A DNA stretch of 64,000 nucleotides from Bacillota bacterium (GTDB taxonomy: Bacteria; Bacillota; Clostridia; Christensenellales; UBA1242). Under the pieces are notes generated by a model. That model was not told where the DNA came from. It did not search any database and saw only the letters and a program-made list of their open reading frames with translations. Position 1 is the first letter of the stretch; each line of letters starts with the position of its first letter. The position numbers and the translations under genes were made by a program. The DNA is taken from the NCBI GenBank assembly GCA_009784375.1, contig WRBV01000001.1, positions 177,256-241,255 on the forward strand, given 5' to 3'. This document shows, in pieces, positions 1 to 64,000 of this stretch.

Positions 1-223
1 TATGACCGTCTAGTGTAACTATTGCAATATTCTCGAATCTGTCGAAATCATAACCAAAGCTGTCTGCTGCAAGTTCGATTTTTTGAAAGGTAAGTGCATT
101 TAGCCTGGGACCCGAATGTGTTTCGGTTGGGGCTGGTCTGAAAAAATCAACACACCCAGCTAACGCAACGCTTGTTACAACCAACAATAAAACTGTCATC
201 ATTGGTAAAATAATCCGTTTCAT
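1..223 (-). CDS. Lipoprotein, 5' part only (runs off the window start)
   Basis: Manual translation from ATG at 223: MKRIILPMMTVLLLVVTSVALAGCVDFF..., with a signal peptide and LAGC lipobox. Open to position 1. TATACT lies 6 nt upstream of the ATG. Confidence 0.75.
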   Translation of the reverse strand, partial: MKRIILPMMTVLLLVVTSVALAGCVDFFRPAPTETHSGPRLNALTFQKIELAADSFGYDFDRFENIAIVTLDGH

Positions 224-342
224 GTATATAGTATATGCTAAAAATCAAATTAATGTAAGCACAAAAACTTAAACATTTTTGTGCTTGGACGTTAAGGTAA
301 ACTATCTGAAACATCGCTTTGCGAATAAGTCATAAGTGTATT

Positions 343-552
343 CTATTCATCTACATAAATACCAAAGCAAGGTGGCTGGATTGTTTCTTTGTGTTTAAAT
401 ATTGTTGTTGCACGAATATCCTTGAAAAGAAAATTACCTTTGTTTGTCATAATATATTTGTTCTTTGCATCAAGAAATTTGCAATCAATCTGGCTGCCGT
501 CCTTGAAGATTATTAATATGTGTGTGCCTTTGCGGAAACAATGGTGGAGCAT
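343..552 (-). CDS. Small hypothetical beta-rich protein (about 69 aa)
   Basis: Probable start ATG 552, 6 nt after TATACT. KGTHILIIFKDGSQIDCKF... looks like a real small Sm/SH3-like barrel. Confidence 0.5.
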   Translation of the reverse strand: MLHHCFRKGTHILIIFKDGSQIDCKFLDAKNKYIMTNKGNFLFKDIRATTIFKHKETIQPPCFGIYVDE

Positions 553-599
553 AGTTAAAGTATAGAATAAAAATTCAAACAACCCAACATAAAATTCCA

Positions 600-628
600 T
601 TGACTTTTATCCCAAAAATTGGTAATAT
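600..628 (+). promoter_or_regulatory. SigA promoter of tRNA-Thr
   Basis: TTGACT-17 bp-TAATAT with an extended TG. Confidence 0.75.
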
Positions 629-638
629 ATAAAGGTAC

Positions 639-714
639 GCTTCCGTGGCTCAGTTGGTAGAGCAGCTGATTTGTAATCAGCAGGTCGTCGGTTCGAGTCC
701 GACCGGGAGCTCCA
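639..714 (+). tRNA. tRNA-Thr (anticodon TGT)
   Basis: Acceptor stem GCTTCCG/CGGGAGC, anticodon arm GCTGA-TTTGTAA-TCAGC, GGTTCGAGTCC T-arm and encoded CCA. Confidence 0.97.
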
Positions 715-718
715 AAAT

Positions 719-745
719 GAAAACGCCCAAGGGGCGTTTTCGTTT
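719..745 (+). terminator. Intrinsic terminator after the tRNA
   Basis: GAAAACGCCC-AAG-GGGCGTTTTC followed by a T-rich tail. Confidence 0.75.
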
Positions 746-1033
746 GAAGATCACGGGAGGACGTAGTCCGATTGCTTGTTCGCAAGGCAAACATTTAATA
801 ACATCAATAATGCAACAATGCCGAAGGCATTACTGGGAGCTCCAAGACAAACGCCGTAATGCGTTTTTATTTTGAGAATTTAGTTTAAACACATATTCGT
901 AAAACGAATTATATGATAGTTTCATTCTTAATTGTAAAGTGCAAGGCGACATTCGGGTATTAATTTAAACAGATTGTAGGATTCAGTTAAATATGTTATC
1001 TTATTATAAGAATAGAACGCAAAAGGGAGTCTA

Positions 1034-2038
1034 ATGAAACAATATAAATCAATAGACCTCTTTGCAGGTATTGGTGGTATTCGTCTTGGCTTTGATAATG
1101 TGTTTAAAGAAGCTATAAAAACAGTATTTGTTAGTGAATGGGACAAGCCAGCACAGATAACATATAAGGCCAATTTTGGCGACCAACTAATATATGGGGA
1201 TATAACACAAATCAGCGAAGATTTAGTCCCATCGTTTGATATATGCCTGGCAGGTTTTCCATGCCAAGCATTTAGTCTTGCAGGGCAACGCAAAGGGTTT
1301 AAAGACAACTATAAAGATATATCTCGTGGGACATTGTTTTTTGATGTTGTGCGTATATGCCAAAAACACAAACCCAAGGTAATTTTTTGTGAAAATGTAA
1401 AAGGCCTTACAGTTCATGATAAAGGTAAAACTTTTTCTGTCATTATGGAGACATTAAAGCAACTTGGATATATGCCTTATGATAAAATTTTAAATAGTAA
1501 AGACTTTGGTGTTCCACAAAACCGAGAAAGAATCTATATAGTTGCTTTTAGAAATGATATAGATAGTTCATCGTTCCAATTTCCACAGCCAACAGATAAT
1601 ACAAAAAAAATTAAAGATATCTTAGAAAATCCACCAGTTCCTGCAAAATATTATTTAAGTGAGAAGTATATAGACACATTAAGAAAACATAAGGCAAGAC
1701 ACGAATCCAAAGGTAATGGATTTGGCTATGAAATTCGCGAATGGAATGGTATAGCAGGTGCTATTGTATGTGGTGGTATGGGTAGAGAGAGGAATCTTTT
1801 GATAGACACAAGACAGCAAAATTTAACTCCAACAACGAACATTAAAGGTAAGATTAATTCGGAAGGCATCCGCAAAATGACACCAAGAGAATGGGCAAGA
1901 TTACAAGGGTTTCCAGACACATTCAAATTTGAAGTAGCAGATGTACACCTTTATAAACAATTTGGTAACAGCGTAACTGTCCCCGTTATAGAAGCAATAG
2001 CAAAACAGATAAAGGTGGTGCTAGATGGCGGCAAATAG
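1034..2038 (+). CDS. hpaIIM: C5 DNA cytosine methyltransferase, M.HpaII-like (CCGG)
   Basis: Motifs DLFAGIGG, GFPCQAFS, ENV, QNRERIY and YKQFGNSV. The target-recognition region GNGFGYEI...GGMGRERNL...TPTTNIKG matches M.HpaII as I recall it. Confidence 0.9.
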   Translation: MKQYKSIDLFAGIGGIRLGFDNVFKEAIKTVFVSEWDKPAQITYKANFGDQLIYGDITQISEDLVPSFDICLAGFPCQAFSLAGQRKGFKDNYKDISRGTLFFDVVRICQKHKPKVIFCENVKGLTVHDKGKTFSVIMETLKQLGYMPYDKILNSKDFGVPQNRERIYIVAFRNDIDSSSFQFPQPTDNTKKIKDILENPPVPAKYYLSEKYIDTLRKHKARHESKGNGFGYEIREWNGIAGAIVCGGMGRERNLLIDTRQQNLTPTTNIKGKINSEGIRKMTPREWARLQGFPDTFKFEVADVHLYKQFGNSVTVPVIEAIAKQIKVVLDGGK

Positions 2039-3134
2039 AGGTGAATGGGCAGAGTTATATGTCATTTTTAAGTTGCTTGGCGATGGCAGGATATATTCTG
2101 CTGATGAAAATTTAGTAGCAAACCCACGATCTTATATTGATATTATTAAAATAATTCGTGAAGAAGTAAAAGATAAATTAATTGAATATAGAACTGGATC
2201 AATAGTGGATATTAATATTGATGGGCGAACAGTTGCTTCAATACCAGCATCAGATTTTTTATACAATGCAGAAAAACTTTTGCAAACAATAACTACTTCC
2301 AAGGGTCGCAGTTTTGATGTATTACCTGTCACAAAAGAATTTACAAAACGACTATTAATTAAAAGCTTCAAAGCGCCAAGTCGTGGATACTATGAAAACT
2401 TTGGTGGTAAGAATGATATCATAATGGAAATACGTGATCATGATAGGATGCAAATAGTTGCTGGGTTTTCAATAAAATCAAAATATAAAAACGCACCCAC
2501 GCTATTTAATGCGGCAAAAGCATCTGCTTTTACTTATGAACTTGAGGGTATTAATGATGAACAAATGGCAGAAATTAATTCCATAGTAACAGCAAAAGGT
2601 GGTAGGGACAAAAACGCAAGATTGGAATATATTAAAGCAAAAAATTTGGGATTTAATTTTTCTCATATCAAACATCGAACGTTTGAAGATAACATGGATA
2701 ATGTTCGCGGTGATATGCAGAAAATATTAAAAGCCATGCTTGAGATACATTATTTTAAGACAAAGAAAAACAGTAAGTTCACGGAAGTTACAGAGCACTT
2801 GATATCTGAAAACCCATTACAAAAACGCAATCCAGAGATTTTTTATACTAAAGCCATAAAAGATTTACTATGGGCATCATTTGCAGGTATGACGGCATCA
2901 GAGCAATGGAATGGTTTATCAACAGTTAACGGTGGGTATATCGTCGCAAAGGACAATGGTGAAGTTTTAGCCTATCATACACGAGACATGGAATCTTTCA
3001 GGACTTTTTTATTTAATCAAACAAAGTTTGACCGACCATCAGCGTCTGAGAGTAAATATGATTATGCACAAGTCTATAAAAAAGGTGATAAATATTTCTT
3101 TGATTTGAATTTTCAGATTAGATTCATTGACTAA
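2025..3134 (+). CDS. hpaIIR: HpaII-family type II restriction endonuclease
   Basis: N-terminus NRGEWAELYVIFKLLGDG, GFSIKS...PTLFNA, GGYIVAKDNGEVL and C-terminal LNFQIRF. Overlaps the methylase stop. Confidence 0.85.
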   Translation: MAANRGEWAELYVIFKLLGDGRIYSADENLVANPRSYIDIIKIIREEVKDKLIEYRTGSIVDINIDGRTVASIPASDFLYNAEKLLQTITTSKGRSFDVLPVTKEFTKRLLIKSFKAPSRGYYENFGGKNDIIMEIRDHDRMQIVAGFSIKSKYKNAPTLFNAAKASAFTYELEGINDEQMAEINSIVTAKGGRDKNARLEYIKAKNLGFNFSHIKHRTFEDNMDNVRGDMQKILKAMLEIHYFKTKKNSKFTEVTEHLISENPLQKRNPEIFYTKAIKDLLWASFAGMTASEQWNGLSTVNGGYIVAKDNGEVLAYHTRDMESFRTFLFNQTKFDRPSASESKYDYAQVYKKGDKYFFDLNFQIRFID

Positions 3135-3211
3135 TAAATATATAAAAGGACCTTGTGAATAAAAGAGTATTCCCCGAAATTTTGAACATACTATCTCGAT
3201 GAGGAGAGTGT

Positions 3212-4093
3212 ATGAAAAAGTTTAAGTGTATTTTGGTGATGTGTTTGATACTGCCTTTGGTGTTTATGATTAGTGGTTGTGAAAGTAATGCCGAACCCTA
3301 TGTTGTCAAGCATACAATCGATTGGAACGAAGTTGAAAATGTAGTCTTTACAGTCAAGGTGGGTACGCAAGTATTAACCAAGGGTGCAATCGTTGAAGAT
3401 GGGGCGGGTGTGTATTTGGAATGGATGTCTGTTGACCCTGATTATATGGTCAATGTTTCGGTAGATGGCGAATCAGTAAGAATGGGGTTTTGGACCATAT
3501 ATAAAAATACAAAGTTTGAAATTACAAAGGAAATGTTGTTCCCAATTACCAATACAACAAATATGAGCAACGGTACGGTAACAATAGAAAACGGTATAGC
3601 ATGGTTCAGCACAGGTATTCCAAATGCCGAGGCAGAAAATCCGAACTTTGGACGACAAAGTGGAACCATTCAAATTAACCAAGTTAGTGCCACATCTTTG
3701 AGTTTTGATGTGCTTGCCAATATGCGGAATGATGATTGGATTGTGTTTACAGTTAATATTGGGCATTCGGCAGCAACCGTTGATTCATGTCATATAGGAA
3801 TACGAAAAGATTCATACGGTAATTACTTTGTTGGGGGTGTTGTGAATTGGCCATATGTGTTTGGTGGTTCAAATAACGGTATACCAAATCTTGATATGGT
3901 GAACCAACCTATTTCATGTCTTCGCGATATAACAATAATATTCAGCCCAGATTATCTTGGTGCAGAGCTTGGAGATTTTACATTCTATCCAAATCGCCAG
4001 CTTAACGAAGGGTCAACTATGATAAGAAATCTTTGGCTTGTTCGAACAAATATGACAGATGTAATTGGTGTTACAAACATGCGTGTTTCGTAA
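3212..4093 (+). CDS. Hypothetical lipoprotein
   Basis: GAGGAG RBS, signal peptide ending ISGC, beta-rich body. Confidence 0.7.
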   Translation: MKKFKCILVMCLILPLVFMISGCESNAEPYVVKHTIDWNEVENVVFTVKVGTQVLTKGAIVEDGAGVYLEWMSVDPDYMVNVSVDGESVRMGFWTIYKNTKFEITKEMLFPITNTTNMSNGTVTIENGIAWFSTGIPNAEAENPNFGRQSGTIQINQVSATSLSFDVLANMRNDDWIVFTVNIGHSAATVDSCHIGIRKDSYGNYFVGGVVNWPYVFGGSNNGIPNLDMVNQPISCLRDITIIFSPDYLGAELGDFTFYPNRQLNEGSTMIRNLWLVRTNMTDVIGVTNMRVS

Positions 4094-4226
4094 TTAGATT
4101 TAAAAACTTATCTCCTTCGGTGTTGGACATTAAGGTTAAATTATTTAAAGTGTCCACTTGCGTGGACAGGTCATACACTAACTTAGCAGGACAAGGCTCT
4201 TGCGGTAGGCCGAGGAAAACTTAAGT

Positions 4227-4436
4227 ATGTGTAAAAAAACGATTACCAATCAAGCGGACATAACTATGCGTGTTTGTGGACAAGATGTTGTCATAAAAAG
4301 CAACAAAGTCACAACACGCATAAAAGACCATGATGATAAAGAATGTTGTTGTCATTGTGTATGCATATGTGTTTGCAGATGTTGGTGTTGTGAAATAAGA
4401 CGAATACTTGAATGTTTGTTTCCTTGCTTGCAATAA
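4227..4436 (+). CDS. Cys-rich small protein with an N-terminal DUF11 terminal hairpin (putative fibre anchor)
   Basis: TITNQADIT...SNKVTTRI followed by CCCHCVCICVCRCWCC. GAGG upstream; the stop is followed by the AGGAGG RBS of the next gene. Confidence 0.7.
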   Translation: MCKKTITNQADITMRVCGQDVVIKSNKVTTRIKDHDDKECCCHCVCICVCRCWCCEIRRILECLFPCLQ

Positions 4437-4448
4437 GGAGGAAAATAC

Positions 4449-4880
4449 ATGAAACTGGAAAACAAAGCATTTTTGGATTTGGAACTTTGTGGAGAAGCGG
4501 TGTCGGTTGACAGCGGAGAACCAACCGAAGTTGATATCATTGATTTGCAAATTACAAAAACAGCAAACTGTGCATATGCGATTTTGGGTGGCAATATTTG
4601 CTATACAGTCACAATTGTAAACAACAGCGATGTTGATTTCACAGACGGTGAAATGGGAGAAATTACATTCCGTGACCCACTTGCGGACAACCTTGAATAT
4701 GTTGATGATTCATTTGAATATGGAACAGACCCAGACAACCTTACGCCAGGCACCCCAAACATCGATGGCAACAACGTAATAACATTTGACCTTGCAATCC
4801 CAGCGGGCGAGACAATGTACATCGAGTTTTGTGCAAAGGTAACAGCAATGCCAACGGCGGCAGCCGCTGATGACGCGTAA
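4449..4880 (+). CDS. Circularly permuted DUF11-type (isopeptide) domain protein
   Basis: LQITKTAN...ICYTVTIVNNS...FRDPLADNLEYVDDSF...IPAGETMYIEF. Strong AGGAGG RBS, no signal peptide. Confidence 0.8.
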   Translation: MKLENKAFLDLELCGEAVSVDSGEPTEVDIIDLQITKTANCAYAILGGNICYTVTIVNNSDVDFTDGEMGEITFRDPLADNLEYVDDSFEYGTDPDNLTPGTPNIDGNNVITFDLAIPAGETMYIEFCAKVTAMPTAAAADDA

Positions 4881-4913
4881 GCTTTAGATTATTGCCACAG
4901 ATGGAGGTGAACC

Positions 4914-6383
4914 ATGCCTATTGTTTCGGGCGTGTTATATTACGATGGTAATAGAACAGCAGCCGCAGCAACGGCTACTGGAACTATAGCCAATGTACCA
5001 ATAGTTATGCAGAATACGGTAAATGGACTTGCAGCCGCAGTTCTAACAAGTTCAACAGGCACATTTCAATTCACAAATGTTCCATCAGGAAGTTACCAAG
5101 TGGTTGAATCATATGGATGGACCTATGATGATGGCACAACACCAATTACGATTGGGACCATTAATTGGGGTACAAATGCCGTGCCTTGTATGATGTTAAA
5201 AGGTGGAACTGTTCCACCTCTTGCTGATGATAGTCACACTTATGTGACTGTTTCGCCAACAAGTACAATAACAAATCTTGATTGTACTGTGCGTAATACT
5301 TGGCTTGAAACGGTTGGAGTATCCGACATTACAAATATTGCGATGTTAAATGGACCTGTGCGATATACACCACTTGTTCTTGCGTCTAATATTGTTGTTG
5401 ACTCACCGAACTTGGTAGTTGCGGCAGACAATGGAACCTTTGGATTATTTCCACCAGGAATAGTCGCAAACACAGGTGTGACGGTAACCGCGCCGCAAAC
5501 AAACCCTTATCCCGAGATTCAATCACAGTTCACCTATGTAATGGCGGCAACAGGAACATTACAACCAGTACCAGATGATGGACAATATACTGTGCAAAAT
5601 ATAATGAATAATAGCCACAGCAATTCTAATCCAACATCTCCTGCTTGGTGGCGTGTTGCCGACCATACGACTGGCAACGAAACTGGGCGAATGATGGTAA
5701 TAAATGGATATACACAAGGAACAATAATAGGACAGACAACTGTGCTGGTAAATGCGAACACATGTTACTTAACAAGTTATTGGGTTTTAAATTTATGCAG
5801 ACAAGCAACAGGCTATATAAACCCAGAATTCAGTCTTTTGGTCACCGACCAAGACGGAACAACAATCTATGAACATGATTTTACTGATGAAATATTACCC
5901 AACCCAGAATGTCCCGAATGGCGACAAATAGGCACAATATTCACAACGGCAAATGATACGACGGCAGTAACAATAAAATTCATAAGCCAAGGTGGGGCGG
6001 CAACAGGCAATGACTTTGTTTTAGATGACGTTGCACTAAACAGCGTAGATGTGCTTGAACTGGACATAACAAAAGATGCAAGTTGCTCTTATGCAACCAT
6101 TGGTGGGACCGTTTATTTTGGTATAACGATTTCAAATCCAACCAACTATCTGGCAACACAAATTACTTTAACGGATGAATTAGACGATATACTCGATGAG
6201 TTGAAATTTACACTTGATGGTCAAAACTGGTTACCATGGACGGGTACGCTTGATATTGATGACCTTGAACCTGGTGATTCTGGAGACATAATAATTCAAG
6301 GAAAAATCAAGTCTGGTGTTTCTGGAACAATTACTAATACAGCATCTGTGCAAGCCACATTTTGCGAGGAGGAAATAATATGA
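4914..6383 (+). CDS. Multidomain protein: SdrD-B/Cna-like N-domain, jelly-roll-like middle, C-terminal DUF11
   Basis: VSGVLYYDGNR...TSSTGTFQFTNVPSGSYQVVE; GNDFVLDDV; LDITK...LTDELDD...ITNTASV. GGAGGT RBS, no signal peptide. Confidence 0.8.
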   Translation: MPIVSGVLYYDGNRTAAAATATGTIANVPIVMQNTVNGLAAAVLTSSTGTFQFTNVPSGSYQVVESYGWTYDDGTTPITIGTINWGTNAVPCMMLKGGTVPPLADDSHTYVTVSPTSTITNLDCTVRNTWLETVGVSDITNIAMLNGPVRYTPLVLASNIVVDSPNLVVAADNGTFGLFPPGIVANTGVTVTAPQTNPYPEIQSQFTYVMAATGTLQPVPDDGQYTVQNIMNNSHSNSNPTSPAWWRVADHTTGNETGRMMVINGYTQGTIIGQTTVLVNANTCYLTSYWVLNLCRQATGYINPEFSLLVTDQDGTTIYEHDFTDEILPNPECPEWRQIGTIFTTANDTTAVTIKFISQGGAATGNDFVLDDVALNSVDVLELDITKDASCSYATIGGTVYFGITISNPTNYLATQITLTDELDDILDELKFTLDGQNWLPWTGTLDIDDLEPGDSGDIIIQGKIKSGVSGTITNTASVQATFCEEEII

Positions 6384-7048
6384 AAATTCAAAATATTGCA
6401 AGGCTTGGTGGTGATTTGGCGGGTTGTGATTGTGACGACATTCTGCAACGTATTACTTCTCTTGAAGAAGGTCAATGTGAACAATGTTGTGACTGTGATG
6501 CAATTTCACAAAGTCTGACTGAACTAAGAACCGACGTCACAACAATTCAAAATGACATAACCGAAATTCAGCAGAATATAACAACACTTGAACAATCCTT
6601 TAATGACCAAATAACCAACATCTTGAATGAGATCAGCAGGATAGAAAATTTTGTATTCTTGTCCGATGTGCGCACGTTTCCTACAACAAATAATCTTCTT
6701 AATGGGATAAGTGTTTCAACAATTAATGCAGGACATACATTTAATTTCTGGGGATCTGGATTTACTGTTGACAGCCCTACATTAAATAACAACACAGTTT
6801 ACTATATAATTGACCAATCAAGAACTGCATACCAAATACCAGAACTTCAATGGTACCAAGGCGATTCTACAATTGGTACATTATGGATAGAAATTCCAGG
6901 AGTCACCGCAGTCTACAGCTTTCCGCTTCGTTTCGATTCATCAGGTATTTATTTCAGAACAACTCAAGCGGTTAACAACATCGTTCCAGGTACATTATTC
7001 AAATTTACACAAGCGTTAATCCTGGTCGATCCAAGCACAGGCGGCTAA
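6380..7048 (+). CDS. Cys-rich coiled-coil protein with a C-terminal beta domain
   Basis: ATG 6380 after GAGGAGG, ATGA overlap with the upstream gene. CDC/CCDC motifs and heptads LTELRTDVTTIQNDITEIQQNITTLE. Confidence 0.75.
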   Translation: MKIQNIARLGGDLAGCDCDDILQRITSLEEGQCEQCCDCDAISQSLTELRTDVTTIQNDITEIQQNITTLEQSFNDQITNILNEISRIENFVFLSDVRTFPTTNNLLNGISVSTINAGHTFNFWGSGFTVDSPTLNNNTVYYIIDQSRTAYQIPELQWYQGDSTIGTLWIEIPGVTAVYSFPLRFDSSGIYFRTTQAVNNIVPGTLFKFTQALILVDPSTGG

Positions 7049-7062
7049 GGGGGAGGGTGGAT

Positions 7063-7395
7063 ATGGCACAATGTTACGGACCATTTAATTTTACAAGTAA
7101 CCAAGCACAGGTTGAAATTATTGACCTTGATATTACAAAGACAACATGTCCATATGCCCTTAAGGGTAGGGATATTTGTTACACGGTCATAGTATCAAAT
7201 AATAGTGATGTTGACATGTTTGGTATTTTGTTTAGCGATGAATTGGATGAAAACTTGACCTATGTCCCAGGCTCTTTCGAAGTTGATGGTGACCCACAAA
7301 CACCGATGATGTTTGAAAATATTATTCAATATCCACTAGATGTGCAAGCAGGTGGTTATATGACCATAAAATTCTGTGTAAAGATAAATATTTAA
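7063..7395 (+). CDS. Short permuted DUF11-type domain protein (paralogue of 4449-4880)
   Basis: SNQAQVEIIDLDITK...ICYTVIVSNNSDVD...FSDELDENLTYVPGSF. GGAGGG RBS; alternative GTG start at 7057. Confidence 0.8.
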   Translation: MAQCYGPFNFTSNQAQVEIIDLDITKTTCPYALKGRDICYTVIVSNNSDVDMFGILFSDELDENLTYVPGSFEVDGDPQTPMMFENIIQYPLDVQAGGYMTIKFCVKINI

Positions 7396-7440
7396 CATTT
7401 GTGTTTGTTAAGGTGTTTAAATCCATGATACAATTGCGTC

Positions 7441-8052
7441 GTGGATTTTTCTGATATAAATTTAGCATTTTGGATTCCAAGTCAAATCTTTGCATTATTT
7501 GCATTAATAACTATGGTTTATGCCATGGCAATTGCCAAGACAAAAACCAAGACTGTGTTTGCAATTATTATTTTCAACCTGTTCATGACGGTCTCGGTTG
7601 GGTTGCTTGAAAATTGGGTTTTGATGGGAATATTTGCGGTTGCAATTGCACGTGATATAGTTTTTCTTTGGCGAGAAAAATATTATCCAGAAAATAAAGT
7701 ACTCTCATATTTAACTTTGATATTATTTTTAGTAATAGTTGTCGTTGTTGCCGCATTCACAGTAGATTGGCAGTCATCGAGTCTGAGATTGATACTTGCA
7801 ATCGGAATCCAATTAATGGCTTTGTTTATTGTTTATGGTGCATGGGCAAAAGGTGTACACATGATACGTATAAGCCGTTTTGCAATGTGCGCTCTTGTTA
7901 TTGTTAATCATTTGATTTACCAAAACTATGTTGCGATTGCAATCGAAGTCTTCACAATCTGTGCGATTACTGTGTTTTATATTAAATTTTTCCGAAACAA
8001 ATCTACGGAAGGGGAGCCAGAAGATTCGAGTAATGTGCCTAGCGTTCAATAG
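7441..8052 (+). CDS. YgjV-like inner membrane protein
   Basis: SQIFALFAL start and multiple TM helices; paralogous to 54161-54733. Confidence 0.6.
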   Translation: MDFSDINLAFWIPSQIFALFALITMVYAMAIAKTKTKTVFAIIIFNLFMTVSVGLLENWVLMGIFAVAIARDIVFLWREKYYPENKVLSYLTLILFLVIVVVVAAFTVDWQSSSLRLILAIGIQLMALFIVYGAWAKGVHMIRISRFAMCALVIVNHLIYQNYVAIAIEVFTICAITVFYIKFFRNKSTEGEPEDSSNVPSVQ

Positions 8053-8875
8053 TATCAAGAAGATTACTGACCATTGTGTGTGGAAGTATTGCACGACCTA
8101 TGTATACTTTCTCTCTGGTGCTGGGGTCGATAAAGTGGCTACTTGAATGAAGTACGCCTGCAACATTTTGTATGCCATTAATATTGACTTTTAATGGTGT
8201 TCCGCTGTTGCCGCTTGCTGGTGAGTTATGTGGAACTGGCCAATCTTCGTCAATAATTCTAAAGGCAAATGCGTCGGCATAACCACCACCAATATAGTCG
8301 TTTCTCAGTATATGAGTGATTTTTGCGTCATAACCACGAACCTCGTCCGAGAATGCATCTGTATATTTACGTACGGTATCCCCAACAGAGAGGTCATCAA
8401 TGCTACCAACTATTGGCATGAATTCCAAGTTCTCGGGCGTTTGGTGCATTCTTCCGAAAGAACCGTTATGGCTTGTCGACGTAATTGTCGCAATTCGAGA
8501 TCCTCTGTCACCAAATTCTCTTGTAAGTCTGAAGCCACTTGTACTAGCAGGAAAACTATTTCTTACGTTAATCAAATCCAATCTAGAATTTGGGTGAAAG
8601 CCACCGCCATCTTCGTAAATCGACCCATGTCCAAAAGCGGCGAACAATGTTTCACCATCATTATTGATTGCAAATGACATTGTACCTATTGGTCCTTGGG
8701 TATAGCGTGGAAATGTTCCTTCGGGATTTCTGTTATATACTTGGACTACATTGCCAAGTGGTGCTATGCGTACTCTGTTAAAATCTATCTCTTCTGATGC
8801 AAAGGTTGGCTGGTTGGATAATCCGATAAAACCCATAAATGCAATTGTCGATGCCAACTTTGTAAATTTTTTCAT
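8039..8875 (-). CDS. Secreted SpoIVB-like (S55) serine peptidase without a PDZ domain
   Basis: Signal peptide. GPIGTMSF...FAAFGHG and SGNSGTPL...VAGVLH parallel SpoIVB AGIGTMTF...GALGH and QGMSGSPI...IGAVTH. Confidence 0.65.
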   Translation of the reverse strand: MKKFTKLASTIAFMGFIGLSNQPTFASEEIDFNRVRIAPLGNVVQVYNRNPEGTFPRYTQGPIGTMSFAINNDGETLFAAFGHGSIYEDGGGFHPNSRLDLINVRNSFPASTSGFRLTREFGDRGSRIATITSTSHNGSFGRMHQTPENLEFMPIVGSIDDLSVGDTVRKYTDAFSDEVRGYDAKITHILRNDYIGGGYADAFAFRIIDEDWPVPHNSPASGNSGTPLKVNINGIQNVAGVLHSSSHFIDPSTREKVYIGRAILPHTMVSNLLDTIER

Positions 8876-8965
8876 TGTACACTATAGCAAAAATGCCATC
8901 TTTTTGCAATACCCCAAGGCAAAAATCTATTGACAAAAAGCCCATAAGACATGATAATAACCGCC

Positions 8966-9454
8966 ATGAGCCCAGCAGAAATAATTTCACTAGTCGCAGT
9001 AACACTTTCATTCATAACTTCGTTGTACGCACTTTCGTATTCCAAGTTGTCAATAAAATCTGCATTCAAAACGGCAAGTGCGCGAACCGAGATTCATGTG
9101 CGTACCGCGGTCAACCATGCAATCCAATATATGGAAGAGAGGACGATTGCATATCGCCTTGACCAAAGCAAGTTAAATAAAGAGATTTTGGATCACTCGG
9201 TTTTGCGTCTTGCGAATTTGTATGATGACGTTTGTGGTCTTTATTTGCGTGCCAAAATTGACAAGCGTGGATTTTTTCCAAACTACGAAAATGAATTGGT
9301 TGACATGGTTAATGTAATTCAAAAAGAATTTCCCGAGCATATGATTTATTATCCAAGACTTGCCTTTATTATCGAGATAATAAATTGTCCGACCAAAATG
9401 GAACGTGAACAAAAAATCAGAAGACGTCGAGACATTGACCGTCAAACATATTAA
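8966..9454 (+). CDS. Hypothetical protein with an N-terminal TM helix
   Basis: TTGACA-17-GATAAT, then ATG 8966 seven nt later; hydrophobic N-terminus. Confidence 0.6.
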   Translation: MSPAEIISLVAVTLSFITSLYALSYSKLSIKSAFKTASARTEIHVRTAVNHAIQYMEERTIAYRLDQSKLNKEILDHSVLRLANLYDDVCGLYLRAKIDKRGFFPNYENELVDMVNVIQKEFPEHMIYYPRLAFIIEIINCPTKMEREQKIRRRRDIDRQTY

Positions 9455-9458
9455 AATA

Positions 9459-9482
9459 AAAAGCACCAAGAGGGTGCTTTTA
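9459..9482. terminator. Bidirectional terminator
   Basis: AAAAGCACC-AAGAG-GGTGCTTTT between converging genes. Confidence 0.75.
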
Positions 9483-9486
9483 TATT

Positions 9487-9684
9487 TTAAAGTCTGCTGA
9501 ATTCTAGTGGATCTTCTCTTGTTGGTGTTGCGAAAGTAAATCGAGAGTTCTCCTGTGGCTCTTGTTCTGTGTCTGTCATGTTATAGGTTGGATTCTCACC
9601 CCATACATTCTCCATAAGTGTATTTACTTCCTGGGGTGGATAGTTCCCAAAAGCTTTGCTCATGTCTGGTGTTTTTAATTTCAT
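9487..9684 (-). CDS. Small hypothetical protein (65 aa) downstream of a putative attenuator
   Basis: AAGGAG RBS; ends at the bidirectional terminator. Confidence 0.55.
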   Translation of the reverse strand: MKLKTPDMSKAFGNYPPQEVNTLMENVWGENPTYNMTDTEQEPQENSRFTFATPTREDPLEFSRL

Positions 9685-9742
9685 TTTAATTTCTCCTTGA
9701 TTTTTATTATTTGTGAGATTGTGAATTTTGTTGCATTTATAT

Positions 9743-9931
9743 AAAAAAATCTGCCCCCCAGTTTTCCTTTCGGATACTGGGTGCAGATTTGTGATTTTAA
9801 TGTTTTCGGAGTTACCTTACACAAAAATCCTACACACAGTATCCGCATGTAGAATAATAATGAGTCCTCTTTGTGCAACGTTATTCTTTCTCACAATACA
9901 AGATTGTATTATAACAATAAATAAATGTCAA
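9743..9931 (-). promoter_or_regulatory. Promoter, leader peptide (9817-9894) and antiterminator/terminator
   Basis: TTGACA-17-TACAAT. GTG-started 25-aa uORF. CGGATACTG is complementary to the terminator 5' arm CAGTATCCG. Hairpin with a U-tract. Confidence 0.6.
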
Positions 9932-9957
9932 TCATTTGGACTGCCTAGAATAAAATG

Positions 9958-10533
9958 GTTGCCTGCACAAGGTTTGGGTCGGGTAAACTTTGCGACATAG
10001 GTCCAGTAGGATTTCCCTGTGTCTCACGATGCGTTGCCGCTACCGCTCTTTCGATTTAAGAAACACAACCCGTCGTTTCCGAACGGATGACTGGATTACC
10101 ACTAAGCCTGCACTTTAATCTCCAACCCAACGGCATATGAATGCCTCAGCCTAGAAGTTTTCCTTCGAGGAACACACATTGTTTTAAGTCTGTTTGCAGA
10201 TACAATTTCACTATCCAATTCCATACCGTTCCGTGTACTTTGGGTAGGCAGGATGACGATAGATCCGCTGGATCCACGCACAAGACGGGCTACTCTGCAT
10301 CGTGAATTCACACTATGCAGGGTTATTTGGCAATTGACTTGCCAAGCAGAGCGATGAGTGGGTCGGAAGATGTATGCCATTACACCGCGCCCAACCACCA
10401 TTATCCCCAGCACTCGCCCCCATTTGGGCAACGAAAGCAAACACCAGGAACCTCTTTATGTGCCTTATCGCGGTTTTAACCGCTTGAAACAATTATTGCG
10501 CTCGACTAGGATACTGCACCTTATACAAGCAAC
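9958..10533 (-). ncRNA. ole: OLE RNA (ornate, large, extremophilic RNA)
   Basis: Minus strand reads GGTGCAGTATCCTAGTC near the 5' end, GATTAAAGTG...TAGTGGTAATCCAGTC internally and GGGAAATCCTACTGGACCTATGTCGCAAAGTTTACC near the 3' end. Closing helix GTTGCTTGTATAAGGT/ACCTTGTGCAGGCAAC, about 576 nt, with oapA nearby. Confidence 0.9.
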
Positions 10534-10536
10534 AAT

Positions 10537-10565
10537 AGTATATGCTATTTTTGCCAAAATGTCTA
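10537..10565 (-). promoter_or_regulatory. Dedicated SigA-type promoter for ole
   Basis: TAGACA-17 bp-TATACT immediately upstream of the OLE closing helix. Confidence 0.65.
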
Positions 10566-10569
10566 CAGC

Positions 10570-10677
10570 AAACCGCCATTCTGGTCGGGGTTCGACGAAG
10601 TCGAGTTACGAAGTGAAGAATAAGTTATCAAATTCATCTCTCCGTTACGCCCTAAAGGGCTTCGGTCGAGATGGTTT
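10570..10677. repeat. Degenerate REP-like palindromic element
   Basis: CCATTCTG...GAAGTGAAGAAT resembles the GTCATTCTGA...GAAGAATC family at 61475-64000. Mini-hairpins CGACGAAGTCG and GCCCTAAAGGGC. Confidence 0.45.
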
Positions 10678-10678
10678 A

Positions 10679-10963
10679 TTACTCTGGATACCTATGCAAA
10701 TTTTTCTTATTTATAGGGTAGTCAGGAAAATCATCTCTTTTTAACTTTCGCCCCATTCGCGTTTCCAAACATTTTATACAAAGAAAATAACCCTTAGATT
10801 CTGGGGTGCTTATATAATCATCTGGTTGTTCGGGACAATATTTTTTCCAAATTTCATTATGAACGGCATACCAATCAATATCGTCAATTCCTTGTTCTTC
10901 GACTTCTTTATCAGTATACATGGTTTCTTTTCCACAATCTATACAAGGGCAGCGTGGTTCCAA
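10679..10963 (-). CDS. Small putative Zn-binding protein (CxxC...CxxC)
   Basis: CIDC and LCIKCLETRMGRKL...DF. AAGGAG RBS overlaps the end of oapA. Confidence 0.65.
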   Translation of the reverse strand: MEPRCPCIDCGKETMYTDKEVEEQGIDDIDWYAVHNEIWKKYCPEQPDDYISTPESKGYFLCIKCLETRMGRKLKRDDFPDYPINKKNLHRYPE

Positions 10964-10968
10964 TATTC

Positions 10969-11595
10969 CTATCTCCTTGTAAATAAACTAAGCATCCGCC
11001 CGACCGCGAATACAATTTTCGCGTTATTCTTAATCGCGATTTTCTTTGCGATAGATTTTACCATAACGGTTACCGCGGCAATACATGCGGTTACAAGTGC
11101 GATGATGAGTGCCTCTTGGAATGTGGTGTAATCTCCACCAACGATAATTATAAAGGCAAGAGACACACCAAGTGCACCCGATATAATACCTGTAACGTCC
11201 CCAAGAACGTCGCTTAGGATACTTGAAACCTTGTCGCTGTTCTTTACAAGTTTGATACAGTTTTTTGCACCCCTTATCTTTCGACTTGCCATTGCGTTAA
11301 AATGTCCTAAATCGGCATAGGCTACGGCAACCGCCACAATATCTCCAAGGAAAGCGATTAGAATGAGAATGGCGATTAATACGATACAAATTATGACGCT
11401 CGTGGTTTGCAGAAAAGCTTCGGCAACCAATCCAATGCTGAATGCAGTAGCAAACGTAAACAAAAAGATAAATACCCACCACCAAATCTTTTTTCTGTGG
11501 GCATTTTTTTTACGTTGTTTGGGTTCGTGTTTTTCTTGTATTTTTTGTTCTACGATTTCTTCTGTTTGTTCTGGTTTTGTATCATCATGTTCCAT
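10969..11595 (-). CDS. oapA: OLE-associated protein A (4-TM, DUF21/CNNM-like)
   Basis: DIVAVAVAYADLGHFNAMASRKIRGAK...LVKNSDKVSSILSDVLGDVTGIISGALG has the OapA pattern with DxxxD and GxxxG. Adjacent to OLE RNA. Confidence 0.85.
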   Translation of the reverse strand: MEHDDTKPEQTEEIVEQKIQEKHEPKQRKKNAHRKKIWWWVFIFLFTFATAFSIGLVAEAFLQTTSVIICIVLIAILILIAFLGDIVAVAVAYADLGHFNAMASRKIRGAKNCIKLVKNSDKVSSILSDVLGDVTGIISGALGVSLAFIIIVGGDYTTFQEALIIALVTACIAAVTVMVKSIAKKIAIKNNAKIVFAVGRMLSLFTRR

Positions 11596-11663
11596 TATGT
11601 ATGGATATTAGCATAAATATCGAGATTTGCAAAGCAAGTAGGGTTGTATAAAACAACTTTATC

Positions 11664-11699
11664 CGTCATTGCTAGGAGTGCGGCGAAGAAGCAATGACG
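11664..11699. repeat. REP-like inverted repeat
   Basis: CGTCATTGCT...AGCAATGACG. Half-copies CGCAATGACG occur near 16145, 58134 and 58163. Confidence 0.55.
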
Positions 11700-11702
11700 C
11701 AC

Positions 11703-12128
11703 TTACTTCGCAAAGCGTGTATGCTTTACAACCCACTTTTTCATCCGTCGTGCAATCCATGCTGTGAACAGCGCAAAAACAAGTGCAGTAATTAATGGAA
11801 ACAATGTTGTTCCAAGGATTGGAATGTCGCTGTCGCCGCCGATATAACTTCCGAATATGGCAAAAAATAATCCAATAGCAAGACCAATAATCATAGGTCC
11901 GAAAATTATAAAAAATGCTTTGCGAAGAAACAGCGTTGTTGCACGCCCATAGAATTCAAGTTGTTTTCCTTCTATATATGTGTGCTTTGTAATCCATTTT
12001 TCACGATAACAAAGACCAAAAGGCATAAGCAATCCTGCCGAGAAGACGATTGATGCGATGTAAACGAAATTAACCCAAATCCACATCATTAATCCACCTG
12101 TGAATCTGGAATCTTTTGTATAGCTCAT
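11703..12128 (-). CDS. DUF898/YjgN-like membrane protein
   Basis: SRFTGG...WITKHTYIEGKQLEFYG...KWVVKHT. Confidence 0.65.
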   Translation of the reverse strand: MSYTKDSRFTGGLMMWIWVNFVYIASIVFSAGLLMPFGLCYREKWITKHTYIEGKQLEFYGRATTLFLRKAFFIIFGPMIIGLAIGLFFAIFGSYIGGDSDIPILGTTLFPLITALVFALFTAWIARRMKKWVVKHTRFAK

Positions 12129-12208
12129 ATGAGATATTTTACACTCTTTTCTAGAAAAAGCAAAAGCTTAATCTTGTATAAGATATTTTTGAATGCATAT
12201 ACTTGTTC

Positions 12209-12730
12209 ATGATGAAATCACTTTTAGTATCTATGTTAGGTGTGCTAGCCTTTACCACAGGGATGTTTGCAGGAGGCACTATGCAGATCAAAGACTACAA
12301 CGTAGAATTTTCACAAGGTGGATGGTTTGGGCAAATGGACGAGAACTTTTCTATGGTTTTGAAAAGTCGTGCTGAGCTGGACAATTTTATCAACCAAATC
12401 ATGTCCGAGTACATGCGGGACGATGCAATCGTTCCAGAGGGGTACTGGACCCAGATGGAAAGCCAGGTCCGAGAATTCTATGCAAAATACGATACCAAGT
12501 TCTTTGAACAAAATGATCTTGTTCTTGCACTTGTCGACCGTGGAAGTGGTTCGGTGAGATATGAACTTGGTGACCTTGCTATAGATGATGGACATATCAT
12601 CGCCAATGTGACTCGAATATCTGGAATGATTATGACTATGGACTATGTCGAGTGGGTAATGATGTTGGAAATAAACAAATCTTATAACACGCAAGGTATC
12701 AATATAATCTTGGAAAGTAAAATTGTGTAA
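12209..12730 (+). CDS. Secreted hypothetical protein (PrcB C-terminal-like)
   Basis: Signal peptide; KYDTKFFEQNDLVL...GSGS...MTMD...WVMMLEI. SigE-like GTATAA-14-CATATACT upstream. Confidence 0.55.
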   Translation: MMKSLLVSMLGVLAFTTGMFAGGTMQIKDYNVEFSQGGWFGQMDENFSMVLKSRAELDNFINQIMSEYMRDDAIVPEGYWTQMESQVREFYAKYDTKFFEQNDLVLALVDRGSGSVRYELGDLAIDDGHIIANVTRISGMIMTMDYVEWVMMLEINKSYNTQGINIILESKIV

Positions 12731-12800
12731 AGTAAAACTTGACTCGTTAGCAAGGAATACTGGTATTCCGACCTGTGGACTTTGATTGTAATATAGTGAT

Positions 12801-13049
12801 ATGAAAAAAGTAGTAACACATGCCGAAACATATGATGCAAAAATTACAAATGAAATGCGTGAAATTTTATGTGTAACTGTTGAAAAGACATGCGAATTAA
12901 TCCAAGAAATCTGTGTCGAGGGTTTCGATATAATGGAGACACTAAATCGTTTTGATAAAAGAGAAGCAAAGGCTATAATCGAGTCTGCAACCAGACAAGT
13001 GTCCGATTACATGAAAAGTGAACTTGGAGGTTCGTTCGAAAAAAAATAA
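12801..13049 (+). CDS. Hypothetical protein
   Basis: 82-aa ORF with a -10 box just upstream; followed by hairpin AAAAGCC-GACAT-GGCTTTT. Confidence 0.55.
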   Translation: MKKVVTHAETYDAKITNEMREILCVTVEKTCELIQEICVEGFDIMETLNRFDKREAKAIIESATRQVSDYMKSELGGSFEKK

Positions 13050-13092
13050 TAAAAGCCGACATGGCTTTTTATAATTAAAAGGGTTTTTAAAA

Positions 13093-13701
13093 ATGAAATT
13101 ACGAAATCAGAAAATAATCGTAATTGACGGAATGAGCGGATCGGGCAAAACAACAGCGGCGAATATTATTGCAAAAAGGTTGGACGGCGTTGTAATTGGC
13201 GGTGACAGATTTTTATTAAAATCCGTCGTAAGTCCGGAAAAGCGAAAAACGGTAAAAAACATGTTTGGTGGTTATCCAAAGGAAGGCGAGAGTGGTATTG
13301 AATATTTAGAACGTTGTTATCCAATCGCAACAGTAGAACAAGAGCGAGCATTGTTTAACGAATTAAGACAAGATGTCGAGAGGCAGATATTGGAAGTCAT
13401 AAAGAGCACCAATCAAATTGATAATTTATTTATTGTGGATTGGATGACATCAAATAAATTTGAACAAGTTTGGGATAGTGCAGACTATAGAATCATGGTT
13501 GATTCGAATCCAGAAGAACTTGCACATCGTCTTGTTGAACGCTTGAAGCTGTTGACATATTACCAAGAAGGTATTGTAGATATAAGAGAGCAAGCATTTA
13601 GACCATTATTGGCGGATGTGCAAGGGGTAGATTTTAACCCACATAATAATTACGACGTGGAGTTTGTTAAAAATATTTGGAATATGTCGTTGTCTATGTA
13701 G
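13093..13701 (+). CDS. P-loop nucleoside/dephospho-CoA-kinase-like protein
   Basis: IVIDGMSGSGKTT Walker A in a kinase-fold layout. Confidence 0.65.
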   Translation: MKLRNQKIIVIDGMSGSGKTTAANIIAKRLDGVVIGGDRFLLKSVVSPEKRKTVKNMFGGYPKEGESGIEYLERCYPIATVEQERALFNELRQDVERQILEVIKSTNQIDNLFIVDWMTSNKFEQVWDSADYRIMVDSNPEELAHRLVERLKLLTYYQEGIVDIREQAFRPLLADVQGVDFNPHNNYDVEFVKNIWNMSLSM

Positions 13702-14586
13702 CTAAAACTTTTCTTTACAAAACTTTATTAAACCTTCAAGAAACATATTGGCGGCTTTGGTTAGATATTCTTTGTTATGTGCGCAAACAATTTTTATACC
13801 AAGCAGCTCGACTCCATCAAGTTTTAATAGCACAACATCATTATTGTTGTTAAATTCATAAAAACTTTCTTCGAAAAAATATCCAATGCCAAGATCCTCT
13901 TTTACAAATTCAAAAACAGTATCGGATGATGCCGTTTCTATGTGTGGCTTGAAATCCAAACCAGTTGCGGATTGTGCCCAATGAACAAATTCTCTATGAA
14001 TGATAAGTGGCAGGTTTAATAAATCCGTTGGCTTGATAACATCGGTCAGGCTATTTTTCCTTAAAAATTTCTTTGACGCAATAAGGATTGGAGCTCCTCT
14101 AAAGAGTGTTGTTTTATCGAAATTGTAACCATGGAAAACTGTATCGACGTTAAAGGCGAAATCTATTTTATTTTGTTCCAATAATTCAACATTCCCACGG
14201 TGGAATTCGAATCGTACATTGGGGTAAGTTTTGCAAAATTCCATTATATAATCGCGCAGATCGGCACGTACAAGAGTAGGCGGGATAGATAACCGAATTA
14301 AACCGTGGCTGTCTTTTGTGAATTCTTGTATGTTTGATTCGCCGTCTGTGATTGACTTGTGTGCGTCTTTTATGGATTCGTATAATGTTATGGCATCACT
14401 TGTTGGTTCAACGCCTTTTGAATGACCCACAAATAATTTTGTACCAAGTTGCCGTTCAAGTTCTTTTATATTTTGACCGATTGCAGAACGGGTGACGTTC
14501 AAGATCTCTGCCGCACGTTGAAGGTTCTTTGTTTCGAATACGGCGATAAATGCACGGTACAAATTCCAGTTTGTGTTTGAATTCAT
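13702..14586 (-). CDS. LysR-family transcriptional regulator
   Basis: HTH NLYRAFIAVFETKNLQRAAEILNVTRSAIGQNIKELERQLGTKLF. Confidence 0.92.
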   Translation of the reverse strand: MNSNTNWNLYRAFIAVFETKNLQRAAEILNVTRSAIGQNIKELERQLGTKLFVGHSKGVEPTSDAITLYESIKDAHKSITDGESNIQEFTKDSHGLIRLSIPPTLVRADLRDYIMEFCKTYPNVRFEFHRGNVELLEQNKIDFAFNVDTVFHGYNFDKTTLFRGAPILIASKKFLRKNSLTDVIKPTDLLNLPLIIHREFVHWAQSATGLDFKPHIETASSDTVFEFVKEDLGIGYFFEESFYEFNNNNDVVLLKLDGVELLGIKIVCAHNKEYLTKAANMFLEGLIKFCKEKF

Positions 14587-14591
14587 ATCGA

Positions 14592-14645
14592 ATTATAACA
14601 AAAACATATGCCGAAGTCAATATGTGTCAAGAAATACTTGACACA
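14592..14645 (-). promoter_or_regulatory. LysR promoter with an adjacent palindromic operator
   Basis: TTGACT-17-TATAAT, 5 nt before the ATG. Perfect inverted repeat TGTGTCAAG-N5-CTTGACACA at 14623-14645. Confidence 0.6.
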
Positions 14646-14750
14646 CAATCGGTTCGAAACAAAAACAAGATGGCTGAATATCATGAAGTAGCTGTCAATG
14701 ACAGAAAACTTATTTTGAAAGACTAGAGAAGTCAACTAAGGAGGCAAAAT

Positions 14751-15206
14751 ATGCACAACTTTTTTTGCAGACCGCAAGGCGGATGTAACTGTGAACGCGA
14801 AGAACATGAAAGACCAGAACACAACCACGGTTGTTGTCGAGTAGGTCCACGTGGACCACAGGGTCCAGCTGGACCAGAGGGTCCACAAGGATGCCCAGGT
14901 CGCCCAGGCAGAGATGGTTCAAGAGGTGAGCGTGGAGAACGTGGTGAAACAGGTCCACGCGGACACAGAGGTGAAACAGGAACAGCAGGTGCGCGCGGTG
15001 AAAGGGGAGAAAGAGGAGAGCGCGGTCACAGAGGTCCACAGGGAGAACGTGGTGAAGATGGAACTTGTGACGTGTGCGAGTTCGCAAGACAAATCATGGA
15101 AATGTGTGAAAGAGGTGGAGAACGTCCAAACAACCGTCCACCATTCCGAGGTCCAGGTCCACGTAACCTTGACGAGAATATTGAGAATGTTGAAACTGAA
15201 GAATAA
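14751..15206 (+). CDS. Collagen-like protein with Cys-rich ends (probable spore surface)
   Basis: About 25 Gly-X-Y triplets (GER/GPR rich) flanked by CNC, CC and CDVC. AAGGAGG RBS, no signal peptide. Confidence 0.85.
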
Positions 15207-15221
15207 TTATTGTTTAGTAAT

Positions 15222-15246
15222 AAAAACCGCCATCGGCGGTTTTTAT
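15222..15246. terminator. Bidirectional terminator
   Basis: AAAAACCGC-CATCG-GCGGTTTTT. Confidence 0.75.
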
Positions 15247-16053
15247 TTACTTTTTACATCCTTTGCAATTAATATCACATAGCTTGTATGTACCATATTT
15301 TGTAGTATCTCCACTTTGGAATTTGACATTAACTTTTTCGGTTAACATATTGTTACCTTGGGCAATTCCTTTGCCGTCTGGGGTATTTACCTCTTGTCCG
15401 TACTTTGGCATCTTTTCACCCATTTCTACGTAATGAGCATTTTCATATGCAAGACAACAAAGCAATCGACCACACATTCCGTTTATTTTTTGTGGATTAA
15501 GACTTAGGTTTTGGTTCTTTGCCATTTTAATTGTTACATTCTCGAAGTCTTCTTTATATCGGACACAGCAACAAACTTGACCACATGGTCCCATTGCACC
15601 CGCTAACTTTACTTCGTCACGCGCGCCAATTTGTCGCAGTTCAATTCGTGCCTTTAATGCGAACGCAAGATCACGCACAAGTTCGCGGAAATCAATACGA
15701 CCTGGTGACGAAAATTGCAATATTACCTTTCCGCCATCCAATGTATAATATGCTGACAAAAATTTCATATCAAGTTTCCCAGTCTCAGCCTTTTCTTGTG
15801 AAACCCTGAGTGCAGTCTTGGCATCAAGCTTTAACTTTTCAATTACTTTTTCGTCTGTCGAATTCGCAACTCGGATTATATTTGCAAATTTATCTGTCTT
15901 GCCACAATCGCCGACGGGCGTTGCAACAACACCCCATTCGGCACCGTTGGGGCTTTCGGTTATTACTATGTCGCCGACATTTAATTCCAAATCTGTGGCA
16001 AACTTCTGCGCAGGATTTATGTCGCCTATTTTTATTGATACAACTTTGTTCAT
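15247..16053 (-). CDS. ricT: RicT/YaaT (PSP1 domain) protein
   Basis: RIDFRELVRDLA...RIELRQIGARDE...GPCGQVCCC...SLNPQKINGMCGRLLCCLAYE. Confidence 0.93.
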   Translation of the reverse strand: MNKVVSIKIGDINPAQKFATDLELNVGDIVITESPNGAEWGVVATPVGDCGKTDKFANIIRVANSTDEKVIEKLKLDAKTALRVSQEKAETGKLDMKFLSAYYTLDGGKVILQFSSPGRIDFRELVRDLAFALKARIELRQIGARDEVKLAGAMGPCGQVCCCVRYKEDFENVTIKMAKNQNLSLNPQKINGMCGRLLCCLAYENAHYVEMGEKMPKYGQEVNTPDGKGIAQGNNMLTEKVNVKFQSGDTTKYGTYKLCDINCKGCKK

Positions 16054-16195
16054 AGGGTTAAGAGTAGCATATCAAGAAGATAAAAGCAAATTTCTTATAT
16101 TCATTCAGTTTTTGTCTTTTAATGACGGTGGTTTAGGTACGGTTCGCAATGACGACTTTTGTGGTTAAAGATATGCAAACAACATAAAGTTGCAA

Positions 16196-16930
16196 TCAAT
16201 GAAACAACTCTATCACCAACAAATCAAACGCATTCGAATAATTACAATTTGCCATAACATTTCGATTGATATCGGATAACACTTTTAAAAGTCCGTACGC
16301 CTTTTTAACGGGTAGACTCTTGTCATGCAGAGCATCCTTTATAATTTTATGAAGTGCAATCATAGTTACTTCGAAATTTTCTTTTGCAGACAACAATGGT
16401 ATATATAGTAGTGCTTCATCCAATGCTTTGCATTTAATTAATTGTTCGGCGTATTCAAATATTTTTGCCGAATCCTTGTTTTGTTCGATTAATTGTTTAT
16501 TGTATAAAGACCCATCAAGAAGCGTTGGAATATTTATAATAACACAACGACTTTTAATAGTTGCAAGGACACGTTCTGGATTAGATGCAAGTAACAAGAA
16601 TACGGTGTCATCGCGAACGTCTTCTAGTGATTTTAATATTTTATTTTGTGCCTGGATTGTCATTAATGCGACATCGGTTACAATCATTAATTTTTTGTTT
16701 CCCACACTTGCATATTGAACCTTGTTACAAAAGTCTAATGTTTGTTCAACGGTGATTGATTTCGCGTCGTCTTTTGTAGAGAGCCAAAAAACATCCGCGA
16801 TCTTGAAATGGGTTGCGAACCATTTGGCAATCTCGTTCAAATGAATAGTATCGACCGAGAGCAAAAGATAACTTTGACGTAGTGAATCGTTTTTAAAGTC
16901 GCGTGCAAGCGTTTCGTTTGTAAATTGCAT
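16196..16930 (-). CDS. holB: DNA polymerase III delta' subunit-like (short, divergent)
   Basis: MTIQAQNKILKSLED...LATIKSRC; conserved holB-yaaT synteny. Confidence 0.8.
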   Translation of the reverse strand: MQFTNETLARDFKNDSLRQSYLLLSVDTIHLNEIAKWFATHFKIADVFWLSTKDDAKSITVEQTLDFCNKVQYASVGNKKLMIVTDVALMTIQAQNKILKSLEDVRDDTVFLLLASNPERVLATIKSRCVIINIPTLLDGSLYNKQLIEQNKDSAKIFEYAEQLIKCKALDEALLYIPLLSAKENFEVTMIALHKIIKDALHDKSLPVKKAYGLLKVLSDINRNVMANCNYSNAFDLLVIELFH

Positions 16931-16953
16931 ATCACTATGGTAACATAAGGCAA

Positions 16954-17508
16954 GTGGGTAAACAAGAAAAAAGAAACGCAGTAATTGTAATCAATGGTCG
17001 AGGTGGGGTCGGAAAAAACAGCCTTACCGAATATGTGTCAAATTATTTTGATGTTCGCAACGTATCCTCGATTACACCAATTAAAAACATAGCGGCAAGT
17101 CATGGTTGGGATTGTGAAAAGGATGAAAAAGGCAGGCAACTTCTTGCCGATTTAAAGACGGCATTTATGAGATACAATGATTTACCATTTCAATATCTTT
17201 TGAATGAACATAAAAAGTTTATTGCGGTAGAACAGGATGTCATGTTTGTACATATTCGTGAGGCCGAAGAAATAGCAAAGTTCAGGGCGGCAATCCCATG
17301 TAGAACAGTTCTTGTAATAAGAGACACAGGCAGAGGCGAAAACAATATAGACACAAGTGAAGATACGATGTTTGATTATAAATATGATTACATATTTGAT
17401 AATTCCGAACCTCTTGAAAAAACTGGACCAAGGTTTTTAAAATTAATAAAAGAGGTTATGAAATCGGGAACCGATTTACCATTACTTGCAAATATAGAAA
17501 CTAAATAG
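16954..17508 (+). CDS. P-loop dNMP-kinase-like protein
   Basis: VINGRGGVGKN...GWDCEKDEKGRQLL...FVHIRE. Confidence 0.6.
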   Translation: MGKQEKRNAVIVINGRGGVGKNSLTEYVSNYFDVRNVSSITPIKNIAASHGWDCEKDEKGRQLLADLKTAFMRYNDLPFQYLLNEHKKFIAVEQDVMFVHIREAEEIAKFRAAIPCRTVLVIRDTGRGENNIDTSEDTMFDYKYDYIFDNSEPLEKTGPRFLKLIKEVMKSGTDLPLLANIETK

Positions 17509-17533
17509 TCATTGACTTCTCATATACATTGGA

Positions 17534-18157
17534 ATGTCAATTCTGTTTGCCATTATGGTGGTGGCTTCTCTTGTAATGCTTACGGTAACCAACCCGGGTG
17601 GCATTTTAACCACGTCATTGGGGGCGGCTGCAACTGGGGTGCAATTATCAATCCAGCTTGCCGCAATTTATATTTTTTGGATGGGTGTAATCCAAATAGC
17701 AATTGATAGTGGATTGATTGCAAAACTTGCCAAGCTGATGCGACCGATAATCAAATGGTTGTTTGGCGAACAAAAAGAAGAGGTCAACGAATTACTTGCA
17801 ACCAATATAAGTGCCAACATGATAGGTGCAGGAAACGCAGCAACGCCAGCCGCAATAGATGCAATAGAAAAGATGGCGGAACCCGAACAGAAAAAAGCAA
17901 GCCCAGCAATGATAATGCTGTTTGTCATATCTGCGACAAGTATGCAAATCTTACCAACTACGATACTTGGAATTTTAGAGCGGCATGGTGTCGAGAATTC
18001 TTCCTTTATTATATGGCCAACTTTTTTTGTGAGTACGGTTACAACATTGCTTGGTGTAATTCTTATAAAGATTTTCTCGCGCAATAAAAAGAAAAAAGTT
18101 GTCGATGAAAAGCCTTCTGAAAAAGAGGAGGGTTCATCATGTTCACCGTATTCATAA
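17534..18157 (+). CDS. spmA: Spore maturation protein A
   Basis: NISANMIGAGNAATP. SigE-like CATATACAT just upstream; paired with spmB. Confidence 0.9.
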   Translation: MSILFAIMVVASLVMLTVTNPGGILTTSLGAAATGVQLSIQLAAIYIFWMGVIQIAIDSGLIAKLAKLMRPIIKWLFGEQKEEVNELLATNISANMIGAGNAATPAAIDAIEKMAEPEQKKASPAMIMLFVISATSMQILPTTILGILERHGVENSSFIIWPTFFVSTVTTLLGVILIKIFSRNKKKKVVDEKPSEKEEGSSCSPYS

Positions 18158-18654
18158 TCCCAGCATTCATTCTCGGAATTTTTATTTATGCTCTGTTTAA
18201 AAAAGTAAATACGTATCAATCTTTCGTAAAAGGTGCAAAAGCAGCGATAAAGTTAACGATAGATATATTGCCGTTCATTGCTACTATATTAATTGCAATT
18301 CAATTATTTTCGGCAAGCGGTCTTTTGGATGTGCTTGCGTGGGTAACCCGACCTGTATTTGATTTATTTGGAATACCGCACGAGTTGACGCCGTTTATTA
18401 TATTAAAGCCATTCTCGGGTGGTGGGTCGATTGCATTGTTCGAGCAAATCGTAATAGACTATGGTCCCGATTCCTATATAACACGTGTTGCAAGTGTCAT
18501 TGCGGGTTCAAGTGAAACGGTCTTTTATATAAGTGCGATATACTTTTCCAAGACAAAGATAAAGAATCTGAGTTACGCGATACCTGTTGCTTTGTTGTGT
18601 ATATTCCTGGCTGCCGTGCTTGGGGCGCTAATGGTGCGATGGATGATGCTGTAG
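18139..18654 (+). CDS. spmB: Spore maturation protein B
   Basis: KPFSGGGS...YGPDS...GSSETVFYISAIYF. Confidence 0.92.
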   Translation: MFTVFIIPAFILGIFIYALFKKVNTYQSFVKGAKAAIKLTIDILPFIATILIAIQLFSASGLLDVLAWVTRPVFDLFGIPHELTPFIILKPFSGGGSIALFEQIVIDYGPDSYITRVASVIAGSSETVFYISAIYFSKTKIKNLSYAIPVALLCIFLAAVLGALMVRWMML

Positions 18655-18811
18655 ATGAAAGTTCTTGCTGTTCAATAATCATAATGACGCATACATGTTA
18701 CATATTGCATAAAAAAGTTGACAAAAACCTAACCAAGTTTTATGATGTAGGCATATAAGCAATATAATTTACAATATTGCATATAAATAAGAACAAAAGG
18801 AGAAAAATAAA

Positions 18812-19348
18812 ATGTCAAATCCAAATTTCAACATGAAGAGACGTAATCTTGTTGTCATGTTCTTGCTGATGTTTTTCTTCCCATTTCCATACCTTATCTG
18901 GTGGTCATGTAGTGTTCAAAACCAATTCAGACAAAAAACAGGTATGGGCTTTGGCGGAGTTGGTCACTTTTTCATGATGATCATTACGTTCGGAATTTAC
19001 CAAATCTATTGGCACTTCGCAGTCGGCAAAAGAATCACAGCGGCTGGCGGACCAAAGAGAAGCTCAAGATACGGTTGGTTGTACCTTCTTGGACTTGCAC
19101 TTACATGGGGTCTTATGATTGGTGGTATGGCTATGATTATTTCACCATTCATGGATGTAATTGATACTCTCATGAATGCAGATCCGATACCAGAAGCAGA
19201 AGAAATTGTCGAAATGTTTATGGATGTATTCAGAGATGCAATGGGCGGAGTAGTGATGATTTTCATTGGTTCAACAATATCAAGTGTATTTATGTATCTT
19301 GTACCGATGCTTATCCAGAACGACGTCAACAGAGTTCCTCAAGTATAA
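18812..19348 (+). CDS. DUF4234-like membrane protein
   Basis: IITFGIYQIYW...LIQNDVN. AAGGAG RBS, TTGACA-17-TATGAT promoter, terminator at 19364-19400. Confidence 0.6.
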   Translation: MSNPNFNMKRRNLVVMFLLMFFFPFPYLIWWSCSVQNQFRQKTGMGFGGVGHFFMMIITFGIYQIYWHFAVGKRITAAGGPKRSSRYGWLYLLGLALTWGLMIGGMAMIISPFMDVIDTLMNADPIPEAEEIVEMFMDVFRDAMGGVVMIFIGSTISSVFMYLVPMLIQNDVNRVPQV

Positions 19349-19521
19349 ATCTATGGTTAAAACAAAAAAACCTCGCAATCCACATGCGAGGTTTTTTGTT
19401 ATGACCTAAGAAAAATCGTTTGCGATTTTTCATAAATACATTACATTAATGTCCAAAAAATGCATTAAACGACGCGAAGCGACGCACCGTCAGGTGCATT
19501 TTTTATGTTGTGTGTAGATGA

Positions 19522-20193
19522 CTATCTCTCTTGGACACGATTCTGATGATTATCAAATGCAACAGCACGCGCGGCATGGGCATTGTCAGGTTGGACGTGT
19601 GCATTCATTCTATCGCTGCGTAACACACGCAAAGTCCTTGTGAAATCAGAATTTGCTAACTGTTCGCAAGTTTCGGGTGTTAAACAATCTCGGTCAAAGC
19701 AATCTTGGTTAACTTGTGTTAAAAGTGCGGATTGATTTCTTTCGACCCTACGTCGTTCTGCTCGGTTTCCCGACAAAGGAACTCTTGCAAGATTTGGGGC
19801 TGTTCCCAATTCTTGTGAAAGACTTTCCAATGCAAGTACACTCGCCATATGAGCGCGACTGTTTCGGTGATTTACCACGGCACTATGTGCACCTGATTGT
19901 GCATCACGCACACGGTTTTCTTGTAACAATTCGAATACTCGGTTGAATTCACCAAGTACCTGTTCGACATGTTCTTCACCAACTTGTTCTACAAGTGCCG
20001 CACGTGCCGTTTCCGCATGGCGTAGGTTTTGTTGGTGTGGCGTTTCGGCATTTAAGCCGATAAAAGCTAGCGCACCTATTAATAGTGGTAATATAACATG
20101 CCCACGTCCTACCACATTCCAAGGGTCTGGAACATGCCACATGCTCCTTTGTTCTTCTTCGACTTGTTCGTCGTTTTGATTATTTTGATTCAT
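19522..20193 (-). CDS. Hypothetical single-TM protein (no lysines) downstream of a putative attenuator
   Basis: AAGGAG RBS; TM segment VILPLLIGALAFIGL. Confidence 0.65.
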   Translation of the reverse strand: MNQNNQNDEQVEEEQRSMWHVPDPWNVVGRGHVILPLLIGALAFIGLNAETPHQQNLRHAETARAALVEQVGEEHVEQVLGEFNRVFELLQENRVRDAQSGAHSAVVNHRNSRAHMASVLALESLSQELGTAPNLARVPLSGNRAERRRVERNQSALLTQVNQDCFDRDCLTPETCEQLANSDFTRTLRVLRSDRMNAHVQPDNAHAARAVAFDNHQNRVQER

Positions 20194-20252
20194 TTTATGA
20201 ATTCTCCTTTTTAATTTTATATAGACATAAATAATTCCAAGTTTATGGACTG

Positions 20253-20457
20253 CAAAGAAAAACTCCGCGGGACCTTTGTTTAAATGCTTAAGGTCGCGGA
20301 GTTTTATATATTTTGGTTTTATGATTTATTTGCTATAAGAAATCTGACATCCAAAAATACACTCGGCGACCGATGTGTACTTTTTAATAATTACTAGTCC
20401 ATTTCTTAAATTATCCATGTCTAGCAATATTATATGAAGTAAAATTGAATTTGTCAA
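20253..20457 (-). promoter_or_regulatory. Promoter, leader peptide (20326-20418) and antiterminator/terminator
   Basis: TTGACA-17-TATAAT. 30-aa uORF. GGTCGC.GAGT is complementary to terminator arm ACTC.GCGACC. Hairpin with a U-tract. Confidence 0.6.
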
Positions 20458-20514
20458 CAATAAATTAAAATAAAGAATTGACTAATTGATTTGAGTTGGG
20501 GTATAATGAAAGAT

Positions 20515-22089
20515 ATGTCACGCAAGATTATAACAATAATAGCAATCGTGGTAATTGTATTCGGAGGAGGGCTTGCAGCCATCCTTATTAATAATGCTGC
20601 ACGTGCTTTTACACCTGTTGCACACTCAATTACTTCCGAGCAACGTTTTTCGGTTACTGGTAATGGTGGTAATGCGGTTTCAATAGGAAACTATCTTTTC
20701 TTTATCGGAAATTATGTTCCATCACACACAATAAGATACCGCCAAAACGAACACAATAATGTTTCATACGGTGCAATTTATCGTGTGACTCTTGGTCCCG
20801 ATGGTTTCCCAACATATGACAACACTTGGCTTACAAATGAAACAGACTTGGGAAGTCCCGAACTCAATGCCGAATACCACGAAGGTAGATGGAATACCCG
20901 TGTTGCTAACAAACGCCTTATCGTTCCAAAGATTGCTGGACACGAGCGTAGTGCCATGTGGATTTTCGGAAACCATATCATTTACACAAGTCCACACAAC
21001 CGAATGAACAGACAAGGCAACATGCAAACAGACAGACTTGACTTTTTCCGTGTGAACCTTAATGGAAGTGATCACAGACTTCTTTACACAAGTTCAAGTA
21101 CCACTCTTACGCGTGATGACTCAACTGTTGCATGGGTAAATGGTCGCAGTTATCTGCTTGTCAATGATAACAACAGACTTGTTCGTGTCAATGTATCAAA
21201 TAGTCCTGGTGACACAACAACAATTGCCCGTGATGTTACAAGCTTTGCGTTTCCAACGGTAACAAATTACTTTCAAACCAATCCAGATAATCCACAACTT
21301 AAGGGTTTTGGCGGGGCAATGAATTTTGTCTATTGGACAGAAAACAGAACAGCAAATGATAACCGCGTTACACGTGGAAATATAATGAGAAGGTTTGATA
21401 TCTCGAATGGTACAAGAACCACAATCGGTGAAGATGTCGGAGTCAATTACCGAGTAGTATCAATAAGTGGCGGAAACTTTATCTTTACAAGACAAGATTT
21501 AGACCTTGATCCTAACCCATCTTTATTTATCGCTGACCGTGTATTTACTGCGGGCGAGCATATAAGTTTTCTTGCAACTGATTTACTTCAATCAAGTGAA
21601 GTTGTGTTTGCCTCAACAGAAACAAGTGGTGCATTATTCCGATTTATAACATTATATAACGGAGGAATTCACCTTTACACACGTCCAAATGCATATTCAC
21701 AATTTACTGTACGCAACACACCGCTTGTTGAAAATAATGTAGAAGAAATCTTGCTTGTAACCGCGAACAACATATATTATCGCAGAGGTTCTGAAGTTCG
21801 CGTAATTGACTTTCATGGGAATGTTGCCGACGAAGACAGAAGTTTTGGTACGGCATCTGAACGTATTGACGAAATCAACATTTCATTTTTCCAATCGCGT
21901 CCATATCGTGGAAGTAACGATTTCCAAGCTCGTGAATTCTTCTTCTTTATGACAACGCTGACTGAAAACTTTGATGACGACGCAGGTGAAGATGAAACAA
22001 GAACACGTGAAACAATATCTGTCCCAGCAATAGTCGACAGAAGCGGTAATACATGGATTCTTGCTGTAATTGATGAAAGATTTCTTTAA
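20515..22089 (+). CDS. Membrane-anchored surface protein (beta-propeller-like)
   Basis: N-terminal TM; repeats of the IYRVTL/FFRVNLNGSD type. ATG 20515 lies 7 nt after TATAAT. Confidence 0.7.
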   Translation: MSRKIITIIAIVVIVFGGGLAAILINNAARAFTPVAHSITSEQRFSVTGNGGNAVSIGNYLFFIGNYVPSHTIRYRQNEHNNVSYGAIYRVTLGPDGFPTYDNTWLTNETDLGSPELNAEYHEGRWNTRVANKRLIVPKIAGHERSAMWIFGNHIIYTSPHNRMNRQGNMQTDRLDFFRVNLNGSDHRLLYTSSSTTLTRDDSTVAWVNGRSYLLVNDNNRLVRVNVSNSPGDTTTIARDVTSFAFPTVTNYFQTNPDNPQLKGFGGAMNFVYWTENRTANDNRVTRGNIMRRFDISNGTRTTIGEDVGVNYRVVSISGGNFIFTRQDLDLDPNPSLFIADRVFTAGEHISFLATDLLQSSEVVFASTETSGALFRFITLYNGGIHLYTRPNAYSQFTVRNTPLVENNVEEILLVTANNIYYRRGSEVRVIDFHGNVADEDRSFGTASERIDEINISFFQSRPYRGSNDFQAREFFFFMTTLTENFDDDAGEDETRTRETISVPAIVDRSGNTWILAVIDERFL

Positions 22090-22178
22090 TTAAAAATAAA
22101 CAAGCCCGAGTGCTTGTTTTTCTTTGCCTATATAACGAATGCATGCTATGATTGATTAGTTTAATATTGGGGGAAACA

Positions 22179-22682
22179 ATGGACGTAAAATTAATACGTA
22201 AACTTGCCGAGCTTATGAATGCCGAAGGTCTTAAAAATATAGAGATTACCGACGGACAACTTGGTATAAAAATAGAGCGTGATACAAACATGCACGTAAT
22301 TGACGAAACAAAAGTAAGTGTTGTTCAAAACAATTCACCATCTTTGCCCGAGCGAATTCTTTTATCAAGACCATCAAAACCAGCATCATCAAGGGTAGAG
22401 GCAAAAACAGAACCTGTTCCAAAAAATGTGCCACAGATTTTCGAAATACGCTCACCAGTTGTTGGTAAATTTATGGCATCATACGATAACAATCCAATCT
22501 ATGTGACTATTGGTTCAAGGGTTGAAAAGGGTGACGTTCTTTGTGTTATCGAGGCGGGGCGTCATTTTAACGAAATAACAAGTGATGTAGATGGCGAGAT
22601 TATTGATATACTTGTGCGTGATGGCGACAAAATCAAGTTTGACCAAATTCTGTTCAAGGTCGGACAAAACATGAAAAAATAA
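22179..22682 (+). CDS. BCCP (AccB)-like protein lacking the biotinylated lysine
   Basis: AccB-type N-terminus and biotinyl domain IRSPVVGKF...GDVLCVIEA, but AMKM is replaced by AGRH. Confidence 0.8.
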   Translation: MDVKLIRKLAELMNAEGLKNIEITDGQLGIKIERDTNMHVIDETKVSVVQNNSPSLPERILLSRPSKPASSRVEAKTEPVPKNVPQIFEIRSPVVGKFMASYDNNPIYVTIGSRVEKGDVLCVIEAGRHFNEITSDVDGEIIDILVRDGDKIKFDQILFKVGQNMKK

Positions 22683-22730
22683 TTCCAAGTATTGACAGTA
22701 ATATATTTATACAATATAATAGAAACATAA

Positions 22731-22870
22731 CCATTAAGAGTGCGCGAGGGAATAGCCCCAATGACCGCACAGCAACCACTTTGATAAAAAGAAAGGTGCT
22801 AAAGGCTAAGACGATGGGACAATAAATAAACACATGTTTATTCAAGCCCGTCATTGTATGGGCTTTTCTT
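22731..22870 (+). ncRNA. SAM-I/IV-type riboswitch with terminator
   Basis: CCATTAAGAG...GAGGGA...CAGCAACC...AAGGTGCTAA...GCT.AGAC.GATGG upstream of metK. Promoter TTGACA-17-TATAAT at 22692-22720. Terminator AAGCCCGT...ATGGGCTTTTCTT. Confidence 0.8.
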
Positions 22871-22892
22871 ATATATATAGAAGGAGAATTAC

Positions 22893-24053
22893 ATGAGAAA
22901 AATGGAAGGAATCGAATGTTTGCGTCGCAAACAGGTCATTACCAGCGAATCGGTCAATATAGGTCATCCAGACAAAACCTGTGATGTAATAGCAGACAGC
23001 TTTTTGGACGAGGCACTTCGTCAAGACCCGAATGCCCAAATGGCTGTTGAATGTGCTATCAAGGATGATTTACTTATGATATATGGCGAGGCAACGACCA
23101 CAGCCAAAATTGATTATCAAAAAATCGCACGCGGTGTTTTAAAAGATATCGGATATACAAATGAATTCCAAGTTGTCGAAAAAATATCTAAACAAAGTCC
23201 CGAGATTAATAAAGCGGTTGTCAAGAAGGACGAGTTAACTGCTAATGATCAAGGAATTGTATATGGTTATGCAACGAATGAAACGCCTGAATATATGCCA
23301 CTTCCTATTATTATGGCACACAAATTGATGAAGAGATACGAAGAGTTTAGACATGGACACATTGGTTCTAATGAAAGCCTGATACCGGGTCCAGCGTCAC
23401 GCTGGTTTTACGCCGATGCAAAGAGTCAGGTCTCTATAGAATACGATGGAAATAACCCGATTGCTGTTCACACAATTTTGGTTTCTGTGTCACATTCGCC
23501 ATCAATTTCATGTTCTTCTATATATAACCTTGTCCAGAAGAATGTTGTTGACACAGTACTTCCAGAATATCCACAACTTGATACCAAGAATACAAAAATT
23601 ATAATCAACCCAAGCGGTGCATTTACAATATGGGGCAGCTTTAGCGATAGTGGATGTGTAGGAAGAAAAATAGTGGTAGACACATATGGCGGAGTAGGAA
23701 GAGTAGGAGGTGGATGTTTTTCATCCAAAAATGCAACAAAGGTTGACCGAAGTGGGGCGTACTATGCACGCTATGTTGCAAAGAACATCGTCGCGAACAA
23801 AATGGCAGACAAATGCGAAGTAAGTGTAAGTTATGCAATAGGTCTGTCCGACCCATTAAAATTAAATATCGAAACTTTTGGCACACACAAGGTCCCAGCC
23901 GAGAAAATTTATCAATATGTTGAACAAAACTTTGATTTCTCGCCATCTAATATAATACGTGAACTTGATTTGTTGAAACCTATATATAAACAAACTGCAT
24001 GTTTTGGGCATTTTGGAAGGGAAGGATTTCCGTGGGAGTTTATAAAAAAGTAA
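22893..24053 (+). CDS. metK: S-adenosylmethionine synthetase
   Basis: TSESVNIGHPDK, DQGIVYGYA, GRKIVVDTYGG, KVDRSGAY and FGHFGR. Confidence 0.97.
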   Translation: MRKMEGIECLRRKQVITSESVNIGHPDKTCDVIADSFLDEALRQDPNAQMAVECAIKDDLLMIYGEATTTAKIDYQKIARGVLKDIGYTNEFQVVEKISKQSPEINKAVVKKDELTANDQGIVYGYATNETPEYMPLPIIMAHKLMKRYEEFRHGHIGSNESLIPGPASRWFYADAKSQVSIEYDGNNPIAVHTILVSVSHSPSISCSSIYNLVQKNVVDTVLPEYPQLDTKNTKIIINPSGAFTIWGSFSDSGCVGRKIVVDTYGGVGRVGGGCFSSKNATKVDRSGAYYARYVAKNIVANKMADKCEVSVSYAIGLSDPLKLNIETFGTHKVPAEKIYQYVEQNFDFSPSNIIRELDLLKPIYKQTACFGHFGREGFPWEFIKK

Positions 24054-24131
24054 TGAAAGGATTTATTTGCCAACCTTCAATAATTCACCTATACTTGAAG
24101 TAAACTATGTAGACTGGGGGACAGTTGACAA

Positions 24132-26126
24132 ATGATTTCAATGAGTACTATAAAAGAAAAATGGCCAACGTTTGTGTTTATTGGTGTTGGTGCCATGGTC
24201 ATGCTTGTTCTTATTGTTCTTATGGGTGTAAATGCTTTTGAGGGCAATCCGTTGCTTAGTCTTGATGGAATGGGCAGCCAATATTTTTGGGTGCTTATTT
24301 TAATTGCACCGCTTGGTGCCGTTGCTTTACTTGTTACTGGTTTCTTCTTTGCCGATGAAAAGAGTAAGACCGTTGAACAATTTTATTCCAACCGTTGGAT
24401 GACCAAGATGGAATTAAACAAGAAGCACATATATACCTTGCTGACAAATCTAAAGAACGTAAAAAAAACAGGTGCGCTTGTAAGGTTCGAGGCACAAGGT
24501 CGTGATGTTCATATCAACATGGTTGAAAAGGATTACCATACAATTGTTTTGGGGACAACAGGATCGGGTAAAACGCAAGGATATGTATTGCCATATGTAT
24601 ATACACTTGGTCACAGCGGTGAAAAACCAAACATGGTTATAACCGACCCAAAGGGTGAAATTTATGCCCAGATGGCAGAAACATTGCGAAGAAATGGATA
24701 TGATGTCCAAGTCTTTAATCTAAGCGAACCAACCAAATCAAGTCGTTGGAATCCATTCGAGCGAGCATGGGATTTATTCACACGTGCGCATCATCTTGAC
24801 CGCGAATTAAAAAAACATTCGGGAGTTGACCCAAAGAATCTTAACCTGAGAATTATTGCAAGCACGTATCCAAATGAATGGTTTGAATTTAACGGAGTAG
24901 CATTTCCATCATTTGAAATGGCGGATATGGAAAGAAAAACATTAAAGCAAAGATTATTGTCCGAAGCCGAGGCTGATATCAAGGACATCTGTGCGGTTAT
25001 ATGTCCAATTGAAAACGAGCGTGATCCATCATGGGAGCAAGGTGCGCGTGACATGATCCAGGGTACTGCACTTGCGATGTTGGAGGACAGTTTACGTCCA
25101 GAGCTTGGGATGACTCGTGAAAAATTCAATTTCTATAACGTGTTCAAAATTCTTACATTGCGCGATTCGGACCCTAACAATTCATTTGGAACAATTCGTA
25201 ATTATTTCGAAGGGCGTTCAAGGTTATCTCCTGCGGCTATGCTTGCACAGACCGTTGTTGCTAACTCGGAAAATACAATGCGAAACTTCTTTGGTGTGGT
25301 TACAAATAAACTTTCTATGTTTGCCGACAAGGGAATATGTTACATTACAAGCGGCACCGAGATTTCATTTAATAACTTCATCGAACGTCCTACTGCATTT
25401 TTCCTTGTTATTCCTGACCAAATTAAAATTCGTCACCCGCTTGCTATATTGTGTGTGTCACAACTTTATAAAACACTTGTTGACCTTGCAAATAATCTTG
25501 GTGGTTCGTTAAAGTGGCCAACATACTTTATTCTTGATGAATTTGGTAACATGCCAAAGCTGAATGACTTTGAAACAATAGTTACTGTTGCTCGTTCGCG
25601 TAAAGTCTTCCTTACACTTGTTCTGCAGGATTATAAACAACTTGAATCGGTCTATGGACAAGAAAAAGCGGTTACAATCCGAAATAACTGTAACACCCAA
25701 ATTTTCATCGGTGTTAACGATATGGATACCCGAAAAATGTTTAGTGATCTTATGGGTGAAATGACTGTCGAAGCCAAGAGTACAGGTGTTTCAAAAACAA
25801 CGGGTAAAGCATCCGAAAATGATAAAGATGGTGGTTCAAAGTCTACAAACTATAACACCGTTTCTCGTCCGCTTCTTCCGCCTAACGAACTTCTTGATTT
25901 AAAGCCTGGTCAAATTTACGTTTACTGTTTTGGATATAACCCATTAAAAAGTAACGTCACAATGTTCTATCAATGCGTAAAGAATGGACTTGTACGATTG
26001 TACCCAGCACCAGACGAATGGCAAGCATCAAAATATTTCGACGAGGAAGCTGTATTCTATGACATCCGCCGTCGTAATGATATCGTACTAAAGGGTGCGC
26101 GTAAGAACGATGTATTCGATTGGTAA
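24132..26126 (+). CDS. VirD4/TraG-like type IV coupling ATPase (orphan)
   Basis: Two N-terminal TMs, GTTGSGKT, TDPKGE, WNPF, ILDEFGN, ARSR and LQDYKQL. Confidence 0.9.
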   Translation: MISMSTIKEKWPTFVFIGVGAMVMLVLIVLMGVNAFEGNPLLSLDGMGSQYFWVLILIAPLGAVALLVTGFFFADEKSKTVEQFYSNRWMTKMELNKKHIYTLLTNLKNVKKTGALVRFEAQGRDVHINMVEKDYHTIVLGTTGSGKTQGYVLPYVYTLGHSGEKPNMVITDPKGEIYAQMAETLRRNGYDVQVFNLSEPTKSSRWNPFERAWDLFTRAHHLDRELKKHSGVDPKNLNLRIIASTYPNEWFEFNGVAFPSFEMADMERKTLKQRLLSEAEADIKDICAVICPIENERDPSWEQGARDMIQGTALAMLEDSLRPELGMTREKFNFYNVFKILTLRDSDPNNSFGTIRNYFEGRSRLSPAAMLAQTVVANSENTMRNFFGVVTNKLSMFADKGICYITSGTEISFNNFIERPTAFFLVIPDQIKIRHPLAILCVSQLYKTLVDLANNLGGSLKWPTYFILDEFGNMPKLNDFETIVTVARSRKVFLTLVLQDYKQLESVYGQEKAVTIRNNCNTQIFIGVNDMDTRKMFSDLMGEMTVEAKSTGVSKTTGKASENDKDGGSKSTNYNTVSRPLLPPNELLDLKPGQIYVYCFGYNPLKSNVTMFYQCVKNGLVRLYPAPDEWQASKYFDEEAVFYDIRRRNDIVLKGARKNDVFDW

Positions 26127-26200
26127 CTTGCCCGGCAAGTTAAACGTAAAAGAGGGTTGCCACCCTCTTTTAGAACTCCCAATCAATTTTACTTATAAAT

Positions 26201-26468
26201 GCTTTTGTTACTTTTGGGCGCCAAAAGTAACGCAAAAGCGTTGGGGGAGGGTTGGCGATTCCCTCCCCCAAGCCCCCTCCTAAACGCGGGGTATAATATA
26301 TGCTTCGCTCTAACCTAAGAATTTTTGTTGCACCAAATGTCAATTTGCAAGGTGCGGGAAATCCGTTCGAGGATTTCCGCGGTTTTGCAAATTGCGGGGT
26401 TTTCAAAAAGGGGCAGAGCCCCTTTTGTAGTTTTTTGTTTCTTTTTTGCTATCAAAAAAGAAAGTAAA
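26201..26468. repeat. Structured intergenic element bounded by two palindromes (MITE/REP-like)
   Basis: GCTTTTGTTACTTTTGG-GCG-CCAAAAGTAACGCAAAAGC at the left end and TTTCTTTTTTG-CTAT-CAAAAAAGAAA at the right end, with GC-rich internal hairpins. Confidence 0.55.
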
Positions 26469-26612
26469 GGTTTTAACTTACTTTGAAATAATAAAGAAGG
26501 TTTGAAAATTTTTTGTAACACTTTTTGGTTTAAAAAGTGTTGGAAAATAAATCATTCGGATATATAATTAATCCATAATAGTACAAACTAACGTTGGGGG
26601 AAAAGTGTACAG

Positions 26613-29600
26613 ATGAGGAAAATTGCAATTGGTTTGTTTGCAATGGCGTTCGTTGTATCCGCTCTTTTCCTTGTGCCTATGCACACATCTGGCATAGTTA
26701 ACGCAGTTTATCGCGACACACCTTATCATTTTATTCCGCCGAATTCTGATCCATCGGGTACGGCTGGTCGTCGTGTATTCGGTGAAAACGGTGGAGAACC
26801 CCAGGCTTTTGTTTTGCAATCAAGATTTTTCGATGGTAACGATGATATTACGGGTGATACCGATGTTGTTCCGTTGCGTTCAATTTTTTCGGATGCCGAT
26901 ATGCAAAGAATTCAATATAGTGAAAATAATCTTCCGACCAATCGTGACATAATAAACACTCAAGATTTTGGAATGGTCATGCTTGATATGGATAACCCGA
27001 CTGCAACAGACAATTTTGTTGTATTGGAACTTTTAAATCTTAATGCTCTCAGCCTTGATATAAATGAAACTTGGTTCGATTTTCGTCCAGCAGACGGTGC
27101 AAGGGTTACCCGTAATGCAACAACACGCGAAAATCCAGCCGACCTAAGTACATACCATTTCATGGACAACAGCACCAATACTAACGCGACCAATGATTAT
27201 ATCCGTGATCTTGCAAGACAAAATCCAGGCAGACTTGTCCATAACAACAGATTCTCGATTGTTGGAATGTTCCAAGAAGAAGGTTATTACAGATTCCGTT
27301 TCCGTGTAACAAGCTTCAATTTCCCAGTATCACGAAGTCTTGTATTTGAATTTGCATTCTATATTGTACATTCAACCAACTATGAGGATTTTCCACATAT
27401 TCGTGGAGATGCGGTGACAAGACGTGGTGACAGTAACGTTTATTATTTTAACTTTATGGGTGAAAATCCATACCTTCTATATAATCCAGAACGTTTTACA
27501 ACAACTGTGCGTGCAACTAATTTCGCAGGACTTGATATTGGCGAAATAGAAAACAGGACATATGTCCCACTTAATCAACCGAATTTTGATGACATTGCAC
27601 AACTTGTGGATGATAATGGATATTGGTACGTCCATATGAATGGTAATAATTATCCAATAAACATAGATGACACAGTCCAAGAGCACGAGATTAAAGTCGA
27701 GATAATTCACGGTGCAGATGATTATTGGTGGATTTACGTAAATGGGGAATACATTGCAACAGGGATAGAAGTTGTTATCGGAAGGCATATGGAGTTCTAT
27801 ATGATAGGAAGCTATCGTGTGAACAGTTATATGGTCTTTTCATTCAATGGTGTAAGAATTCCTGTGTTGAATTTTACCGATTATAATTACATATTACATA
27901 TATTTGGTTTCCAAGCACATTACGAGGCATACGACGAAGTAACAGACACATTTACCACAAGTTGGTTTGGTTGTAATGAACGTGGTCTCAATGCAGATAT
28001 ATCTATGCGAGATGATTTGCCATCAGGTGCATTTGCAAATGACCAAGCGGGCGCCGATGCATTCAGAATCTCGATGGAGAATTGGGTAGATAATCAGAGA
28101 AGCGCATTGGGCGGGCATCGGGCGGTTGCAACCAACTCTGGACCTGTGCGACTTTTTGGAAATGCAACACTTGAACAGAACCAAGGTTTCCTTACTACAG
28201 TATCATTTAATAACGGTACTGAATGGAGAGAGTTGCCATTTACTCCTAACCGTCCATTTGAAACGGCGGGTGAGTACATTATAACAATGTATTACGTGTT
28301 CCCAGCAGCAACAAATAACATAAGAACAGTACTTCGTCAAGTTTTCCATTTTCGAATTATTAATACAATGGATATACGTGTCGCGCATTATCTTGACGGG
28401 ATACCAGGTGGAAATCTTCACGATGTTTATCATATAAATGACTTTGTTGGACAACGAATTCCAATATCTGGTTCATTCTTTGTATTTATGGATGGGATGG
28501 AATATTACCACGAAAGCGAACTGTCACCATTCATCATCAGACCTCGTGTTCAATTAACTGTGACCGATTTTGATGGAAATAACGCACGAACTATTCCAAA
28601 CTTTGAATTACATGATCTTCTTGCTCAATTTGAATTGCAAGAACGCCACGAAGAAGGTATATACACATTTAGTGTCTTTTTCGGTCGCAGAGGTGTGGCA
28701 GTAACACACTTTACAATAGTAGTAGATAACAGCCCAATTCATGATTTCCGAATTGTTAACCACGGTGGGACGGAATTAATACCGACAAATGCACCAGATA
28801 ATTTTGCAATATGGGGTTCGGGAACTGATGAGGATTTCTTTGTTGAATTGCATTGGGGTATTAAACCAAGTGGAATAGGATTTACAACAGCCGAAGTCCA
28901 AGTATATACATTTGACAGAGACGAGAATTTTTCACAATCAGATAACTTTAACAATGCCAATATGTTGTCGCCATTTGTAATGAATACAACACCATCGATT
29001 TTAAATTTCAGAGTATTAGAGGTGCGTAATCCACAAGGCATACTAACAGGTTTCCGAATTGCTGAACGTTTTACGGGTTCGGGTATTTATATCTTTCGTG
29101 TGACTGATGCCGCTATGAATGTAAGTACCTTTGTTCTTGTAATAGATAATACACAGTCCGCATTTGCACAAGACCCACTTGTTGACGAGGAACACATAAT
29201 CAACATGGTAACAGACAGGAATGGAGCAAATGTTGGTTTTGGTCTTAACAAGATAATCGAGGCTGACCTTGGAACCATTATCTTGGAAGAGGGCGAAAAT
29301 GGCGCAAGTGATATAACATTATTAAACAAGTTAACAGGCACAAATTTGATTAATTCAGATGGACTTGTAATTCCTATCCAAAAGATTGAAATGGCGACCG
29401 ATATGGGTAACGGAAGATTTAACAGGATTTTCGAAAGATTACCAAACAACACAATATATGGAAGCAATACGATACATCTTGTCGATGAAAATTTTTACAC
29501 ATTCAGAATCCATGACCATTTTGGTAATGTTACAGAATACTATGTGTTTTTAAACTTTGACCGAAGTCGTGGTGCAATCTTAGAGGACTCGGTTGCAAAT

Positions 29601-32600
29601 ATAGGATTGGACATTGGTCCAGGCTCTATGCAAATCTCGTCAACCGCGAGCATAGTTCGCCCAGGCGGAATTTCTAACCGCAATTTTGTTGCATTTTCAT
29701 TCTTGCAAAAGCAATATACTGCTGGTGACTTTATTGACGAATTTGTGGTAGACAAAGTTGAATTCACTTTCTTTCCAAAGACATGGCAAAGATTTTATTA
29801 CCAGCCGTCGACAACACAGGGTGAAAGTGGAACATGGTTGCCAAATCCAAATTATCCATTTGCAAGTGAACCAACCGTAATAAACGAAGTAATTTATCAA
29901 AGAACGGGTGATGTTTTAGAAGGATTACAAGTAGTTCCAGTAAGTGTAGGCGAGAGTACCAACACACGTGCAGTCTCAGGGATGTACATGATAACCCGTC
30001 ATTTTGACGAAACTACGGTACCCACAGAATATGCAGACGAAATCATTAAAAACCATTTTTTTATCGTTGACAACAACTCTATCATTGCACCAACAGACGT
30101 ATTTGACACAGACATTCGAATAGACTTTGGTAATAAAACAGCAACTGTGGAAGATTTCCAAAGACAAAACAATCGCAATATGCAAGTCGGACGCGACCTT
30201 GTCATCCAAACAAATATGAATGCAACCGTACGAATGCCATTGTTTGGAACAAAGTATGGACATGCTGCAATCGACCCAAATGGTCACAGCCATGACCTTG
30301 GTTCACATGTCATGAATATTCCACATAAGGTGTTCTGTGACACAGCGAATGATTTCATTATAACACCAAACTTTGCTTTTAATTCACTCCGATTAAATCT
30401 AGAGGTTCAACAATCGACCGACGGCGGGACAAGTTTTGAAACACTATTTGACAGAACAGAAGCAAATACACATGTTCCAATCACCCATGCAGGAATTTAC
30501 AGACTTGTATTCACAGATGGAAGTGGCGGTATGCGTGTCCAACAATTCGGTATGGGCGAGCGTGTAGTTGAACCAAACAGAAGTGAAATATTATTTGAAA
30601 GAACAGGCGATGGAAGCAACGGCTCGTTCTTCCGAAATGGACGAAGAATATCTCTTCGTTCGACTCAACTTGATGCGGGCGATATTGTGACATTCTCGTA
30701 CATGGTGTCTGATCCACATACATTCTTTGCAGACATTCACAGTTCACATGTTACCGCGACTATTGGTGGGGTGATTACTTCTGCTAATCTTAATGTTGAG
30801 GATACAAGGCAAGGCACTACGTTGACTCGTACATACATGATGCCAAATAATCTTCTTTTGGTGGAAGGCAATAGATTTAACATTACTCTTAACACAGTTG
30901 GCAACATAATCCCAGCACTACAATTCGAGCTAACAGTTGATAACACACCACCAAATCACAATATACAAAGCCTTCGAGAACTTGACCATCTTTGGAGAAA
31001 TGTTGCATTCTCGGGTGGGCTTGATGAAGACACATTTGTATTCTCTGTATCGTATGACTTTATATTTTCACGTCCTATAGCAAATCCGCATCTTGATACA
31101 TTTGCAATTTCTTTATTCGAAGTTTATCAATCACTTTCTCCAAAAGGCGGGGAATATGACTTTACTTATAATTATTTCCTTCCATATATATCAGGCAGCC
31201 AAGTATATCTAGGTCCACGTCCTTTCCGTGAAATTGTAAATTTGCAGCCAAATGATAACAGATTCTTCCGAATAGTCGAACGTGACGAAGCGGGTAACAC
31301 AAGACAATATTTTGTAAATATACGTGGTCAAGCCCATGTTGACGAGATAGAGGCATCTATGGCCAGGTCTTTCAACACGGTAAACGCAAATATTATCCAA
31401 GATACTGGGGCGGCTATATTTGGTACGAACATTTCGATTACAGACACAGAAGAATTCTGGTTAGCAAATCCATTTTTTGAAATATCAACAGGTACACACA
31501 CATTCCGGAGATTTAATAACACGGTATCATTTGGTCCAAGGGCAACATTACAGACCGAAAACAATGCAACTCCATTAATGTTGCAAGAAGAATTAAATAG
31601 ATGGCTTCGTGCAACACCCCAGGGACAAATCCAACTTGTTGTTAATAATGGTTTTAGTACGTGGGTTACAAATATATTCCAAATTGACAATGCTGCTGTG
31701 TTACCGCAAATCACGGCGACTGCGACCGAGACTGGTGCTTTGATTATACGTGTTGTAAATTGGCAAGCACTTCCGCAGATATTCCGTGACAATGCAAATA
31801 TGTTACGACTTGTTGTTACTGATGTTGATATGAGTCATGAAGTTCTATGGAACGCAAATTTCCATGGTATGAATGATGCTGCTGGCTGGCAAATCACGGT
31901 CACAGCATCAGGCGAACCTATTGCGGCACGTGAAGCGTTAATTGTTGTGACTGACCTTTTTGGACGTGAAGTAAGAATTGAACATAACGGAAGACATGGA
32001 AACCATCGTGACTTTATCATGCACGGTGAAACAAGAGAAATAAATAATGCGCGTTTCACAGGGGACGAGCGTGGTGTGAATATAGAATTTACAAGACCTG
32101 TGCACAATGTTCAAATATACAGAGACGGAGTCGAAGTCGCATCAGTCATAAATGGTGTCACAAGGATAGATGCTGCAATAAATAACATAAGCACACGAAA
32201 TGATGGCATCATCGGTCATTTTAATATTACTCCGCCGACTGATACAGAAGAATCAAGATGGCGTGTAGTAATCGTACAAATCCAAAGCGGACGCACAGCA
32301 CTTGATCAAGAATTCGTATTCTATACAAGAATAGCAAATGTCCGATTTACAAACCTGAGTGGTGAGGCTATTGATGAAATAGTTCCATTTGGAGATGCCG
32401 AAGATGTATCACTTAACGGAATGGTTCAAATACAAATTTCTCATGGAGAGAGCCGTTTCACTTCATCAATAACAGTCTTCCGTACATTCTGGGACCCAAC
32501 TGAAGAAGAATTCAGAACCGAACGTCAAACAGTACGAAGCGGAGTTTCACGTTTTAACCTTACCCAAATCGGAACCTATGAAATAGTGGTAATGAACACA

Positions 32601-34385
32601 GTATGGGCAAGACAAGTATTCAGATTTATAATAGCCGACGTTGACAACACAACATACAGAGTATTCTTTAACTATGAACACGATACACGCCCAGAGGAAC
32701 AAGGCGAACAACTTCGCCGCAGTCCAGTAATGTTTAACTTTGAAAGAAATGGACACCCAACAAGACGAATACCACAATACTTTGTCCGTGGCACAAATGC
32801 ACAGGTCAACGCGGTTTCTACAACATCAAATAATCTGCCGCTTGAAATAGAACTCAGCCTGAATTATCCAAGAGAAATCGTAGGGAATGCACCAATCCAT
32901 TTTGAAGACAATATTGCCTTTGGTGGAAATAACGTTCGAACATTTATTTACGAACTTCGTTCAACATTAACGGCAACAAGTATGTACATAGCAATTACAG
33001 CAATTCCACAAAACCTTGATAGGATAAGTAACGTATCAATTATTGCACCACCGACTGGGGGAGGCAACATACGACAGGAAAATACTATACTACATGCACT
33101 TTACACAACTATAGGTGTAAATGGATTAAATGTTTCTGTAGACACGAGTATTGTAGGCGCACATAACTCGCACTCTGGAAACGTCATTTTCGTTGATTAT
33201 TACTATAATGGAACTTTTGCTGGGACATTCCTTGCGACCGAAACACTTACGATTCATGCACGCAACTATGGAAAATTTGAATTATTTATCCGTGACGTTG
33301 CGGGTTACAGAAGAAGCTTTTCTCAAACAGACATCCAAGGAAACACGCGTAATACAGACCACTTTACGTTATACAACCTTGCAAGACCGCCTCTTCTTGT
33401 AAATGGCGAGATTGTAATGGATGGGATGGTATATAACAACGAATTGAACCTTGAATTTATGTACTTTGAACATGGAACACAAAATGGTGTAGGGATGTTC
33501 GTCGAAAGCATCCAGGTCTGGCGTAATGGTGTAGAGCTAACAGAAACATTTACCCAAAGACAAAGCGGAGAACCACCATTCTTTACATCGCAACAAACGG
33601 CGGGTGGTCCACATTTCTGGCACTCACGTAACGAATGGATGTTCACAGAACCAGGTGCCTATACATTTGATATAAGGTTCAGGTACGTTGCAGGTGTTGT
33701 TCTTTCACAAAGATTTTCTGTCCAACTTGTGGATGCATCGATTGTTCCTGTTACATGGCTTGAGAGTTTCGCATTTATTCCATCAAACAACACAGAAATT
33801 GAAACAATATTACGTAATGGTGTGGATATAACAAGAACCTTTACAAATGCCCAGCTTGCAAGTTTGCGTCTTGATTCACGAACTTCGGTTGGACACTATG
33901 AGATTACGGTACGCATACACGACAACATAAGACCAAGCTTTACAAAAGAATTCGAGGTTTTCATCAATATGCGTCACAATGGAACTGGATTGATAAATAA
34001 TACTATTGGATGGGGAACAACAACAACGGGTTCTGCGACGATATATTTCATACCAGGACAAATTCGATTATTTTTCCCCAATGCAACCTTTATGATTTTC
34101 CGAGACGGCAGCCCAGTAACACTTGCTTATAGAAATAATCTACCATTAACTTCTATTAACATAGCAGAAGAAACAAGAGACTATATATTCTTGCCATTCA
34201 ACGCAGATGGACGATACAGAGTAGAATTACGAACGCACACAGGAGAAGTAATCTTCAGCGATGGTTTTGAAATTACGACTGGACTAAGTGCTCTTGCTGT
34301 GATTATTATTGTTGCTCTTGTTGGGATTGTATTGGTTGGTGCGGTATTATTCTTTGTAATGAGAAACCGAATGAAGGTTAAATAA
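26613..34385 (+). CDS. Giant cell-surface protein (2590 aa) with tandem Ig-like modules
   Basis: Signal peptide; recurring GxYxxxxxDxAGN / IDNT motifs; C-terminal TM plus RNRMKVK tail. Terminator at 34391-34415. Confidence 0.85.
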   Translation: MRKIAIGLFAMAFVVSALFLVPMHTSGIVNAVYRDTPYHFIPPNSDPSGTAGRRVFGENGGEPQAFVLQSRFFDGNDDITGDTDVVPLRSIFSDADMQRIQYSENNLPTNRDIINTQDFGMVMLDMDNPTATDNFVVLELLNLNALSLDINETWFDFRPADGARVTRNATTRENPADLSTYHFMDNSTNTNATNDYIRDLARQNPGRLVHNNRFSIVGMFQEEGYYRFRFRVTSFNFPVSRSLVFEFAFYIVHSTNYEDFPHIRGDAVTRRGDSNVYYFNFMGENPYLLYNPERFTTTVRATNFAGLDIGEIENRTYVPLNQPNFDDIAQLVDDNGYWYVHMNGNNYPINIDDTVQEHEIKVEIIHGADDYWWIYVNGEYIATGIEVVIGRHMEFYMIGSYRVNSYMVFSFNGVRIPVLNFTDYNYILHIFGFQAHYEAYDEVTDTFTTSWFGCNERGLNADISMRDDLPSGAFANDQAGADAFRISMENWVDNQRSALGGHRAVATNSGPVRLFGNATLEQNQGFLTTVSFNNGTEWRELPFTPNRPFETAGEYIITMYYVFPAATNNIRTVLRQVFHFRIINTMDIRVAHYLDGIPGGNLHDVYHINDFVGQRIPISGSFFVFMDGMEYYHESELSPFIIRPRVQLTVTDFDGNNARTIPNFELHDLLAQFELQERHEEGIYTFSVFFGRRGVAVTHFTIVVDNSPIHDFRIVNHGGTELIPTNAPDNFAIWGSGTDEDFFVELHWGIKPSGIGFTTAEVQVYTFDRDENFSQSDNFNNANMLSPFVMNTTPSILNFRVLEVRNPQGILTGFRIAERFTGSGIYIFRVTDAAMNVSTFVLVIDNTQSAFAQDPLVDEEHIINMVTDRNGANVGFGLNKIIEADLGTIILEEGENGASDITLLNKLTGTNLINSDGLVIPIQKIEMATDMGNGRFNRIFERLPNNTIYGSNTIHLVDENFYTFRIHDHFGNVTEYYVFLNFDRSRGAILEDSVANIGLDIGPGSMQISSTASIVRPGGISNRNFVAFSFLQKQYTAGDFIDEFVVDKVEFTFFPKTWQRFYYQPSTTQGESGTWLPNPNYPFASEPTVINEVIYQRTGDVLEGLQVVPVSVGESTNTRAVSGMYMITRHFDETTVPTEYADEIIKNHFFIVDNNSIIAPTDVFDTDIRIDFGNKTATVEDFQRQNNRNMQVGRDLVIQTNMNATVRMPLFGTKYGHAAIDPNGHSHDLGSHVMNIPHKVFCDTANDFIITPNFAFNSLRLNLEVQQSTDGGTSFETLFDRTEANTHVPITHAGIYRLVFTDGSGGMRVQQFGMGERVVEPNRSEILFERTGDGSNGSFFRNGRRISLRSTQLDAGDIVTFSYMVSDPHTFFADIHSSHVTATIGGVITSANLNVEDTRQGTTLTRTYMMPNNLLLVEGNRFNITLNTVGNIIPALQFELTVDNTPPNHNIQSLRELDHLWRNVAFSGGLDEDTFVFSVSYDFIFSRPIANPHLDTFAISLFEVYQSLSPKGGEYDFTYNYFLPYISGSQVYLGPRPFREIVNLQPNDNRFFRIVERDEAGNTRQYFVNIRGQAHVDEIEASMARSFNTVNANIIQDTGAAIFGTNISITDTEEFWLANPFFEISTGTHTFRRFNNTVSFGPRATLQTENNATPLMLQEELNRWLRATPQGQIQLVVNNGFSTWVTNIFQIDNAAVLPQITATATETGALIIRVVNWQALPQIFRDNANMLRLVVTDVDMSHEVLWNANFHGMNDAAGWQITVTASGEPIAAREALIVVTDLFGREVRIEHNGRHGNHRDFIMHGETREINNARFTGDERGVNIEFTRPVHNVQIYRDGVEVASVINGVTRIDAAINNISTRNDGIIGHFNITPPTDTEESRWRVVIVQIQSGRTALDQEFVFYTRIANVRFTNLSGEAIDEIVPFGDAEDVSLNGMVQIQISHGESRFTSSITVFRTFWDPTEEEFRTERQTVRSGVSRFNLTQIGTYEIVVMNTVWARQVFRFIIADVDNTTYRVFFNYEHDTRPEEQGEQLRRSPVMFNFERNGHPTRRIPQYFVRGTNAQVNAVSTTSNNLPLEIELSLNYPREIVGNAPIHFEDNIAFGGNNVRTFIYELRSTLTATSMYIAITAIPQNLDRISNVSIIAPPTGGGNIRQENTILHALYTTIGVNGLNVSVDTSIVGAHNSHSGNVIFVDYYYNGTFAGTFLATETLTIHARNYGKFELFIRDVAGYRRSFSQTDIQGNTRNTDHFTLYNLARPPLLVNGEIVMDGMVYNNELNLEFMYFEHGTQNGVGMFVESIQVWRNGVELTETFTQRQSGEPPFFTSQQTAGGPHFWHSRNEWMFTEPGAYTFDIRFRYVAGVVLSQRFSVQLVDASIVPVTWLESFAFIPSNNTEIETILRNGVDITRTFTNAQLASLRLDSRTSVGHYEITVRIHDNIRPSFTKEFEVFINMRHNGTGLINNTIGWGTTTTGSATIYFIPGQIRLFFPNATFMIFRDGSPVTLAYRNNLPLTSINIAEETRDYIFLPFNADGRYRVELRTHTGEVIFSDGFEITTGLSALAVIIIVALVGIVLVGAVLFFVMRNRMKVK

Positions 34386-34482
34386 GATTACAAAAGGCGA
34401 TATCATCGCCTTTTGTAATTGTTGAAAAATTAATCGACTGATTTTTGATTACAATTTTTTGTTTTTCCATTTATACTGGGTG

Positions 34483-35292
34483 ATGCTTAAAATTCAATCT
34501 CTTGCAAGCGGAAGTCGCGGGAACTGTGCCTATATTGGTTCGGAAACTACACACATTCTTGTGGATGTGGGTTTAATGCTTGTAACACTTATGAAAAGGT
34601 TTGAATCTGCTGGGATTGATCCTAATCTTATCAATGCTGTGGTAATCACTCATGAACACAGCGACCACATCAATGGAGTTTATAAATTTCTTAAAAAATT
34701 CCCTAACGTTAAAATCTATATTCCAGAATACGCAAAGTCGTGTTTCATGGAAAAAATTGGGCATATCGAAAATGAACGTATTATTACTTTTAATTCACCA
34801 TTCATGATTGGTGACATCACAATAGATTATTTCCCAGTAAGCCACGACAGCGAATTTTGCTTTGGATATACATTCGAAAACAATGGGGCAAAAATAAGCT
34901 TTGCAACCGATATAGGATGGGTATGCGACAAAGTTTTGTCAAAGATGGCGGGAAGCCAAATCGTAATGCTTGAATCTAATCACGACACGATCAAGTTGTC
35001 TAATAATGTTAAATATCCGTATTGGCTTAAAAAACGAATTGCATGCGACACAGGTCATTTAAGCAATCTGGCATGTGGGGCGGCAACTTATAAATTACAC
35101 CAACTTGGATGCGAGCAAGTTATCTTGGCTCACCTGAGTGCCGAGAATAATTCGCCATCTCTTGCGTATTCGGTGGTTCGTGATTTTCTTGCAAAGAAAG
35201 GAGTGGTTGAGGGTGTTGATATATCAATAGATGTTGCAACGCAAAACGAGGTTGGTCGCATGTTCTGTATTGAAAATGCAACTCGGCAATAA
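34483..35292 (+). CDS. walJ: YycJ/WalJ-like metallo-beta-lactamase-fold hydrolase
   Basis: LASGSRGN, THEHSDH, SHD, LESNHD, GHLSN and HLSAENN. Confidence 0.88.
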   Translation: MLKIQSLASGSRGNCAYIGSETTHILVDVGLMLVTLMKRFESAGIDPNLINAVVITHEHSDHINGVYKFLKKFPNVKIYIPEYAKSCFMEKIGHIENERIITFNSPFMIGDITIDYFPVSHDSEFCFGYTFENNGAKISFATDIGWVCDKVLSKMAGSQIVMLESNHDTIKLSNNVKYPYWLKKRIACDTGHLSNLACGAATYKLHQLGCEQVILAHLSAENNSPSLAYSVVRDFLAKKGVVEGVDISIDVATQNEVGRMFCIENATRQ

Positions 35293-35361
35293 GGTAGGTT
35301 AATTTGTATATTGAACTAAAGTTCAATAGCGTGCCTATTCAAATTATGATATGCTTTTTAT

Positions 35362-36384
35362 ATGTCTAAAAAAGTACGTTTGACTAATCTTGCAATCTAT
35401 GAGCTTCGAAATCTTGCCCGAAGTGTAGGGGTCGAGCGTCCCTCATCAATGTCCCGCAGCGAGTTGACTTCCGCCATCCGTGCGAAGCAAGGGACTTCTG
35501 AAAAACCAGATATTAACGCATGCCTTGCCGCTGATGCCGAAGTACCTTGTTATTTACAATTGCTTGAACAAGATGATTTATCGTCTTGTGAAACTGTTTG
35601 TACTTCCGAATCATTTTCGAATTATGGGTTTGTGCTTTTGCTTCCAAACGGCAGCTCTATTCTAATATCACGTGATCTTTTTACTTATAAAATATGTACA
35701 ACTTTGACTTCGTCACATAAATTGCAAATGGGTGATTCTATAGAGGTGGTTGCAAAAATTGACAAAGGATTACGCAAAGTAATTGAAATTAAAAATGTGG
35801 AAACCTATAACGCAACAAAAGTTAAATGCATTGTTCCGCATATTAAATCATCAATATGGGATAATGAATTTACACTTGGAAGTCGAATTCTGGTTCTTGC
35901 TGATAAAACATATAACAGAGTTGGGGACATTGCAAAGTTCCAAAATCCGAATGTTTATAGAATGGCACTATTAATCGAAGAAAATGATGAAAGTGTAGAA
36001 TTTCTTTGTAACAATAAAATTGACGAAACCTTTCTTGTAAAGGTTGACATGCCGACAAGAAAACAAGTTGCGCTTTGCTTGTATGCATTGTTTTCTGCCA
36101 AGCGATTGGCTTACTCTGGTAAGAGTGTAATTTTCTTTATAGACAGCCTCTCAAAAATGTGGCGGATATATAGCAAATGTGCGGCGAAGGATGAGCTTGT
36201 GCCAGTTAACATGATACATATTGGGGCAATGGCGGATCTTAAAAAATATTTTATGGCACCAAAAGCTCTGGAAAAGGGTGGTGATTTATCAATAGTAGGT
36301 TTTGTAAATAACCCAACAAGTGAGGTCGAGAGTTATATATATGACGAATTATCTAATCTTGCAAATTTGATTATAACTAAATAG
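35362..36384 (+). CDS. Degenerate Rho-like protein (no Walker A, C-terminally truncated)
   Basis: Rho N-domain ELRNLARSVGV...SRSEL; GKSVIFFIDSLSK and KKYFMAPKALEKGGDLSIV match Rho. The P-loop is replaced by LADKTYNR. Confidence 0.75.
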   Translation: MSKKVRLTNLAIYELRNLARSVGVERPSSMSRSELTSAIRAKQGTSEKPDINACLAADAEVPCYLQLLEQDDLSSCETVCTSESFSNYGFVLLLPNGSSILISRDLFTYKICTTLTSSHKLQMGDSIEVVAKIDKGLRKVIEIKNVETYNATKVKCIVPHIKSSIWDNEFTLGSRILVLADKTYNRVGDIAKFQNPNVYRMALLIEENDESVEFLCNNKIDETFLVKVDMPTRKQVALCLYALFSAKRLAYSGKSVIFFIDSLSKMWRIYSKCAAKDELVPVNMIHIGAMADLKKYFMAPKALEKGGDLSIVGFVNNPTSEVESYIYDELSNLANLIITK

Positions 36385-36428
36385 ACTCTTCTTTTTTGTC
36401 CATATCAAAAAGTATGTTATAGTAACCC

Positions 36429-37328
36429 ATGGCATTTGTCGTCTATCTTGTTGTGTTGTTTGCGTCTTTGATGACGTCATTGTTTTTTTGGGTCTTGCAA
36501 GTAGACACGTCAAATGTATTTGATCAAGTAATAATGTCGGTAACACGGTTTGCCATTTTTATGATAATATTTTTCGTATTTTCTGCCCTAATGAATAAAG
36601 CAGAAGGTCGACAAATTTTTAAACACTATGGTATTAAGAAAATTTCGGTGATTGATATAATTTTACTTGTTGCTTTTGCTGCCATTTGTATTGTGACTTT
36701 TATTCTTGCCCACGAGGGAAGTATTAAATTATTCGAATTGATGGGATATAACCCGCCCGATCCTTTCGAGATAAATAACCTTGGACATCTTGCTGTACTT
36801 ATTATTATTTTCGCCGTATTTCCCGCAATTTGGGAAGAGCTTGTGTTTCGTGGGCTTATTATGGGTGGTTTATTGAAATATGGAAAAGCAACCGCAGTTT
36901 TGATAAGTTCACTTTTATTCAGCCTTATGCATCTAAGCCCAGCGCAAACATTCTATCAATTCTTCTTTGGTGCAATATGTGCAATTATCTATCTTCGTAC
37001 AAAAAATTTAACTGTGCCAATTATTCTTCACTTTGTTAATAACGCGCTTATACTTACATACACATATATTACCCAGAGTCTGGATCATGCAATACACTTT
37101 AACGCAAAAACCATCATCACGATGATAGTGTTATTATTTGGTGGCGTGCTTGTAATCTTGACGATGGCAAGATTATTTACAAAATCAAATACCCCATTAA
37201 AAGACGAGCAATCAGAAAAGAAAAAACTTTTTCCGTCCGTCGAGCTTGTGTTATTAGTTGTTGTGATTTTAATAAGTATGTTGATATGGGGCATGGAATT
37301 TGCAGCTCAACCACCAGGAGAATATTAG
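36429..37328 (+). CDS. CPBP (Abi/CAAX-type) intramembrane metalloprotease
   Basis: EELVFRG, FSLMH and HFVNN. Confidence 0.9.
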   Translation: MAFVVYLVVLFASLMTSLFFWVLQVDTSNVFDQVIMSVTRFAIFMIIFFVFSALMNKAEGRQIFKHYGIKKISVIDIILLVAFAAICIVTFILAHEGSIKLFELMGYNPPDPFEINNLGHLAVLIIIFAVFPAIWEELVFRGLIMGGLLKYGKATAVLISSLLFSLMHLSPAQTFYQFFFGAICAIIYLRTKNLTVPIILHFVNNALILTYTYITQSLDHAIHFNAKTIITMIVLLFGGVLVILTMARLFTKSNTPLKDEQSEKKKLFPSVELVLLVVVILISMLIWGMEFAAQPPGEY

Positions 37329-37335
37329 GAGAGAT

Positions 37336-38526
37336 ATGGAAATAAAAAAGGAAAATACCGAACAGACCGATAAAATATGGGACGGAAGTTTCCTTTTTGT
37401 TTGTTGGACTTATTTTATTATCTTGTTGATGTTCGCATCACTTCGTGTCATTTCAGGTCTTGGATGGCTGGACAATCTTGACAGACGAGTGGTCGAAGTA
37501 GGATTTTCAATAGCAAGTCAAATTATAATAATGGCGGCGGTCCCACTTGTTGCAATGTTTATATACAAAAGGCGACTAGAAAAAAAGAAAAATCAAACAA
37601 CATTGACCGATAATAAAAAAACATCTTTATTTGCATCGTTTGGCTTTGATAAACCAAGTGCAAGAACAATCGGTTTTGCGATTTTACTTGGGTTACTTAT
37701 ATACTTTTTCAATATCTTTGTTGCATCATTTTTCAATGGGATTCTTAATATGCTTGGTTTCCGATTTATGATGGGCATGGGTGAAACACCTTTTGGTGGA
37801 GTTTGGGGATTGGTCATAGGTCTTGCTTTGATTGCCGTATTGCCTGGTGTATGTGAAGAGGTTTCTCATCGTGGAATGTTGTTAAAGTCCTTTTCGGCTC
37901 GTATGGGGATTATGCGTGCGATGTTTTGGACAAGTATTATGTTTGGTTTCATGCATCTTAATGTTGTGCAAGTATTCTATGCGGCAATACTTGGATATAT
38001 AATTGCACTAGCAACAGTAGCAACTCGAAGTCTTTGGGTTGGAATAATTATGCACTTTATGAACAACGGAATTGGTACTTATCTTTCACTTGCATACAGA
38101 TACAACTGGTTCGGTGGAGATATGCTTTATCATATGATGAATTTGTTTGCGGGGGCTGGGATAATTTTGTATATAGCATTTGTTGTATTCTTGTATTGGA
38201 GTATTATGCACATAATACATGTGCTTGCAAAAATGGGTTATCAAAAAAATCGGATACGCAGCCTTGCAAATATCATAGCCGAGTATCCAAACATACTTGT
38301 TAAACCAGACGGTGTCATAGCAACATTCGATGAATTCGCAGTCCAGGTCGATCAAAATCTCGAACGCGTATCAAAGTGGCAGAGAACAAAATTCTATCTT
38401 GACCCGATGTCGGCAATGGTACGAAAGCCAATGAAATTGACGGTAAAAGAAAAAACAATATTTTATGGAATAATTTTTATGGGTGCGCTATTGACCATAT
38501 TCACCGCAGTATGGGGATTCCTTTAA
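37336..38526 (+). CDS. CPBP intramembrane metalloprotease (second copy)
   Basis: EEVSHRG, FGFMH and HFMNN; AGGAGA RBS. Confidence 0.9.
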   Translation: MEIKKENTEQTDKIWDGSFLFVCWTYFIILLMFASLRVISGLGWLDNLDRRVVEVGFSIASQIIIMAAVPLVAMFIYKRRLEKKKNQTTLTDNKKTSLFASFGFDKPSARTIGFAILLGLLIYFFNIFVASFFNGILNMLGFRFMMGMGETPFGGVWGLVIGLALIAVLPGVCEEVSHRGMLLKSFSARMGIMRAMFWTSIMFGFMHLNVVQVFYAAILGYIIALATVATRSLWVGIIMHFMNNGIGTYLSLAYRYNWFGGDMLYHMMNLFAGAGIILYIAFVVFLYWSIMHIIHVLAKMGYQKNRIRSLANIIAEYPNILVKPDGVIATFDEFAVQVDQNLERVSKWQRTKFYLDPMSAMVRKPMKLTVKEKTIFYGIIFMGALLTIFTAVWGFL

Positions 38527-38541
38527 TCAAGAAATGAAAAC

Positions 38542-39000
38542 GTGAATGATAAACAAAAGGAGAAGTGGGCTGTGATTGAATTTCTTGAAATTGCATATAA
38601 ACAAGCCGAACGTGCCTTTAAACAAGGCGAAGTGCCAATTGGGGCTGTGGTTGTGCAAAATGGCAAAGTGATATCAAAAGCATATAACAAGCGTGAAAGG
38701 ACACAAAACGCATTAAACCACGCAGAAGTCATTGCAATAAACAAAGCATGTAAAAAGTTAAAGAGCTGGCGTCTTGATGATTGTATTCTATACGTAACTT
38801 TGCAGCCTTGTGTAATGTGTTCGGGGGCAATATTAAATTCACGAATTAAAAAGGTCATAATTGGCGCAAGGTCAGACCGAACCAATGATATAGAAATATT
38901 TCAGGACAATAATCTTAATCATAAAACCGAAGTTGAATTTATCGATTGTGATAAATGCTCGGAAATTCTGAAAAAATTCTTTGCAAGTAAAAGAAGTTAA
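38542..39000 (+). CDS. tadA: tRNA adenosine deaminase
   Basis: EVPIGAVVV, HAE and PCVMC. Confidence 0.9.
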   Translation: MNDKQKEKWAVIEFLEIAYKQAERAFKQGEVPIGAVVVQNGKVISKAYNKRERTQNALNHAEVIAINKACKKLKSWRLDDCILYVTLQPCVMCSGAILNSRIKKVIIGARSDRTNDIEIFQDNNLNHKTEVEFIDCDKCSEILKKFFASKRS

Positions 39001-39039
39001 TTTCGTTTTAATTTTTGGACTTTTAATTTATACTAGGGT

Positions 39040-40659
39040 ATGAGCAGAGCGGCGAGGACGGTCTCGGCATATGTGGCGGGTGCGATACTCGGCATTTTCC
39101 TTGTTGTGTTTGGGATATTTGCGCTTATATTTTGGTTTCCACGTGACCTTACATTCCTTGGGATGGGTAACGTTAATCAAAGAGAAAGTTTTACGCGATA
39201 TGGTTGTGCTGATGTTCGAGAAGTCTTGGACAGCAGGAATATAATAGTCAACTCGTCACGTACCGATATAATGATCAGAGCAACTAACCCAGGTCAAGCA
39301 GACGAAGGTACAATAGTTATATACGAAGATGCAAGGGGAATCACCTTTAACGGTAACCACAGAACTCATATTTCTTGGACGCAAACACTTACGCCCGAGA
39401 GAGAAGTGTTTTATCAAATAAACGTACATGAACCATCAGGTATGGTACAAAGGCGTGCACTTGTAACGATTAACATCATAAGTGATGGTTCGGCACCGTT
39501 GCCTTTTAATTTTATATTTAACACAGGCACGGCTAATGTAACGTTTGCGGGTGATTCGCCTGCCGACTTTTTACTTGTCGAAAGTGTAGTAATTAATCCA
39601 GGCTCGGTTGGAATATTCACTTTCCCACAGCCTGCGAACCCTTCAATTGGAAGAAACTTCGAGATGGAATTACAAAACCTTGTTGTTCATGCATCTCCCG
39701 CGACTGTACGTGCACCAGACGGAGTTACCCAGAGCGTTATAATACATGGAAACCATGGGAACTATACATTTGGTGAAGTGGGAACACTTTATGTGCCAAA
39801 CAGCACAAGTGTAAATATAACAACAAGAGAAATCCACGGCAGCGTACATATCAATTCACGTGGTGGGACTATGAATTTGGGTATCGTGAACAGTAGCGTG
39901 ACAATGACCGCCACAACAGGTCGGTTAAACGCATCCCGAATATCTGGTAATGTGGACTTTACAACAACTTCGACAGGTAGTGTAAACGTTACAGAGATAA
40001 TAGGAACCTTGGACGTAGAAACAAATGCAGGAAGCGTAAATGTAAGGTCTGTTCACGGAAATGTGAATATCAACAGCAGGCGTGCGCCAATTCATCTTGG
40101 TACTGGAACAGGTTCAAGCCCAGTCCCAGGAATGCGAGGCAATGTGACTATTAATAACACATATGGTGTGACAAACGTTTATTTTATGAACGGTATCATA
40201 GGGGCCCCAAGTCTTGATTTTGTTGGTTTTGATGGAAATATCAACGCAAGGAATATCGTTGGACGAACTAACATTCTTATCGAAAGTGGCGGTCGTGCCC
40301 AAGTATCGGCAGGCTTCAGGCGAGTCCAAGGAAATCAAAATGAGATTAGATATATAGGAAGTACAGACCCACGCTCGAACTTTGGTAATGTCCGAGTAAT
40401 ATTGCAAGGTCCTCTTAACGCAAACCCAGCATTTAACGCATTTAATTTTAATGTTTCTGATTCGCGAAGTGCGCGTGACTTTACTGGATGGTTTGTGCCA
40501 GGAAGACCAAACCCTCCATCTAATGCAACACAACATGGTGTAGAAATTCCTAATATAAATGCTCCTGGCGGTGCGCCTTGGCCTGTTATGGGCGGTTCGG
40601 GTGCAAATGTATTAAATGTATTTACGACTAACGTTGTTCGTTTGGAATGGGGACGATAA
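39040..40659 (+). CDS. Membrane-anchored surface protein with a DUF4097-like beta-solenoid
   Basis: N-terminal TM; repeats GSVHINSRGG / GNVDFTTTSTGSV / GTLDVETNAGSV. No lysine seen. Confidence 0.75.
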   Translation: MSRAARTVSAYVAGAILGIFLVVFGIFALIFWFPRDLTFLGMGNVNQRESFTRYGCADVREVLDSRNIIVNSSRTDIMIRATNPGQADEGTIVIYEDARGITFNGNHRTHISWTQTLTPEREVFYQINVHEPSGMVQRRALVTINIISDGSAPLPFNFIFNTGTANVTFAGDSPADFLLVESVVINPGSVGIFTFPQPANPSIGRNFEMELQNLVVHASPATVRAPDGVTQSVIIHGNHGNYTFGEVGTLYVPNSTSVNITTREIHGSVHINSRGGTMNLGIVNSSVTMTATTGRLNASRISGNVDFTTTSTGSVNVTEIIGTLDVETNAGSVNVRSVHGNVNINSRRAPIHLGTGTGSSPVPGMRGNVTINNTYGVTNVYFMNGIIGAPSLDFVGFDGNINARNIVGRTNILIESGGRAQVSAGFRRVQGNQNEIRYIGSTDPRSNFGNVRVILQGPLNANPAFNAFNFNVSDSRSARDFTGWFVPGRPNPPSNATQHGVEIPNINAPGGAPWPVMGGSGANVLNVFTTNVVRLEWGR

Positions 40660-40755
40660 AAACCTTGTTATTTTGTTTGCTTACTGCTAATAAAAAATAT
40701 ATAATTTAAGTAAACTATAATCGGGTGAATTAGGTTCTTTTAATCATCCGTTGGT

Positions 40756-43700
40756 TTGGGGGACAAAAGAAATTTGAGCAAAAGAAATAAAATAATCCTC
40801 GGAGCAATGGTGGGACTTGTACTCATAGGTGTCCTTGCCATTATTTTGTCGACCACGGGCGGTGGTAATGCCGCACAAATGCGAATTAGTGCAAACACAA
40901 CAAATGTCAATATAACAATGCAGATGTCGGTCCAAAACAATCAAATAGTCCCACCAGCAATAGCACAAAGATTCCAGGATGTTATCGTTACAGTATCACG
41001 TGCGCCAAGTGAAATAGGAAGTGGTGTACATGCATATTCGCTTGACCAAAATGTTGCAACGGCATGGGTAGAAGCCCGAAGCGGGGATAGAAACTGGGTT
41101 CGTATTGTCGGTCAAGGTGCAGGTCAAACAAGAATACGTGTTATGAGCCACGGTGGGCAAAGAACAATGTACATAAATGTTCGTGTTGATGTGCCTGCCC
41201 AAGACTTTGTTGTTCGTGACCCAAGGTTTGGGGTTATACATAATCAGATTGCGCCAAATTCTATCGAATTTGTCGAGAGCGATTTTAATTTCTTTGCAAC
41301 AACTAATCATAACTTTGATGTAGCAACAAGCATCAATACAATCGACTTTTCATTTGCCCCAGGTACAGAAACCCACGGCACCCGTATAGATGGAAACCGA
41401 TTTATTGTATATCCTGGATCAACAATCGGAGTTGTCCAAGTACGTGCAACATTGCGACGTAATACGGCAATAACGCGTGACTTCCCAGTCCACATATTCC
41501 CATCAACTTCATTTGGTGATTTGGGTCTTCGTGATATGACAGGGTCCCAGATTTCAAATTCGGGTCTTGTAATTGCACCACTTGTTCTTAACAATACGCT
41601 TGCTGCTCCTAATTTTATTGATTATGATTTGACCATAGCAAACATACCAATCTCGAACACAAGAAATATTGCATATGGTAACCTTACATACAGGTACCAG
41701 TTAATTAATCATAATGAAAATATAACTTATGTTTTGGAAGAGACGCCTGACCAATTTCGAGTAATGGGGAAGACACCTGGACATACGTATGTAGATGTAA
41801 TGGTTTTCCCAGTATTACAAGTCGGGGCAAATACAATCTTTTTTAACAGAACACAAGATTCTCATCTTCAAAGAACGCGAAGAATAAGGGTTGAAGTCCG
41901 TAATACATTCCGTGATGATCAATTAAGATTTACCGAAGATAATGACATCAACAATGAGTTCGATGATATATATGCATTCTTTGCAATTGGACGTAATGAC
42001 AGATTTAATTTCAATGTTACAATGACAGATGATGTTATGGTCAACAATACACCATCACATCCTTTGAATAACAGAGTTACATTTGATATTATTAATTCGC
42101 CAATACCTGTTCCTTCGACACAGATTGGTACGTTTTTTAATATTACATATTCACCTACTGCGGCACGTGAGCCTAATGCAACTACTACAATGATTTCGCC
42201 GCATTTTACCAATGGTGTGCCATATAATTCATACTTCTCGATTTCCTTTGTTTCTAACCCAGGCTTTGCAGGCGGTGATCCAAGTATAATTAGCCAGTTT
42301 ATGGCGGCATCAAGTGATTTAATCCCAGAACAAGACCGATTAATGCTTGAAGTACGAAGTATTGCAATGCGTGCAGATGGTGAAACTCCACTTGCATCAA
42401 AGCGAATACCTTTGCGGGTTATACGCTCGGTCACCGAGATGCATGCCGAGAACTCAGCGGGAGACATAATAACAACATTGTTCCCAGTACGTAACGGAGT
42501 ATCAAATCCATTTGATTTCTATGTTGCGACCGACCTTGGTGATGATGCGGTGGCAAATCGTTTTTCATGGACATTATCACAAAATGCACGAACACCATAC
42601 GGTGAATTATTCAACATAACTCGTGAACCAGCGACAGTCGGGGGAAGACTTGGTTTTTCAATTGCGGTGAATCCAACCATTGCCGATGACGTGCGAATTG
42701 GTGTGGAGTATTACATAGATATAAGATATATAAGTGGTTACACAATTCGATTGCCTATACTTGTTCAAGAAAGACTTGAATCCTATACGTATGATGTCAT
42801 TGGTCTAAGTGGTAATGCACAAATTTTCGAACCGCGCAATACTACACGATTGTCTGGCGGTGTTAATTTGTTCTTGCGAATTGATGGAACATATTCATTA
42901 AATATTAATGCAATGCCAACACATGCAAGTGTATTCGCATCAATGATTCCATCAAGCACAAGCATTATTGTTTGCAATACAACATTTACTTTCCGACCAA
43001 CAGAGGAAGGTCAATTCACAATTAATGTTTCACTTGGTTCTGTTAACCCAGACGTTTTAATTGGAATTGATCGAGACTTTGTAATTAATATCACGGTAAT
43101 TAATCCGATTATGCGGGCTGATTTTTCTCATAATTGGGAAAGAATTTATTCGGTCAATACATTGTCACATTTCGCAAGTCCTTTGGTAGAGGGAAGTTTC
43201 CTTGATTTCACACTTGACTTTGAATTTGCTGGTGGAGGAAACACAAGCTCGACTATTAATATCACTACAAGTTATACAAGCCCAAATATAAGGTTAGAAC
43301 AACTTGGATGGAATTCGTTCCGAGTACATGGACTATGGGATACGGGTGAAGATATTTTCGATACAATATCATTCGAAATTGAACAAACATTCCATGGTTA
43401 CACAAGGTCGTTTACATTCGGAAGCCCACGTGTATTTCATCTTAACGTCCGAGAAGTTGAAATGATTCAAAGCATTCACCTTCGTAACGTTGGTGAAACA
43501 TTGAACATGACGCTTAACGCACAGGGTACTCAATCTATGACTGTGCTTACAACACCATATCCTATCGAAGGTGTGCATAATCTTGATATTGGATTTGCGT
43601 TCTTGGTTGGTGGAACTATATTCAATCCAAACGGTACACTTATCCAAAATATCCCTGGTATCGTTTCTGTGAACAATGCTGGTCAAATCACAGCAATACA

Positions 43701-46700
43701 CAGTAACGTCGGCGTACATCAACATGATGTAAGGTTAGTGGTCTTTGCATTCGACAGCATCCGTCGTGATGGTGGCGGAAATCTTGTATTTAATCCAATA
43801 GAACTTGTGCATGTTCCTGTTAATGTGTACATATTTAATCCACATGATGGTGATGGACAATTCTTGATTGAAACACGTGAACAATTCCTTACACATTTTG
43901 GTTTTGTCGCGGCTACTGGTGTCCCGAATTCTATTCGTGGGCGAATTCAAACAATTGGTGTACAGAATTTCCTTTACTATGAAAGGGCACAAAGAAACCA
44001 AGCGGCTGACATAGTTACTGGGTACTTCCGACTTGCTGCAGACATTGACTTTTCGGGAATTTTGCTTGAACCAATTTCTCATTTCAATGGAACATTAACA
44101 GGTGTCCGTACAGCCGAAATCAGAGGCGGAGCCGAAGAACAAGAATCAAAATGGCAATTACAAAACATGTCGTTCAGAACAAGAACGGGTGTTAATGCTT
44201 GGACTCAATGGTCTACCGCGGTGGGTGCGGGTGGAACCGAAAATGTTGGTTTGTTTGGCACGATTGGAACAAACGGATTGGTACAAGGAATTTCGTTTAC
44301 AAATGCACACTTGCATGTAAATTTTAACAGAATGTCACTTCCTGCGACATTCCATAATAGAAACATCAACGTAGGTATGCTTGCAGGGATTAACAATGGT
44401 ATTGTGAGTGATATTTCGGTTCACTTTGAAAATGCTAACTATATTGCGACTGGGTTTGAAAGATTAAACATTGGTGCGGTAGTTGGTCTTAATAACAATA
44501 TAATACGTGAAGAAAATCGAATGCGAACAACTGGTCTTATACGTGTTGGTTTTGCACCAAATGACCAACACTTTGCTGTTAATAGAAGAGTCACAAATAT
44601 AAACGCAGGTGGTGTTGCTGGACGTAACTCGCTTAATGGAACTATATCTGGGCGTAATGCGGGCGGAATATTACAAGACAACATAGAAGTTGTCAGCCAG
44701 GTAACATTACTCATCGTCGACCAAGAAAACGTTGTTACCGATGAAATGGATAAAAACGTCGGTGGTATCGTCGGGCGTAACGATGGGATAGTAAGAGAAA
44801 TTTCAGCAGAAGCGGTAATCTTCAGCGCAGCTCGCGGTAATGCGGGTGGTCTTGTTGGTTTTAACACAGGTCTTCTTGAAAACAGCTATACAACAAGTGC
44901 AATATACGCCCGTGGCGCATTAGGTGGTATTGCAGGTCGCAACACAGGAATAATTCAAAATACATATTTTGATATGTATATCAACACAACAATCGGAAGA
45001 AATATTCAACCATTGCTTCGTACTCATGTCCCAGCAGCAATAAGAGAACAAAACCCAGGCTGGGATCAATTCTATGCTGGTCTTATTGTTGGACGTGACG
45101 CAAATACAACAGTCGTCGAGGCAAATCCAACAATAGTTGGTGGAGTTGTCGGACGTAACAGCGGAAACGTATTTAACAGCTTTGCGTCAAGTATCTTCAC
45201 ACGTGATACAACACATGTGTTTACACAACATCCAACAATTCATGCACTTGAATACAGAGGAGACATCTATATCCATGGTGCACAAAATGTCATAGTTGGT
45301 GGGGTAATCGGAAGGCAAGAGGGCGGTAATGGACACAACCAGGTCGAGGGAGTCTATTCAAATCTTTTGATAAACTATAACTCTAGCGGTGTTCGTGGTG
45401 CTCCAATCATTGGTGGAGTTATCGGTGAAATAAGGCATGATGCAAATGCAACAATAATTGCAGCATACTCGTACAATCAATATCGTATAAACGCACATGC
45501 ACAAGAATTTACTGGGCTTGCAAATACTCAACTTGCCATTGCGGGTGTGGTTGGGCGTAACAACAATCTTTTAAATGTAAATGACGTTCAATTTATTTTG
45601 ACTTATGCTGTGCTTGAAACATCTCAGGTAGAATGGATAGGATTACCAACAGGTGCTGCAAGAATTTTCCCAATCACAGGAATAAATCTTGGAAGCGTTC
45701 TTAATGTTGGAACTGTGTTGACTGGTGCAAGTACTATGAGAAATATTAATCTTGCAACATGGACAGATTCTGGACATGCTGCGGTTGATTATTTTATTAA
45801 CTTTTCTAATGCGGATATTTATGACTTGACTGGGCTTACATCTCTTGAATTTGAGTCTCGTGTAGGGTTTGGTTTTCCAATGGTAAGAATGTCATTCGAA
45901 CCAACCGATTACCAGTTCGAACTTCCATTATTTATCGCAACACCAACGGCAATTGTTCTTCAGCTTCACAGTCAAGCGGCTCTGTCGGCACGCTTCGGTG
46001 CCCAGCTTAATAACCGTGGTGAATTCAACTATGTTGTTATTGCCGATAATAACCCAGTAACTGGGACACAGAGTGCTGCATTGTTTTATTCAAGTGGTGG
46101 CACAAGATCAGGTCCAGTAGACGTTGCAAACCGTTATTTCTTGGACGACCTTTTCACACAAAGGGTAAGCCCATCAATCGCAAGTCGTCGTATGGAAATT
46201 ACAATCACCGATGAAAATGTTGCTTGGCTTGGACGTGATACAAGCACAGGTGAGCCAAGATTCTTTATCCAGTTGACTGGAGTTCTTGGAAGCTTTGAAA
46301 TTCATGCAACAAGCACGCGACATGAAGAAGGATTGGCAATAGTTGGAAAAGTAAGATTTGACGTAGTCCCAGCAATCGCAACACAGACATTGACACGTGA
46401 TGCTATCTCAACACTTGCAAGACAAAGTCTTTTAACAAATGACCGTAATAACTTTAATCACGGTCTAAGTGTTCAACGTGGTACAACAATATCACTTCGC
46501 GGTGCAATTTTGCCGAATCCGAACGGATGGGAAATCATAAGCCACAAAACATATGCATTTGATGGTGTATTTATAATGAATTATTCAAACGGTGCGCCAA
46601 TATTAATGAACCGTGTTGAAGAAGATGGATTTAATTTCCATTTTATACCAAGAATGCAAGTGGGAGATATGGTTTACCTTCTTGGTTCATTGGAAATTGT

Positions 46701-49700
46701 TCTTAATATTGATGTTTATGATGGGGCGATATATCTTGACTTCAGACAAGACCAGGTAACATTCGATGGTTCAAACGCAGCGATATACAGCGGAGTATTC
46801 ATAACAGATATCACACCAACAGCGTTTAATGTTATGAACTTGACAACATTAACCGAGGAACAGCGAATTGAAATATTTACAACATTAACTCGCTTTAATT
46901 TTTTCACAGAAGATAATTATCATACATTGTTCACAGATGGAAATATCACAAGAATTCATATAACCGACCAAGGTCGAAGTTTCTTTCTTGTCTTTGAATT
47001 GTTTGTCGAGCCTGTTATCGCACTTGCAAATGGATATTTCGAATATCGTTTTAACATTAACCTGTCGATTGAAATAGATATGCGTGCATACACAGATATC
47101 CCAGGCGGAAACTTGTTCGAAACACCAGGGGCAATGCCAATTGGATTGTTCGGAAGAATTGACGTTATCGAGCAAAACCTTGATGGTCGTGTAAGAAATC
47201 TTTTACGTGATTCAGCCAACGTTGACATCATTCCACAGGTACTCGAGACAATAACTATTCAACATTATACAAGTACAACCCGAGCTGGTCTTCCAATTTA
47301 TCAAATGCGTGTGACCGACATGGAAAATCAAAACTGGAACGTGTTCACAGACATAGACCCAGTAGGAAGTTTATTAAAAGTTTATGCACATCCATTCTTT
47401 TCAAATATTGAAAGCTTTTCATTAGAATCATCAAGAGTAGAGCAGGTGATTGGACAAAGACCAACTGGTCAAGGAAACGAGACCGAGGACATTATTCGTG
47501 AATGGGAAATCCAATTTACACAAATGGTTTTTGACCCAATAAACGAGGTCTTTACAAACTATGGTGTTGTATCAGGTGTGTCTGGCGGTGAAATTCACCA
47601 GGTATCAACATATCGTGTACTTGCCGATGGAACACGTGTGTTTACTTGGGATGGTGTATATTACATTCAAACAAGGCTTGTAGTTATCCAAGACGATTAT
47701 ATCAACGACATTCCTGTAACTCCACTTGCCCCAGGTGAATTTTTCACAATATCATTGAACTTTGAATCTGTGAACGGTGCAGCTATAAATGATAGCTTTA
47801 GGCTTGGCGTTGTTCGCAGACCAGGTCTTATGTTCACGTATGATGGACAAAATACTCGTGAAGCGGTTCAAGCAATTGGAACAACACATAATCTTACGGC
47901 AACTGTGGTAGGTGATGTTGAAATCGGAGATATCACAACAACAGACATAAGACAAAGATGGCAAGATGCAATATCGATAAGCGCAAATCATCCAACGGCA
48001 TCGGTCGATTCAAATGACATTTCAATTAATGTTACAAGTGCAACAGCAACAGGAGCGGTGATTTCAATTGAAATTGGACCGACGGTTCCAGAAGGCACAA
48101 ATATTATGTTGGAGATTATTGGGATATTGTTTGAAGGAGGCGACAGACTTCAATTACCAGACCCTATATTCAATTTAACAGCGGTATTATTCCGTGTACT
48201 TGACTTCCGTGTTGACGGTGTAATGGGTAACACAATTCGACTTCGTAACAATAACCAACAACAAATGCATCTTAGAGCAGTCGTCGACAGATACACAGGT
48301 CCAACATTAGAATTGCAACAAAGAATTGACACAGCAATCACAGCACTTGAAAATCAAATCAACACAACCGAGCTTGTGACATGGACGGGATGGAATAACA
48401 ACCGCGGTTGGATACTTAACCGAAGCGAGTGGAACCAAGAAACCGAATTTTATTACAGCGAAGTGGGTCCAGGCGGGGAAGACCGTAACGAGTTAAACTT
48501 CTTCCTTGGAAGAGGTGCAACAAGTAATATAAAGTTCATATCTGCATCAACTCCATCTGCAAGAACAACATCTTTGGAAGTCCGAATGTACTATGAAATA
48601 GTCGGAGGTCGTTACAGCGTCCGAAGTGGTGGAACATTCAACCCAATATCAACAACATTCAGCATAGTCTCGATTCGTCAAAGCCCCGAAGATAATCCAT
48701 ACCAGATTTGGACCGAGTCGGACCTTATTGCTGCACTTGAAGATTCAGACAGCGCAAATGGTCACTTTATATTAATGGCGGACATAACACTTGGAAGTAC
48801 TGGAGTTGGTTGGCTTCCACGACCAATAAACTTTAATCTTGACGGTAATAACAAGAGGTTGACACTTTCACGTATTGCACAACAGACAGACGCAGCGACG
48901 GTGAACATAGGTCTATTTACAACTATTGCACAAAATCAAGTTATAAAAAATCTTAACATCGTTCCTGGCACACTTGGTGCGCGTGATCACAGTATACTTA
49001 CAGTAAATTTGGGCGAACACCGTAATAACATTATCGCAAACATAGGTGTTCTTGCTGGGATTAATAACGGAATTGTTACAAACGTCGCAATTTTGCCAGC
49101 CGCTCAATTTTATAATAATGACGGAACTCCACATCTTCGCCATGGTCACCAAGTTGCAAGTTTTGGAACAACACAAAACCCACACAGTACATTTGACATC
49201 GACAATGACCGCGCAAGGGCAAGGTTGCACATTATTACTAATAGAACTGAATCCCATCTTCGGGTAGGTGGATTGGTCGGTCAAAACAGCAGCAATGGTG
49301 TAATATCAAATAGTCGTGTTCTTGTTGATATCGAGGCGACTCTTCCTCAGCTAGAGCATGATTTACCAGGTAACTTTGCAGCACGTACAGCATATATCGC
49401 AGGATTCGTCGGAGAAAACAGCGGTTACATAGTCTCAAGCTTTTATCGTGATGGAAATGTTAACAACAGGATTCGACCTAACCAAGGTGGTGGTGCGGGA
49501 ATCGATAGATTTTCAAGAACAGCGGGTTTCGTAGGATTGAACCGTGGAATTGTTCGTGGCAACTATGTTCAAGGTGCAACAAATACAATCGATCAAGCAG
49601 ATGGAGGTGTCCGTCGAGGTGCAATCTTAAGTAATTATAACGTTACTGGGTTTGTGTATGTTAACATAGGAACAATTCAAGATGCATTTGTAAACATTAC

Positions 49701-51882
49701 TCTTGGAGGAAGCCAGGAAAGGATAGGTTTCGTACGTCATAACTCGACATTGACTGGTGTTACAGGTACAGGTACGATTATTAATTCATTTGTTCATAAT
49801 GCACCAAGGGTAGGGGCAGAGGCTGGATTCTTTCCATTCGCACTTAACTATACCGAAGGGAACATGTACAACAATAAATTTATACGTCACGAGAGTTTCA
49901 CCGCGTCAATACCTGCTGCTGACCTTAACTTGCCACAAGATCGAATTGCTCACATAAATATTACAAACATAGACCAAACAAGTGAATTCCTTGGTTTCAG
50001 TATAAGCGAGATTATTGAGCTCGACACACCGAACATGTGGCAAATGACAGTAGTCGGTCCAAGGTTGGTAAGTGCGAACCACATTGCGATTTCTATCCGT
50101 CGTGTAAGTGCATACACTTGGCCAGACGGGGAACAAAGAATTGAATTTGTGCCAGGATTCGAATACGGCACAAGCAGATACAACCCAATCATCATTACAA
50201 ATGGTGACCAATTCAACAGATACATGTTTGAAGACAGCGAGGCACAATATCAACATGATAGATATCTCGAGTCTAATGGTGAAATACCAATTGATTGGTC
50301 AAGAAACGTATACCAAGGTTATTTGCGTCTTGTTAACAATATTTCTCTGCGAACTGCCACAGCAACTGGGATAACTTCCCATGGTGGATTATTGCGAACG
50401 CAAGGAATAATTTTCCGTGGACACTTTGATGGGAATGGATTAGAAATAAACGACATTTCCATGAACGCGGCACCAGACGTCGAACGTGGGCTTCAAAGTG
50501 TTGGATTATTCTCGAAAGTCGAACATGCTACAATTAAAAACATTAACCTTAACTTTATAAAGCATCCTGTTGCTGGTATAGATTACTCTATTGCTGCAAT
50601 TGATGCGGAATATGTTGGCGGTCTTGCTGGGATTGCGATTAACTCTAATCTTGTTGATATAAACCTTGGAATACAAACAACAGGAAACACAGACAATCAA
50701 CTAACAATAATTGGTGGTGCAAACGTAATCGGTGGTCTTGTTGGTGTTGCTGTAATGTTCAACCATGATGCAAGTGACAACAACACATTCAAAATCGAAA
50801 ACATTGCGTCTAATGTTCGTGTTTCGTCATTAAGCAATTCTCTTAACTCGCGCGATCTTGGATTGAATTATGACCAACTTGGTATTGCGGGTGGAATTAT
50901 GGGTGTGATAACACATGATGTTCGTGAATTTGTACGTGGAGACCGAACTAATAACGAAGAGATGTTTATGCGTGACATATTCAACTATGATCGAGAAAAT
51001 TCAAGAGACTTCCGAGTATTATCAAGAGACCAAGTCCGACCATTAGGAACAGAAGTAAACCCACACATTGCGGTACGTAACATCCGAAACTTTAACGAGC
51101 GTGCAATCGCGGTAACTGGAGAAATTGCTGGTGGATTGGTTGGTATCATAGGAAGTGAAATCAACACAACAAGGCTAAGCTATGAATTTGATGGTGCAAA
51201 TAACATAGCAGACAACTTTATCCGCGGTGCATTCTATGTGGGTGGATTGGTTGGTATGAACTTTGGAACAATTGATATTGCGACGTTTGATATTCCAACA
51301 TTCAATGTACAATCGATATTTTCGGCTGGATTCATATTTAATGTGGATACAAGCTATACAACAATTCGACACGGCATGACGGTTGGTGGTATTGCTGGAT
51401 TCAATGCTGGAACGATTTCACATGCTACAAATAATACGAACATGGCAACTAATAGTACGGGAACACACGAAGTTGATTGGCGTCAAGTAATGACGGTTGG
51501 TGGTATAGTTGGTGAAAATGTTGGTGGAACAATTGAACATGGTCGAGTATATCAATCACTAGCAAGTGGATTTGTTCTTGGCGGTATTGCGGGTATAAGT
51601 CGTGGCGGGACTATCGAAAATAACTTTGTACATGCAAACGCAAGGGTTGTTGTAGGTCCACCAACCCCACATCCAAATTTAAACTTTACGATTAATACTG
51701 GATTGGCGGGTTCTACACACCAGATTCACGAATCATTCCAAAATCAAGCAAGCTTCGGGACAAATGAATTACGTGATTTGTCAAATAATATTATTAATCC
51801 AAACCGAAATCTTCGTCGTGAATATACTGGCACCCACATCGGTGTGCGTACAGGTAGTGTAAGTGAAGCTAATAATAATTAA
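40756..51882 (+). CDS. Giant surface protein (3708 aa) with GLUG-like beta-helical blocks and Ig-like modules
   Basis: N-terminal TM anchor; several blocks of VGGIVGRN/AGGLVGFN repeats preceded by NPYQIWT / FDGNG-type motifs. Confidence 0.85.
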   Translation: MGDKRNLSKRNKIILGAMVGLVLIGVLAIILSTTGGGNAAQMRISANTTNVNITMQMSVQNNQIVPPAIAQRFQDVIVTVSRAPSEIGSGVHAYSLDQNVATAWVEARSGDRNWVRIVGQGAGQTRIRVMSHGGQRTMYINVRVDVPAQDFVVRDPRFGVIHNQIAPNSIEFVESDFNFFATTNHNFDVATSINTIDFSFAPGTETHGTRIDGNRFIVYPGSTIGVVQVRATLRRNTAITRDFPVHIFPSTSFGDLGLRDMTGSQISNSGLVIAPLVLNNTLAAPNFIDYDLTIANIPISNTRNIAYGNLTYRYQLINHNENITYVLEETPDQFRVMGKTPGHTYVDVMVFPVLQVGANTIFFNRTQDSHLQRTRRIRVEVRNTFRDDQLRFTEDNDINNEFDDIYAFFAIGRNDRFNFNVTMTDDVMVNNTPSHPLNNRVTFDIINSPIPVPSTQIGTFFNITYSPTAAREPNATTTMISPHFTNGVPYNSYFSISFVSNPGFAGGDPSIISQFMAASSDLIPEQDRLMLEVRSIAMRADGETPLASKRIPLRVIRSVTEMHAENSAGDIITTLFPVRNGVSNPFDFYVATDLGDDAVANRFSWTLSQNARTPYGELFNITREPATVGGRLGFSIAVNPTIADDVRIGVEYYIDIRYISGYTIRLPILVQERLESYTYDVIGLSGNAQIFEPRNTTRLSGGVNLFLRIDGTYSLNINAMPTHASVFASMIPSSTSIIVCNTTFTFRPTEEGQFTINVSLGSVNPDVLIGIDRDFVINITVINPIMRADFSHNWERIYSVNTLSHFASPLVEGSFLDFTLDFEFAGGGNTSSTINITTSYTSPNIRLEQLGWNSFRVHGLWDTGEDIFDTISFEIEQTFHGYTRSFTFGSPRVFHLNVREVEMIQSIHLRNVGETLNMTLNAQGTQSMTVLTTPYPIEGVHNLDIGFAFLVGGTIFNPNGTLIQNIPGIVSVNNAGQITAIHSNVGVHQHDVRLVVFAFDSIRRDGGGNLVFNPIELVHVPVNVYIFNPHDGDGQFLIETREQFLTHFGFVAATGVPNSIRGRIQTIGVQNFLYYERAQRNQAADIVTGYFRLAADIDFSGILLEPISHFNGTLTGVRTAEIRGGAEEQESKWQLQNMSFRTRTGVNAWTQWSTAVGAGGTENVGLFGTIGTNGLVQGISFTNAHLHVNFNRMSLPATFHNRNINVGMLAGINNGIVSDISVHFENANYIATGFERLNIGAVVGLNNNIIREENRMRTTGLIRVGFAPNDQHFAVNRRVTNINAGGVAGRNSLNGTISGRNAGGILQDNIEVVSQVTLLIVDQENVVTDEMDKNVGGIVGRNDGIVREISAEAVIFSAARGNAGGLVGFNTGLLENSYTTSAIYARGALGGIAGRNTGIIQNTYFDMYINTTIGRNIQPLLRTHVPAAIREQNPGWDQFYAGLIVGRDANTTVVEANPTIVGGVVGRNSGNVFNSFASSIFTRDTTHVFTQHPTIHALEYRGDIYIHGAQNVIVGGVIGRQEGGNGHNQVEGVYSNLLINYNSSGVRGAPIIGGVIGEIRHDANATIIAAYSYNQYRINAHAQEFTGLANTQLAIAGVVGRNNNLLNVNDVQFILTYAVLETSQVEWIGLPTGAARIFPITGINLGSVLNVGTVLTGASTMRNINLATWTDSGHAAVDYFINFSNADIYDLTGLTSLEFESRVGFGFPMVRMSFEPTDYQFELPLFIATPTAIVLQLHSQAALSARFGAQLNNRGEFNYVVIADNNPVTGTQSAALFYSSGGTRSGPVDVANRYFLDDLFTQRVSPSIASRRMEITITDENVAWLGRDTSTGEPRFFIQLTGVLGSFEIHATSTRHEEGLAIVGKVRFDVVPAIATQTLTRDAISTLARQSLLTNDRNNFNHGLSVQRGTTISLRGAILPNPNGWEIISHKTYAFDGVFIMNYSNGAPILMNRVEEDGFNFHFIPRMQVGDMVYLLGSLEIVLNIDVYDGAIYLDFRQDQVTFDGSNAAIYSGVFITDITPTAFNVMNLTTLTEEQRIEIFTTLTRFNFFTEDNYHTLFTDGNITRIHITDQGRSFFLVFELFVEPVIALANGYFEYRFNINLSIEIDMRAYTDIPGGNLFETPGAMPIGLFGRIDVIEQNLDGRVRNLLRDSANVDIIPQVLETITIQHYTSTTRAGLPIYQMRVTDMENQNWNVFTDIDPVGSLLKVYAHPFFSNIESFSLESSRVEQVIGQRPTGQGNETEDIIREWEIQFTQMVFDPINEVFTNYGVVSGVSGGEIHQVSTYRVLADGTRVFTWDGVYYIQTRLVVIQDDYINDIPVTPLAPGEFFTISLNFESVNGAAINDSFRLGVVRRPGLMFTYDGQNTREAVQAIGTTHNLTATVVGDVEIGDITTTDIRQRWQDAISISANHPTASVDSNDISINVTSATATGAVISIEIGPTVPEGTNIMLEIIGILFEGGDRLQLPDPIFNLTAVLFRVLDFRVDGVMGNTIRLRNNNQQQMHLRAVVDRYTGPTLELQQRIDTAITALENQINTTELVTWTGWNNNRGWILNRSEWNQETEFYYSEVGPGGEDRNELNFFLGRGATSNIKFISASTPSARTTSLEVRMYYEIVGGRYSVRSGGTFNPISTTFSIVSIRQSPEDNPYQIWTESDLIAALEDSDSANGHFILMADITLGSTGVGWLPRPINFNLDGNNKRLTLSRIAQQTDAATVNIGLFTTIAQNQVIKNLNIVPGTLGARDHSILTVNLGEHRNNIIANIGVLAGINNGIVTNVAILPAAQFYNNDGTPHLRHGHQVASFGTTQNPHSTFDIDNDRARARLHIITNRTESHLRVGGLVGQNSSNGVISNSRVLVDIEATLPQLEHDLPGNFAARTAYIAGFVGENSGYIVSSFYRDGNVNNRIRPNQGGGAGIDRFSRTAGFVGLNRGIVRGNYVQGATNTIDQADGGVRRGAILSNYNVTGFVYVNIGTIQDAFVNITLGGSQERIGFVRHNSTLTGVTGTGTIINSFVHNAPRVGAEAGFFPFALNYTEGNMYNNKFIRHESFTASIPAADLNLPQDRIAHINITNIDQTSEFLGFSISEIIELDTPNMWQMTVVGPRLVSANHIAISIRRVSAYTWPDGEQRIEFVPGFEYGTSRYNPIIITNGDQFNRYMFEDSEAQYQHDRYLESNGEIPIDWSRNVYQGYLRLVNNISLRTATATGITSHGGLLRTQGIIFRGHFDGNGLEINDISMNAAPDVERGLQSVGLFSKVEHATIKNINLNFIKHPVAGIDYSIAAIDAEYVGGLAGIAINSNLVDINLGIQTTGNTDNQLTIIGGANVIGGLVGVAVMFNHDASDNNTFKIENIASNVRVSSLSNSLNSRDLGLNYDQLGIAGGIMGVITHDVREFVRGDRTNNEEMFMRDIFNYDRENSRDFRVLSRDQVRPLGTEVNPHIAVRNIRNFNERAIAVTGEIAGGLVGIIGSEINTTRLSYEFDGANNIADNFIRGAFYVGGLVGMNFGTIDIATFDIPTFNVQSIFSAGFIFNVDTSYTTIRHGMTVGGIAGFNAGTISHATNNTNMATNSTGTHEVDWRQVMTVGGIVGENVGGTIEHGRVYQSLASGFVLGGIAGISRGGTIENNFVHANARVVVGPPTPHPNLNFTINTGLAGSTHQIHESFQNQASFGTNELRDLSNNIINPNRNLRREYTGTHIGVRTGSVSEANNN

Positions 51883-51914
51883 TTGAAAGACGAAAGTTGT
51901 GATATATTGTATTT

Positions 51915-54146
51915 ATGCAACTTGTCGATGAAATTGCCGATATTACTTTTCGAAATGAAGAAAATGGATATTCGGTTATAAGGCTTAAGACCAGTAACAT
52001 TACGGCTACTGGTGTTTTTGCCTTTGTATCGGTGGGTGCAGAACTCACACTACATGGTGAATTTGTTAACAATGCAAAATATGGAAAACAATTCAAGGTT
52101 ACATCGTATGAAATAACTCCACCAAATACACCAAAGAAAATTAAACAATTTATTGGAAGTGGTCTTATCGAAGGCATAGGTCCAGTCACCGCCGAACGCA
52201 TTGTCAAGACCTTTGGAAAAGACACATTAAAAATTATGGAAAATGCACCCGAGGAATTAATTGCGGTGCGTGGAATATCCGAGAAAAAAGCAAAAGTCAT
52301 TGGTGAAAAATACGCAACAATAAAACAAATGCAAGCGGCAATAATTTTCTTGCAAAAATTTGAAATCTCGTTAAATATGGCAGTCAAGATATACAAGAGC
52401 TATGGCGAGAAAACAATTGAAGCGGTGCAATCAAATCCATATTCATTAATCGAACGGGTGGATGGTATTGGATTTATAACGGCAGACAAAATGGCACGAG
52501 ACCTTGGCATAGATTACACAAGTTCGTTTCGTGTTCGTGCAGGGCTTGTTTATTGTTTGAAACAAGCATCTGAAAAAGATGGGCATACGTTCTTGCCGCA
52601 CAAGGCATTATTCCAGGATGTGATTAAACTTCTTAAAATAAAAACCGAACAATTAGAACCCGTTTTCGAAGAGGTATTACGAGACCTTTGTCTTGATAAA
52701 TTTTTAACTATGGTTAAATCGGATAAAGAACAGGGTTACATGTTGACCAAATATTATGTTGCCGAACGATCAATTGCGACAAGGTTGAATTCACATGCCA
52801 TAGATTTTGAAGAGGAACAAATTAAAGGTGTAGATAAACTTTTAAATCATTACCAAAAAATTAACAACATCGAATTACATGACAAGCAAAAAGAGGCTGT
52901 TCGACTTGCAACAAGTGGTGGTGTTTGTGTGATTACTGGTGGACCTGGGACTGGAAAGACAACAATTGTAAAAGCGATTTTATATATAAACGAGGCACAA
53001 GGATTAAACACGCGATTACTTGCACCAACAGGCAGGGCGGCAAAGCGAATGGAAGAAGCAACAGGTATGCCAGCAAGTACCATTCATCGCGCACTTGAAT
53101 TGGATTACAGCAATAATTCGCGTAATGTCCAGTTTGAAGATTGGGATGGTGCATTGTCAGCAGACGTTGTAATTGTTGATGAATTTTCAATGTGCGATGT
53201 GCAATTAACTTCACAATTATTGAAGCGAATTTTACCACGAACTCGGATTATTCTTGTGGGTGATGCCGATCAATTACCGTCCGTTGGTGCGGGTTCGGTC
53301 TTGAATGATATTTTACAATCGAGTGTGATAAGTACGGTATGCCTTACCGAAATTTATCGTCAAGAAGGCACAAGCCAAATCGTCCATGCTGCACACGCGA
53401 TTAACAAGGGTATGATGCCTGACCTTTCTAATAAGAGCAGCGATTTTTTCTTTGTAAATTCACAAAGTGCGTCACAAGTTAAGCAAAACGTTGTGTCTTT
53501 GGCAACCACACGAATTCCAAACCATATGAATGTATCGCCATCAAAGATTCAAATTCTTTGTCCAATGAAAGTTGGTGAAGCGGGTATGAATTCATTGAAC
53601 CTTGCTCTGCAAGAATCGTTAAACCCACCAGTAATGGAAAAGCCGCAATATGAATACGGCGATATAATATACCGAACTGGCGACCGAGTCATGCAAACCA
53701 TGAACAACTATGATCAAGAATGGACACGTAATGAACACGGAATGATGGACAACGGAACGGGTGTATATAACGGCGATATAGGCGAGATTATCCAAATCAA
53801 TCGTCAAAATGGTGAAGTCGTGGTGCAGCTTGAAGATGGTCGTGTTACAACGTATACTCGATCTGACCTTTCGAACCTTGTGTTGTCATATGCAATTACT
53901 GTACATAAGAGCCAAGGTTGTGAATTTGATGTAGTCATAATCCCAATTGTAAGTGGTGCATATATGATACTTACGCGAAACCTTTTATATACCGCGGTAA
54001 CACGTGCCAAGAAAATGGTTGTCCTTGTGGGAGATTCAATCAACATAGAAAAAATGGTGAACAACACATTCACCAAAAAAAGATATACAATGTTAAAAGA
54101 GTTTCTGCGTGAAATGAAAGATAAAACTAGTGCGTTGTACGAGTAA
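51915..54146 (+). CDS. recD2: RecD2 (YrrC-type) ATP-dependent DNA helicase
   Basis: HhH region GIGPVTA, TGGPGTGKTT, APTGRAAKR, VDEFSM, GDADQLPSVG, YAITVHKSQG and LYTAVTRA. Confidence 0.95.
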   Translation: MQLVDEIADITFRNEENGYSVIRLKTSNITATGVFAFVSVGAELTLHGEFVNNAKYGKQFKVTSYEITPPNTPKKIKQFIGSGLIEGIGPVTAERIVKTFGKDTLKIMENAPEELIAVRGISEKKAKVIGEKYATIKQMQAAIIFLQKFEISLNMAVKIYKSYGEKTIEAVQSNPYSLIERVDGIGFITADKMARDLGIDYTSSFRVRAGLVYCLKQASEKDGHTFLPHKALFQDVIKLLKIKTEQLEPVFEEVLRDLCLDKFLTMVKSDKEQGYMLTKYYVAERSIATRLNSHAIDFEEEQIKGVDKLLNHYQKINNIELHDKQKEAVRLATSGGVCVITGGPGTGKTTIVKAILYINEAQGLNTRLLAPTGRAAKRMEEATGMPASTIHRALELDYSNNSRNVQFEDWDGALSADVVIVDEFSMCDVQLTSQLLKRILPRTRIILVGDADQLPSVGAGSVLNDILQSSVISTVCLTEIYRQEGTSQIVHAAHAINKGMMPDLSNKSSDFFFVNSQSASQVKQNVVSLATTRIPNHMNVSPSKIQILCPMKVGEAGMNSLNLALQESLNPPVMEKPQYEYGDIIYRTGDRVMQTMNNYDQEWTRNEHGMMDNGTGVYNGDIGEIIQINRQNGEVVVQLEDGRVTTYTRSDLSNLVLSYAITVHKSQGCEFDVVIIPIVSGAYMILTRNLLYTAVTRAKKMVVLVGDSINIEKMVNNTFTKKRYTMLKEFLREMKDKTSALYE

Positions 54147-54160
54147 TCATAGAGGAGAGT

Positions 54161-54733
54161 ATGATGTTCATAACTTCACAAATATTTGGTGGACTTGCAT
54201 TAATCGCTCTTTTTATCACGTTTCAAAGTAAACAAAAGAAATACCTTGTAATTTGGAATGGTGCAACAATGATGTTTGCCGCCATTATGTTTGCATTCCT
54301 TGGCAATTGGGTAGTTGTTGCAATGTTAGGAATAGGGATAATACGAAATCTTGTACTACTTGTTCTTGATAAATACGAAAAGACACCAAAATTGGTTAGA
54401 CATACCGTTATGGTTATTCTCATAATTGCTACCGCGGTTGCTGGTTGGTTTACACAATATTTTTGGTATGATTGGATTCTTATTGTTATTTCCGTTTTGT
54501 TCGTCCCAGTAATATTCTTTGGAAGACTTCACCTGTTTCGAATGTGTTGTGTTATCTATGCGTCAACCATGCTTGCACACAATATAATGCATCTTGTTTG
54601 GATGGGTATTGCTCTCGAGGTCACATCTCTTATATCAATTGCGATATTTTATGTTAGGCTCACAGTTGGTAGAGCAATAAAAGAAGATGAAAGTTTATGT
54701 AATCAAAATAAACTTGAAGAACAGATAGATTAA
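54161..54733 (+). CDS. YgjV-like inner membrane protein
   Basis: SQIFGGLALIALFITFQSK and multiple TMs. Confidence 0.7.
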   Translation: MMFITSQIFGGLALIALFITFQSKQKKYLVIWNGATMMFAAIMFAFLGNWVVVAMLGIGIIRNLVLLVLDKYEKTPKLVRHTVMVILIIATAVAGWFTQYFWYDWILIVISVLFVPVIFFGRLHLFRMCCVIYASTMLAHNIMHLVWMGIALEVTSLISIAIFYVRLTVGRAIKEDESLCNQNKLEEQID

Positions 54734-54749
54734 AATCTACAATAAAGTA

Positions 54750-56510
54750 TTATTCCACCGTAACAGCCTTTGCAAGATTTCTCGGCTTGTCAGGGCAGAG
54801 CTTTAACGATTGTGCAAGATAGAGTGCGAATAATTGTGACGGGATAACACCCAATATAAACGACAATGAATTAGGTTCAGACATAACGGATGAAAGGTCG
54901 GGAATCCAAACTCGGCTGCCACGTGCCATTACTTCGTTTGACGCATTATCAAGTTTCAATTTCTTGGCTTGGTTATCGGGTTCGGTATTAATGACTATTG
55001 TCAAAGTGTCTTTATCAACCAATGATAGTGTCCCATGTTTTAATTCACCTGCTGCAAAACCTTCGCAATGTTTATAAGTTATTTCTTTTATTTTAAGGGC
55101 ACTCTCGAGCGCTGAGACAAAATCAAGTCCTTTACCAAGAATAAACATTTTTGTTGCTTTTCTTTGTTGCTTTGCAATTGATTGAATGCTATCCGCCGAT
55201 TCAAGATAGATTTCAATAGATTGTGCAAGTGCCGATAAATCTTCGAACAGGCTTTTTTCTTTTTGCATGGTCCATACAAGAATTGCTCCAACAACAACTT
55301 GGGCGATATATGCCTTTGTGCTTGCCACAGCGACTTCGGTGCCTGCGAATATTGGCAAGAAATAATCAACTTGACGTGATATCGAACTGCCTGCTACGTT
55401 GCATATTCCAATTGTTTCAAGCCCACTTTCTTTCATAATACGAAGTGCCGACATTGTATCTGCCGTTTCACCACTTTGGCTTATAACCATTCCGACATCG
55501 TTTTCTTTGAATAATGGACTTTGGAATGCGACTTCACTTGCAATATATACACGAGTCCGTATTCTGCACTTTGATTCAAGTAACTGGGCAATCATTAACC
55601 CAGCATGATATGCGGTCCCACATGCGGCGATATGTACGGTATCACAATCTTGAACTTTCTTTACAACTTGTTTGAATTGCTTGGTTCGAACAATATTTTT
55701 GTATTCGGTTATAATTCGGCGTATGATATTTGGAATTTCAAAAATTTCCTTTTCCATAAAGGTCGAATAACCCTCTTTATCAATCTTGTATGTTTCGATA
55801 TCCAAGGCAAGGGGCTTTTTCTTTATTTCACGTTCATCATTATAAAACACAAGCCAGTCTTTCTTGATGACGGCAAATTCATCATCCTCAAGTGCATACA
55901 GTAAATCGGTCTTTGCCTTTGCCGATGGGATGTCGCTTGTCACAAAATAAAAGTCATTGCCAACACCTATGGTAAGTGGTTGCCGTCCATGTCGTGCCGC
56001 AACCATTACGTTTGGAAAAGTCGCACAGGTCACAAGAAAAGAATAACTGCCACGAAGATGGGTTTTTGCTCTTTTAACCGCATCAAGCAAATTGCCGTCC
56101 AAGTAATATGAAATTAAATGCGGGATGACTTCGGTATCTGTTTGCGATTTCATTTCAATGTCTTTGGTCTGGAGGAAAGTAATGACCTCTTTATAATTTT
56201 CGATAATGCCATTATGAACGACCGAGATTTTACCACAATATGAAATATGTGGATGAGTATTTATCTCGCTGACCCCACCATGTGTTGCCCAACGTGTATG
56301 ACCTATCGCAGTCATCACATCCGAATCATATTGACCCAATACCTTCTTCCGAAGTTTTGCAACATTTCCGACCGATTTAATCACTCGAAGTTCTCGACCA
56401 TTTTGAAAAGAAACACCTGCACTATCATAACCTCGATATTCAAGTGATTCAAGACCATCCACAGTATTAGGGACTGCGTTCGGTCCCAAAAATCCAATTA
56501 CTCCACACAT
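54750..56510 (-). CDS. glmS: Glutamine-fructose-6-phosphate aminotransferase
   Basis: MCG, LEYRGYDSAG, GHTRWATHG, SQSGETAD, ELKHG and PRNLAKAVTVE. Confidence 0.97.
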   Translation of the reverse strand: MCGVIGFLGPNAVPNTVDGLESLEYRGYDSAGVSFQNGRELRVIKSVGNVAKLRKKVLGQYDSDVMTAIGHTRWATHGGVSEINTHPHISYCGKISVVHNGIIENYKEVITFLQTKDIEMKSQTDTEVIPHLISYYLDGNLLDAVKRAKTHLRGSYSFLVTCATFPNVMVAARHGRQPLTIGVGNDFYFVTSDIPSAKAKTDLLYALEDDEFAVIKKDWLVFYNDEREIKKKPLALDIETYKIDKEGYSTFMEKEIFEIPNIIRRIITEYKNIVRTKQFKQVVKKVQDCDTVHIAACGTAYHAGLMIAQLLESKCRIRTRVYIASEVAFQSPLFKENDVGMVISQSGETADTMSALRIMKESGLETIGICNVAGSSISRQVDYFLPIFAGTEVAVASTKAYIAQVVVGAILVWTMQKEKSLFEDLSALAQSIEIYLESADSIQSIAKQQRKATKMFILGKGLDFVSALESALKIKEITYKHCEGFAAGELKHGTLSLVDKDTLTIVINTEPDNQAKKLKLDNASNEVMARGSRVWIPDLSSVMSEPNSLSFILGVIPSQLFALYLAQSLKLCPDKPRNLAKAVTVE

Positions 56511-56595
56511 AAGTGTTTATATGCTAAGTTAGAATTAGTAGTTAAAAATGACAAGTTAGGGTAGAATAAAATTACAAGATCAAAGGAGAAAAACC

Positions 56596-57165
56596 ATGAA
56601 AATAATATGTGAGTTATCTGTGCGCCATGCTCATCTTGCACAAGAGCATGTGGATATTTTATTCAGCAAAGGACATAAATTAACACCAGTAAAGGACTTG
56701 TCTCAACCAGGACAATATTTGTGTGCCGAGCGTGTTGAAATTGTGACACCAAAAATGACAATGAAAAATGTTGGTATTATCGGACCCGTACGTGCAAAGA
56801 GCCAGGTTGAAATTTCAAGAACAGATACCTTTGCACTTGGATTAAAAGGCGTTCCAGTTCGTCAGAGTGGTGAGCTGGATGGTAGTGTTGGTGTTATTCT
56901 GAGAACCGATCTTGGCGAGGTTGCTCTTAATGAAGGTGTGATTGTTGCACAACGTCATATTCACATGGATCCAAAATCGGCATCAGAATTTGGGTTAGCC
57001 GATAATCAAATGGTGTCTGTGAAGTTTTTGGGTGATCGTGGTGGAGTTTTATATAATACAGTAGTAAGGGTAAGTGAAAGCTTTGCTCCCGCGGTACATA
57101 TAGATTCGGACGAGGCAAATGCGCTTGGTCATATATGCGGTCATGATGTGGAGATAATCAAATGA
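56596..57165 (+). CDS. pduL: PduL-type phosphotransacylase
   Basis: SVRHAHL, LSQPGQY, QVEISRTD, AQRHIHM and HIDSDEANA. Confidence 0.92.
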   Translation: MKIICELSVRHAHLAQEHVDILFSKGHKLTPVKDLSQPGQYLCAERVEIVTPKMTMKNVGIIGPVRAKSQVEISRTDTFALGLKGVPVRQSGELDGSVGVILRTDLGEVALNEGVIVAQRHIHMDPKSASEFGLADNQMVSVKFLGDRGGVLYNTVVRVSESFAPAVHIDSDEANALGHICGHDVEIIK

Positions 57166-58049
57166 GTAAAAAGCTTATCGGTGAAGTAACAAGCGTTGCA
57201 AAGACGGGATATTTTGTAAACATAGATATTAACAGTCAATCGTTATTCTGTATTATAAATAACTCTTATGTGGAAGACAATCCACCTGTTGTTGGCGACT
57301 TTGTTGTATTAGAACAAAAGGATGACCAGTATCTTGTTAAGTCAGTAGAGCCAAGGAAAAATTACATAGCACGTTACGATTTTCACAAAAACCGATCACA
57401 AGGATTTGCCGCCAACCTTGGAACAATTCTTATTGTAACAAGTGCAAACAAAGAATTTTCAACCAATCGTATAAGACGGTTTTTGGCACTCAGCGGTGAT
57501 CAACCAGTCCGACATGTAATAGTACTAACCAAAATTGACCTTGCCACCAATCTTGATTTTTATAAAAATATTATTAAAAAAGAATTTCCTGGCGTAGAGT
57601 TTGTTGCACTTAATTCACTTAAAAAAACAGATGTTGCGAAATTATTTAAATACGTTGCCGAGGGTGAATCGGTAATGTTGTTGGGTTCAAGTGGGGTGGG
57701 TAAGACCACTATTATTAATACATTACTTAATATGAATCTTCGCACAAATGAAACAAAGGGTGTACGTCACAAAGATTCTGGTCGACACACTACAAGTTCG
57801 CGTAACATGTATTATACGGCATGTGGGCGAAAAGTTATTGATGTGCCTGGAATTAAAATTGTTGGTGTTGAAAAAGAAGACATAGAGAACAGCCCAATTT
57901 TCCAAAAAATAGTTAGCATGGCACGAACATGTAAATACACAAACTGTAAACACATAACCGAGGATAAATGTGCAATCAAAGCGGCGATTGAATCAGGCGA
58001 GTTGGAAGATTGGGAATTGGAAGGATATAGACAAATGTTGAGTGAGTAA
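57162..58049 (+). CDS. rsgA: Ribosome small subunit-dependent GTPase A
   Basis: TKID, GSSGVGKT, GRHTT, DVPG and the CKYTNCKHITEDKC zinc finger. Confidence 0.92.
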   Translation: MSKKLIGEVTSVAKTGYFVNIDINSQSLFCIINNSYVEDNPPVVGDFVVLEQKDDQYLVKSVEPRKNYIARYDFHKNRSQGFAANLGTILIVTSANKEFSTNRIRRFLALSGDQPVRHVIVLTKIDLATNLDFYKNIIKKEFPGVEFVALNSLKKTDVAKLFKYVAEGESVMLLGSSGVGKTTIINTLLNMNLRTNETKGVRHKDSGRHTTSSRNMYYTACGRKVIDVPGIKIVGVEKEDIENSPIFQKIVSMARTCKYTNCKHITEDKCAIKAAIESGELEDWELEGYRQMLSE

Positions 58050-58269
58050 GGTATATATCGAAAAGTAAAGTCATAAAGAACTTGCCGATAGAATGTATGA
58101 AAAATCTAGAAGTACTCTAGGTTTATCCTTCCTCGCAATGACGGGGTGGACTGGGTACAGTTCGCAATGACGATAACAAGGGGAGTTTCGTGCTTCTTTC
58201 TTAATCGGCTTTACAAAACAGAAATAGTTTGACAAAAAGATGCAAATACTTTATTGTAGGATTAAGCAA

Positions 58270-60171
58270 ATGAAACACTTGGGGGTAATAGTTGTTTTTG
58301 TGTTAGTGGCGATGGCTTTTGTATTGCCAGCTTTTTCAAGCCCGTATAATCCAACAACAATTTCCGCAAGCGAACAAGATATAACGAATGAGAATGTGGT
58401 ATCTAGCCGATTTGAACCATCTAGTCTTGGTGGGATTGAAACCACGGTAATGTTTACTGGAATCCATAATTATTTTAGAAGACATGGGCAATTTGCTGGA
58501 ATATATATTCACAGACCTGCACAAATATTTAACTCGGAAGACGTTTTTATTGGTCATATAAACATAGACAGAAATGACATGAATTTCCATCATTTTGAAT
58601 ATTCTACTTTGCGTTTTGTAAATGGAGATTGGGTTCCAACAAACTGGTTTTCTTATAATAGGCATGGTGATGGTGTAGAATTTTTATTCAGGAAAAATTT
58701 ACCGGCTGGAAGATATGCAATTCGTGCTTATGCATATGAAAGATATACCAATGACTATGGACAACAAGCATACAGACAAGCAATGGATATAGATGATCCA
58801 GTAGGTGATGGTTATTTTATAGAGCAACCAATTACCGCATTGTATGAAATATTATTTGCCGAAGACTTGCACTATATAATAGGAAGAGACAGCTCGGGAA
58901 ATAATATCTATAATGCAAGACAAAATGGTCTTAATAGAACAATTCATGTAGATGTTGCGGCAAATCAAGGGGCTATGAATAAACATCTTGCACCATCTAG
59001 AATTGTTGATGGTTTTTCAATGGGTAATATTTATCGAAATGCTGTTGTTACTCCAAATAATATGGAGGTTGTGGTTAGACGGGGCGGAGTTTCAACCGAT
59101 TTAATTACTGTTACAAGATCACAAAATGGATTTAATATACACTTGCCGTCATCACTTCCGACTGGACATTTTGTTGTTGAATTTTCGCATGAAGCAAGTG
59201 AACATGTTTTTGGAACTTTTGTGATTGATAATTCAGTTGTCTTTTCGGCGGGCTCGGATTTGTCTGGTGCTGCTACTGCTATGTTTGTGATTGGAACCAT
59301 TTTGGCGGTGTTGGCAATTGCATTGTTTGTTACTCCGAAGTTAATGATTGCAGCACAAGACAGAAAATACGCTGCACTTCAAAACCAAAGATATATGACC
59401 GAAGGTGATGGTGCGGTTGACGACCAAGCATACAAGGCTCAGACTGCAAACGATTCGTTAAAACGTTCACGAGAACGTGCTGGTGCTGGCGCATCGAAAT
59501 CGAAATCTTTCCTCGAGACTATGAAAGAAAACCGTGCCAAGCGTGAGATTGCACGAGAACATGGTTTAACTATGGAAGAATTCCGTGACATTGAAAAAGC
59601 ACAAAAGAAAAATGAAGAAGCAAAGGTCACAGGTCTTCAAGGTTTCCGTCAAGCAATGGAAGAACATACAGGAAGACCAGTTGTAATAGAAGAGGACAAG
59701 CCAAAAGGAACGCTTGTGCAAGATACAAGTGAAGTTGAACTTCTTGATTCTATTGCACACAAATCTATGATTACCGACGAGAATCTTTCACAAAATGCGG
59801 TTCAACCAAATATAGCAGCACAGGGCAGTATTCTTTCAAATATTCGAACAATGTCGGGTGATGCGCATTATACAAAGCGTGAAGAAATATCTACAAGTGT
59901 GCCAGAACAAAATCCAACAATTCAACCGTTGCAAGATACGCCTCTTCAACAGGCTGAATCAACAACGGTACAACAACCAAATATACAGAATGCACCAACA
60001 CAACAGACACCGATACAAGCACAACCAAACCAAAATGAACAAGTGCAACAGGTTTCAAATCCACAGCCTGTGCAAAATATCGAGCCACCAAAACCAACCG
60101 AAGACGATAAACCAACACCACCAGCTGGAGGTGGGGGCATTTTATCAAGGCTTGGTAAACTTGGGGAATAG
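58270..60171 (+). CDS. Single-pass membrane protein: exported N-domain, cytoplasmic coiled coil and Q/P-rich tail
   Basis: Signal peptide, central TM MFVIGTILAVLAIALFV, low-complexity C-terminus. Confidence 0.75.
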   Translation: MKHLGVIVVFVLVAMAFVLPAFSSPYNPTTISASEQDITNENVVSSRFEPSSLGGIETTVMFTGIHNYFRRHGQFAGIYIHRPAQIFNSEDVFIGHINIDRNDMNFHHFEYSTLRFVNGDWVPTNWFSYNRHGDGVEFLFRKNLPAGRYAIRAYAYERYTNDYGQQAYRQAMDIDDPVGDGYFIEQPITALYEILFAEDLHYIIGRDSSGNNIYNARQNGLNRTIHVDVAANQGAMNKHLAPSRIVDGFSMGNIYRNAVVTPNNMEVVVRRGGVSTDLITVTRSQNGFNIHLPSSLPTGHFVVEFSHEASEHVFGTFVIDNSVVFSAGSDLSGAATAMFVIGTILAVLAIALFVTPKLMIAAQDRKYAALQNQRYMTEGDGAVDDQAYKAQTANDSLKRSRERAGAGASKSKSFLETMKENRAKREIAREHGLTMEEFRDIEKAQKKNEEAKVTGLQGFRQAMEEHTGRPVVIEEDKPKGTLVQDTSEVELLDSIAHKSMITDENLSQNAVQPNIAAQGSILSNIRTMSGDAHYTKREEISTSVPEQNPTIQPLQDTPLQQAESTTVQQPNIQNAPTQQTPIQAQPNQNEQVQQVSNPQPVQNIEPPKPTEDDKPTPPAGGGGILSRLGKLGE

Positions 60172-60240
60172 TATCTTTAATATAGTAATTTTTAAAATTG
60201 GGTATTGACAAAATCTTCAATATATTCTATAGTAGGTATT

Positions 60241-61116
60241 ATGATAACAAGTAACGTAAACTTTAATTTGTACAAATCGTTCGTAGCGGTCTATGACAAC
60301 AAGAACATTTCAAAGGCGGCTGCATCCCTTCAAATCACGCAACCAACCGTGACCTATAATATAAAGGAATTGGAACGCCAACTTGGCGTGAAATTATTCC
60401 ACACACATCCACGTGGGGTAGAATCAACAAAGGATGCACATGAATTGTACAAGTTCGTGTCATCTGGGATTATGTCTATCGTAAATGGTGAATGTGCAAT
60501 CAAGGAATTCACAGAAGAAACAACTGCGGTGCTTCGATTGTCGGTGGCAAGCGGTCCTGCACAATCATTTGTCGCAAACGCAATCGCAAACTTTTCAAAA
60601 AAGTTTCCAAAGGTTACATTCAAAGTTACAGATGCACGTGTTGAAGACGCAATGATGAAGCTTGGACAATATAACCTTGACCTTGTAATTGGATTTTGTC
60701 CAACCGAGAATACAAGTCTTGGTGCAATCAATCTAAAAGAATTCAAAAAAATTGCAATCGCGGGTAACGGGTTTGCAAAAGAATTTAAATTGGACGGTAC
60801 AATCAATAAAAACCAAATCCAATCATTGCCACTTGTAACATTCTCATCGCTTTGCAAATGTCTTAATATAGAGACAAAGGCAAGTTACACAGTTGTGAAC
60901 TATGGTATGATGAAATCACTTGTTCGCGAAAATGTTGGTCTTGGAATAATCCTTAGCACCGATCTCGAGGCCGAAGATGGCATTGTTGTATTCGAAACCG
61001 AATTTGAAAATCCAACACTAAAGGCAACGTACAACAAAGAATCACTTACAAAGCCTGCACGTGCATTTATCGAAGAACTCTGCAAAGTATTCGCAGTCGA
61101 GAGCGGGTTGAACTAA
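60241..61116 (+). CDS. LysR-family transcriptional regulator
   Basis: HTH NLYKSFVAVYDNKNISKAAASLQITQPTVTYNIKELERQLG; TTGACA-17-TATAGT promoter. Confidence 0.92.
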   Translation: MITSNVNFNLYKSFVAVYDNKNISKAAASLQITQPTVTYNIKELERQLGVKLFHTHPRGVESTKDAHELYKFVSSGIMSIVNGECAIKEFTEETTAVLRLSVASGPAQSFVANAIANFSKKFPKVTFKVTDARVEDAMMKLGQYNLDLVIGFCPTENTSLGAINLKEFKKIAIAGNGFAKEFKLDGTINKNQIQSLPLVTFSSLCKCLNIETKASYTVVNYGMMKSLVRENVGLGIILSTDLEAEDGIVVFETEFENPTLKATYNKESLTKPARAFIEELCKVFAVESGLN

Positions 61117-61168
61117 TAAAAAAACAACCCTTGCAAGCGCGGGGGTTGATTTATTTAAAAAGGATAAA

Positions 61169-61435
61169 ATGATGGTAGAACAAGCACATAGATTTTCAAA
61201 ACAATCATATGAGCAAGCGGGATGTGAACAATTCAAGTTGCGCGGCGAAATTCACGAACACGCAAACAAAATAAATATCATGTTCGATTATTGGTATAAC
61301 AATGATAAAAGACAAGACACGATGGGAGAGTACAGGAATTTGAATCATGATGACCAACAAACCAAGTTAAAAAGATTTTTTGATACTGCTGGGCAATACT
61401 CTATGGAAGAAATAGAAAGAATGCACCCTCGGTAA
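61169..61435 (+). CDS. Hypothetical protein (88 aa)
   Basis: AAGGA RBS; followed by terminator CACCCTCG...CGAGGGTG-T8. Confidence 0.55.
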   Translation: MMVEQAHRFSKQSYEQAGCEQFKLRGEIHEHANKINIMFDYWYNNDKRQDTMGEYRNLNHDDQQTKLKRFFDTAGQYSMEEIERMHPR

Positions 61436-61474
61436 TGCGAGGGTGTTTTTTTTGGGGGGCGACCCCACCCCATG

Positions 61475-61685
61475 TACGTCATTCTGAACAACTGAATGTA
61501 ACGAGGGCGTGAAGAATCTAGGCGAAGCCGCATTATATTAAGCCTAATAAGTCGAGATTGTGTCTGGCAAAACTTATTGCGGCTTTGCTAGATTCTGGTT
61601 GACTTTGTCAACGCGCATTATGGAAAGAGATGTACTGTTCGCTTCGCGAACGGGCGACCGTCGCTTTGCTCCTCAGAATGACGTA
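61475..61685. repeat. REPIN/MITE-like element with 13-bp terminal inverted repeats
   Basis: TACGTCATTCTGA ... TCAGAATGACGTA, with a nested IR AGAATCTAG..GCCGCA / TGCGGC..CTAGATTCT. Confidence 0.7.
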
Positions 61686-61739
61686 TTCTCGTATATCTCT
61701 TTATGATGAAACTTTATAAAGAAAATTTATAAAAAGGGG

Positions 61740-61768
61740 TTGACAATGATGTGGGTATAAGATAAACT
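61740..61768 (+). promoter_or_regulatory. S10 operon promoter
   Basis: TTGACA-17-TAAACT upstream of rpsJ. Confidence 0.65.
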
Positions 61769-61850
61769 ACCCAAGAGTGTCTGCTCTTTTTTCTTTTAAG
61801 GATTTAAAAAGAAACACACGGGGCAGTTGAAGACACAAATGGGAGAAGGT

Positions 61851-62156
61851 ATGAAATCAAACATTCGCGTAAAATTATCAGGTTACGACCACGGATTGGT
61901 CGAGGCTGCGCTTCAACGTATTGTTGACGTTGCGGTAAAGTTTTCTGCGAGCGTAAGTGGTCCTGTGCCTCTTCCAACCGAGCGTGAAATTATCACGGTT
62001 ATCAGAAGTCCTCACAAATACAAGGACAGCCGTGAACAATTTGAAAAGCGTACTCACAAGCGTTTGGTTGATATTTACAACCCAAACCAAAAACTTGTCG
62101 AGGCGTTGACCAAATTGGAAATGCCAGCTGGTGTTGAAATCAAAATCAAATTATAA
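61851..62156 (+). CDS. rpsJ: 30S ribosomal protein S10
   Basis: GPVPLPT...RSPHKYKDSREQFEKRTHKRL. Confidence 0.98.
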   Translation: MKSNIRVKLSGYDHGLVEAALQRIVDVAVKFSASVSGPVPLPTEREIITVIRSPHKYKDSREQFEKRTHKRLVDIYNPNQKLVEALTKLEMPAGVEIKIKL

Positions 62157-62210
62157 TACGTCATTCTGAGTGAGCCTAGCGAGCGAAGAATCTAGGCGAA
62201 GCCGCAATAA
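62157..62210. repeat. Left half of the 61475 element between rpsJ and rplC
   Basis: TACGTCATTCTGA...GAAGAATCTAGGCGAAGCCGCA matches the 61475 copy at both ends. Confidence 0.75.
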
Positions 62211-62255
62211 ACTTATCCAAAACAATAGAGCATAAAAATCAAGGAGCGAAGGACT

Positions 62256-62915
62256 ATGAAAGGAATCTTAGGTATTAAAAGAGGAATGACCCAAATCTTT
62301 GGCGACAAGGGTGTTGTTATTCCTGTGACTGTGGTCGAGGCAGGTCCTTGTTTTGTTGTTCAGGTTAAAACAATGGAAATCGACGGTTACGAGGCAATCG
62401 TTGTTGGTTTCATGGACAAGAGAAAAAACCTTGTTAACAAACCAGACGCAGGTCAATTTAAAAAGGCAAACGTAACGCCAAAGCGTTATCTTAAAGAATT
62501 CCGTGTGCAACCAGGTCACGAGTACAAGGTTGGCGACGAATTCAAATGTGATGTCTTTGCGGTGGGTGACATTGTTGACGTTTCTGCAAAAACAAAAGGA
62601 CATGGATTTACTGGTGTCATCAAAAGATGGAACCAAGCACGTGTTGGTCCGATGTCTCACGGTACTGGACCTGTTCACCGTCATGTTGGATCTATGGGTG
62701 CGAACTCTTGCCCAAGTCGAGTATTTAAAAACAAGAAAATGGCTGGTCAATATGGTAACGAAAATGTAACAATCCAAAACCTTGAAATCGTAAAGGTTGA
62801 CACCGACAAAAATGTTATTTTGGTTAAAGGTGGAATACCTGGAGCAGATGGCGCGATGGTAGTTGTAAAAGAAGCGGTAAAAAAACTTGCAAAAGAGAAT
62901 CAGAAAAAGGTGTAG
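62256..62915 (+). CDS. rplC: 50S ribosomal protein L3
   Basis: GMTQIF...PVTVVEAGP...[12 protein letters not shown]. Confidence 0.98.
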
Positions 62916-63035
62916 TGAGCATAGCGAACGAAATCCCGAGCGAAGTGAAACGAAATCGAGGGACCTAGCGACAACGAGCAAAGCGAAGTTGGAAGCGTTA
63001 TATATAAAGAAGCGTGTACAAAGATAGGAGAGACT

Positions 63036-63662
63036 ATGGAAATTAAAGTAATTGATCAAAAAGGAAAGGCTGCGGGTACGGTAACCGTATCACCAAGCGT
63101 TTTTGGTGCCGAGGTTAATATTGGGCTTATTCACGAGGTTGCTATTGCCCAGCAAAACAACCAAAGACAAGGTTCGAAGTCAACTTTAACAAGAAGTGAA
63201 GTTCGCGGACATTCGGCAAAGCCTTACCGTCAAAAAGGTACAGGTCGTGCACGTCAAGGTTCGACAAAGGGTCCTCACCAAATCGGTGGTGGAGTCGCAT
63301 TTGCACCAAAGCCAAGAGACTTTACAACAAAGATTAACAAGAAAAAGAAGTCTGCTGCATTTGTAAGTGCACTAAGCGGAAAGCTTGCGGACGAGGAGTT
63401 AATCGTTCTTAAAGATGTAAAACTTGCCGAAGTGAAAACAAAAACCGTTGTTTCTATATTAGAAAACTTGAAGCTTGACCAAAAACGTGTGTTATTTGTA
63501 ACAAACGGGAAAGACGATGACTTCCTTCGTGGTGCAAACAACATCGAAAAGGTAGAAGTGACAACGGCTGATCAATTATGTGTACTTGACGTTGTGAATA
63601 ACAAGTTCGTTGTAGTAACTGCTGAGGCAATCAAAGTAATAGACGGGAGGTACGCATCATGA
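63036..63662 (+). CDS. rplD: 50S ribosomal protein L4
   Basis: RSEVRG...[15 protein letters not shown]...[12 protein letters not shown]. Confidence 0.98.
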
Positions 63663-63949
63663 ACGTTTACGACATTATAATCAAACCAGTCTTGAGTGAA
63701 AAAAGCTTTGCTGGGATTAATTCAAAGAACTATACATTCAAAGTTCACAAGGACGCAACAAAGCCACAAGTTAAAAAAGCGGTTGAAGAAATCTTCAAGG
63801 TAAAAGTTGAAAAAGTAAATATCGCAAATTACAAAGGCAAGCCAAAGCGTCAAGGTCGTCACGAAGGAAAACAAAGTGACTGGAAAAAAGCCTATGTATG
63901 GCTTACAAAAGAATCCAAGGCAATCGAATTCTTTGAGGGGCTTCAATAA
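63659..63949 (+). CDS. rplW: 50S ribosomal protein L23
   Basis: [10 protein letters not shown]...YTFKV...WKKAYV. Confidence 0.97.
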
Positions 63950-63964
63950 GGGATAACCTCATCA

Positions 63965-64000
63965 CGTCATTCAGAACGAGGCAAAGCCGAGTGAAGAATC
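63965..64000. repeat. REP-like copy after rplW (truncated by the window end)
   Basis: ACGTCATTCAGAACGAGGCAAAGCCGAGTGAAGAATC. Confidence 0.65.

Follow-up and report, generated by a model that had tools for sequence, protein, structure and literature searches.

Described isopeptide domains and donor-strand fibres

DUF11 domains, also called CLIPPER domains, form a family for which an intramolecular Lys-Asp-Asn isopeptide bond has been solved; in the structure 9IFR, the triad consists of Lys715, Asp748 and Asn806 (PMC12617251). Fibres joined by isopeptide bonds between subunits have also been described. BsaA of Clostridium perfringens, a member of the TasA family, polymerizes by donor-strand exchange that is locked by a spontaneous intermolecular Asn-Lys isopeptide (PMC11580942), and the archaeal threads of Sulfolobus acidocaldarius are reported to combine donor-strand complementation with inter-subunit isopeptide bonds (PMC9715654). 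Among endospore appendages (ENAs), the alpha-helical A-ENA contains intermolecular isopeptides, and SdrD_B and PF01345 are listed among the passenger domains of A-ENA fusions (PMC13111695). In F-ENA, the sole occurrence of DUF11 is the spacer of F-Anchor-3 (PMC12357932). The gene cluster for the ribbon-like spore appendage of Clostridium taeniosporum encodes DUF11 in four of its nine proteins; it also includes genes for collagen-like proteins and for small proteins about 140 aa in length, and putative promoters of the late mother-cell type (PMC5749712).

Here, we describe a cluster of five genes within a 64,000-nucleotide stretch of clostridial DNA (the window). On balance, we favor the reading that these genes encode a self-assembling donor-strand fibre of "split CLIPPER" subunits, locked by isopeptides and probably displayed on the spore. 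If true, such a fibre, whose subunits lend missing strands to their neighbours, would represent a structurally new kind of spore appendage. The original prediction had already interpreted the locus as such a fibre; its account of the split genes, the domain, the triad, the insertion between 143-aa subunits and the spore context is supported, and its gene set proved incomplete.

Gene content and conservation of the cluster

The four open reading frames initially recognized (69, 143, 489 and 112 aa, all on the plus strand) were re-found in place (Table 1), and each peptide stretch cited for them is present letter for letter. A fifth gene of 222 aa (6380-7048) had been overlooked. It lies between the 489-aa and 112-aa genes, its ATG overlapping the 489-aa stop codon in the sequence ATGA, and in other loci it is the cluster partner that is most constantly linked. 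Each cluster gene is preceded by a ribosome-binding site. For the 112-aa protein, ATG 7063 is the more likely start (110 aa), because the start in the related genome G003 agrees with this position and the spacing to the ribosome-binding site is better. The cluster is flanked by a restriction enzyme and a lipoprotein in the window and by a metK-like gene (recognized by reading its translation) in G003; the flanks are non-phage genes that vary from genome to genome.

Table 1. Features of the cluster in the window (positions count from the first letter of the window).
Feature	Position	Strand	Basis
-10-like box, mother-cell sigma (SigE/SigK) type	4172..4180 (CATACACTA; CATACACT at 4172-4179)	+	sequence reading
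69-aa gene	4227-4436	+	ORF listing
143-aa gene	4449-4880	+	ORF listing, Pfam and NCBIfam matches
489-aa gene	4914-6383	+	ORF listing, Pfam match
222-aa gene (fifth)	6380-7048	+	ATG overlapping 489-aa stop
112-aa gene	7057-7395	+	ORF listing, TIGR01451 match

All five genes occur in identical order in the window, in G003 and in the loci L013, L019 and L025. The gene set recurs more widely in genomes and metagenome contigs, where relatives of the 143-aa protein share 45-60% identity, and a Cys-rich hairpin peptide adjoins the 143-aa-gene relative in 13 of 20 metagenome loci. The gene order of the cluster is thus conserved and the split pieces are conserved as separate genes, so the split pattern noted at the outset is genuine, neither a chance resemblance nor a local accident.

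Split DUF11 domains and their triad residues

Profile matches place DUF11 domains in three cluster proteins. The 143-aa protein scores 27.4 bits with Pfam DUF11 (cut-off 24.6) and 36.9 bits with TIGR01451 (cut-off 24), and the 489-aa protein reaches 42.2 bits with Pfam DUF11; the 112-aa protein remains under the Pfam cut-off (22.4 bits) and exceeds that of TIGR01451 (34.6 bits). The DUF11 isopeptide domain that had been proposed for the locus is supported by HMM as well as by fold match as the CnaA-like DUF11/CLIPPER domain (PMC12617251). Both the 143-aa and the 112-aa protein retain the Lys and Asp residues, and the C-terminal Asn hairpin is absent from them. This hairpin is found instead as the N-terminal segment of two proteins, the 143-aa protein and the 69-aa Cys-rich peptide. 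In the 143-aa protein, the donor hairpin carries Asn5 and Cys14, and the core contains Lys37, Asp76, Cys41, Cys51 and Cys128; the Lys-to-Asp spacing is 39, compared with 33 in 9IFR.

The tandem-domain protein P0185 offers a view of the uncut arrangement: its Asn strand, loop and second strand lead straight into the Lys-bearing first strand of the next domain, and the 143-aa family profile can be aligned over this junction. Judged from sequence, the N-terminal hairpin of the 143-aa protein would be the tail end of a preceding domain.

The isopeptide-type Lys, Asp and Asn that the original prediction had pointed out are conserved as acceptor Lys/Asp and donor Asn. Among the 20 distinct 143-aa relatives, Asn5 is present in 19, Cys14 in all 20, Cys41 in 19, and Lys37 and Asp76 in 18 each. 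Both Lys37 and Asp76 are missing in the same two relatives, Cys51 and Cys128 are co-lost in two sequences, and one relative has Gly at the donor position.

Structure models of the 143-aa protein

In the AF2 monomer model, the core of the 143-aa protein is confidently predicted with seven strands, whereas residues 1-29 have pLDDT values below 50. Foldseek searches with this core retrieved CnaA-like sortase-pilin domains, including 5mkc (RrgA Jo.In), and the CLIPPER structure 9ifr (21% identity and, normalized to the target, TM 0.57); every E-value exceeded 0.001. The Atlas monomer model, with a pTM of 0.70, can be aligned to DUF11 proteins starting at its residue 1.

Strand complementation in trans, which had been anticipated for pairs of 143-aa proteins, was reproduced in an ESMFold2 homotrimer model built with its own alignment. 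Its median ipSAE, a measure of the model's self-confidence obtained here for the homotypic 143-aa complex only, was 0.62, against 0.00 for the best of three controls; one run of the three gave 0.43. In the calibration of the tool, 20 of 30 proteins with structures solved as pairs attained this mark, as did 1 of 23 solved as single chains; these counts apply only roughly to the present case. Contact agreement between runs was 75% or more, and the partner pLDDT was 81 or higher. The donor segment 1-33 touches the acceptor at residues 31-56, 72-82 and 131-135; Ala7 is placed beside Lys37 and Asp76, and the listed interface residues include Asn5. The N-terminal 33 residues of one 143-aa subunit are thus predicted to complement the core of the next.

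The other cluster proteins

The 69-aa peptide begins with an Asn hairpin (Asn8, Cys17), continues into a tail and contains 14 Cys residues overall. Among 14 relatives encoded next to 143-aa-gene relatives, the donor position is occupied by Asn in 12, Ser in one and Thr in one, and each has 8-20 Cys residues. We propose that this donor-only peptide serves as a cap, nucleator or anchor.

In the 489-aa protein, an SdrD_B-like domain and a jelly-roll-like module accompany a CLIPPER domain that keeps its own Asn strand and in which the chain ends at the Cys of the hairpin turn. All 18 close orthologues (up to 505 aa) end alike at the hairpin Cys. The 112-aa protein shows a complementary feature at its N-terminus, which contains one Cys and the second hairpin strand only. 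Its nine relatives all retain Lys and Asp, and eight have the N-terminal Cys; an Asn-x8-Cys strand was found in none of the nine.

Alignment of the 222-aa proteins revealed a conserved N-terminal Asn strand (Asn5, followed by a CDC motif). In the AF2 model, a long coiled coil is joined to a beta head at the C-terminus, which resembles the trimeric fibre heads of phages, reovirus and adenovirus (Foldseek: TP901-1 receptor-binding protein, E 6.9e-6). The protein is accordingly trimeric-fibre-like and bears its own N-terminal Asn strand. One 222-aa homologue has a collagen repeat, and the 489-aa homologues also include collagen-repeat forms. A trimeric 222-aa protein would present three donor strands to a single-file fibre, a geometry that speaks against the main reading.

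Promoter box and spore context

The SigE/SigK-like box that had been noticed near 4172 is present at 4172-4179, 55 nt 5' of the first cluster gene, and is conserved: CATAnnnT[AG], a motif picked after sequence inspection, precedes the first cluster gene by no more than 100 nt in 14 of 16 loci, compared with 80 of 905 background ORFs; since the loci are related to each other, a binomial estimate exaggerates this enrichment. By eye, most loci also have AC 14-17 nt upstream of the box (just 14 nt in the window). Mother-cell -10 boxes described for C. difficile include CATATTAT and CATATAAT (PMC3789822). In line with the earlier view that signal peptides are absent, hydropathy analysis revealed a hydrophobic N-terminal segment in none of the cluster proteins (12-residue maximum in the first 35 residues of at most 1.33, versus 3.18 in the neighbouring lipoprotein). 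Assembly had also been expected to proceed without sortase, and no sortase was found in the source genome (85% complete).

In this genome, Spo0A and SpoIVA are both over their cut-offs, and SigE-like (297 bits) and SigK-like (249 bits) proteins score just below the curated ones; small acid-soluble spore proteins (PF00269) were not found in the 85% complete assembly. Of 24 genomes from the same family, 23 yielded SpoIVA. The host is a spore-forming bacterium with a tiny genome. Precomputed Pfam lists assign PF26595, a domain named A_ENA in the Atlas, to homologues of the 489-aa protein (E 1e-80 to 1e-95). The product of the cluster is probably located on the spore. Given the absence of signal peptides and the SigK/SigE-type box ahead of the cluster, assembly in the mother cell into a spore-surface appendage appears most likely.

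Proposed assembly of the fibre

In an ordinary DUF11/CLIPPER domain, Lys is located on the first strand, a catalytic Asp follows, and Asn belongs to a C-terminal hairpin. In the favored fibre, the chain would be cut in the linker ahead of this hairpin, so that each 143-aa shaft subunit bears the hairpin of the preceding domain and a hairpin-less core. The hairpin of one subunit may then enter the core of its neighbour by donor-strand complementation. As donor Asn5 would adjoin acceptor Lys37 and Asp76, a spontaneous intermolecular isopeptide could form, and a Cys14-Cys41 disulfide probably forms too. The isopeptide would not be universal, given that 2 of the 14 Cys-rich peptides have Ser or Thr as the donor residue and one of the 20 143-aa relatives has Gly. 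The free acceptor end may be filled by the donor-only 69-aa peptide and probably also by the 222-aa coiled-coil/knob protein. As an adaptor, the 112-aa protein would receive a full hairpin and donate a half hairpin to the 489-aa protein, an acceptor-only subunit that would terminate the chain. The 69-143, 143-112 and 112-489 pairings are suggested by sequence features; the polarity of the fibre (tip versus anchor end) and its function are putative.

Alternative explanations

The small proteins might be circularly permuted and yet self-contained, with the hairpin folding in cis, an intramolecular isopeptide, and a role as monomeric Cys-rich coat or exosporium proteins. We regard this as unlikely, if still a serious contender: the Atlas monomer (pTM 0.70) aligns structurally from residue 1, and models or crystal structures of donor-strand subunits elsewhere often show a self-complemented form, as in the closed conformation of TafA (PMC11821415). 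Against it, the AF2 monomer leaves residues 1-29 unplaced (pLDDT below 50), the trimer model has the hairpin in trans (0.62 versus 0.00 in controls), and the hairpin ends about one residue before the first core strand, just as at a tandem-domain junction. A cis fold would also leave unexplained why a donor-only 69-aa peptide, a half-donor 112-aa protein and a 489-aa acceptor truncated at the hairpin turn are conserved. The fibre itself could be held by strand insertion and disulfides only. Conservation of Cys14 (20/20) and Cys41 (19/20), both within the modelled interface, would fit this, as would the persistence of members without Asn or without Lys and Asp and the finding that BsaA N35A still gives SDS-stable oligomers (PMC11580942). 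We consider a fibre without intermolecular isopeptide improbable, since 18-19 of 20 relatives retain the full triad, Lys and Asp are lost together, and an isopeptide has been solved in the parent domain family (PMC12617251).

Another explanation places the cluster outside sporulation, as a phage-derived or cell-surface adhesin set released by lysis or by an unknown export route. The likeness of the 222-aa head to lactococcal phage receptor-binding heads (E 6.9e-6) and the typical occurrence of DUF11 in secreted fibrillar adhesins (PMC12617251) agree with this idea, which becomes very improbable in view of the varying non-phage flanks, the lack of signal peptides, the mother-cell-type promoter box, and the fusion of 489-aa homologues to an endospore-appendage domain. 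Finally, the pieces resemble a tandem DUF11 protein severed at its domain linkers and might thus reflect a fragmented multi-domain gene, either a pseudogene or an assembly artefact. We give this hardly any credence: several genomes and contigs have intact ORFs with identical cuts, the 143-aa relatives being at 45-60% identity, each gene has its own ribosome-binding site, one start overlaps a stop, and the truncation is common to 18/18 close 489-aa orthologues. Because the split architecture recurs as intact genes in relatives, the cluster is not a fragmented DUF11 gene.

Comparison with known systems

The favored split-CLIPPER fibre shares its domain family with DUF11/CLIPPER proteins (PF01345; 9IFR) by HMM and fold, with Lys, Asp and Asn similarly spaced. 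Known CLIPPER proteins are secreted adhesins with tandem stalks that carry the three residues in one chain (PMC12617251), whereas the cluster distributes the Asn hairpin and the Lys/Asp core over separate, small polypeptides without signal peptides, so that the bond is predicted to be intermolecular. The original prediction had not recognized the locus as a described system. The searched passages of the CLIPPER survey make no mention of split or intermolecular forms (PMC12617251); the class of mechanism does have precedents (PMC9715654, PMC11580942). As described for BsaA, an N-terminal segment enters the beta sheet of the neighbour and an Asn-Lys lock is catalysed by an acidic residue; BsaA differs in fold and family and is secreted via Sec and SipW to form biofilm matrix (PMC11580942), and a Pfam scan gave no TasA-family match among the cluster proteins. 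The archaeal threads are secreted and glycosylated (PMC9715654), and a sequence relation between them and the cluster was not found.

Similarity to S/L-ENA (DUF3992), F-ENA (DUF4183) and A-ENA lies in fibres built by a sporulating cell without secretion signals, in subunits joined by an N-terminal connector or hook with Cys- or isopeptide-based cross-links, and in a stalk-and-head architecture with dedicated anchor and tip proteins (PMC12357932, PMC13111695); 489-aa homologues even occur as A-ENA fusions. The ENA subunit fold is unlike that of the cluster proteins, which gave no DUF3992, DUF4183 or A_ENA-type match in a Pfam scan whose profile set did not include PF26595, and neither DUF3992 nor DUF4183 was found in the source genome (85% complete). 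The C. taeniosporum appendage, whose assembly mechanism is not described in PMC5749712, is comparable in its gene content; any homology to the hairpin-first architecture would be putative.

Chaperone-usher pili (type 1, P) share with the proposed fibre an incomplete Ig-like fold finished by the N-terminal extension of a neighbour, and a division into an acceptor-only tip with an extra domain, an adaptor, a donor-and-acceptor rod and a terminator (PMC11821415). The cluster would do without chaperone, usher and periplasm, would donate a two-strand hairpin rather than one strand, and is predicted to add a covalent lock. SpyTag/SpyCatcher is a man-made two-part pair, in which a CnaA/CnaB-type domain is split into a reactive strand and a core that react in trans, and RrgA Jo.In (5mkc), which is among the fold matches of the 143-aa core, is likewise an engineered split isopeptide domain. 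Unlike these, the cluster would be a natural set that forms a head-to-tail polymer with caps.

Gene cluster and encoded proteins

Five genes, encoding proteins of 69, 143, 489, 222 and 112 amino acids (aa), are packed tightly on the plus strand of the window, each preceded by a purine-rich ribosome-binding site (see table). The original prediction, made from the sequence alone, described four of them accurately but overlooked the 222-aa gene. For the 112-aa protein, a start at the ATG at 7063 is more likely; it yields 110 aa, as in the orthologue from the congeneric genome G003.

Locations of the cluster genes and of other features discussed (window positions, unless preceded by G000, the genome of the window, or by L, a metagenome or genome locus with cluster genes)
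Feature	Location	Strand	Remarks
69-aa gene	4227-4436	+	ORF
143-aa gene	4449-4880	+	ORF
489-aa gene	4914-6383	+	ORF
222-aa gene	6380-7048	+	ORF; ATG overlaps the stop codon of the 489-aa gene (ATGA)
112-aa gene	7057-7395	+	ORF
HpaII-type restriction endonuclease	1034-3134		Pfam E 3.7e-76; directly downstream of an overlapping 334-aa ORF
Inverted repeat	4151-4170		perfect, 6 bp (GTCCAC, 4 nt, GTGGAC)
OLE RNA	9953-10538	-	full-length; 299 bits (gathering score 50)
Giant ORF	26613-34385		2590 aa
Giant ORF	40756-51882		3708 aa
Hairpin-first CLIPPER protein, 406 aa	G000:C1:71138-72358		outside the window; large N-terminal domain precedes hairpin and core
Hairpin-first CLIPPER protein, 244 aa	G000:C2:20679-21413		outside the window; hairpin, core, Cys-rich stretch, Pro linker, C-terminal beta domain
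Cys-rich hairpin peptide with Ser or Thr donor	L017:880-1086
Cys-rich hairpin peptide with Ser or Thr donor	L025:5718-5939
Collagen-like Cys-rich protein, 113 aa	L012:1170-1511	+	genome G006; GxY repeats
Relative of the 143-aa protein	L012:1555-1992	-	genome G006; adjoins the 113-aa gene
Truncated CLIPPER domain alone, 115 aa	L018:2440-2787		metagenome locus; in place of the 489-aa gene

The Pfam profile of DUF11 (PF01345) matches the 143-aa protein with 27.4 bits (cut-off 24.6) and the 489-aa protein with 42.2 bits; the 112-aa protein (22.4 bits) stays under this cut-off. Both the 143-aa (36.9 bits) and the 112-aa protein (34.6 bits) exceed the cut-off of 24 for TIGR01451, and neither the 69-aa nor the 222-aa protein has a convincing family match in Pfam or NCBIfam scans. 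As had been proposed, signal peptides are lacking: a hydrophobic N-terminal segment, clearly present in a neighbouring lipoprotein that served as positive control, is absent from all five proteins, none of which contains a transmembrane-like segment either (no 19-residue hydropathy above 1.42). The window further contains two giant ORFs, which are not DUF11 proteins, since a genome-wide PF01345 search returned only four matches, located elsewhere.

The 69-aa peptide consists of one whole hairpin, the Asn-bearing two-strand piece that ends a DUF11 domain, followed by a very Cys-rich tail (14 Cys in all). The first residues of the 222-aa protein comprise a short strand with an Asn, then a CDC motif, a start kept in 16 of 17 short family members (alignment A2). 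In its predicted structure, residues 1-16 are disordered and a long helix (18-91) leads to a beta head (98-214) resembling the trimeric receptor-binding heads of the lactococcal phages TP901-1 and p2 (Foldseek, best E 6.9e-6) and, in the fold search, also reovirus sigmaC and adenovirus knobs. Stalk length varies among the homologues, one of which carries a collagen repeat in place of the stalk. Three homologues of about 305 aa (P0278, P0279 and P0281) retain this type of stalk and head but have exchanged the N-terminal Asn strand and Cys motif for an additional beta-rich domain (about 110 aa).

The 489-aa protein has an N-terminal domain with a weak SdrD_B/prealbumin-like match, and a middle module whose structure resembles jelly rolls of the CBM or DUF642 type, the latter being a lead from the Atlas protein database only. 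Its homologues are numerous in Clostridia, including Clostridioides difficile, Paraclostridium sordellii, Clostridium botulinum and Terrisporobacter, among others, and those inspected lack a signal peptide at their start.

A CLIPPER domain cut between chains

DUF11 has been renamed CLIPPER and described, from crystallography (PDB 9IFR), as a CnaA-like Ig domain, in which an intramolecular isopeptide bond joins Lys715 to Asn806 with Asp748 as the catalytic residue (PMC12617251). An AlphaFold2 model of the 143-aa monomer, built on an 11-sequence alignment, contains a confident seven-strand core (residues 30-133) and leaves the first 29 residues unplaced (pLDDT <50). The top Foldseek matches of this core are CnaA-like sortase-pilin domains and 9ifr, all with E-values >0.001; for 9ifr, the TM score is 0.57 on the target, at a probability of 1.00 and 21% identity. 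Sequence searches against solved structures, using the CLIPPER domain of the 489-aa protein or the 143-aa family profile, gave chance-level matches only, and the link to 9ifr thus comes from the fold search.

Comparison with tandem CLIPPER proteins locates the cuts. In proteins such as P0185, the core is followed by a short Pro-rich linker, the Asn strand, a loop and the second strand, which continues directly into the Lys strand of the next domain. The 143-aa protein corresponds to such a unit severed at the linker: the hairpin, with both its strands and the loop, comes first (Asn5, Cys14) and runs without a spacer into the protein's own core (Lys37, Asp76), and the chain ends after the last core strand. 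The 112-aa protein starts at the Cys of the hairpin turn, with only the second strand before its core. In the 489-aa protein, the CLIPPER domain retains an Asn strand of its own and breaks off at the turn Cys. Hence the 143- and 112-aa cores possess Lys and Asp and lack the Asn hairpin; the Asn of the triad is found either in a hairpin at the N-terminus or on a different protein, and only the 489-aa protein holds all three residues in cis. Asn and Cys are spaced identically (Asn-x8-Cys) in the hairpins of the 143-, 69- and 489-aa proteins and as Asn-x10-Cys in the 222-aa family. The DUF11 and TIGR01451 matches in the 143-, 489- and 112-aa proteins, together with the cut positions, establish that the split and permuted pieces put forward in the original prediction are real.

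Conservation of the triad and of the cysteines

Among 20 distinct relatives of the 143-aa protein, Cys14 is invariant, Asn5 and Cys41 are each present in 19, and Lys37, Asp76, Cys51 and Cys128 in 18 each. Lys37 and Asp76 are absent from the same two sequences, the pattern expected of a catalytic pair. Cys51 and Cys128 are likewise lost jointly, from the same two sequences, and this co-variation fits a putative intradomain disulfide between two strands. One relative, in genome G006, is without all four of these residues; it adjoins a gene for a Cys-rich, collagen-like protein, whose composition is of the kind typically seen in the exosporium.

All nine members of the 112-aa family have both Lys and Asp, and there is no Asn strand. 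The donor position of the Cys-rich peptides (n=14) is occupied by Asn in 12 and by Ser and Thr in one each. Because of these two exceptions, the putative isopeptide chemistry, as read from the residues, is common in the family and not universal. The Ser- and Thr-bearing peptides could be non-covalent caps or use a different cross-link chemistry.

Predicted strand insertion between 143-aa subunits

The complex modelled is the homotypic one, with three copies of the 143-aa protein (ESMFold2, own alignment). The runs gave ipSAE values of 0.62, 0.67 and 0.43 (median 0.62), against 0.00 for the best of three controls in which unrelated proteins replaced the partner. In the calibration of the method, 20 of 30 proteins solved as pairs attain this mark, as does 1 of 23 solved as single chains; given our own alignment and the three copies, these figures hold only roughly for this trimer. 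Contacts agree by at least 75% between runs, with a partner pLDDT of at least 81, and place donor residues 1-33 on residues 31-56, 72-82 and 131-135 of the next copy. At the interface, Asn5 and Cys14 belong to the donor and Cys41 to the acceptor, low-error pairs include Ala7-Lys37 and Ala7-Asp76, and the Lys, Asp and Asn of the triad are close together in the contact list. The model thereby supports strand insertion in trans.

The hairpin may instead fold back in cis, so that the 143-aa protein would be a self-complemented monomer, either as a final state or as a precursor. This alternative is possible because the Atlas model of the protein is fairly confident (pTM 0.70) and aligns to DUF11 proteins from residue 1. 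The originally predicted pairing in trans has the contrast between the trimer (0.62) and its controls (0.00) in its favour and this monomer model against it. Another explanation, that the locus is one DUF11 gene broken into fragments, had been named as one case that would undo the proposal. We reject it, as the split genes recur as separate intact ORFs in other genomes and contigs; the conserved split architecture is not that of a broken gene.

Conservation of the cluster

Operon conservation, suggested earlier as a check, was found: the same five genes occur in the same order in G003 (proteins of 63, 145, 454, 175 and 110 aa) and in three metagenome loci (L013, L019 and L025). Loci were gathered by profile searches, and L024 and L026 repeat the G003 sequence. 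Variants of the cluster retain the assembly logic. The related genome G002 encodes a shaft protein, a coiled-coil protein and a Cys-rich peptide (144, 238 and 89 aa), and G001 encodes proteins of 126, 469 and 183 aa. In the metagenome locus L018, a truncated CLIPPER domain replaces the 489-aa protein, indicating that the cluster can do without the large head. A Cys-rich hairpin peptide adjoins the 143-aa relative in 13/20 metagenome loci, several of the others being short contigs. The 489-aa protein has 18 close orthologues of up to 505 aa, each of which ends at the hairpin Cys plus 2-12 variable, mostly acidic residues.

With the 143-aa protein as query, matches were obtained in 6 of 24 other genomes of the family, including 3 of 4 from the same genus; scans of named genomes with the protein query and the family alignment returned no relatives. 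The genome of the window encodes two further hairpin-first CLIPPER proteins, of 406 and 244 aa, which may contribute further components to this system or serve it as other tips.

Host and expression

The genome of the uncultured host (1.08 Mb, 12 contigs, 85% complete, standard code) encodes Spo0A and SpoIVA over their curated cut-offs, as well as SigE-like (297 bits) and SigK-like (249 bits) proteins just under theirs; small acid-soluble spore proteins (PF00269) were not found in this 85%-complete assembly. Of the 24 other family genomes searched, 23 have SpoIVA. Genomes of the family measure about 0.7-1.3 Mb throughout, with a completeness of 90-100% in many cases, and may be among the smallest that keep endospore genes.

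In 14 of 16 loci, the 100 nt preceding the first cluster gene contain a box of the form CATAnnnT[AG], compared with 80 of 905 background ORFs (those of at least 150 aa in the host genome), the loci being related and the motif having been picked after the sequences were seen. The strict CATAC motif occurs in only 6/17 upstream regions. In most loci an AC, read by eye, stands 14-17 nt further upstream of the box (in the window, only 14 nt). Mother-cell promoters of C. difficile have the -10 boxes CATATTAT and CATATAAT, and its SigK promoters an AC at -35 (PMC3789822). Directly upstream of the -10-like box, the window has a perfect inverted repeat, at the place expected for a -35 element or an operator; it was not seen upstream of the other cluster loci inspected.

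Together, the sporulation genes, the promoter box, the lack of signal peptides and the fusion of 489-aa homologues to A_ENA (see below) point, indirectly, to a fibre that would be made in the mother cell and located on the endospore or exosporium.

Other features of the window include a full-length OLE (ornate large extremophilic) RNA, in a host with a genome of only about 1.1-1.3 Mb. The genes for an HpaII-type restriction endonuclease and its overlapping 334-aa ORF lie just upstream of the cluster.

Proposed assembly and its meaning

In the assembly we propose, the 143-aa protein would polymerise head to tail, the N-terminal hairpin of one subunit (the donor) entering the Lys/Asp core of the next (the acceptor). 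The Lys-Asp-Asn triad, rebuilt across the interface, would form an intermolecular isopeptide bond, and a Cys14-Cys41 disulfide would probably join the subunits as well. Donor-only parts, that is, the 69-aa peptide and probably the 222-aa protein, would occupy the free acceptor end. At the other end, the free donor would insert into the 112-aa protein, whose half hairpin would in turn complete the 489-aa protein; the latter, having no donor, would terminate the chain. Counting donors and acceptors in this way gives a closed grammar of parts. The resulting order would be that of the original prediction, 489 <- 112 <- (143)n <- 69. The 222-aa protein would be a second kind of donor cap, used either instead of the 69-aa peptide or in addition to it, although a trimeric 222-aa protein has no obvious fit to a single-file shaft. 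The end facing the spore might be the 69-aa peptide, whose Cys-rich tail could be tied by cross-links to a coat or exosporium rich in Cys; just as well, the 222-aa knob or the 489-aa jelly roll could bind the spore or a target.

We tentatively propose, at somewhat less than even odds, that the cluster adds a fifth structural class to the endospore appendages and is the first "split CLIPPER" polymer known from nature. In it, an adhesin stalk domain would be severed at its last linker, and subunits would covalently complete their neighbours through Lys-Asn isopeptides without secretion system, chaperone, usher or sortase. The parts would be donor-only caps (a Cys-rich peptide and a trimeric knobbed fibre), a half-donor adaptor and an acceptor-only terminal protein, in spore-formers of about 1 Mb. 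If so, a widespread domain with an intramolecular cross-link would have evolved into a self-ligating polymerising unit, and a new fold would be added to covalently locked donor-strand fibres and to endospore appendage types. It would also explain many small signal-peptide-less DUF11 proteins of Bacillota, of which the Atlas holds several clusters (about 126-300 aa). The parts, with defined roles as initiator, extender, adaptor and terminator, would offer protein engineering natural, possibly mutually specific equivalents of tag and catcher.

Comparison with known systems

The cluster cores share with DUF11/CLIPPER domains the profile match and the CnaA-like Ig beta-sandwich. However, known forms carry the triad within one chain, whereas the Asn lies outside the core in the 143- and 112-aa proteins. 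The usual setting also differs: tandem stalks of secreted adhesins have a signal peptide and a sorting signal, and the cluster proteins have neither, with a single domain per protein. Similarly, sortase-assembled Gram-positive pili require a signal peptide, an LPXTG-type signal and a pilus sortase, whereas the cluster proteins lack hydrophobic segments and, in line with the sortase-free assembly predicted, no PF04203 match was found in the host genome (85% complete).

Regarding endospore appendages, none of the five proteins matched the S/L-ENA (DUF3992) or F-ENA (DUF4183) families in a Pfam scan reaching to E 1; nor were genes of these families (PF13157, PF13799) found in the host genome, PF13157 also matching 0/14 control genomes. 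In F-ENA, DUF11 occurs only as a spacer in the F-Anchor-3 protein (PMC12357932). With its stalk and head, the 222-aa protein is laid out like the BclA-like tip and anchor fibres that endospore appendages described earlier possess (PMC12357932). Spore appendage genes of C. taeniosporum include DUF11 proteins, for which no mechanism was described (PMC5749712). A closer connection exists to A-ENA, an alpha-helical spore-fibre family characterised experimentally in Bacillus thuringiensis, some fusion proteins of which are reported to bear SdrD_B (PF17210) and PF01345 passenger domains (PMC13111695). Many 489-aa homologues (length about 690 aa) have as their C-terminal part a helical domain that the precomputed Pfam column assigns to PF26595 (A_ENA in the Atlas). 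Thus, the 489-aa head is fused to an A-ENA domain in other lineages, and here it appears to be joined via a split CLIPPER domain instead. If the proposal is correct, this suggests that the same SdrD_B and jelly-roll passenger is displayed on different spore scaffolds, namely alpha-helical A-ENA, collagen stalks and split CLIPPER.

Covalently self-cross-linking spore fibres are already known from A-ENA, and donor-strand exchange with a subsequent spontaneous intermolecular isopeptide bond is reported for archaeal threads (PMC9715654) and for C. perfringens BsaA (PMC11580942). In fibres of this class, an N-terminal segment completes the next subunit; between 143-aa copies, such completion is predicted by the model. 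Pfam and NCBIfam scans of the five proteins gave no match to the TasA/BsaA family. The "tafi" paper has no bearing on DUF11, its link running through DUF1102 only. Full-text literature searches brought up no account of a DUF11/CLIPPER fibre with split or intermolecular domains, and the searched passages of the CLIPPER survey (PMC12617251) mention no such forms; the supplements of PMC13111695 and PMC12617251 may list relatives. Within these searches, the original remark that this is not recognisable as a described system agrees for the DUF11 fibre as such, but not for the class of mechanism, which has been reported twice. What is new is a building block made from a CLIPPER domain divided between polypeptides, a donor of two strands, a complete kit of parts (donor-only, half-donor and acceptor-only) and the setting.

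Follow-up and report, generated by a model that had tools for sequence, protein, structure and literature searches.

Depletion of lysine outside the cell has been described for individual secreted enzymes of alkaliphiles. In the M-protease type of alkaline adaptation (Shirai 1997), the summary in Horikoshi 2004, as excerpted in PMC8153356, lists decreases in Lys, Asp and Glu and increases in Arg, His and Gln. For soda-lake glycoside hydrolases of Alkalitalea saponilacus, a Lys content of 1.7–4.7% in the mature secreted enzymes is called an "alkaline-typical feature" in the excerpted text of PMC13591233.

The window analyzed here, a 64,000-nucleotide stretch of a Bacillota genome (GCA_009784375.1, WRBV01000001.1:177256-241255; G000), belongs to a genus, denoted g1, within a Clostridia family with ~1 Mb genomes. 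What is known for single alkaliphile enzymes, a Lys-to-Arg rule, here seemingly spans all of the extracytoplasmic proteome; the cytoplasm of the same cell serves as control, and sister genera rich in Lys serve as outgroups. A full-text literature search, weak evidence given that most subscription journals lie outside its coverage, returned no description of proteome-wide, topology-resolved Lys depletion, and the word "lysine" is absent from the termite MAG paper (PMC7024585).

Lysine in Exported and Cytoplasmic Proteins of the Window

Genes were called with a crude ORF caller of our own, and TM segments and topology were assigned from Kyte-Doolittle windows; misclassification should dilute a contrast rather than produce one. 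Within the window, exported domains contain 0–0.6% Lys and 6–10% Arg, and cytoplasmic neighbors contain 7–13% Lys. The preliminary description of this DNA had counted three proteins as Lys-free, and each count was reproduced: a 223-aa N-terminally anchored protein (19522..20193, minus strand; K0/R23), a 539-aa N-anchored exported protein (39040..40659, plus strand; K0/R37) and a 151-aa collagen-repeat protein without signal peptide (14751..15206, plus strand; K0/R24), the latter probably, from its inferred role, a spore-surface fiber. The roughly 15 Lys reported for each of two giant surface proteins are likewise present. The 2590-aa protein (26613..34385, plus strand; signal/anchor at residues 4–22, C-terminal TM at 2563–2581) displays K15/R169 in 2540 exported residues, with one Lys before the first TM and two in the 9-aa tail behind the C-terminal TM. 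The 3708-aa protein (40756..51882, plus strand) possesses three Lys before its TM and 15 K/233 R in ~3660 residues after it, distributed as 14 K/207 R in residues 32–3315 and 1 K/26 R in the final 374 residues. A 532-aa N-anchored exported protein (20491..22089, plus strand, previously placed at 20515; R44 overall) has two Lys before its TM and, as first stated, three after it (3 K/43 R across 501 residues), and a 278-aa secreted protein (8039..8875, minus strand) carries 4 K/18 R apart from three Lys in its signal-peptide n-region. No Pfam family was found for the 223-, 532-, 2590- and 3708-aa proteins. For the 539-aa protein, likewise without a Pfam match, only the ESM Atlas offers a lead, a resemblance to DUF4097 beta-strand-repeat proteins.

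The within-protein control cited earlier, a 643-aa bitopic protein (58240..60171, plus strand, formerly placed at 58270), held up: its outer residues 33–346 (314 aa) contain K2/R20 and its cytoplasmic residues 366–643 (278 aa) K19/R14. A second internal control is a VirD4/TraG-type coupling protein (24132..26126, plus strand) with two N-terminal TMs and a 592-aa domain (K42/R33) that is presumably cytoplasmic, as is usual for this family. Fully cytoplasmic controls include a 386-aa product encoded downstream of a SAM riboswitch (22893..24053, plus strand; K31/R14), which we take to be MetK on position alone without a family search, and the ORFs at 51915-54146 (K54/R32) and 54750-56510 (minus strand; K46/R22), relatives of the latter being presumably GlmS. 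Under a binomial model, the exported-part Lys counts have a probability of 2e-7 to 1e-100 if the cytoplasmic Lys frequency of the genome is assumed, and of 6e-5 to 2e-71 if that of exported proteins in sister genera is used.

A Topology-Specific Bias Across the Genome

That the bias would extend genome-wide proved correct: median K/(K+R) is 0.64 for cytoplasmic ORFs and 0.13 for N-anchored proteins predicted to face outward. In 112 multi-pass proteins, K/(K+R) is 0.64 in inner loops and 0.32 in outer loops (Fisher p 8e-73), and in 62 multi-pass proteins of sister genera it is 0.76 inside versus 0.71 outside. With flank charge as the sole sorting criterion for N-anchored proteins, K/(K+R) was below 0.3 in 43 of the 56 predicted out and in 0 of the 10 predicted in. 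Signal-peptide n-regions stay Lys-containing (K232/R145), and K+R amounts to ~8.8% of residues behind the first TM. Since wall and putative spore-surface proteins without signal peptides, namely the collagen-like protein and an Amidase_3+PG_binding protein (K0/R34), are also Lys-free, exposure matters rather than export route. The proposal of topology-specific selection is supported: the contrast appears between parts of one polypeptide and between the loops of membrane proteins, and it is missing in sister genera.

Restriction to One Genus

The exported-protein median K/(K+R) is 0.18–0.26 in three other sampled g1 genomes, 0.58–0.83 in six other genera of the family (77–100 kb sampled each) and 0.74–0.81 in two AT-rich genomes from other families, a comparison in which the exported sets of g1 and sister genera are different proteins and related genomes are non-independent samples. 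Cytoplasmic K/(K+R) in g1 holds at 0.53–0.63, and cytoplasmic proteins retain 8.2% Lys.

Orthologues provide the matched comparison. Of the housekeeping ectoproteins, PBP, SpoIIR and LtaS-like were tested, and all three are Lys-poor in g1 only; elsewhere, in the remaining genera of the family as well as across the order's other families, they are Lys-rich. The bias is therefore not family-intrinsic; a family-intrinsic bias would have undercut the original proposal. PBP ectodomains contain K11–16/R39–48 in five of five g1 genomes and K25–55/R12–31 in 23 of 23 others, including K38/R27 in the nearest sister genus at 57% identity. SpoIIR, which acts in the intermembrane space of the forespore, contains K1–3/R14–16 in four g1 genomes and K7–18/R3–10 in 20 others, and LtaS-like ectodomains contain K7–12/R33–42 in g1 and K20–34/R5–22 elsewhere.

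The Lys residues common to all five g1 PBPs lie mostly in columns conserved elsewhere: positions 122, 298, 492 and 498 are K in 78–96% of non-g1 sequences and position 379 in 57%, the exception being position 336, kept in g1 and K in 9% of others. Positions 298 and 492 we take to be the SxxK and KTG motifs. Signal peptidase retains two ectodomain Lys, one of them inside a KRVI..PGD box, a presumed motif of this enzyme. Lys survives at catalytic positions.

Parallel Shifts of Other Residues

Exported domains, compared by per-protein median (g1, n=142; sister genera, n=58), differ in several residues besides Lys (1.69% vs 6.62%) and Arg (5.89% vs 2.52%). Tyr (3.41% vs 4.71%) and Cys (0.38% vs 0.92%) are lower in g1, and His (2.47% vs 0.97%, 2.5-fold), Phe (5.39% vs 4.02%), Trp (1.18% vs 0.45%), Gln (3.51% vs 2.79%, 1.26-fold) and Met are higher. 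Taken over all exported domains, acidic residues drop weakly (D 5.30 vs 5.87, E 5.71 vs 6.24, p ~0.04), and PBP D+E is 47–55 in g1 versus 60–107 elsewhere. PBP, SpoIIR and LtaS-like orthologues shift in matching directions, and the cytoplasmic shifts between g1 and sister genera are far smaller. The pattern is consistent with removal of side chains whose titration falls at pH 8–10.5.

Asn is not raised in g1, either in exported domains (6.88 vs 7.45, p 0.16) or in PBPs (20.6 vs 34.9 in others), and NG deamidation hotspots are not avoided (O/E 1.03 vs 1.15, with overlapping confidence intervals). Acidic surfaces have been described for alkaliphilic Bacillus, but g1 exported proteins are not more acidic than those of sister genera (median pI 6.08 vs 5.08).

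Habitat, Antiporters and OLE RNA

The earlier guess of an insect gut agrees with the sequencing runs that hold window positions 35000-44000: three of three, from two studies, are labeled termite gut metagenome, and two of them are possibly the source. The P1 compartment of the termite gut is highly alkaline and dominated by Firmicutes (PMC4660790; PMC7024585, both as excerpted), and the excerpt of PMC8784593 gives gut values above pH 12 for soil-feeding termites. Neutral compartments also exist in termite guts.

Searches for five cation/proton antiporter families (PF03334, PF00361, PF00999, PF03553 and PF06965) gave no match in G000, G002 or G003 (85–91% complete), nor in the two Lys-rich sisters tested (G006 and G011); a V-type ATPase is present. 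Cultured alkaliphiles rely on antiporters of this kind, such as the Mrp, NhaA, NhaC and CPA1/2 types, to keep cytoplasmic pH in balance. OLE RNA had been offered as fitting an extremophile lifestyle, a suggestion that its distribution does not bear out: it was found in the genome of the window and in 14 of 26 relatives outside g1, Lys-rich ones included, and not in any of the other four g1 genomes. OLE RNA is inherited across the order, and its distribution is independent of Lys poverty and therefore uninformative on the trait.

Explanations for the Lysine Loss

The shift is specific to topology, genus and residue, and the DNA carries a termite-gut label. The explanation we favor, at a probability of roughly 0.6, is that everything outside the membrane is adapted to an extremely alkaline gut compartment, with both the selective pH and the compartment deduced from composition. 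The genus would have recoded all parts outside the cytoplasmic membrane, removing side chains that change protonation between about pH 8 and 11: Lys is swapped mainly for Arg, Tyr falls as Phe, His and Trp rise, and Cys is lost. Above pH ~10.5 Lys is no longer charged, at a cost in salt bridges and solubility, and acts as a strong nucleophile; Tyr acquires a charge, and Arg remains protonated. Lys is retained only where chemistry demands it, as with catalytic Lys in PBPs and in signal peptidase, and the pH-buffered cytoplasm keeps the Lys-rich make-up expected of an AT-rich genome. The anterior hindgut of termites, which is strongly alkaline, is the likely habitat. Counting against this explanation are the five antiporter families that were not found, the absence of NG avoidance, Asn increase and more acidic exported pI, and the depletion of SpoIIR despite its site of action, together with the neutral compartments of termite guts, the weak or missing shift in three cultured alkaliphiles, and the unmatched exported sets and non-independent genomes noted above.

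The alternative that survives best, though we consider it unlikely, holds that avoidance of primary-amine chemistry, not charge, drives the loss of Lys. Candidate reactions in lignin- and humus-rich gut fluid include those with quinones and aldehydes, glycation by sugars, carbamylation by CO2 in carbonate-rich fluid and lysinoalanine cross-links. A positive charge is preserved in the replacement of Lys by Arg (the K+R of ~8.8% noted above), Cys, likewise a nucleophile, falls, and the termite-gut habitat is apt, since the food of soil feeders contains nitrogenous soil compounds covalently bound to polyphenols (excerpt of PMC8784593). However, His, a Michael-acceptor target, increases 2.5-fold, the oxidation-prone Trp and Met also increase, and amine chemistry alone does not predict Tyr loss together with Phe gain. 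Dicarbonyls such as methylglyoxal, moreover, mainly target Arg, the chosen replacement. Amine chemistry also overlaps with alkaline adaptation because high pH raises the nucleophilicity of Lys.

Considerably less probable is lysine economy, in which a Lys auxotroph on a nitrogen-poor diet strips Lys from proteins that cannot be recycled. DapA is present and neither DAP decarboxylase domain (PF00278, PF02784) was detected in G000, G002 or G003, but the Lys-rich sister G006 is also without LysA and the cytoplasm keeps its 8.2% Lys. Arg contains twice the nitrogen of Lys, which makes the swap a nitrogen expense. Depletion in low-abundance housekeeping proteins and in the loops of membrane proteins is as strong as in the giants, and the shifts in Tyr, Cys, His, Phe and Trp are left unexplained.

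Escape from a Lys-directed system, either a Lys-specific protease of host or neighboring microbes or, for an intracellular lifestyle, host ubiquitin ligases, appears more improbable still, and the protease variant raised in the preliminary description gained nothing from the analysis. Such escape would yield a charge-preserving Lys-to-Arg swap, and Lys-poor stretches that avoid ubiquitylation are described in eukaryotic proteins (excerpt of PMC10169902). Yet Tyr and Cys loss is not predicted, SpoIIR of the forespore intermembrane space is depleted too, PBPs, sporulation genes and wall hydrolases are present as in a free-living walled cell, and no candidate protease was identified. Trypsin-like gut proteases also cleave after Arg, which is enriched.

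A composition artefact (adhesin family composition, mutational or GC bias, recent gene import or wrong ORFs) can practically be set aside: giant repeat proteins without relatives for comparison do dominate the exported residues, and g1 is slightly more GC-rich (0.38–0.48) than sister genera (0.30–0.37), but conserved housekeeping orthologues shift, the two halves of one gene differ (58240..60171), cytoplasmic K/(K+R) in g1 is steady, and the G000 PBP lies ~0.32 below the K/(K+R) trend on AT-type amino-acid usage fitted on the 150 nearest PBP cluster representatives, the most extreme of which is 0.28 below (the G000 residual being our own arithmetic from the printed fit).

The pattern is of wider use. 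A sequence-only niche indicator could tell which termite-gut lineages inhabit the alkaline compartment. The orthologues, for their part, record thousands of Lys-to-Arg replacements that nature has tolerated, alongside concurrent shifts in how much Tyr, Phe, His and Trp they contain, and they reveal which Lys residues are irreplaceable, all of it helpful in engineering alkali-stable proteins. A puzzle is how a ~1.1 Mb genome without any of the five searched antiporter families keeps its cytoplasm habitable. A stronger version, which we put forward tentatively and do not expect to hold, places g1 at pH 11 or above, as the most extreme natural alkaline recoding so far, with the residue types that titrate between pH 8 and 11 (Lys, Tyr and Cys) purged from all extracytoplasmic protein parts. 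The contrast in composition between outside and inside would then be a genome-only "pH meter" placing uncultured microbes in chemical niches, and this lineage, in which none of the searched antiporter families was found, would need an undescribed pH-homeostasis mechanism.

Comparison with Known Systems

Lysine deserts against adventitious ubiquitylation are likewise long, evolutionarily retained Lys-free stretches, but as presented in PMC10169902 (excerpt) they belong to the eukaryotic cytosol and a ubiquitin context, whereas the g1 stretches are extracytoplasmic parts of a bacterium, and their loss of Lys is accompanied by shifts in Tyr and Cys. The A. saponilacus case comprises three enzymes, for which the excerpt of PMC13591233 describes no compensating Arg rise; in g1, Arg is doubled, the change is proteome-wide and the cytoplasm serves as internal control.

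Sampled alkaliphile genomes (68–80 kb each) gave exported/cytoplasmic K/(K+R) of 0.40/0.58 for Halalkalibacter, 0.53/0.61 for Alkalihalobacterium and 0.77/0.70 for Natronincola. Halalkalibacter wakoensis and Alkalihalobacterium elongatum, small samples of six to nine exported proteins each, share the lower K/(K+R) outside (outer loops 0.34–0.44, inner loops 0.62–0.70), but their shift is far weaker, with 30–42 Lys in PBP ectodomains versus 11–16 in g1. With a weak shift or none in these three alkaliphiles, the effect size in g1 is therefore without precedent among them.

Secreted enzymes of alkaliphilic Bacillus, typified by M-protease, share with g1 the drop in Lys, Asp and Glu and the rise in Arg, His and Gln outside the cell; the Asn increase in the Shirai/Horikoshi signature, as excerpted, is not shared. 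The M-protease case, in the same excerpt, concerns single enzymes and a moderate shift, whereas in g1 the whole extracytoplasmic proteome is affected, Lys falls to 0–1%, Tyr and Cys also decrease, and the change reaches membrane-protein loops, PBPs, signal peptidase, sporulation proteins and putative spore-surface proteins.

Lysine in the Exported Proteins of the Window

The Lys poverty of exported proteins (those predicted to lie outside the cytoplasmic membrane) is real, very strong, and genus-wide. Every Lys and Arg count given for window proteins in the preliminary description was reproduced on recounting. Lys is absent altogether from the 539-residue protein at window position 39040 (37 Arg), the 223-residue minus-strand protein at 19522 (23 Arg), and the collagen-repeat protein at 14751 (24 Arg). 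The 3708-residue giant contains 15 Lys and 233 Arg past its transmembrane (TM) segment and 3 Lys in the 12 residues ahead of it, while the 2590-residue giant has 15 Lys and 169 Arg in 2540 exported residues and 2 Lys in the nine residues past its C-terminal TM segment. A single protein at 58240 displays both compositions, with K2/R20 in its outer 314 residues and K19/R14 in its cytoplasmic 278. In the VirD4/TraG coupling protein at 24132, N-terminal TM segments are followed by a large domain with K42/R33, presumably cytoplasmic as is general for this family. Cytoplasmic neighbors within the window contain 6.5–12.8% Lys. Under a binomial model, the window counts have a probability of 2e-7 to 1e-100 given the cytoplasmic Lys frequency and of 6e-5 to 2e-71 given the exported-protein Lys frequency of the Lys-rich sister genera of the same family.

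Several other features of the window were recorded. The gene for the coupling protein immediately precedes that for the 2590-residue surface protein (24132–34385), and this region is a possible conjugative or type IV secretion-related island; its predicted exported parts are Lys-poor like the rest of the genome. Four adjacent genes at 4449–7395 encode Thr-rich proteins poor in both Lys and Arg and without clear signal peptides, including a DUF11-domain protein (4914–6383; K6/R7, 14.7% Thr) and a Cys-rich member (6362–7048); they may form a spore appendage or surface fiber. A SAM riboswitch (22728–22820) precedes a presumed metK. At the left end (1034–3134), an ORF that we take to be DNA cytosine methyltransferase-like from its N-terminal motif is followed by an overlapping ORF.

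Genome and Phylogenetic Setting

The assembly holding the window (G000) comprises 1.08 Mb in 12 contigs (numbered with the prefix C) at 85% completeness, with a GC content of 0.38–0.40; the window spans C1:177256–241255. Its small size is real, because genomes of the same family span 0.8–1.3 Mb at 90–100% completeness; those of other families in the order reach 1.4–3.2 Mb. The closest named relatives of its ribosomal protein L3 (at most 66% identity) are uncultured Clostridia MAGs, including Ca. Gallimonas, Ca. Scatosoma, Ca. Coproplasma, and Christensenellaceae/Catabacter MAGs, a number of them recorded under chicken or ruminant gut titles, which suggests a Christensenellales-like order. Queries with GlmS and a RecD-like protein against genome contigs returned distant relatives or no match. 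Penicillin-binding proteins (PBPs), signal peptidase, SpoIIR, and wall hydrolases are all encoded, and the organism is therefore a walled spore-former.

The full-length OLE RNA of the window (9953–10538, minus strand, 299 bits) had been noted as fitting an extremophile lifestyle. This link did not hold up: OLE was found in 14 of 26 relatives outside the genus, Lys-rich ones included, and was not found in the four other genomes of the Lys-poor genus (65–91% complete). OLE is thus an inherited feature of the order and no marker of the Lys-poor adaptation. No obvious OapA-like gene adjoins it in the window (translation table 11).

Genome-Wide Contrast by Topology

The bias does not disappear genome-wide. 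A greedy longest-ORF caller yielded 1027 ORFs of at least 70 residues covering 91% of the genome, which were sorted by Kyte–Doolittle windows, a crude method whose errors should blur a contrast, not create one. The lysine share of Lys plus Arg, K/(K+R), has a median of 0.64 among 650 ORFs with no TM segment (classed as cytoplasmic; 19 below 0.3), is bimodal among 104 with one N-terminal TM segment (50 below 0.3), and falls below 0.3 in 10 of 12 with both N- and C-terminal anchors. The bimodality arises because orientation differs. When the 104 were sorted by the summed Lys and Arg within 15 residues to either side of the TM segment, a criterion blind to the choice between Lys and Arg, 56 were predicted to face out (median 0.13, 43 below 0.3), 10 to face in (median 0.62, none below 0.3), and 38 were ambiguous (median 0.48). 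In 112 multi-pass proteins oriented via the positive-inside rule, inner segments contain K1731/R980 (0.64) and outer segments K374/R781 (0.32; Fisher p 8e-73). Signal-peptide n-regions retain Lys (K232/R145). Among the 19 Lys-poor "cytoplasmic" ORFs, several encode proteins of the wall or surface that lack a detected signal, for instance an Amidase_3 plus PG_binding protein (K0/R34), one with three PG_binding_1 domains (K8/R51), an SH3_3 protein, and the collagen-like protein; exposure, not the Sec route, is therefore decisive.

Six paralogues of 623–744 residues (C3:319, C2:5776, C2:205346, C4:19144, C4:95412, and C6:57978) share a nearly identical N-terminal anchor, and all have K2–5/R30–37. 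Both members scanned contain Listeria–Bacteroides repeats (Flg_new), and several contig ends fall in or near these genes. Two further proteins may be metal-binding or spore-coat components: a 232-residue protein with a His-rich start followed by two TM segments (C11:952–1650) and a 101-residue Cys/His/Arg-rich protein (C2:96218–96523; K1/R22) matching no Pfam family.

Origin of the Trait within the Family

Relatives were processed with the same pipeline in samples of 77–100 kb, except G008 (58 kb, no exported ORF) and G006, from the nearest sister genus (14 kb, one exported ORF). Three genomes of the same genus (G002, G003, and G004) have exported median K/(K+R) values of 0.26, 0.20, and 0.18 vs cytoplasmic values of 0.53–0.63. 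Six genomes from other genera of the family gave 0.58–0.83 exported and 0.68–0.75 cytoplasmic. Among other families, two AT-rich genomes gave 0.74 and 0.81 exported (cytoplasmic 0.66–0.68), and two GC-rich genomes, G022 and G027, gave 0.36 and 0.50 exported (cytoplasmic 0.50 and 0.28), so that outside-specific Lys loss is little or nil in the latter pair. Pooled multi-pass proteins agree, with K/(K+R) of 0.62 inside and 0.33 outside in the Lys-poor genus (138 proteins) vs 0.76 and 0.71 in the sister genera (62 proteins).

Lys poverty intrinsic to the protein families had been a possibility, but orthologues outside the genus are Lys-rich in all three families compared. Among 28 PBP loci (a G010 fragment and a weak G029 match were excluded), the ectodomain has K11–16/R39–48 in all five members of the genus and K25–55/R12–31 in all 23 others, including K38/R27 in G006 (57% identity). 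SpoIIR (26 loci examined, two of them without an ORF match; a further locus, L346, was left out) has K1–3/R14–16 in four members and K7–18/R3–10 in 20 others. The LtaS-like ectodomain has K7–12/R33–42 in four proteins of the genus and K20–34/R5–22 in G006, G015, and G018. Exported orthologue pairs from the 100-kb samples, only 10 in number and some misoriented, show the same directions. Because the families agree, Lys poverty is a shared derived character of the genus, one that arose after the split from the genus of G006. The trait is old, judging from the 66–71% identity of PBPs within the genus to that of G000. The AGA/AGG share of Arg codons (0.36 in exported vs 0.31 in cytoplasmic genes) is a weak footprint, consistent with this but by itself no evidence of age.

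Retained Lysines and Accompanying Substitutions

Six PBP alignment positions have Lys in all five sequences of the genus. Four of these (122, 298, 492, and 498) are Lys in 78–96% of the 23 other sequences, against 57% for position 379 and just 9% for position 336; the SxxK and KTG motifs presumably correspond to 298 and 492. In columns that are mostly Lys outside the genus, its own residues are Lys in 40, Arg in 35, and others in 15. Signal peptidase has two Lys outside the membrane, one of them within the KRVI..PGD box, presumably the motif of the Ser–Lys dyad. Judged by these survivors, Lys is therefore tolerated solely where chemistry demands it.

Lys is not the only residue affected. Per-protein median percentages in exported domains, compared between the Lys-poor genus (n = 142) and sister genera (n = 58), fall for Lys (1.69 vs 6.62, p 3.5e-9), Tyr (3.41 vs 4.71, p 2e-6), Cys (0.38 vs 0.92, p 2.8e-6), and Ser (6.20 vs 7.16, p 3.4e-4) and rise for Arg (5.89 vs 2.52, p 6.9e-20), His (2.47 vs 0.97, p 2.0e-12), Phe (5.39 vs 4.02, p 9.1e-6), Trp (1.18 vs 0.45, p 2.4e-8), and Gln (3.51 vs 2.79, p 3.8e-5), the p-values exaggerating the strength of the evidence since related genomes are non-independent and the exported sets differ in proteins. 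Asp and Glu drop slightly. The shift was replicated using G002–G004 alone, and cytoplasmic shifts are far smaller (Lys 8.24 vs 10.0, Arg 4.81 vs 3.67, Tyr 3.21 vs 3.54). It recurs in SpoIIR, in PBP (Tyr 22 vs 31, Phe 27 vs 19, Cys 3.4 vs 6.3, His 8.0 vs 4.4, Asp plus Glu 51 vs 67), and in the LtaS-like protein (Tyr 22–25 vs 36–44, His 19–27 vs 8–13). The lost Lys, Tyr, and Cys titrate at about pH 8–10.5, and the gained residues keep their charge there. When Lys is treated as uncharged, exported proteins of the genus have a net charge of −4.8 per 100 residues vs −9.6 in sister genera; the swap therefore preserves charge balance at high pH.

A Probable Alkaline Gut Habitat and Rival Explanations

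The most probable cause, at a confidence of 0.6, is that the entire extracytoplasmic proteome has adapted to a termite-gut compartment of extreme alkalinity. Sequence from window positions 35000–44000 is present in three public runs from two studies, all labeled termite gut metagenome; two may themselves have given rise to the assembly, and a quarter of the words occur in the third. Published work describes the P1 hindgut compartment of higher termites as sometimes highly alkaline and Firmicutes-dominated (PMC4660790, PMC7024585), the anterior hindgut of soil feeders as exceeding pH 12 (PMC8784593), and gut alkalinity as accompanied by large amounts of potassium ions (PMC3900890). Among termite-gut MAGs, recovery of Defluviitaleaceae was chiefly from P1 and that of Ruminococcaceae from P3 (PMC7024585).

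Some observations count against this reading. Three genomes of the genus and two sister genomes yielded no member of five families of cation/proton antiporter (MnhG, Proton_antipo_M, Na_H_Exchanger, NhaC-type, and NhaA). Exported proteins do not avoid NG deamidation hotspots, their Asn is not raised, and they are not more acidic (median pI 6.08 vs 5.08 in sister genera). A V-type ATPase operon is present (C5:63908–67084), with a K subunit closest to the Enterococcus hirae Na+-ATPase subunit (2bl2, E 2.5e-28); at the positions we take to form the Na+ site of E. hirae NtpK, Glu and one Gln are kept, one Thr is replaced by Ser, and one Gln by Ala, so that conservation of the ion site is incomplete. 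The K-subunit gene occurs twice in G002.

Chemistry directed at amines (quinones, aldehydes, carbamylation, or lysinoalanine formation) accommodates the loss of both Lys and Cys and would be amplified at high pH, but neither the rises in His, Trp, and Met nor the Tyr-to-Phe trend would be expected from it. Deprotonated Lys, through its reactivity, probably acts as a cofactor in alkaline adaptation. An economy of lysine also fits up to a point, as LysA is apparently lacking: the diaminopimelate decarboxylase domains PF00278 and PF02784 were not found in the whole genomes of G000, G002, G003, and G006, DapA is present, and the genus and its nearest sister may be lysine auxotrophs. However, Lys-rich G006 shares this lack, the cytoplasm still has 8% Lys, and Arg demands more nitrogen than Lys. 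Avoidance of Lys-specific proteases or of ubiquitin leaves unexplained both the Arg enrichment, since trypsin-like proteases also cut after Arg, and the changes in Tyr and Cys. The within-protein and cytoplasmic controls rule out mutational bias.

Comparison with Known Alkaline-Adapted Systems

Named genomes for comparison were reached via a conserved 20-mer of the OLE gene of the window and are small samples (68–80 kb each, 3–10 exported proteins apiece). Exported/cytoplasmic K/(K+R), outer/inner loop K/(K+R), and PBP ectodomain counts are 0.40/0.58, 0.44/0.62, and K30/R31 in Halalkalibacter wakoensis; 0.53/0.61, 0.34/0.70, and K42/R29 in Alkalihalobacterium elongatum; 0.77/0.70, 0.67/0.55 (four proteins), and K40/R34 in Natronincola peptidivorans; 0.68/0.64, 0.52/0.60, and K50/R24 in Lederbergia lenta; and 0.33/0.51, 0.41/0.46, and K38/R19 in Guopingia tenuis (GC 0.52). 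The cultured alkaliphiles among the Bacillaceae thus lean weakly in this direction, and the Lys-poor genus lies far beyond them, a gap that would be expected if purging Lys pays only above its pKa.

The 150 nearest PBP cluster representatives in a database of 1.84 billion proteins have a median K/(K+R) of 0.59, and low values mostly accompany GC-type amino-acid usage. Relative to the fitted trend, the G000 PBP falls short by about 0.32 (computed from the fit), and the largest shortfall among the 150 is 0.28. A few representatives (P0024, P0030, and P0004; 36–44% identity) are Lys-poor for their AT-type usage, approaching the genus, and might represent convergent lineages with a similar shift.

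A full-text literature search of limited coverage found no description of Lys poverty at proteome scale. The shifts in Lys, Asp/Glu, Arg, His, and Gln are the same as those in an alkaline-adapted secreted protease (Shirai 1997, as summarized in Horikoshi 2004, PMC8153356), and Lys content was likewise taken as a signal of alkaline adaptation for three soda-lake enzymes in a 2026 report (PMC13591233). The rule is known for single alkaline enzymes; its operation at proteome scale, and in much more extreme form, is new here.
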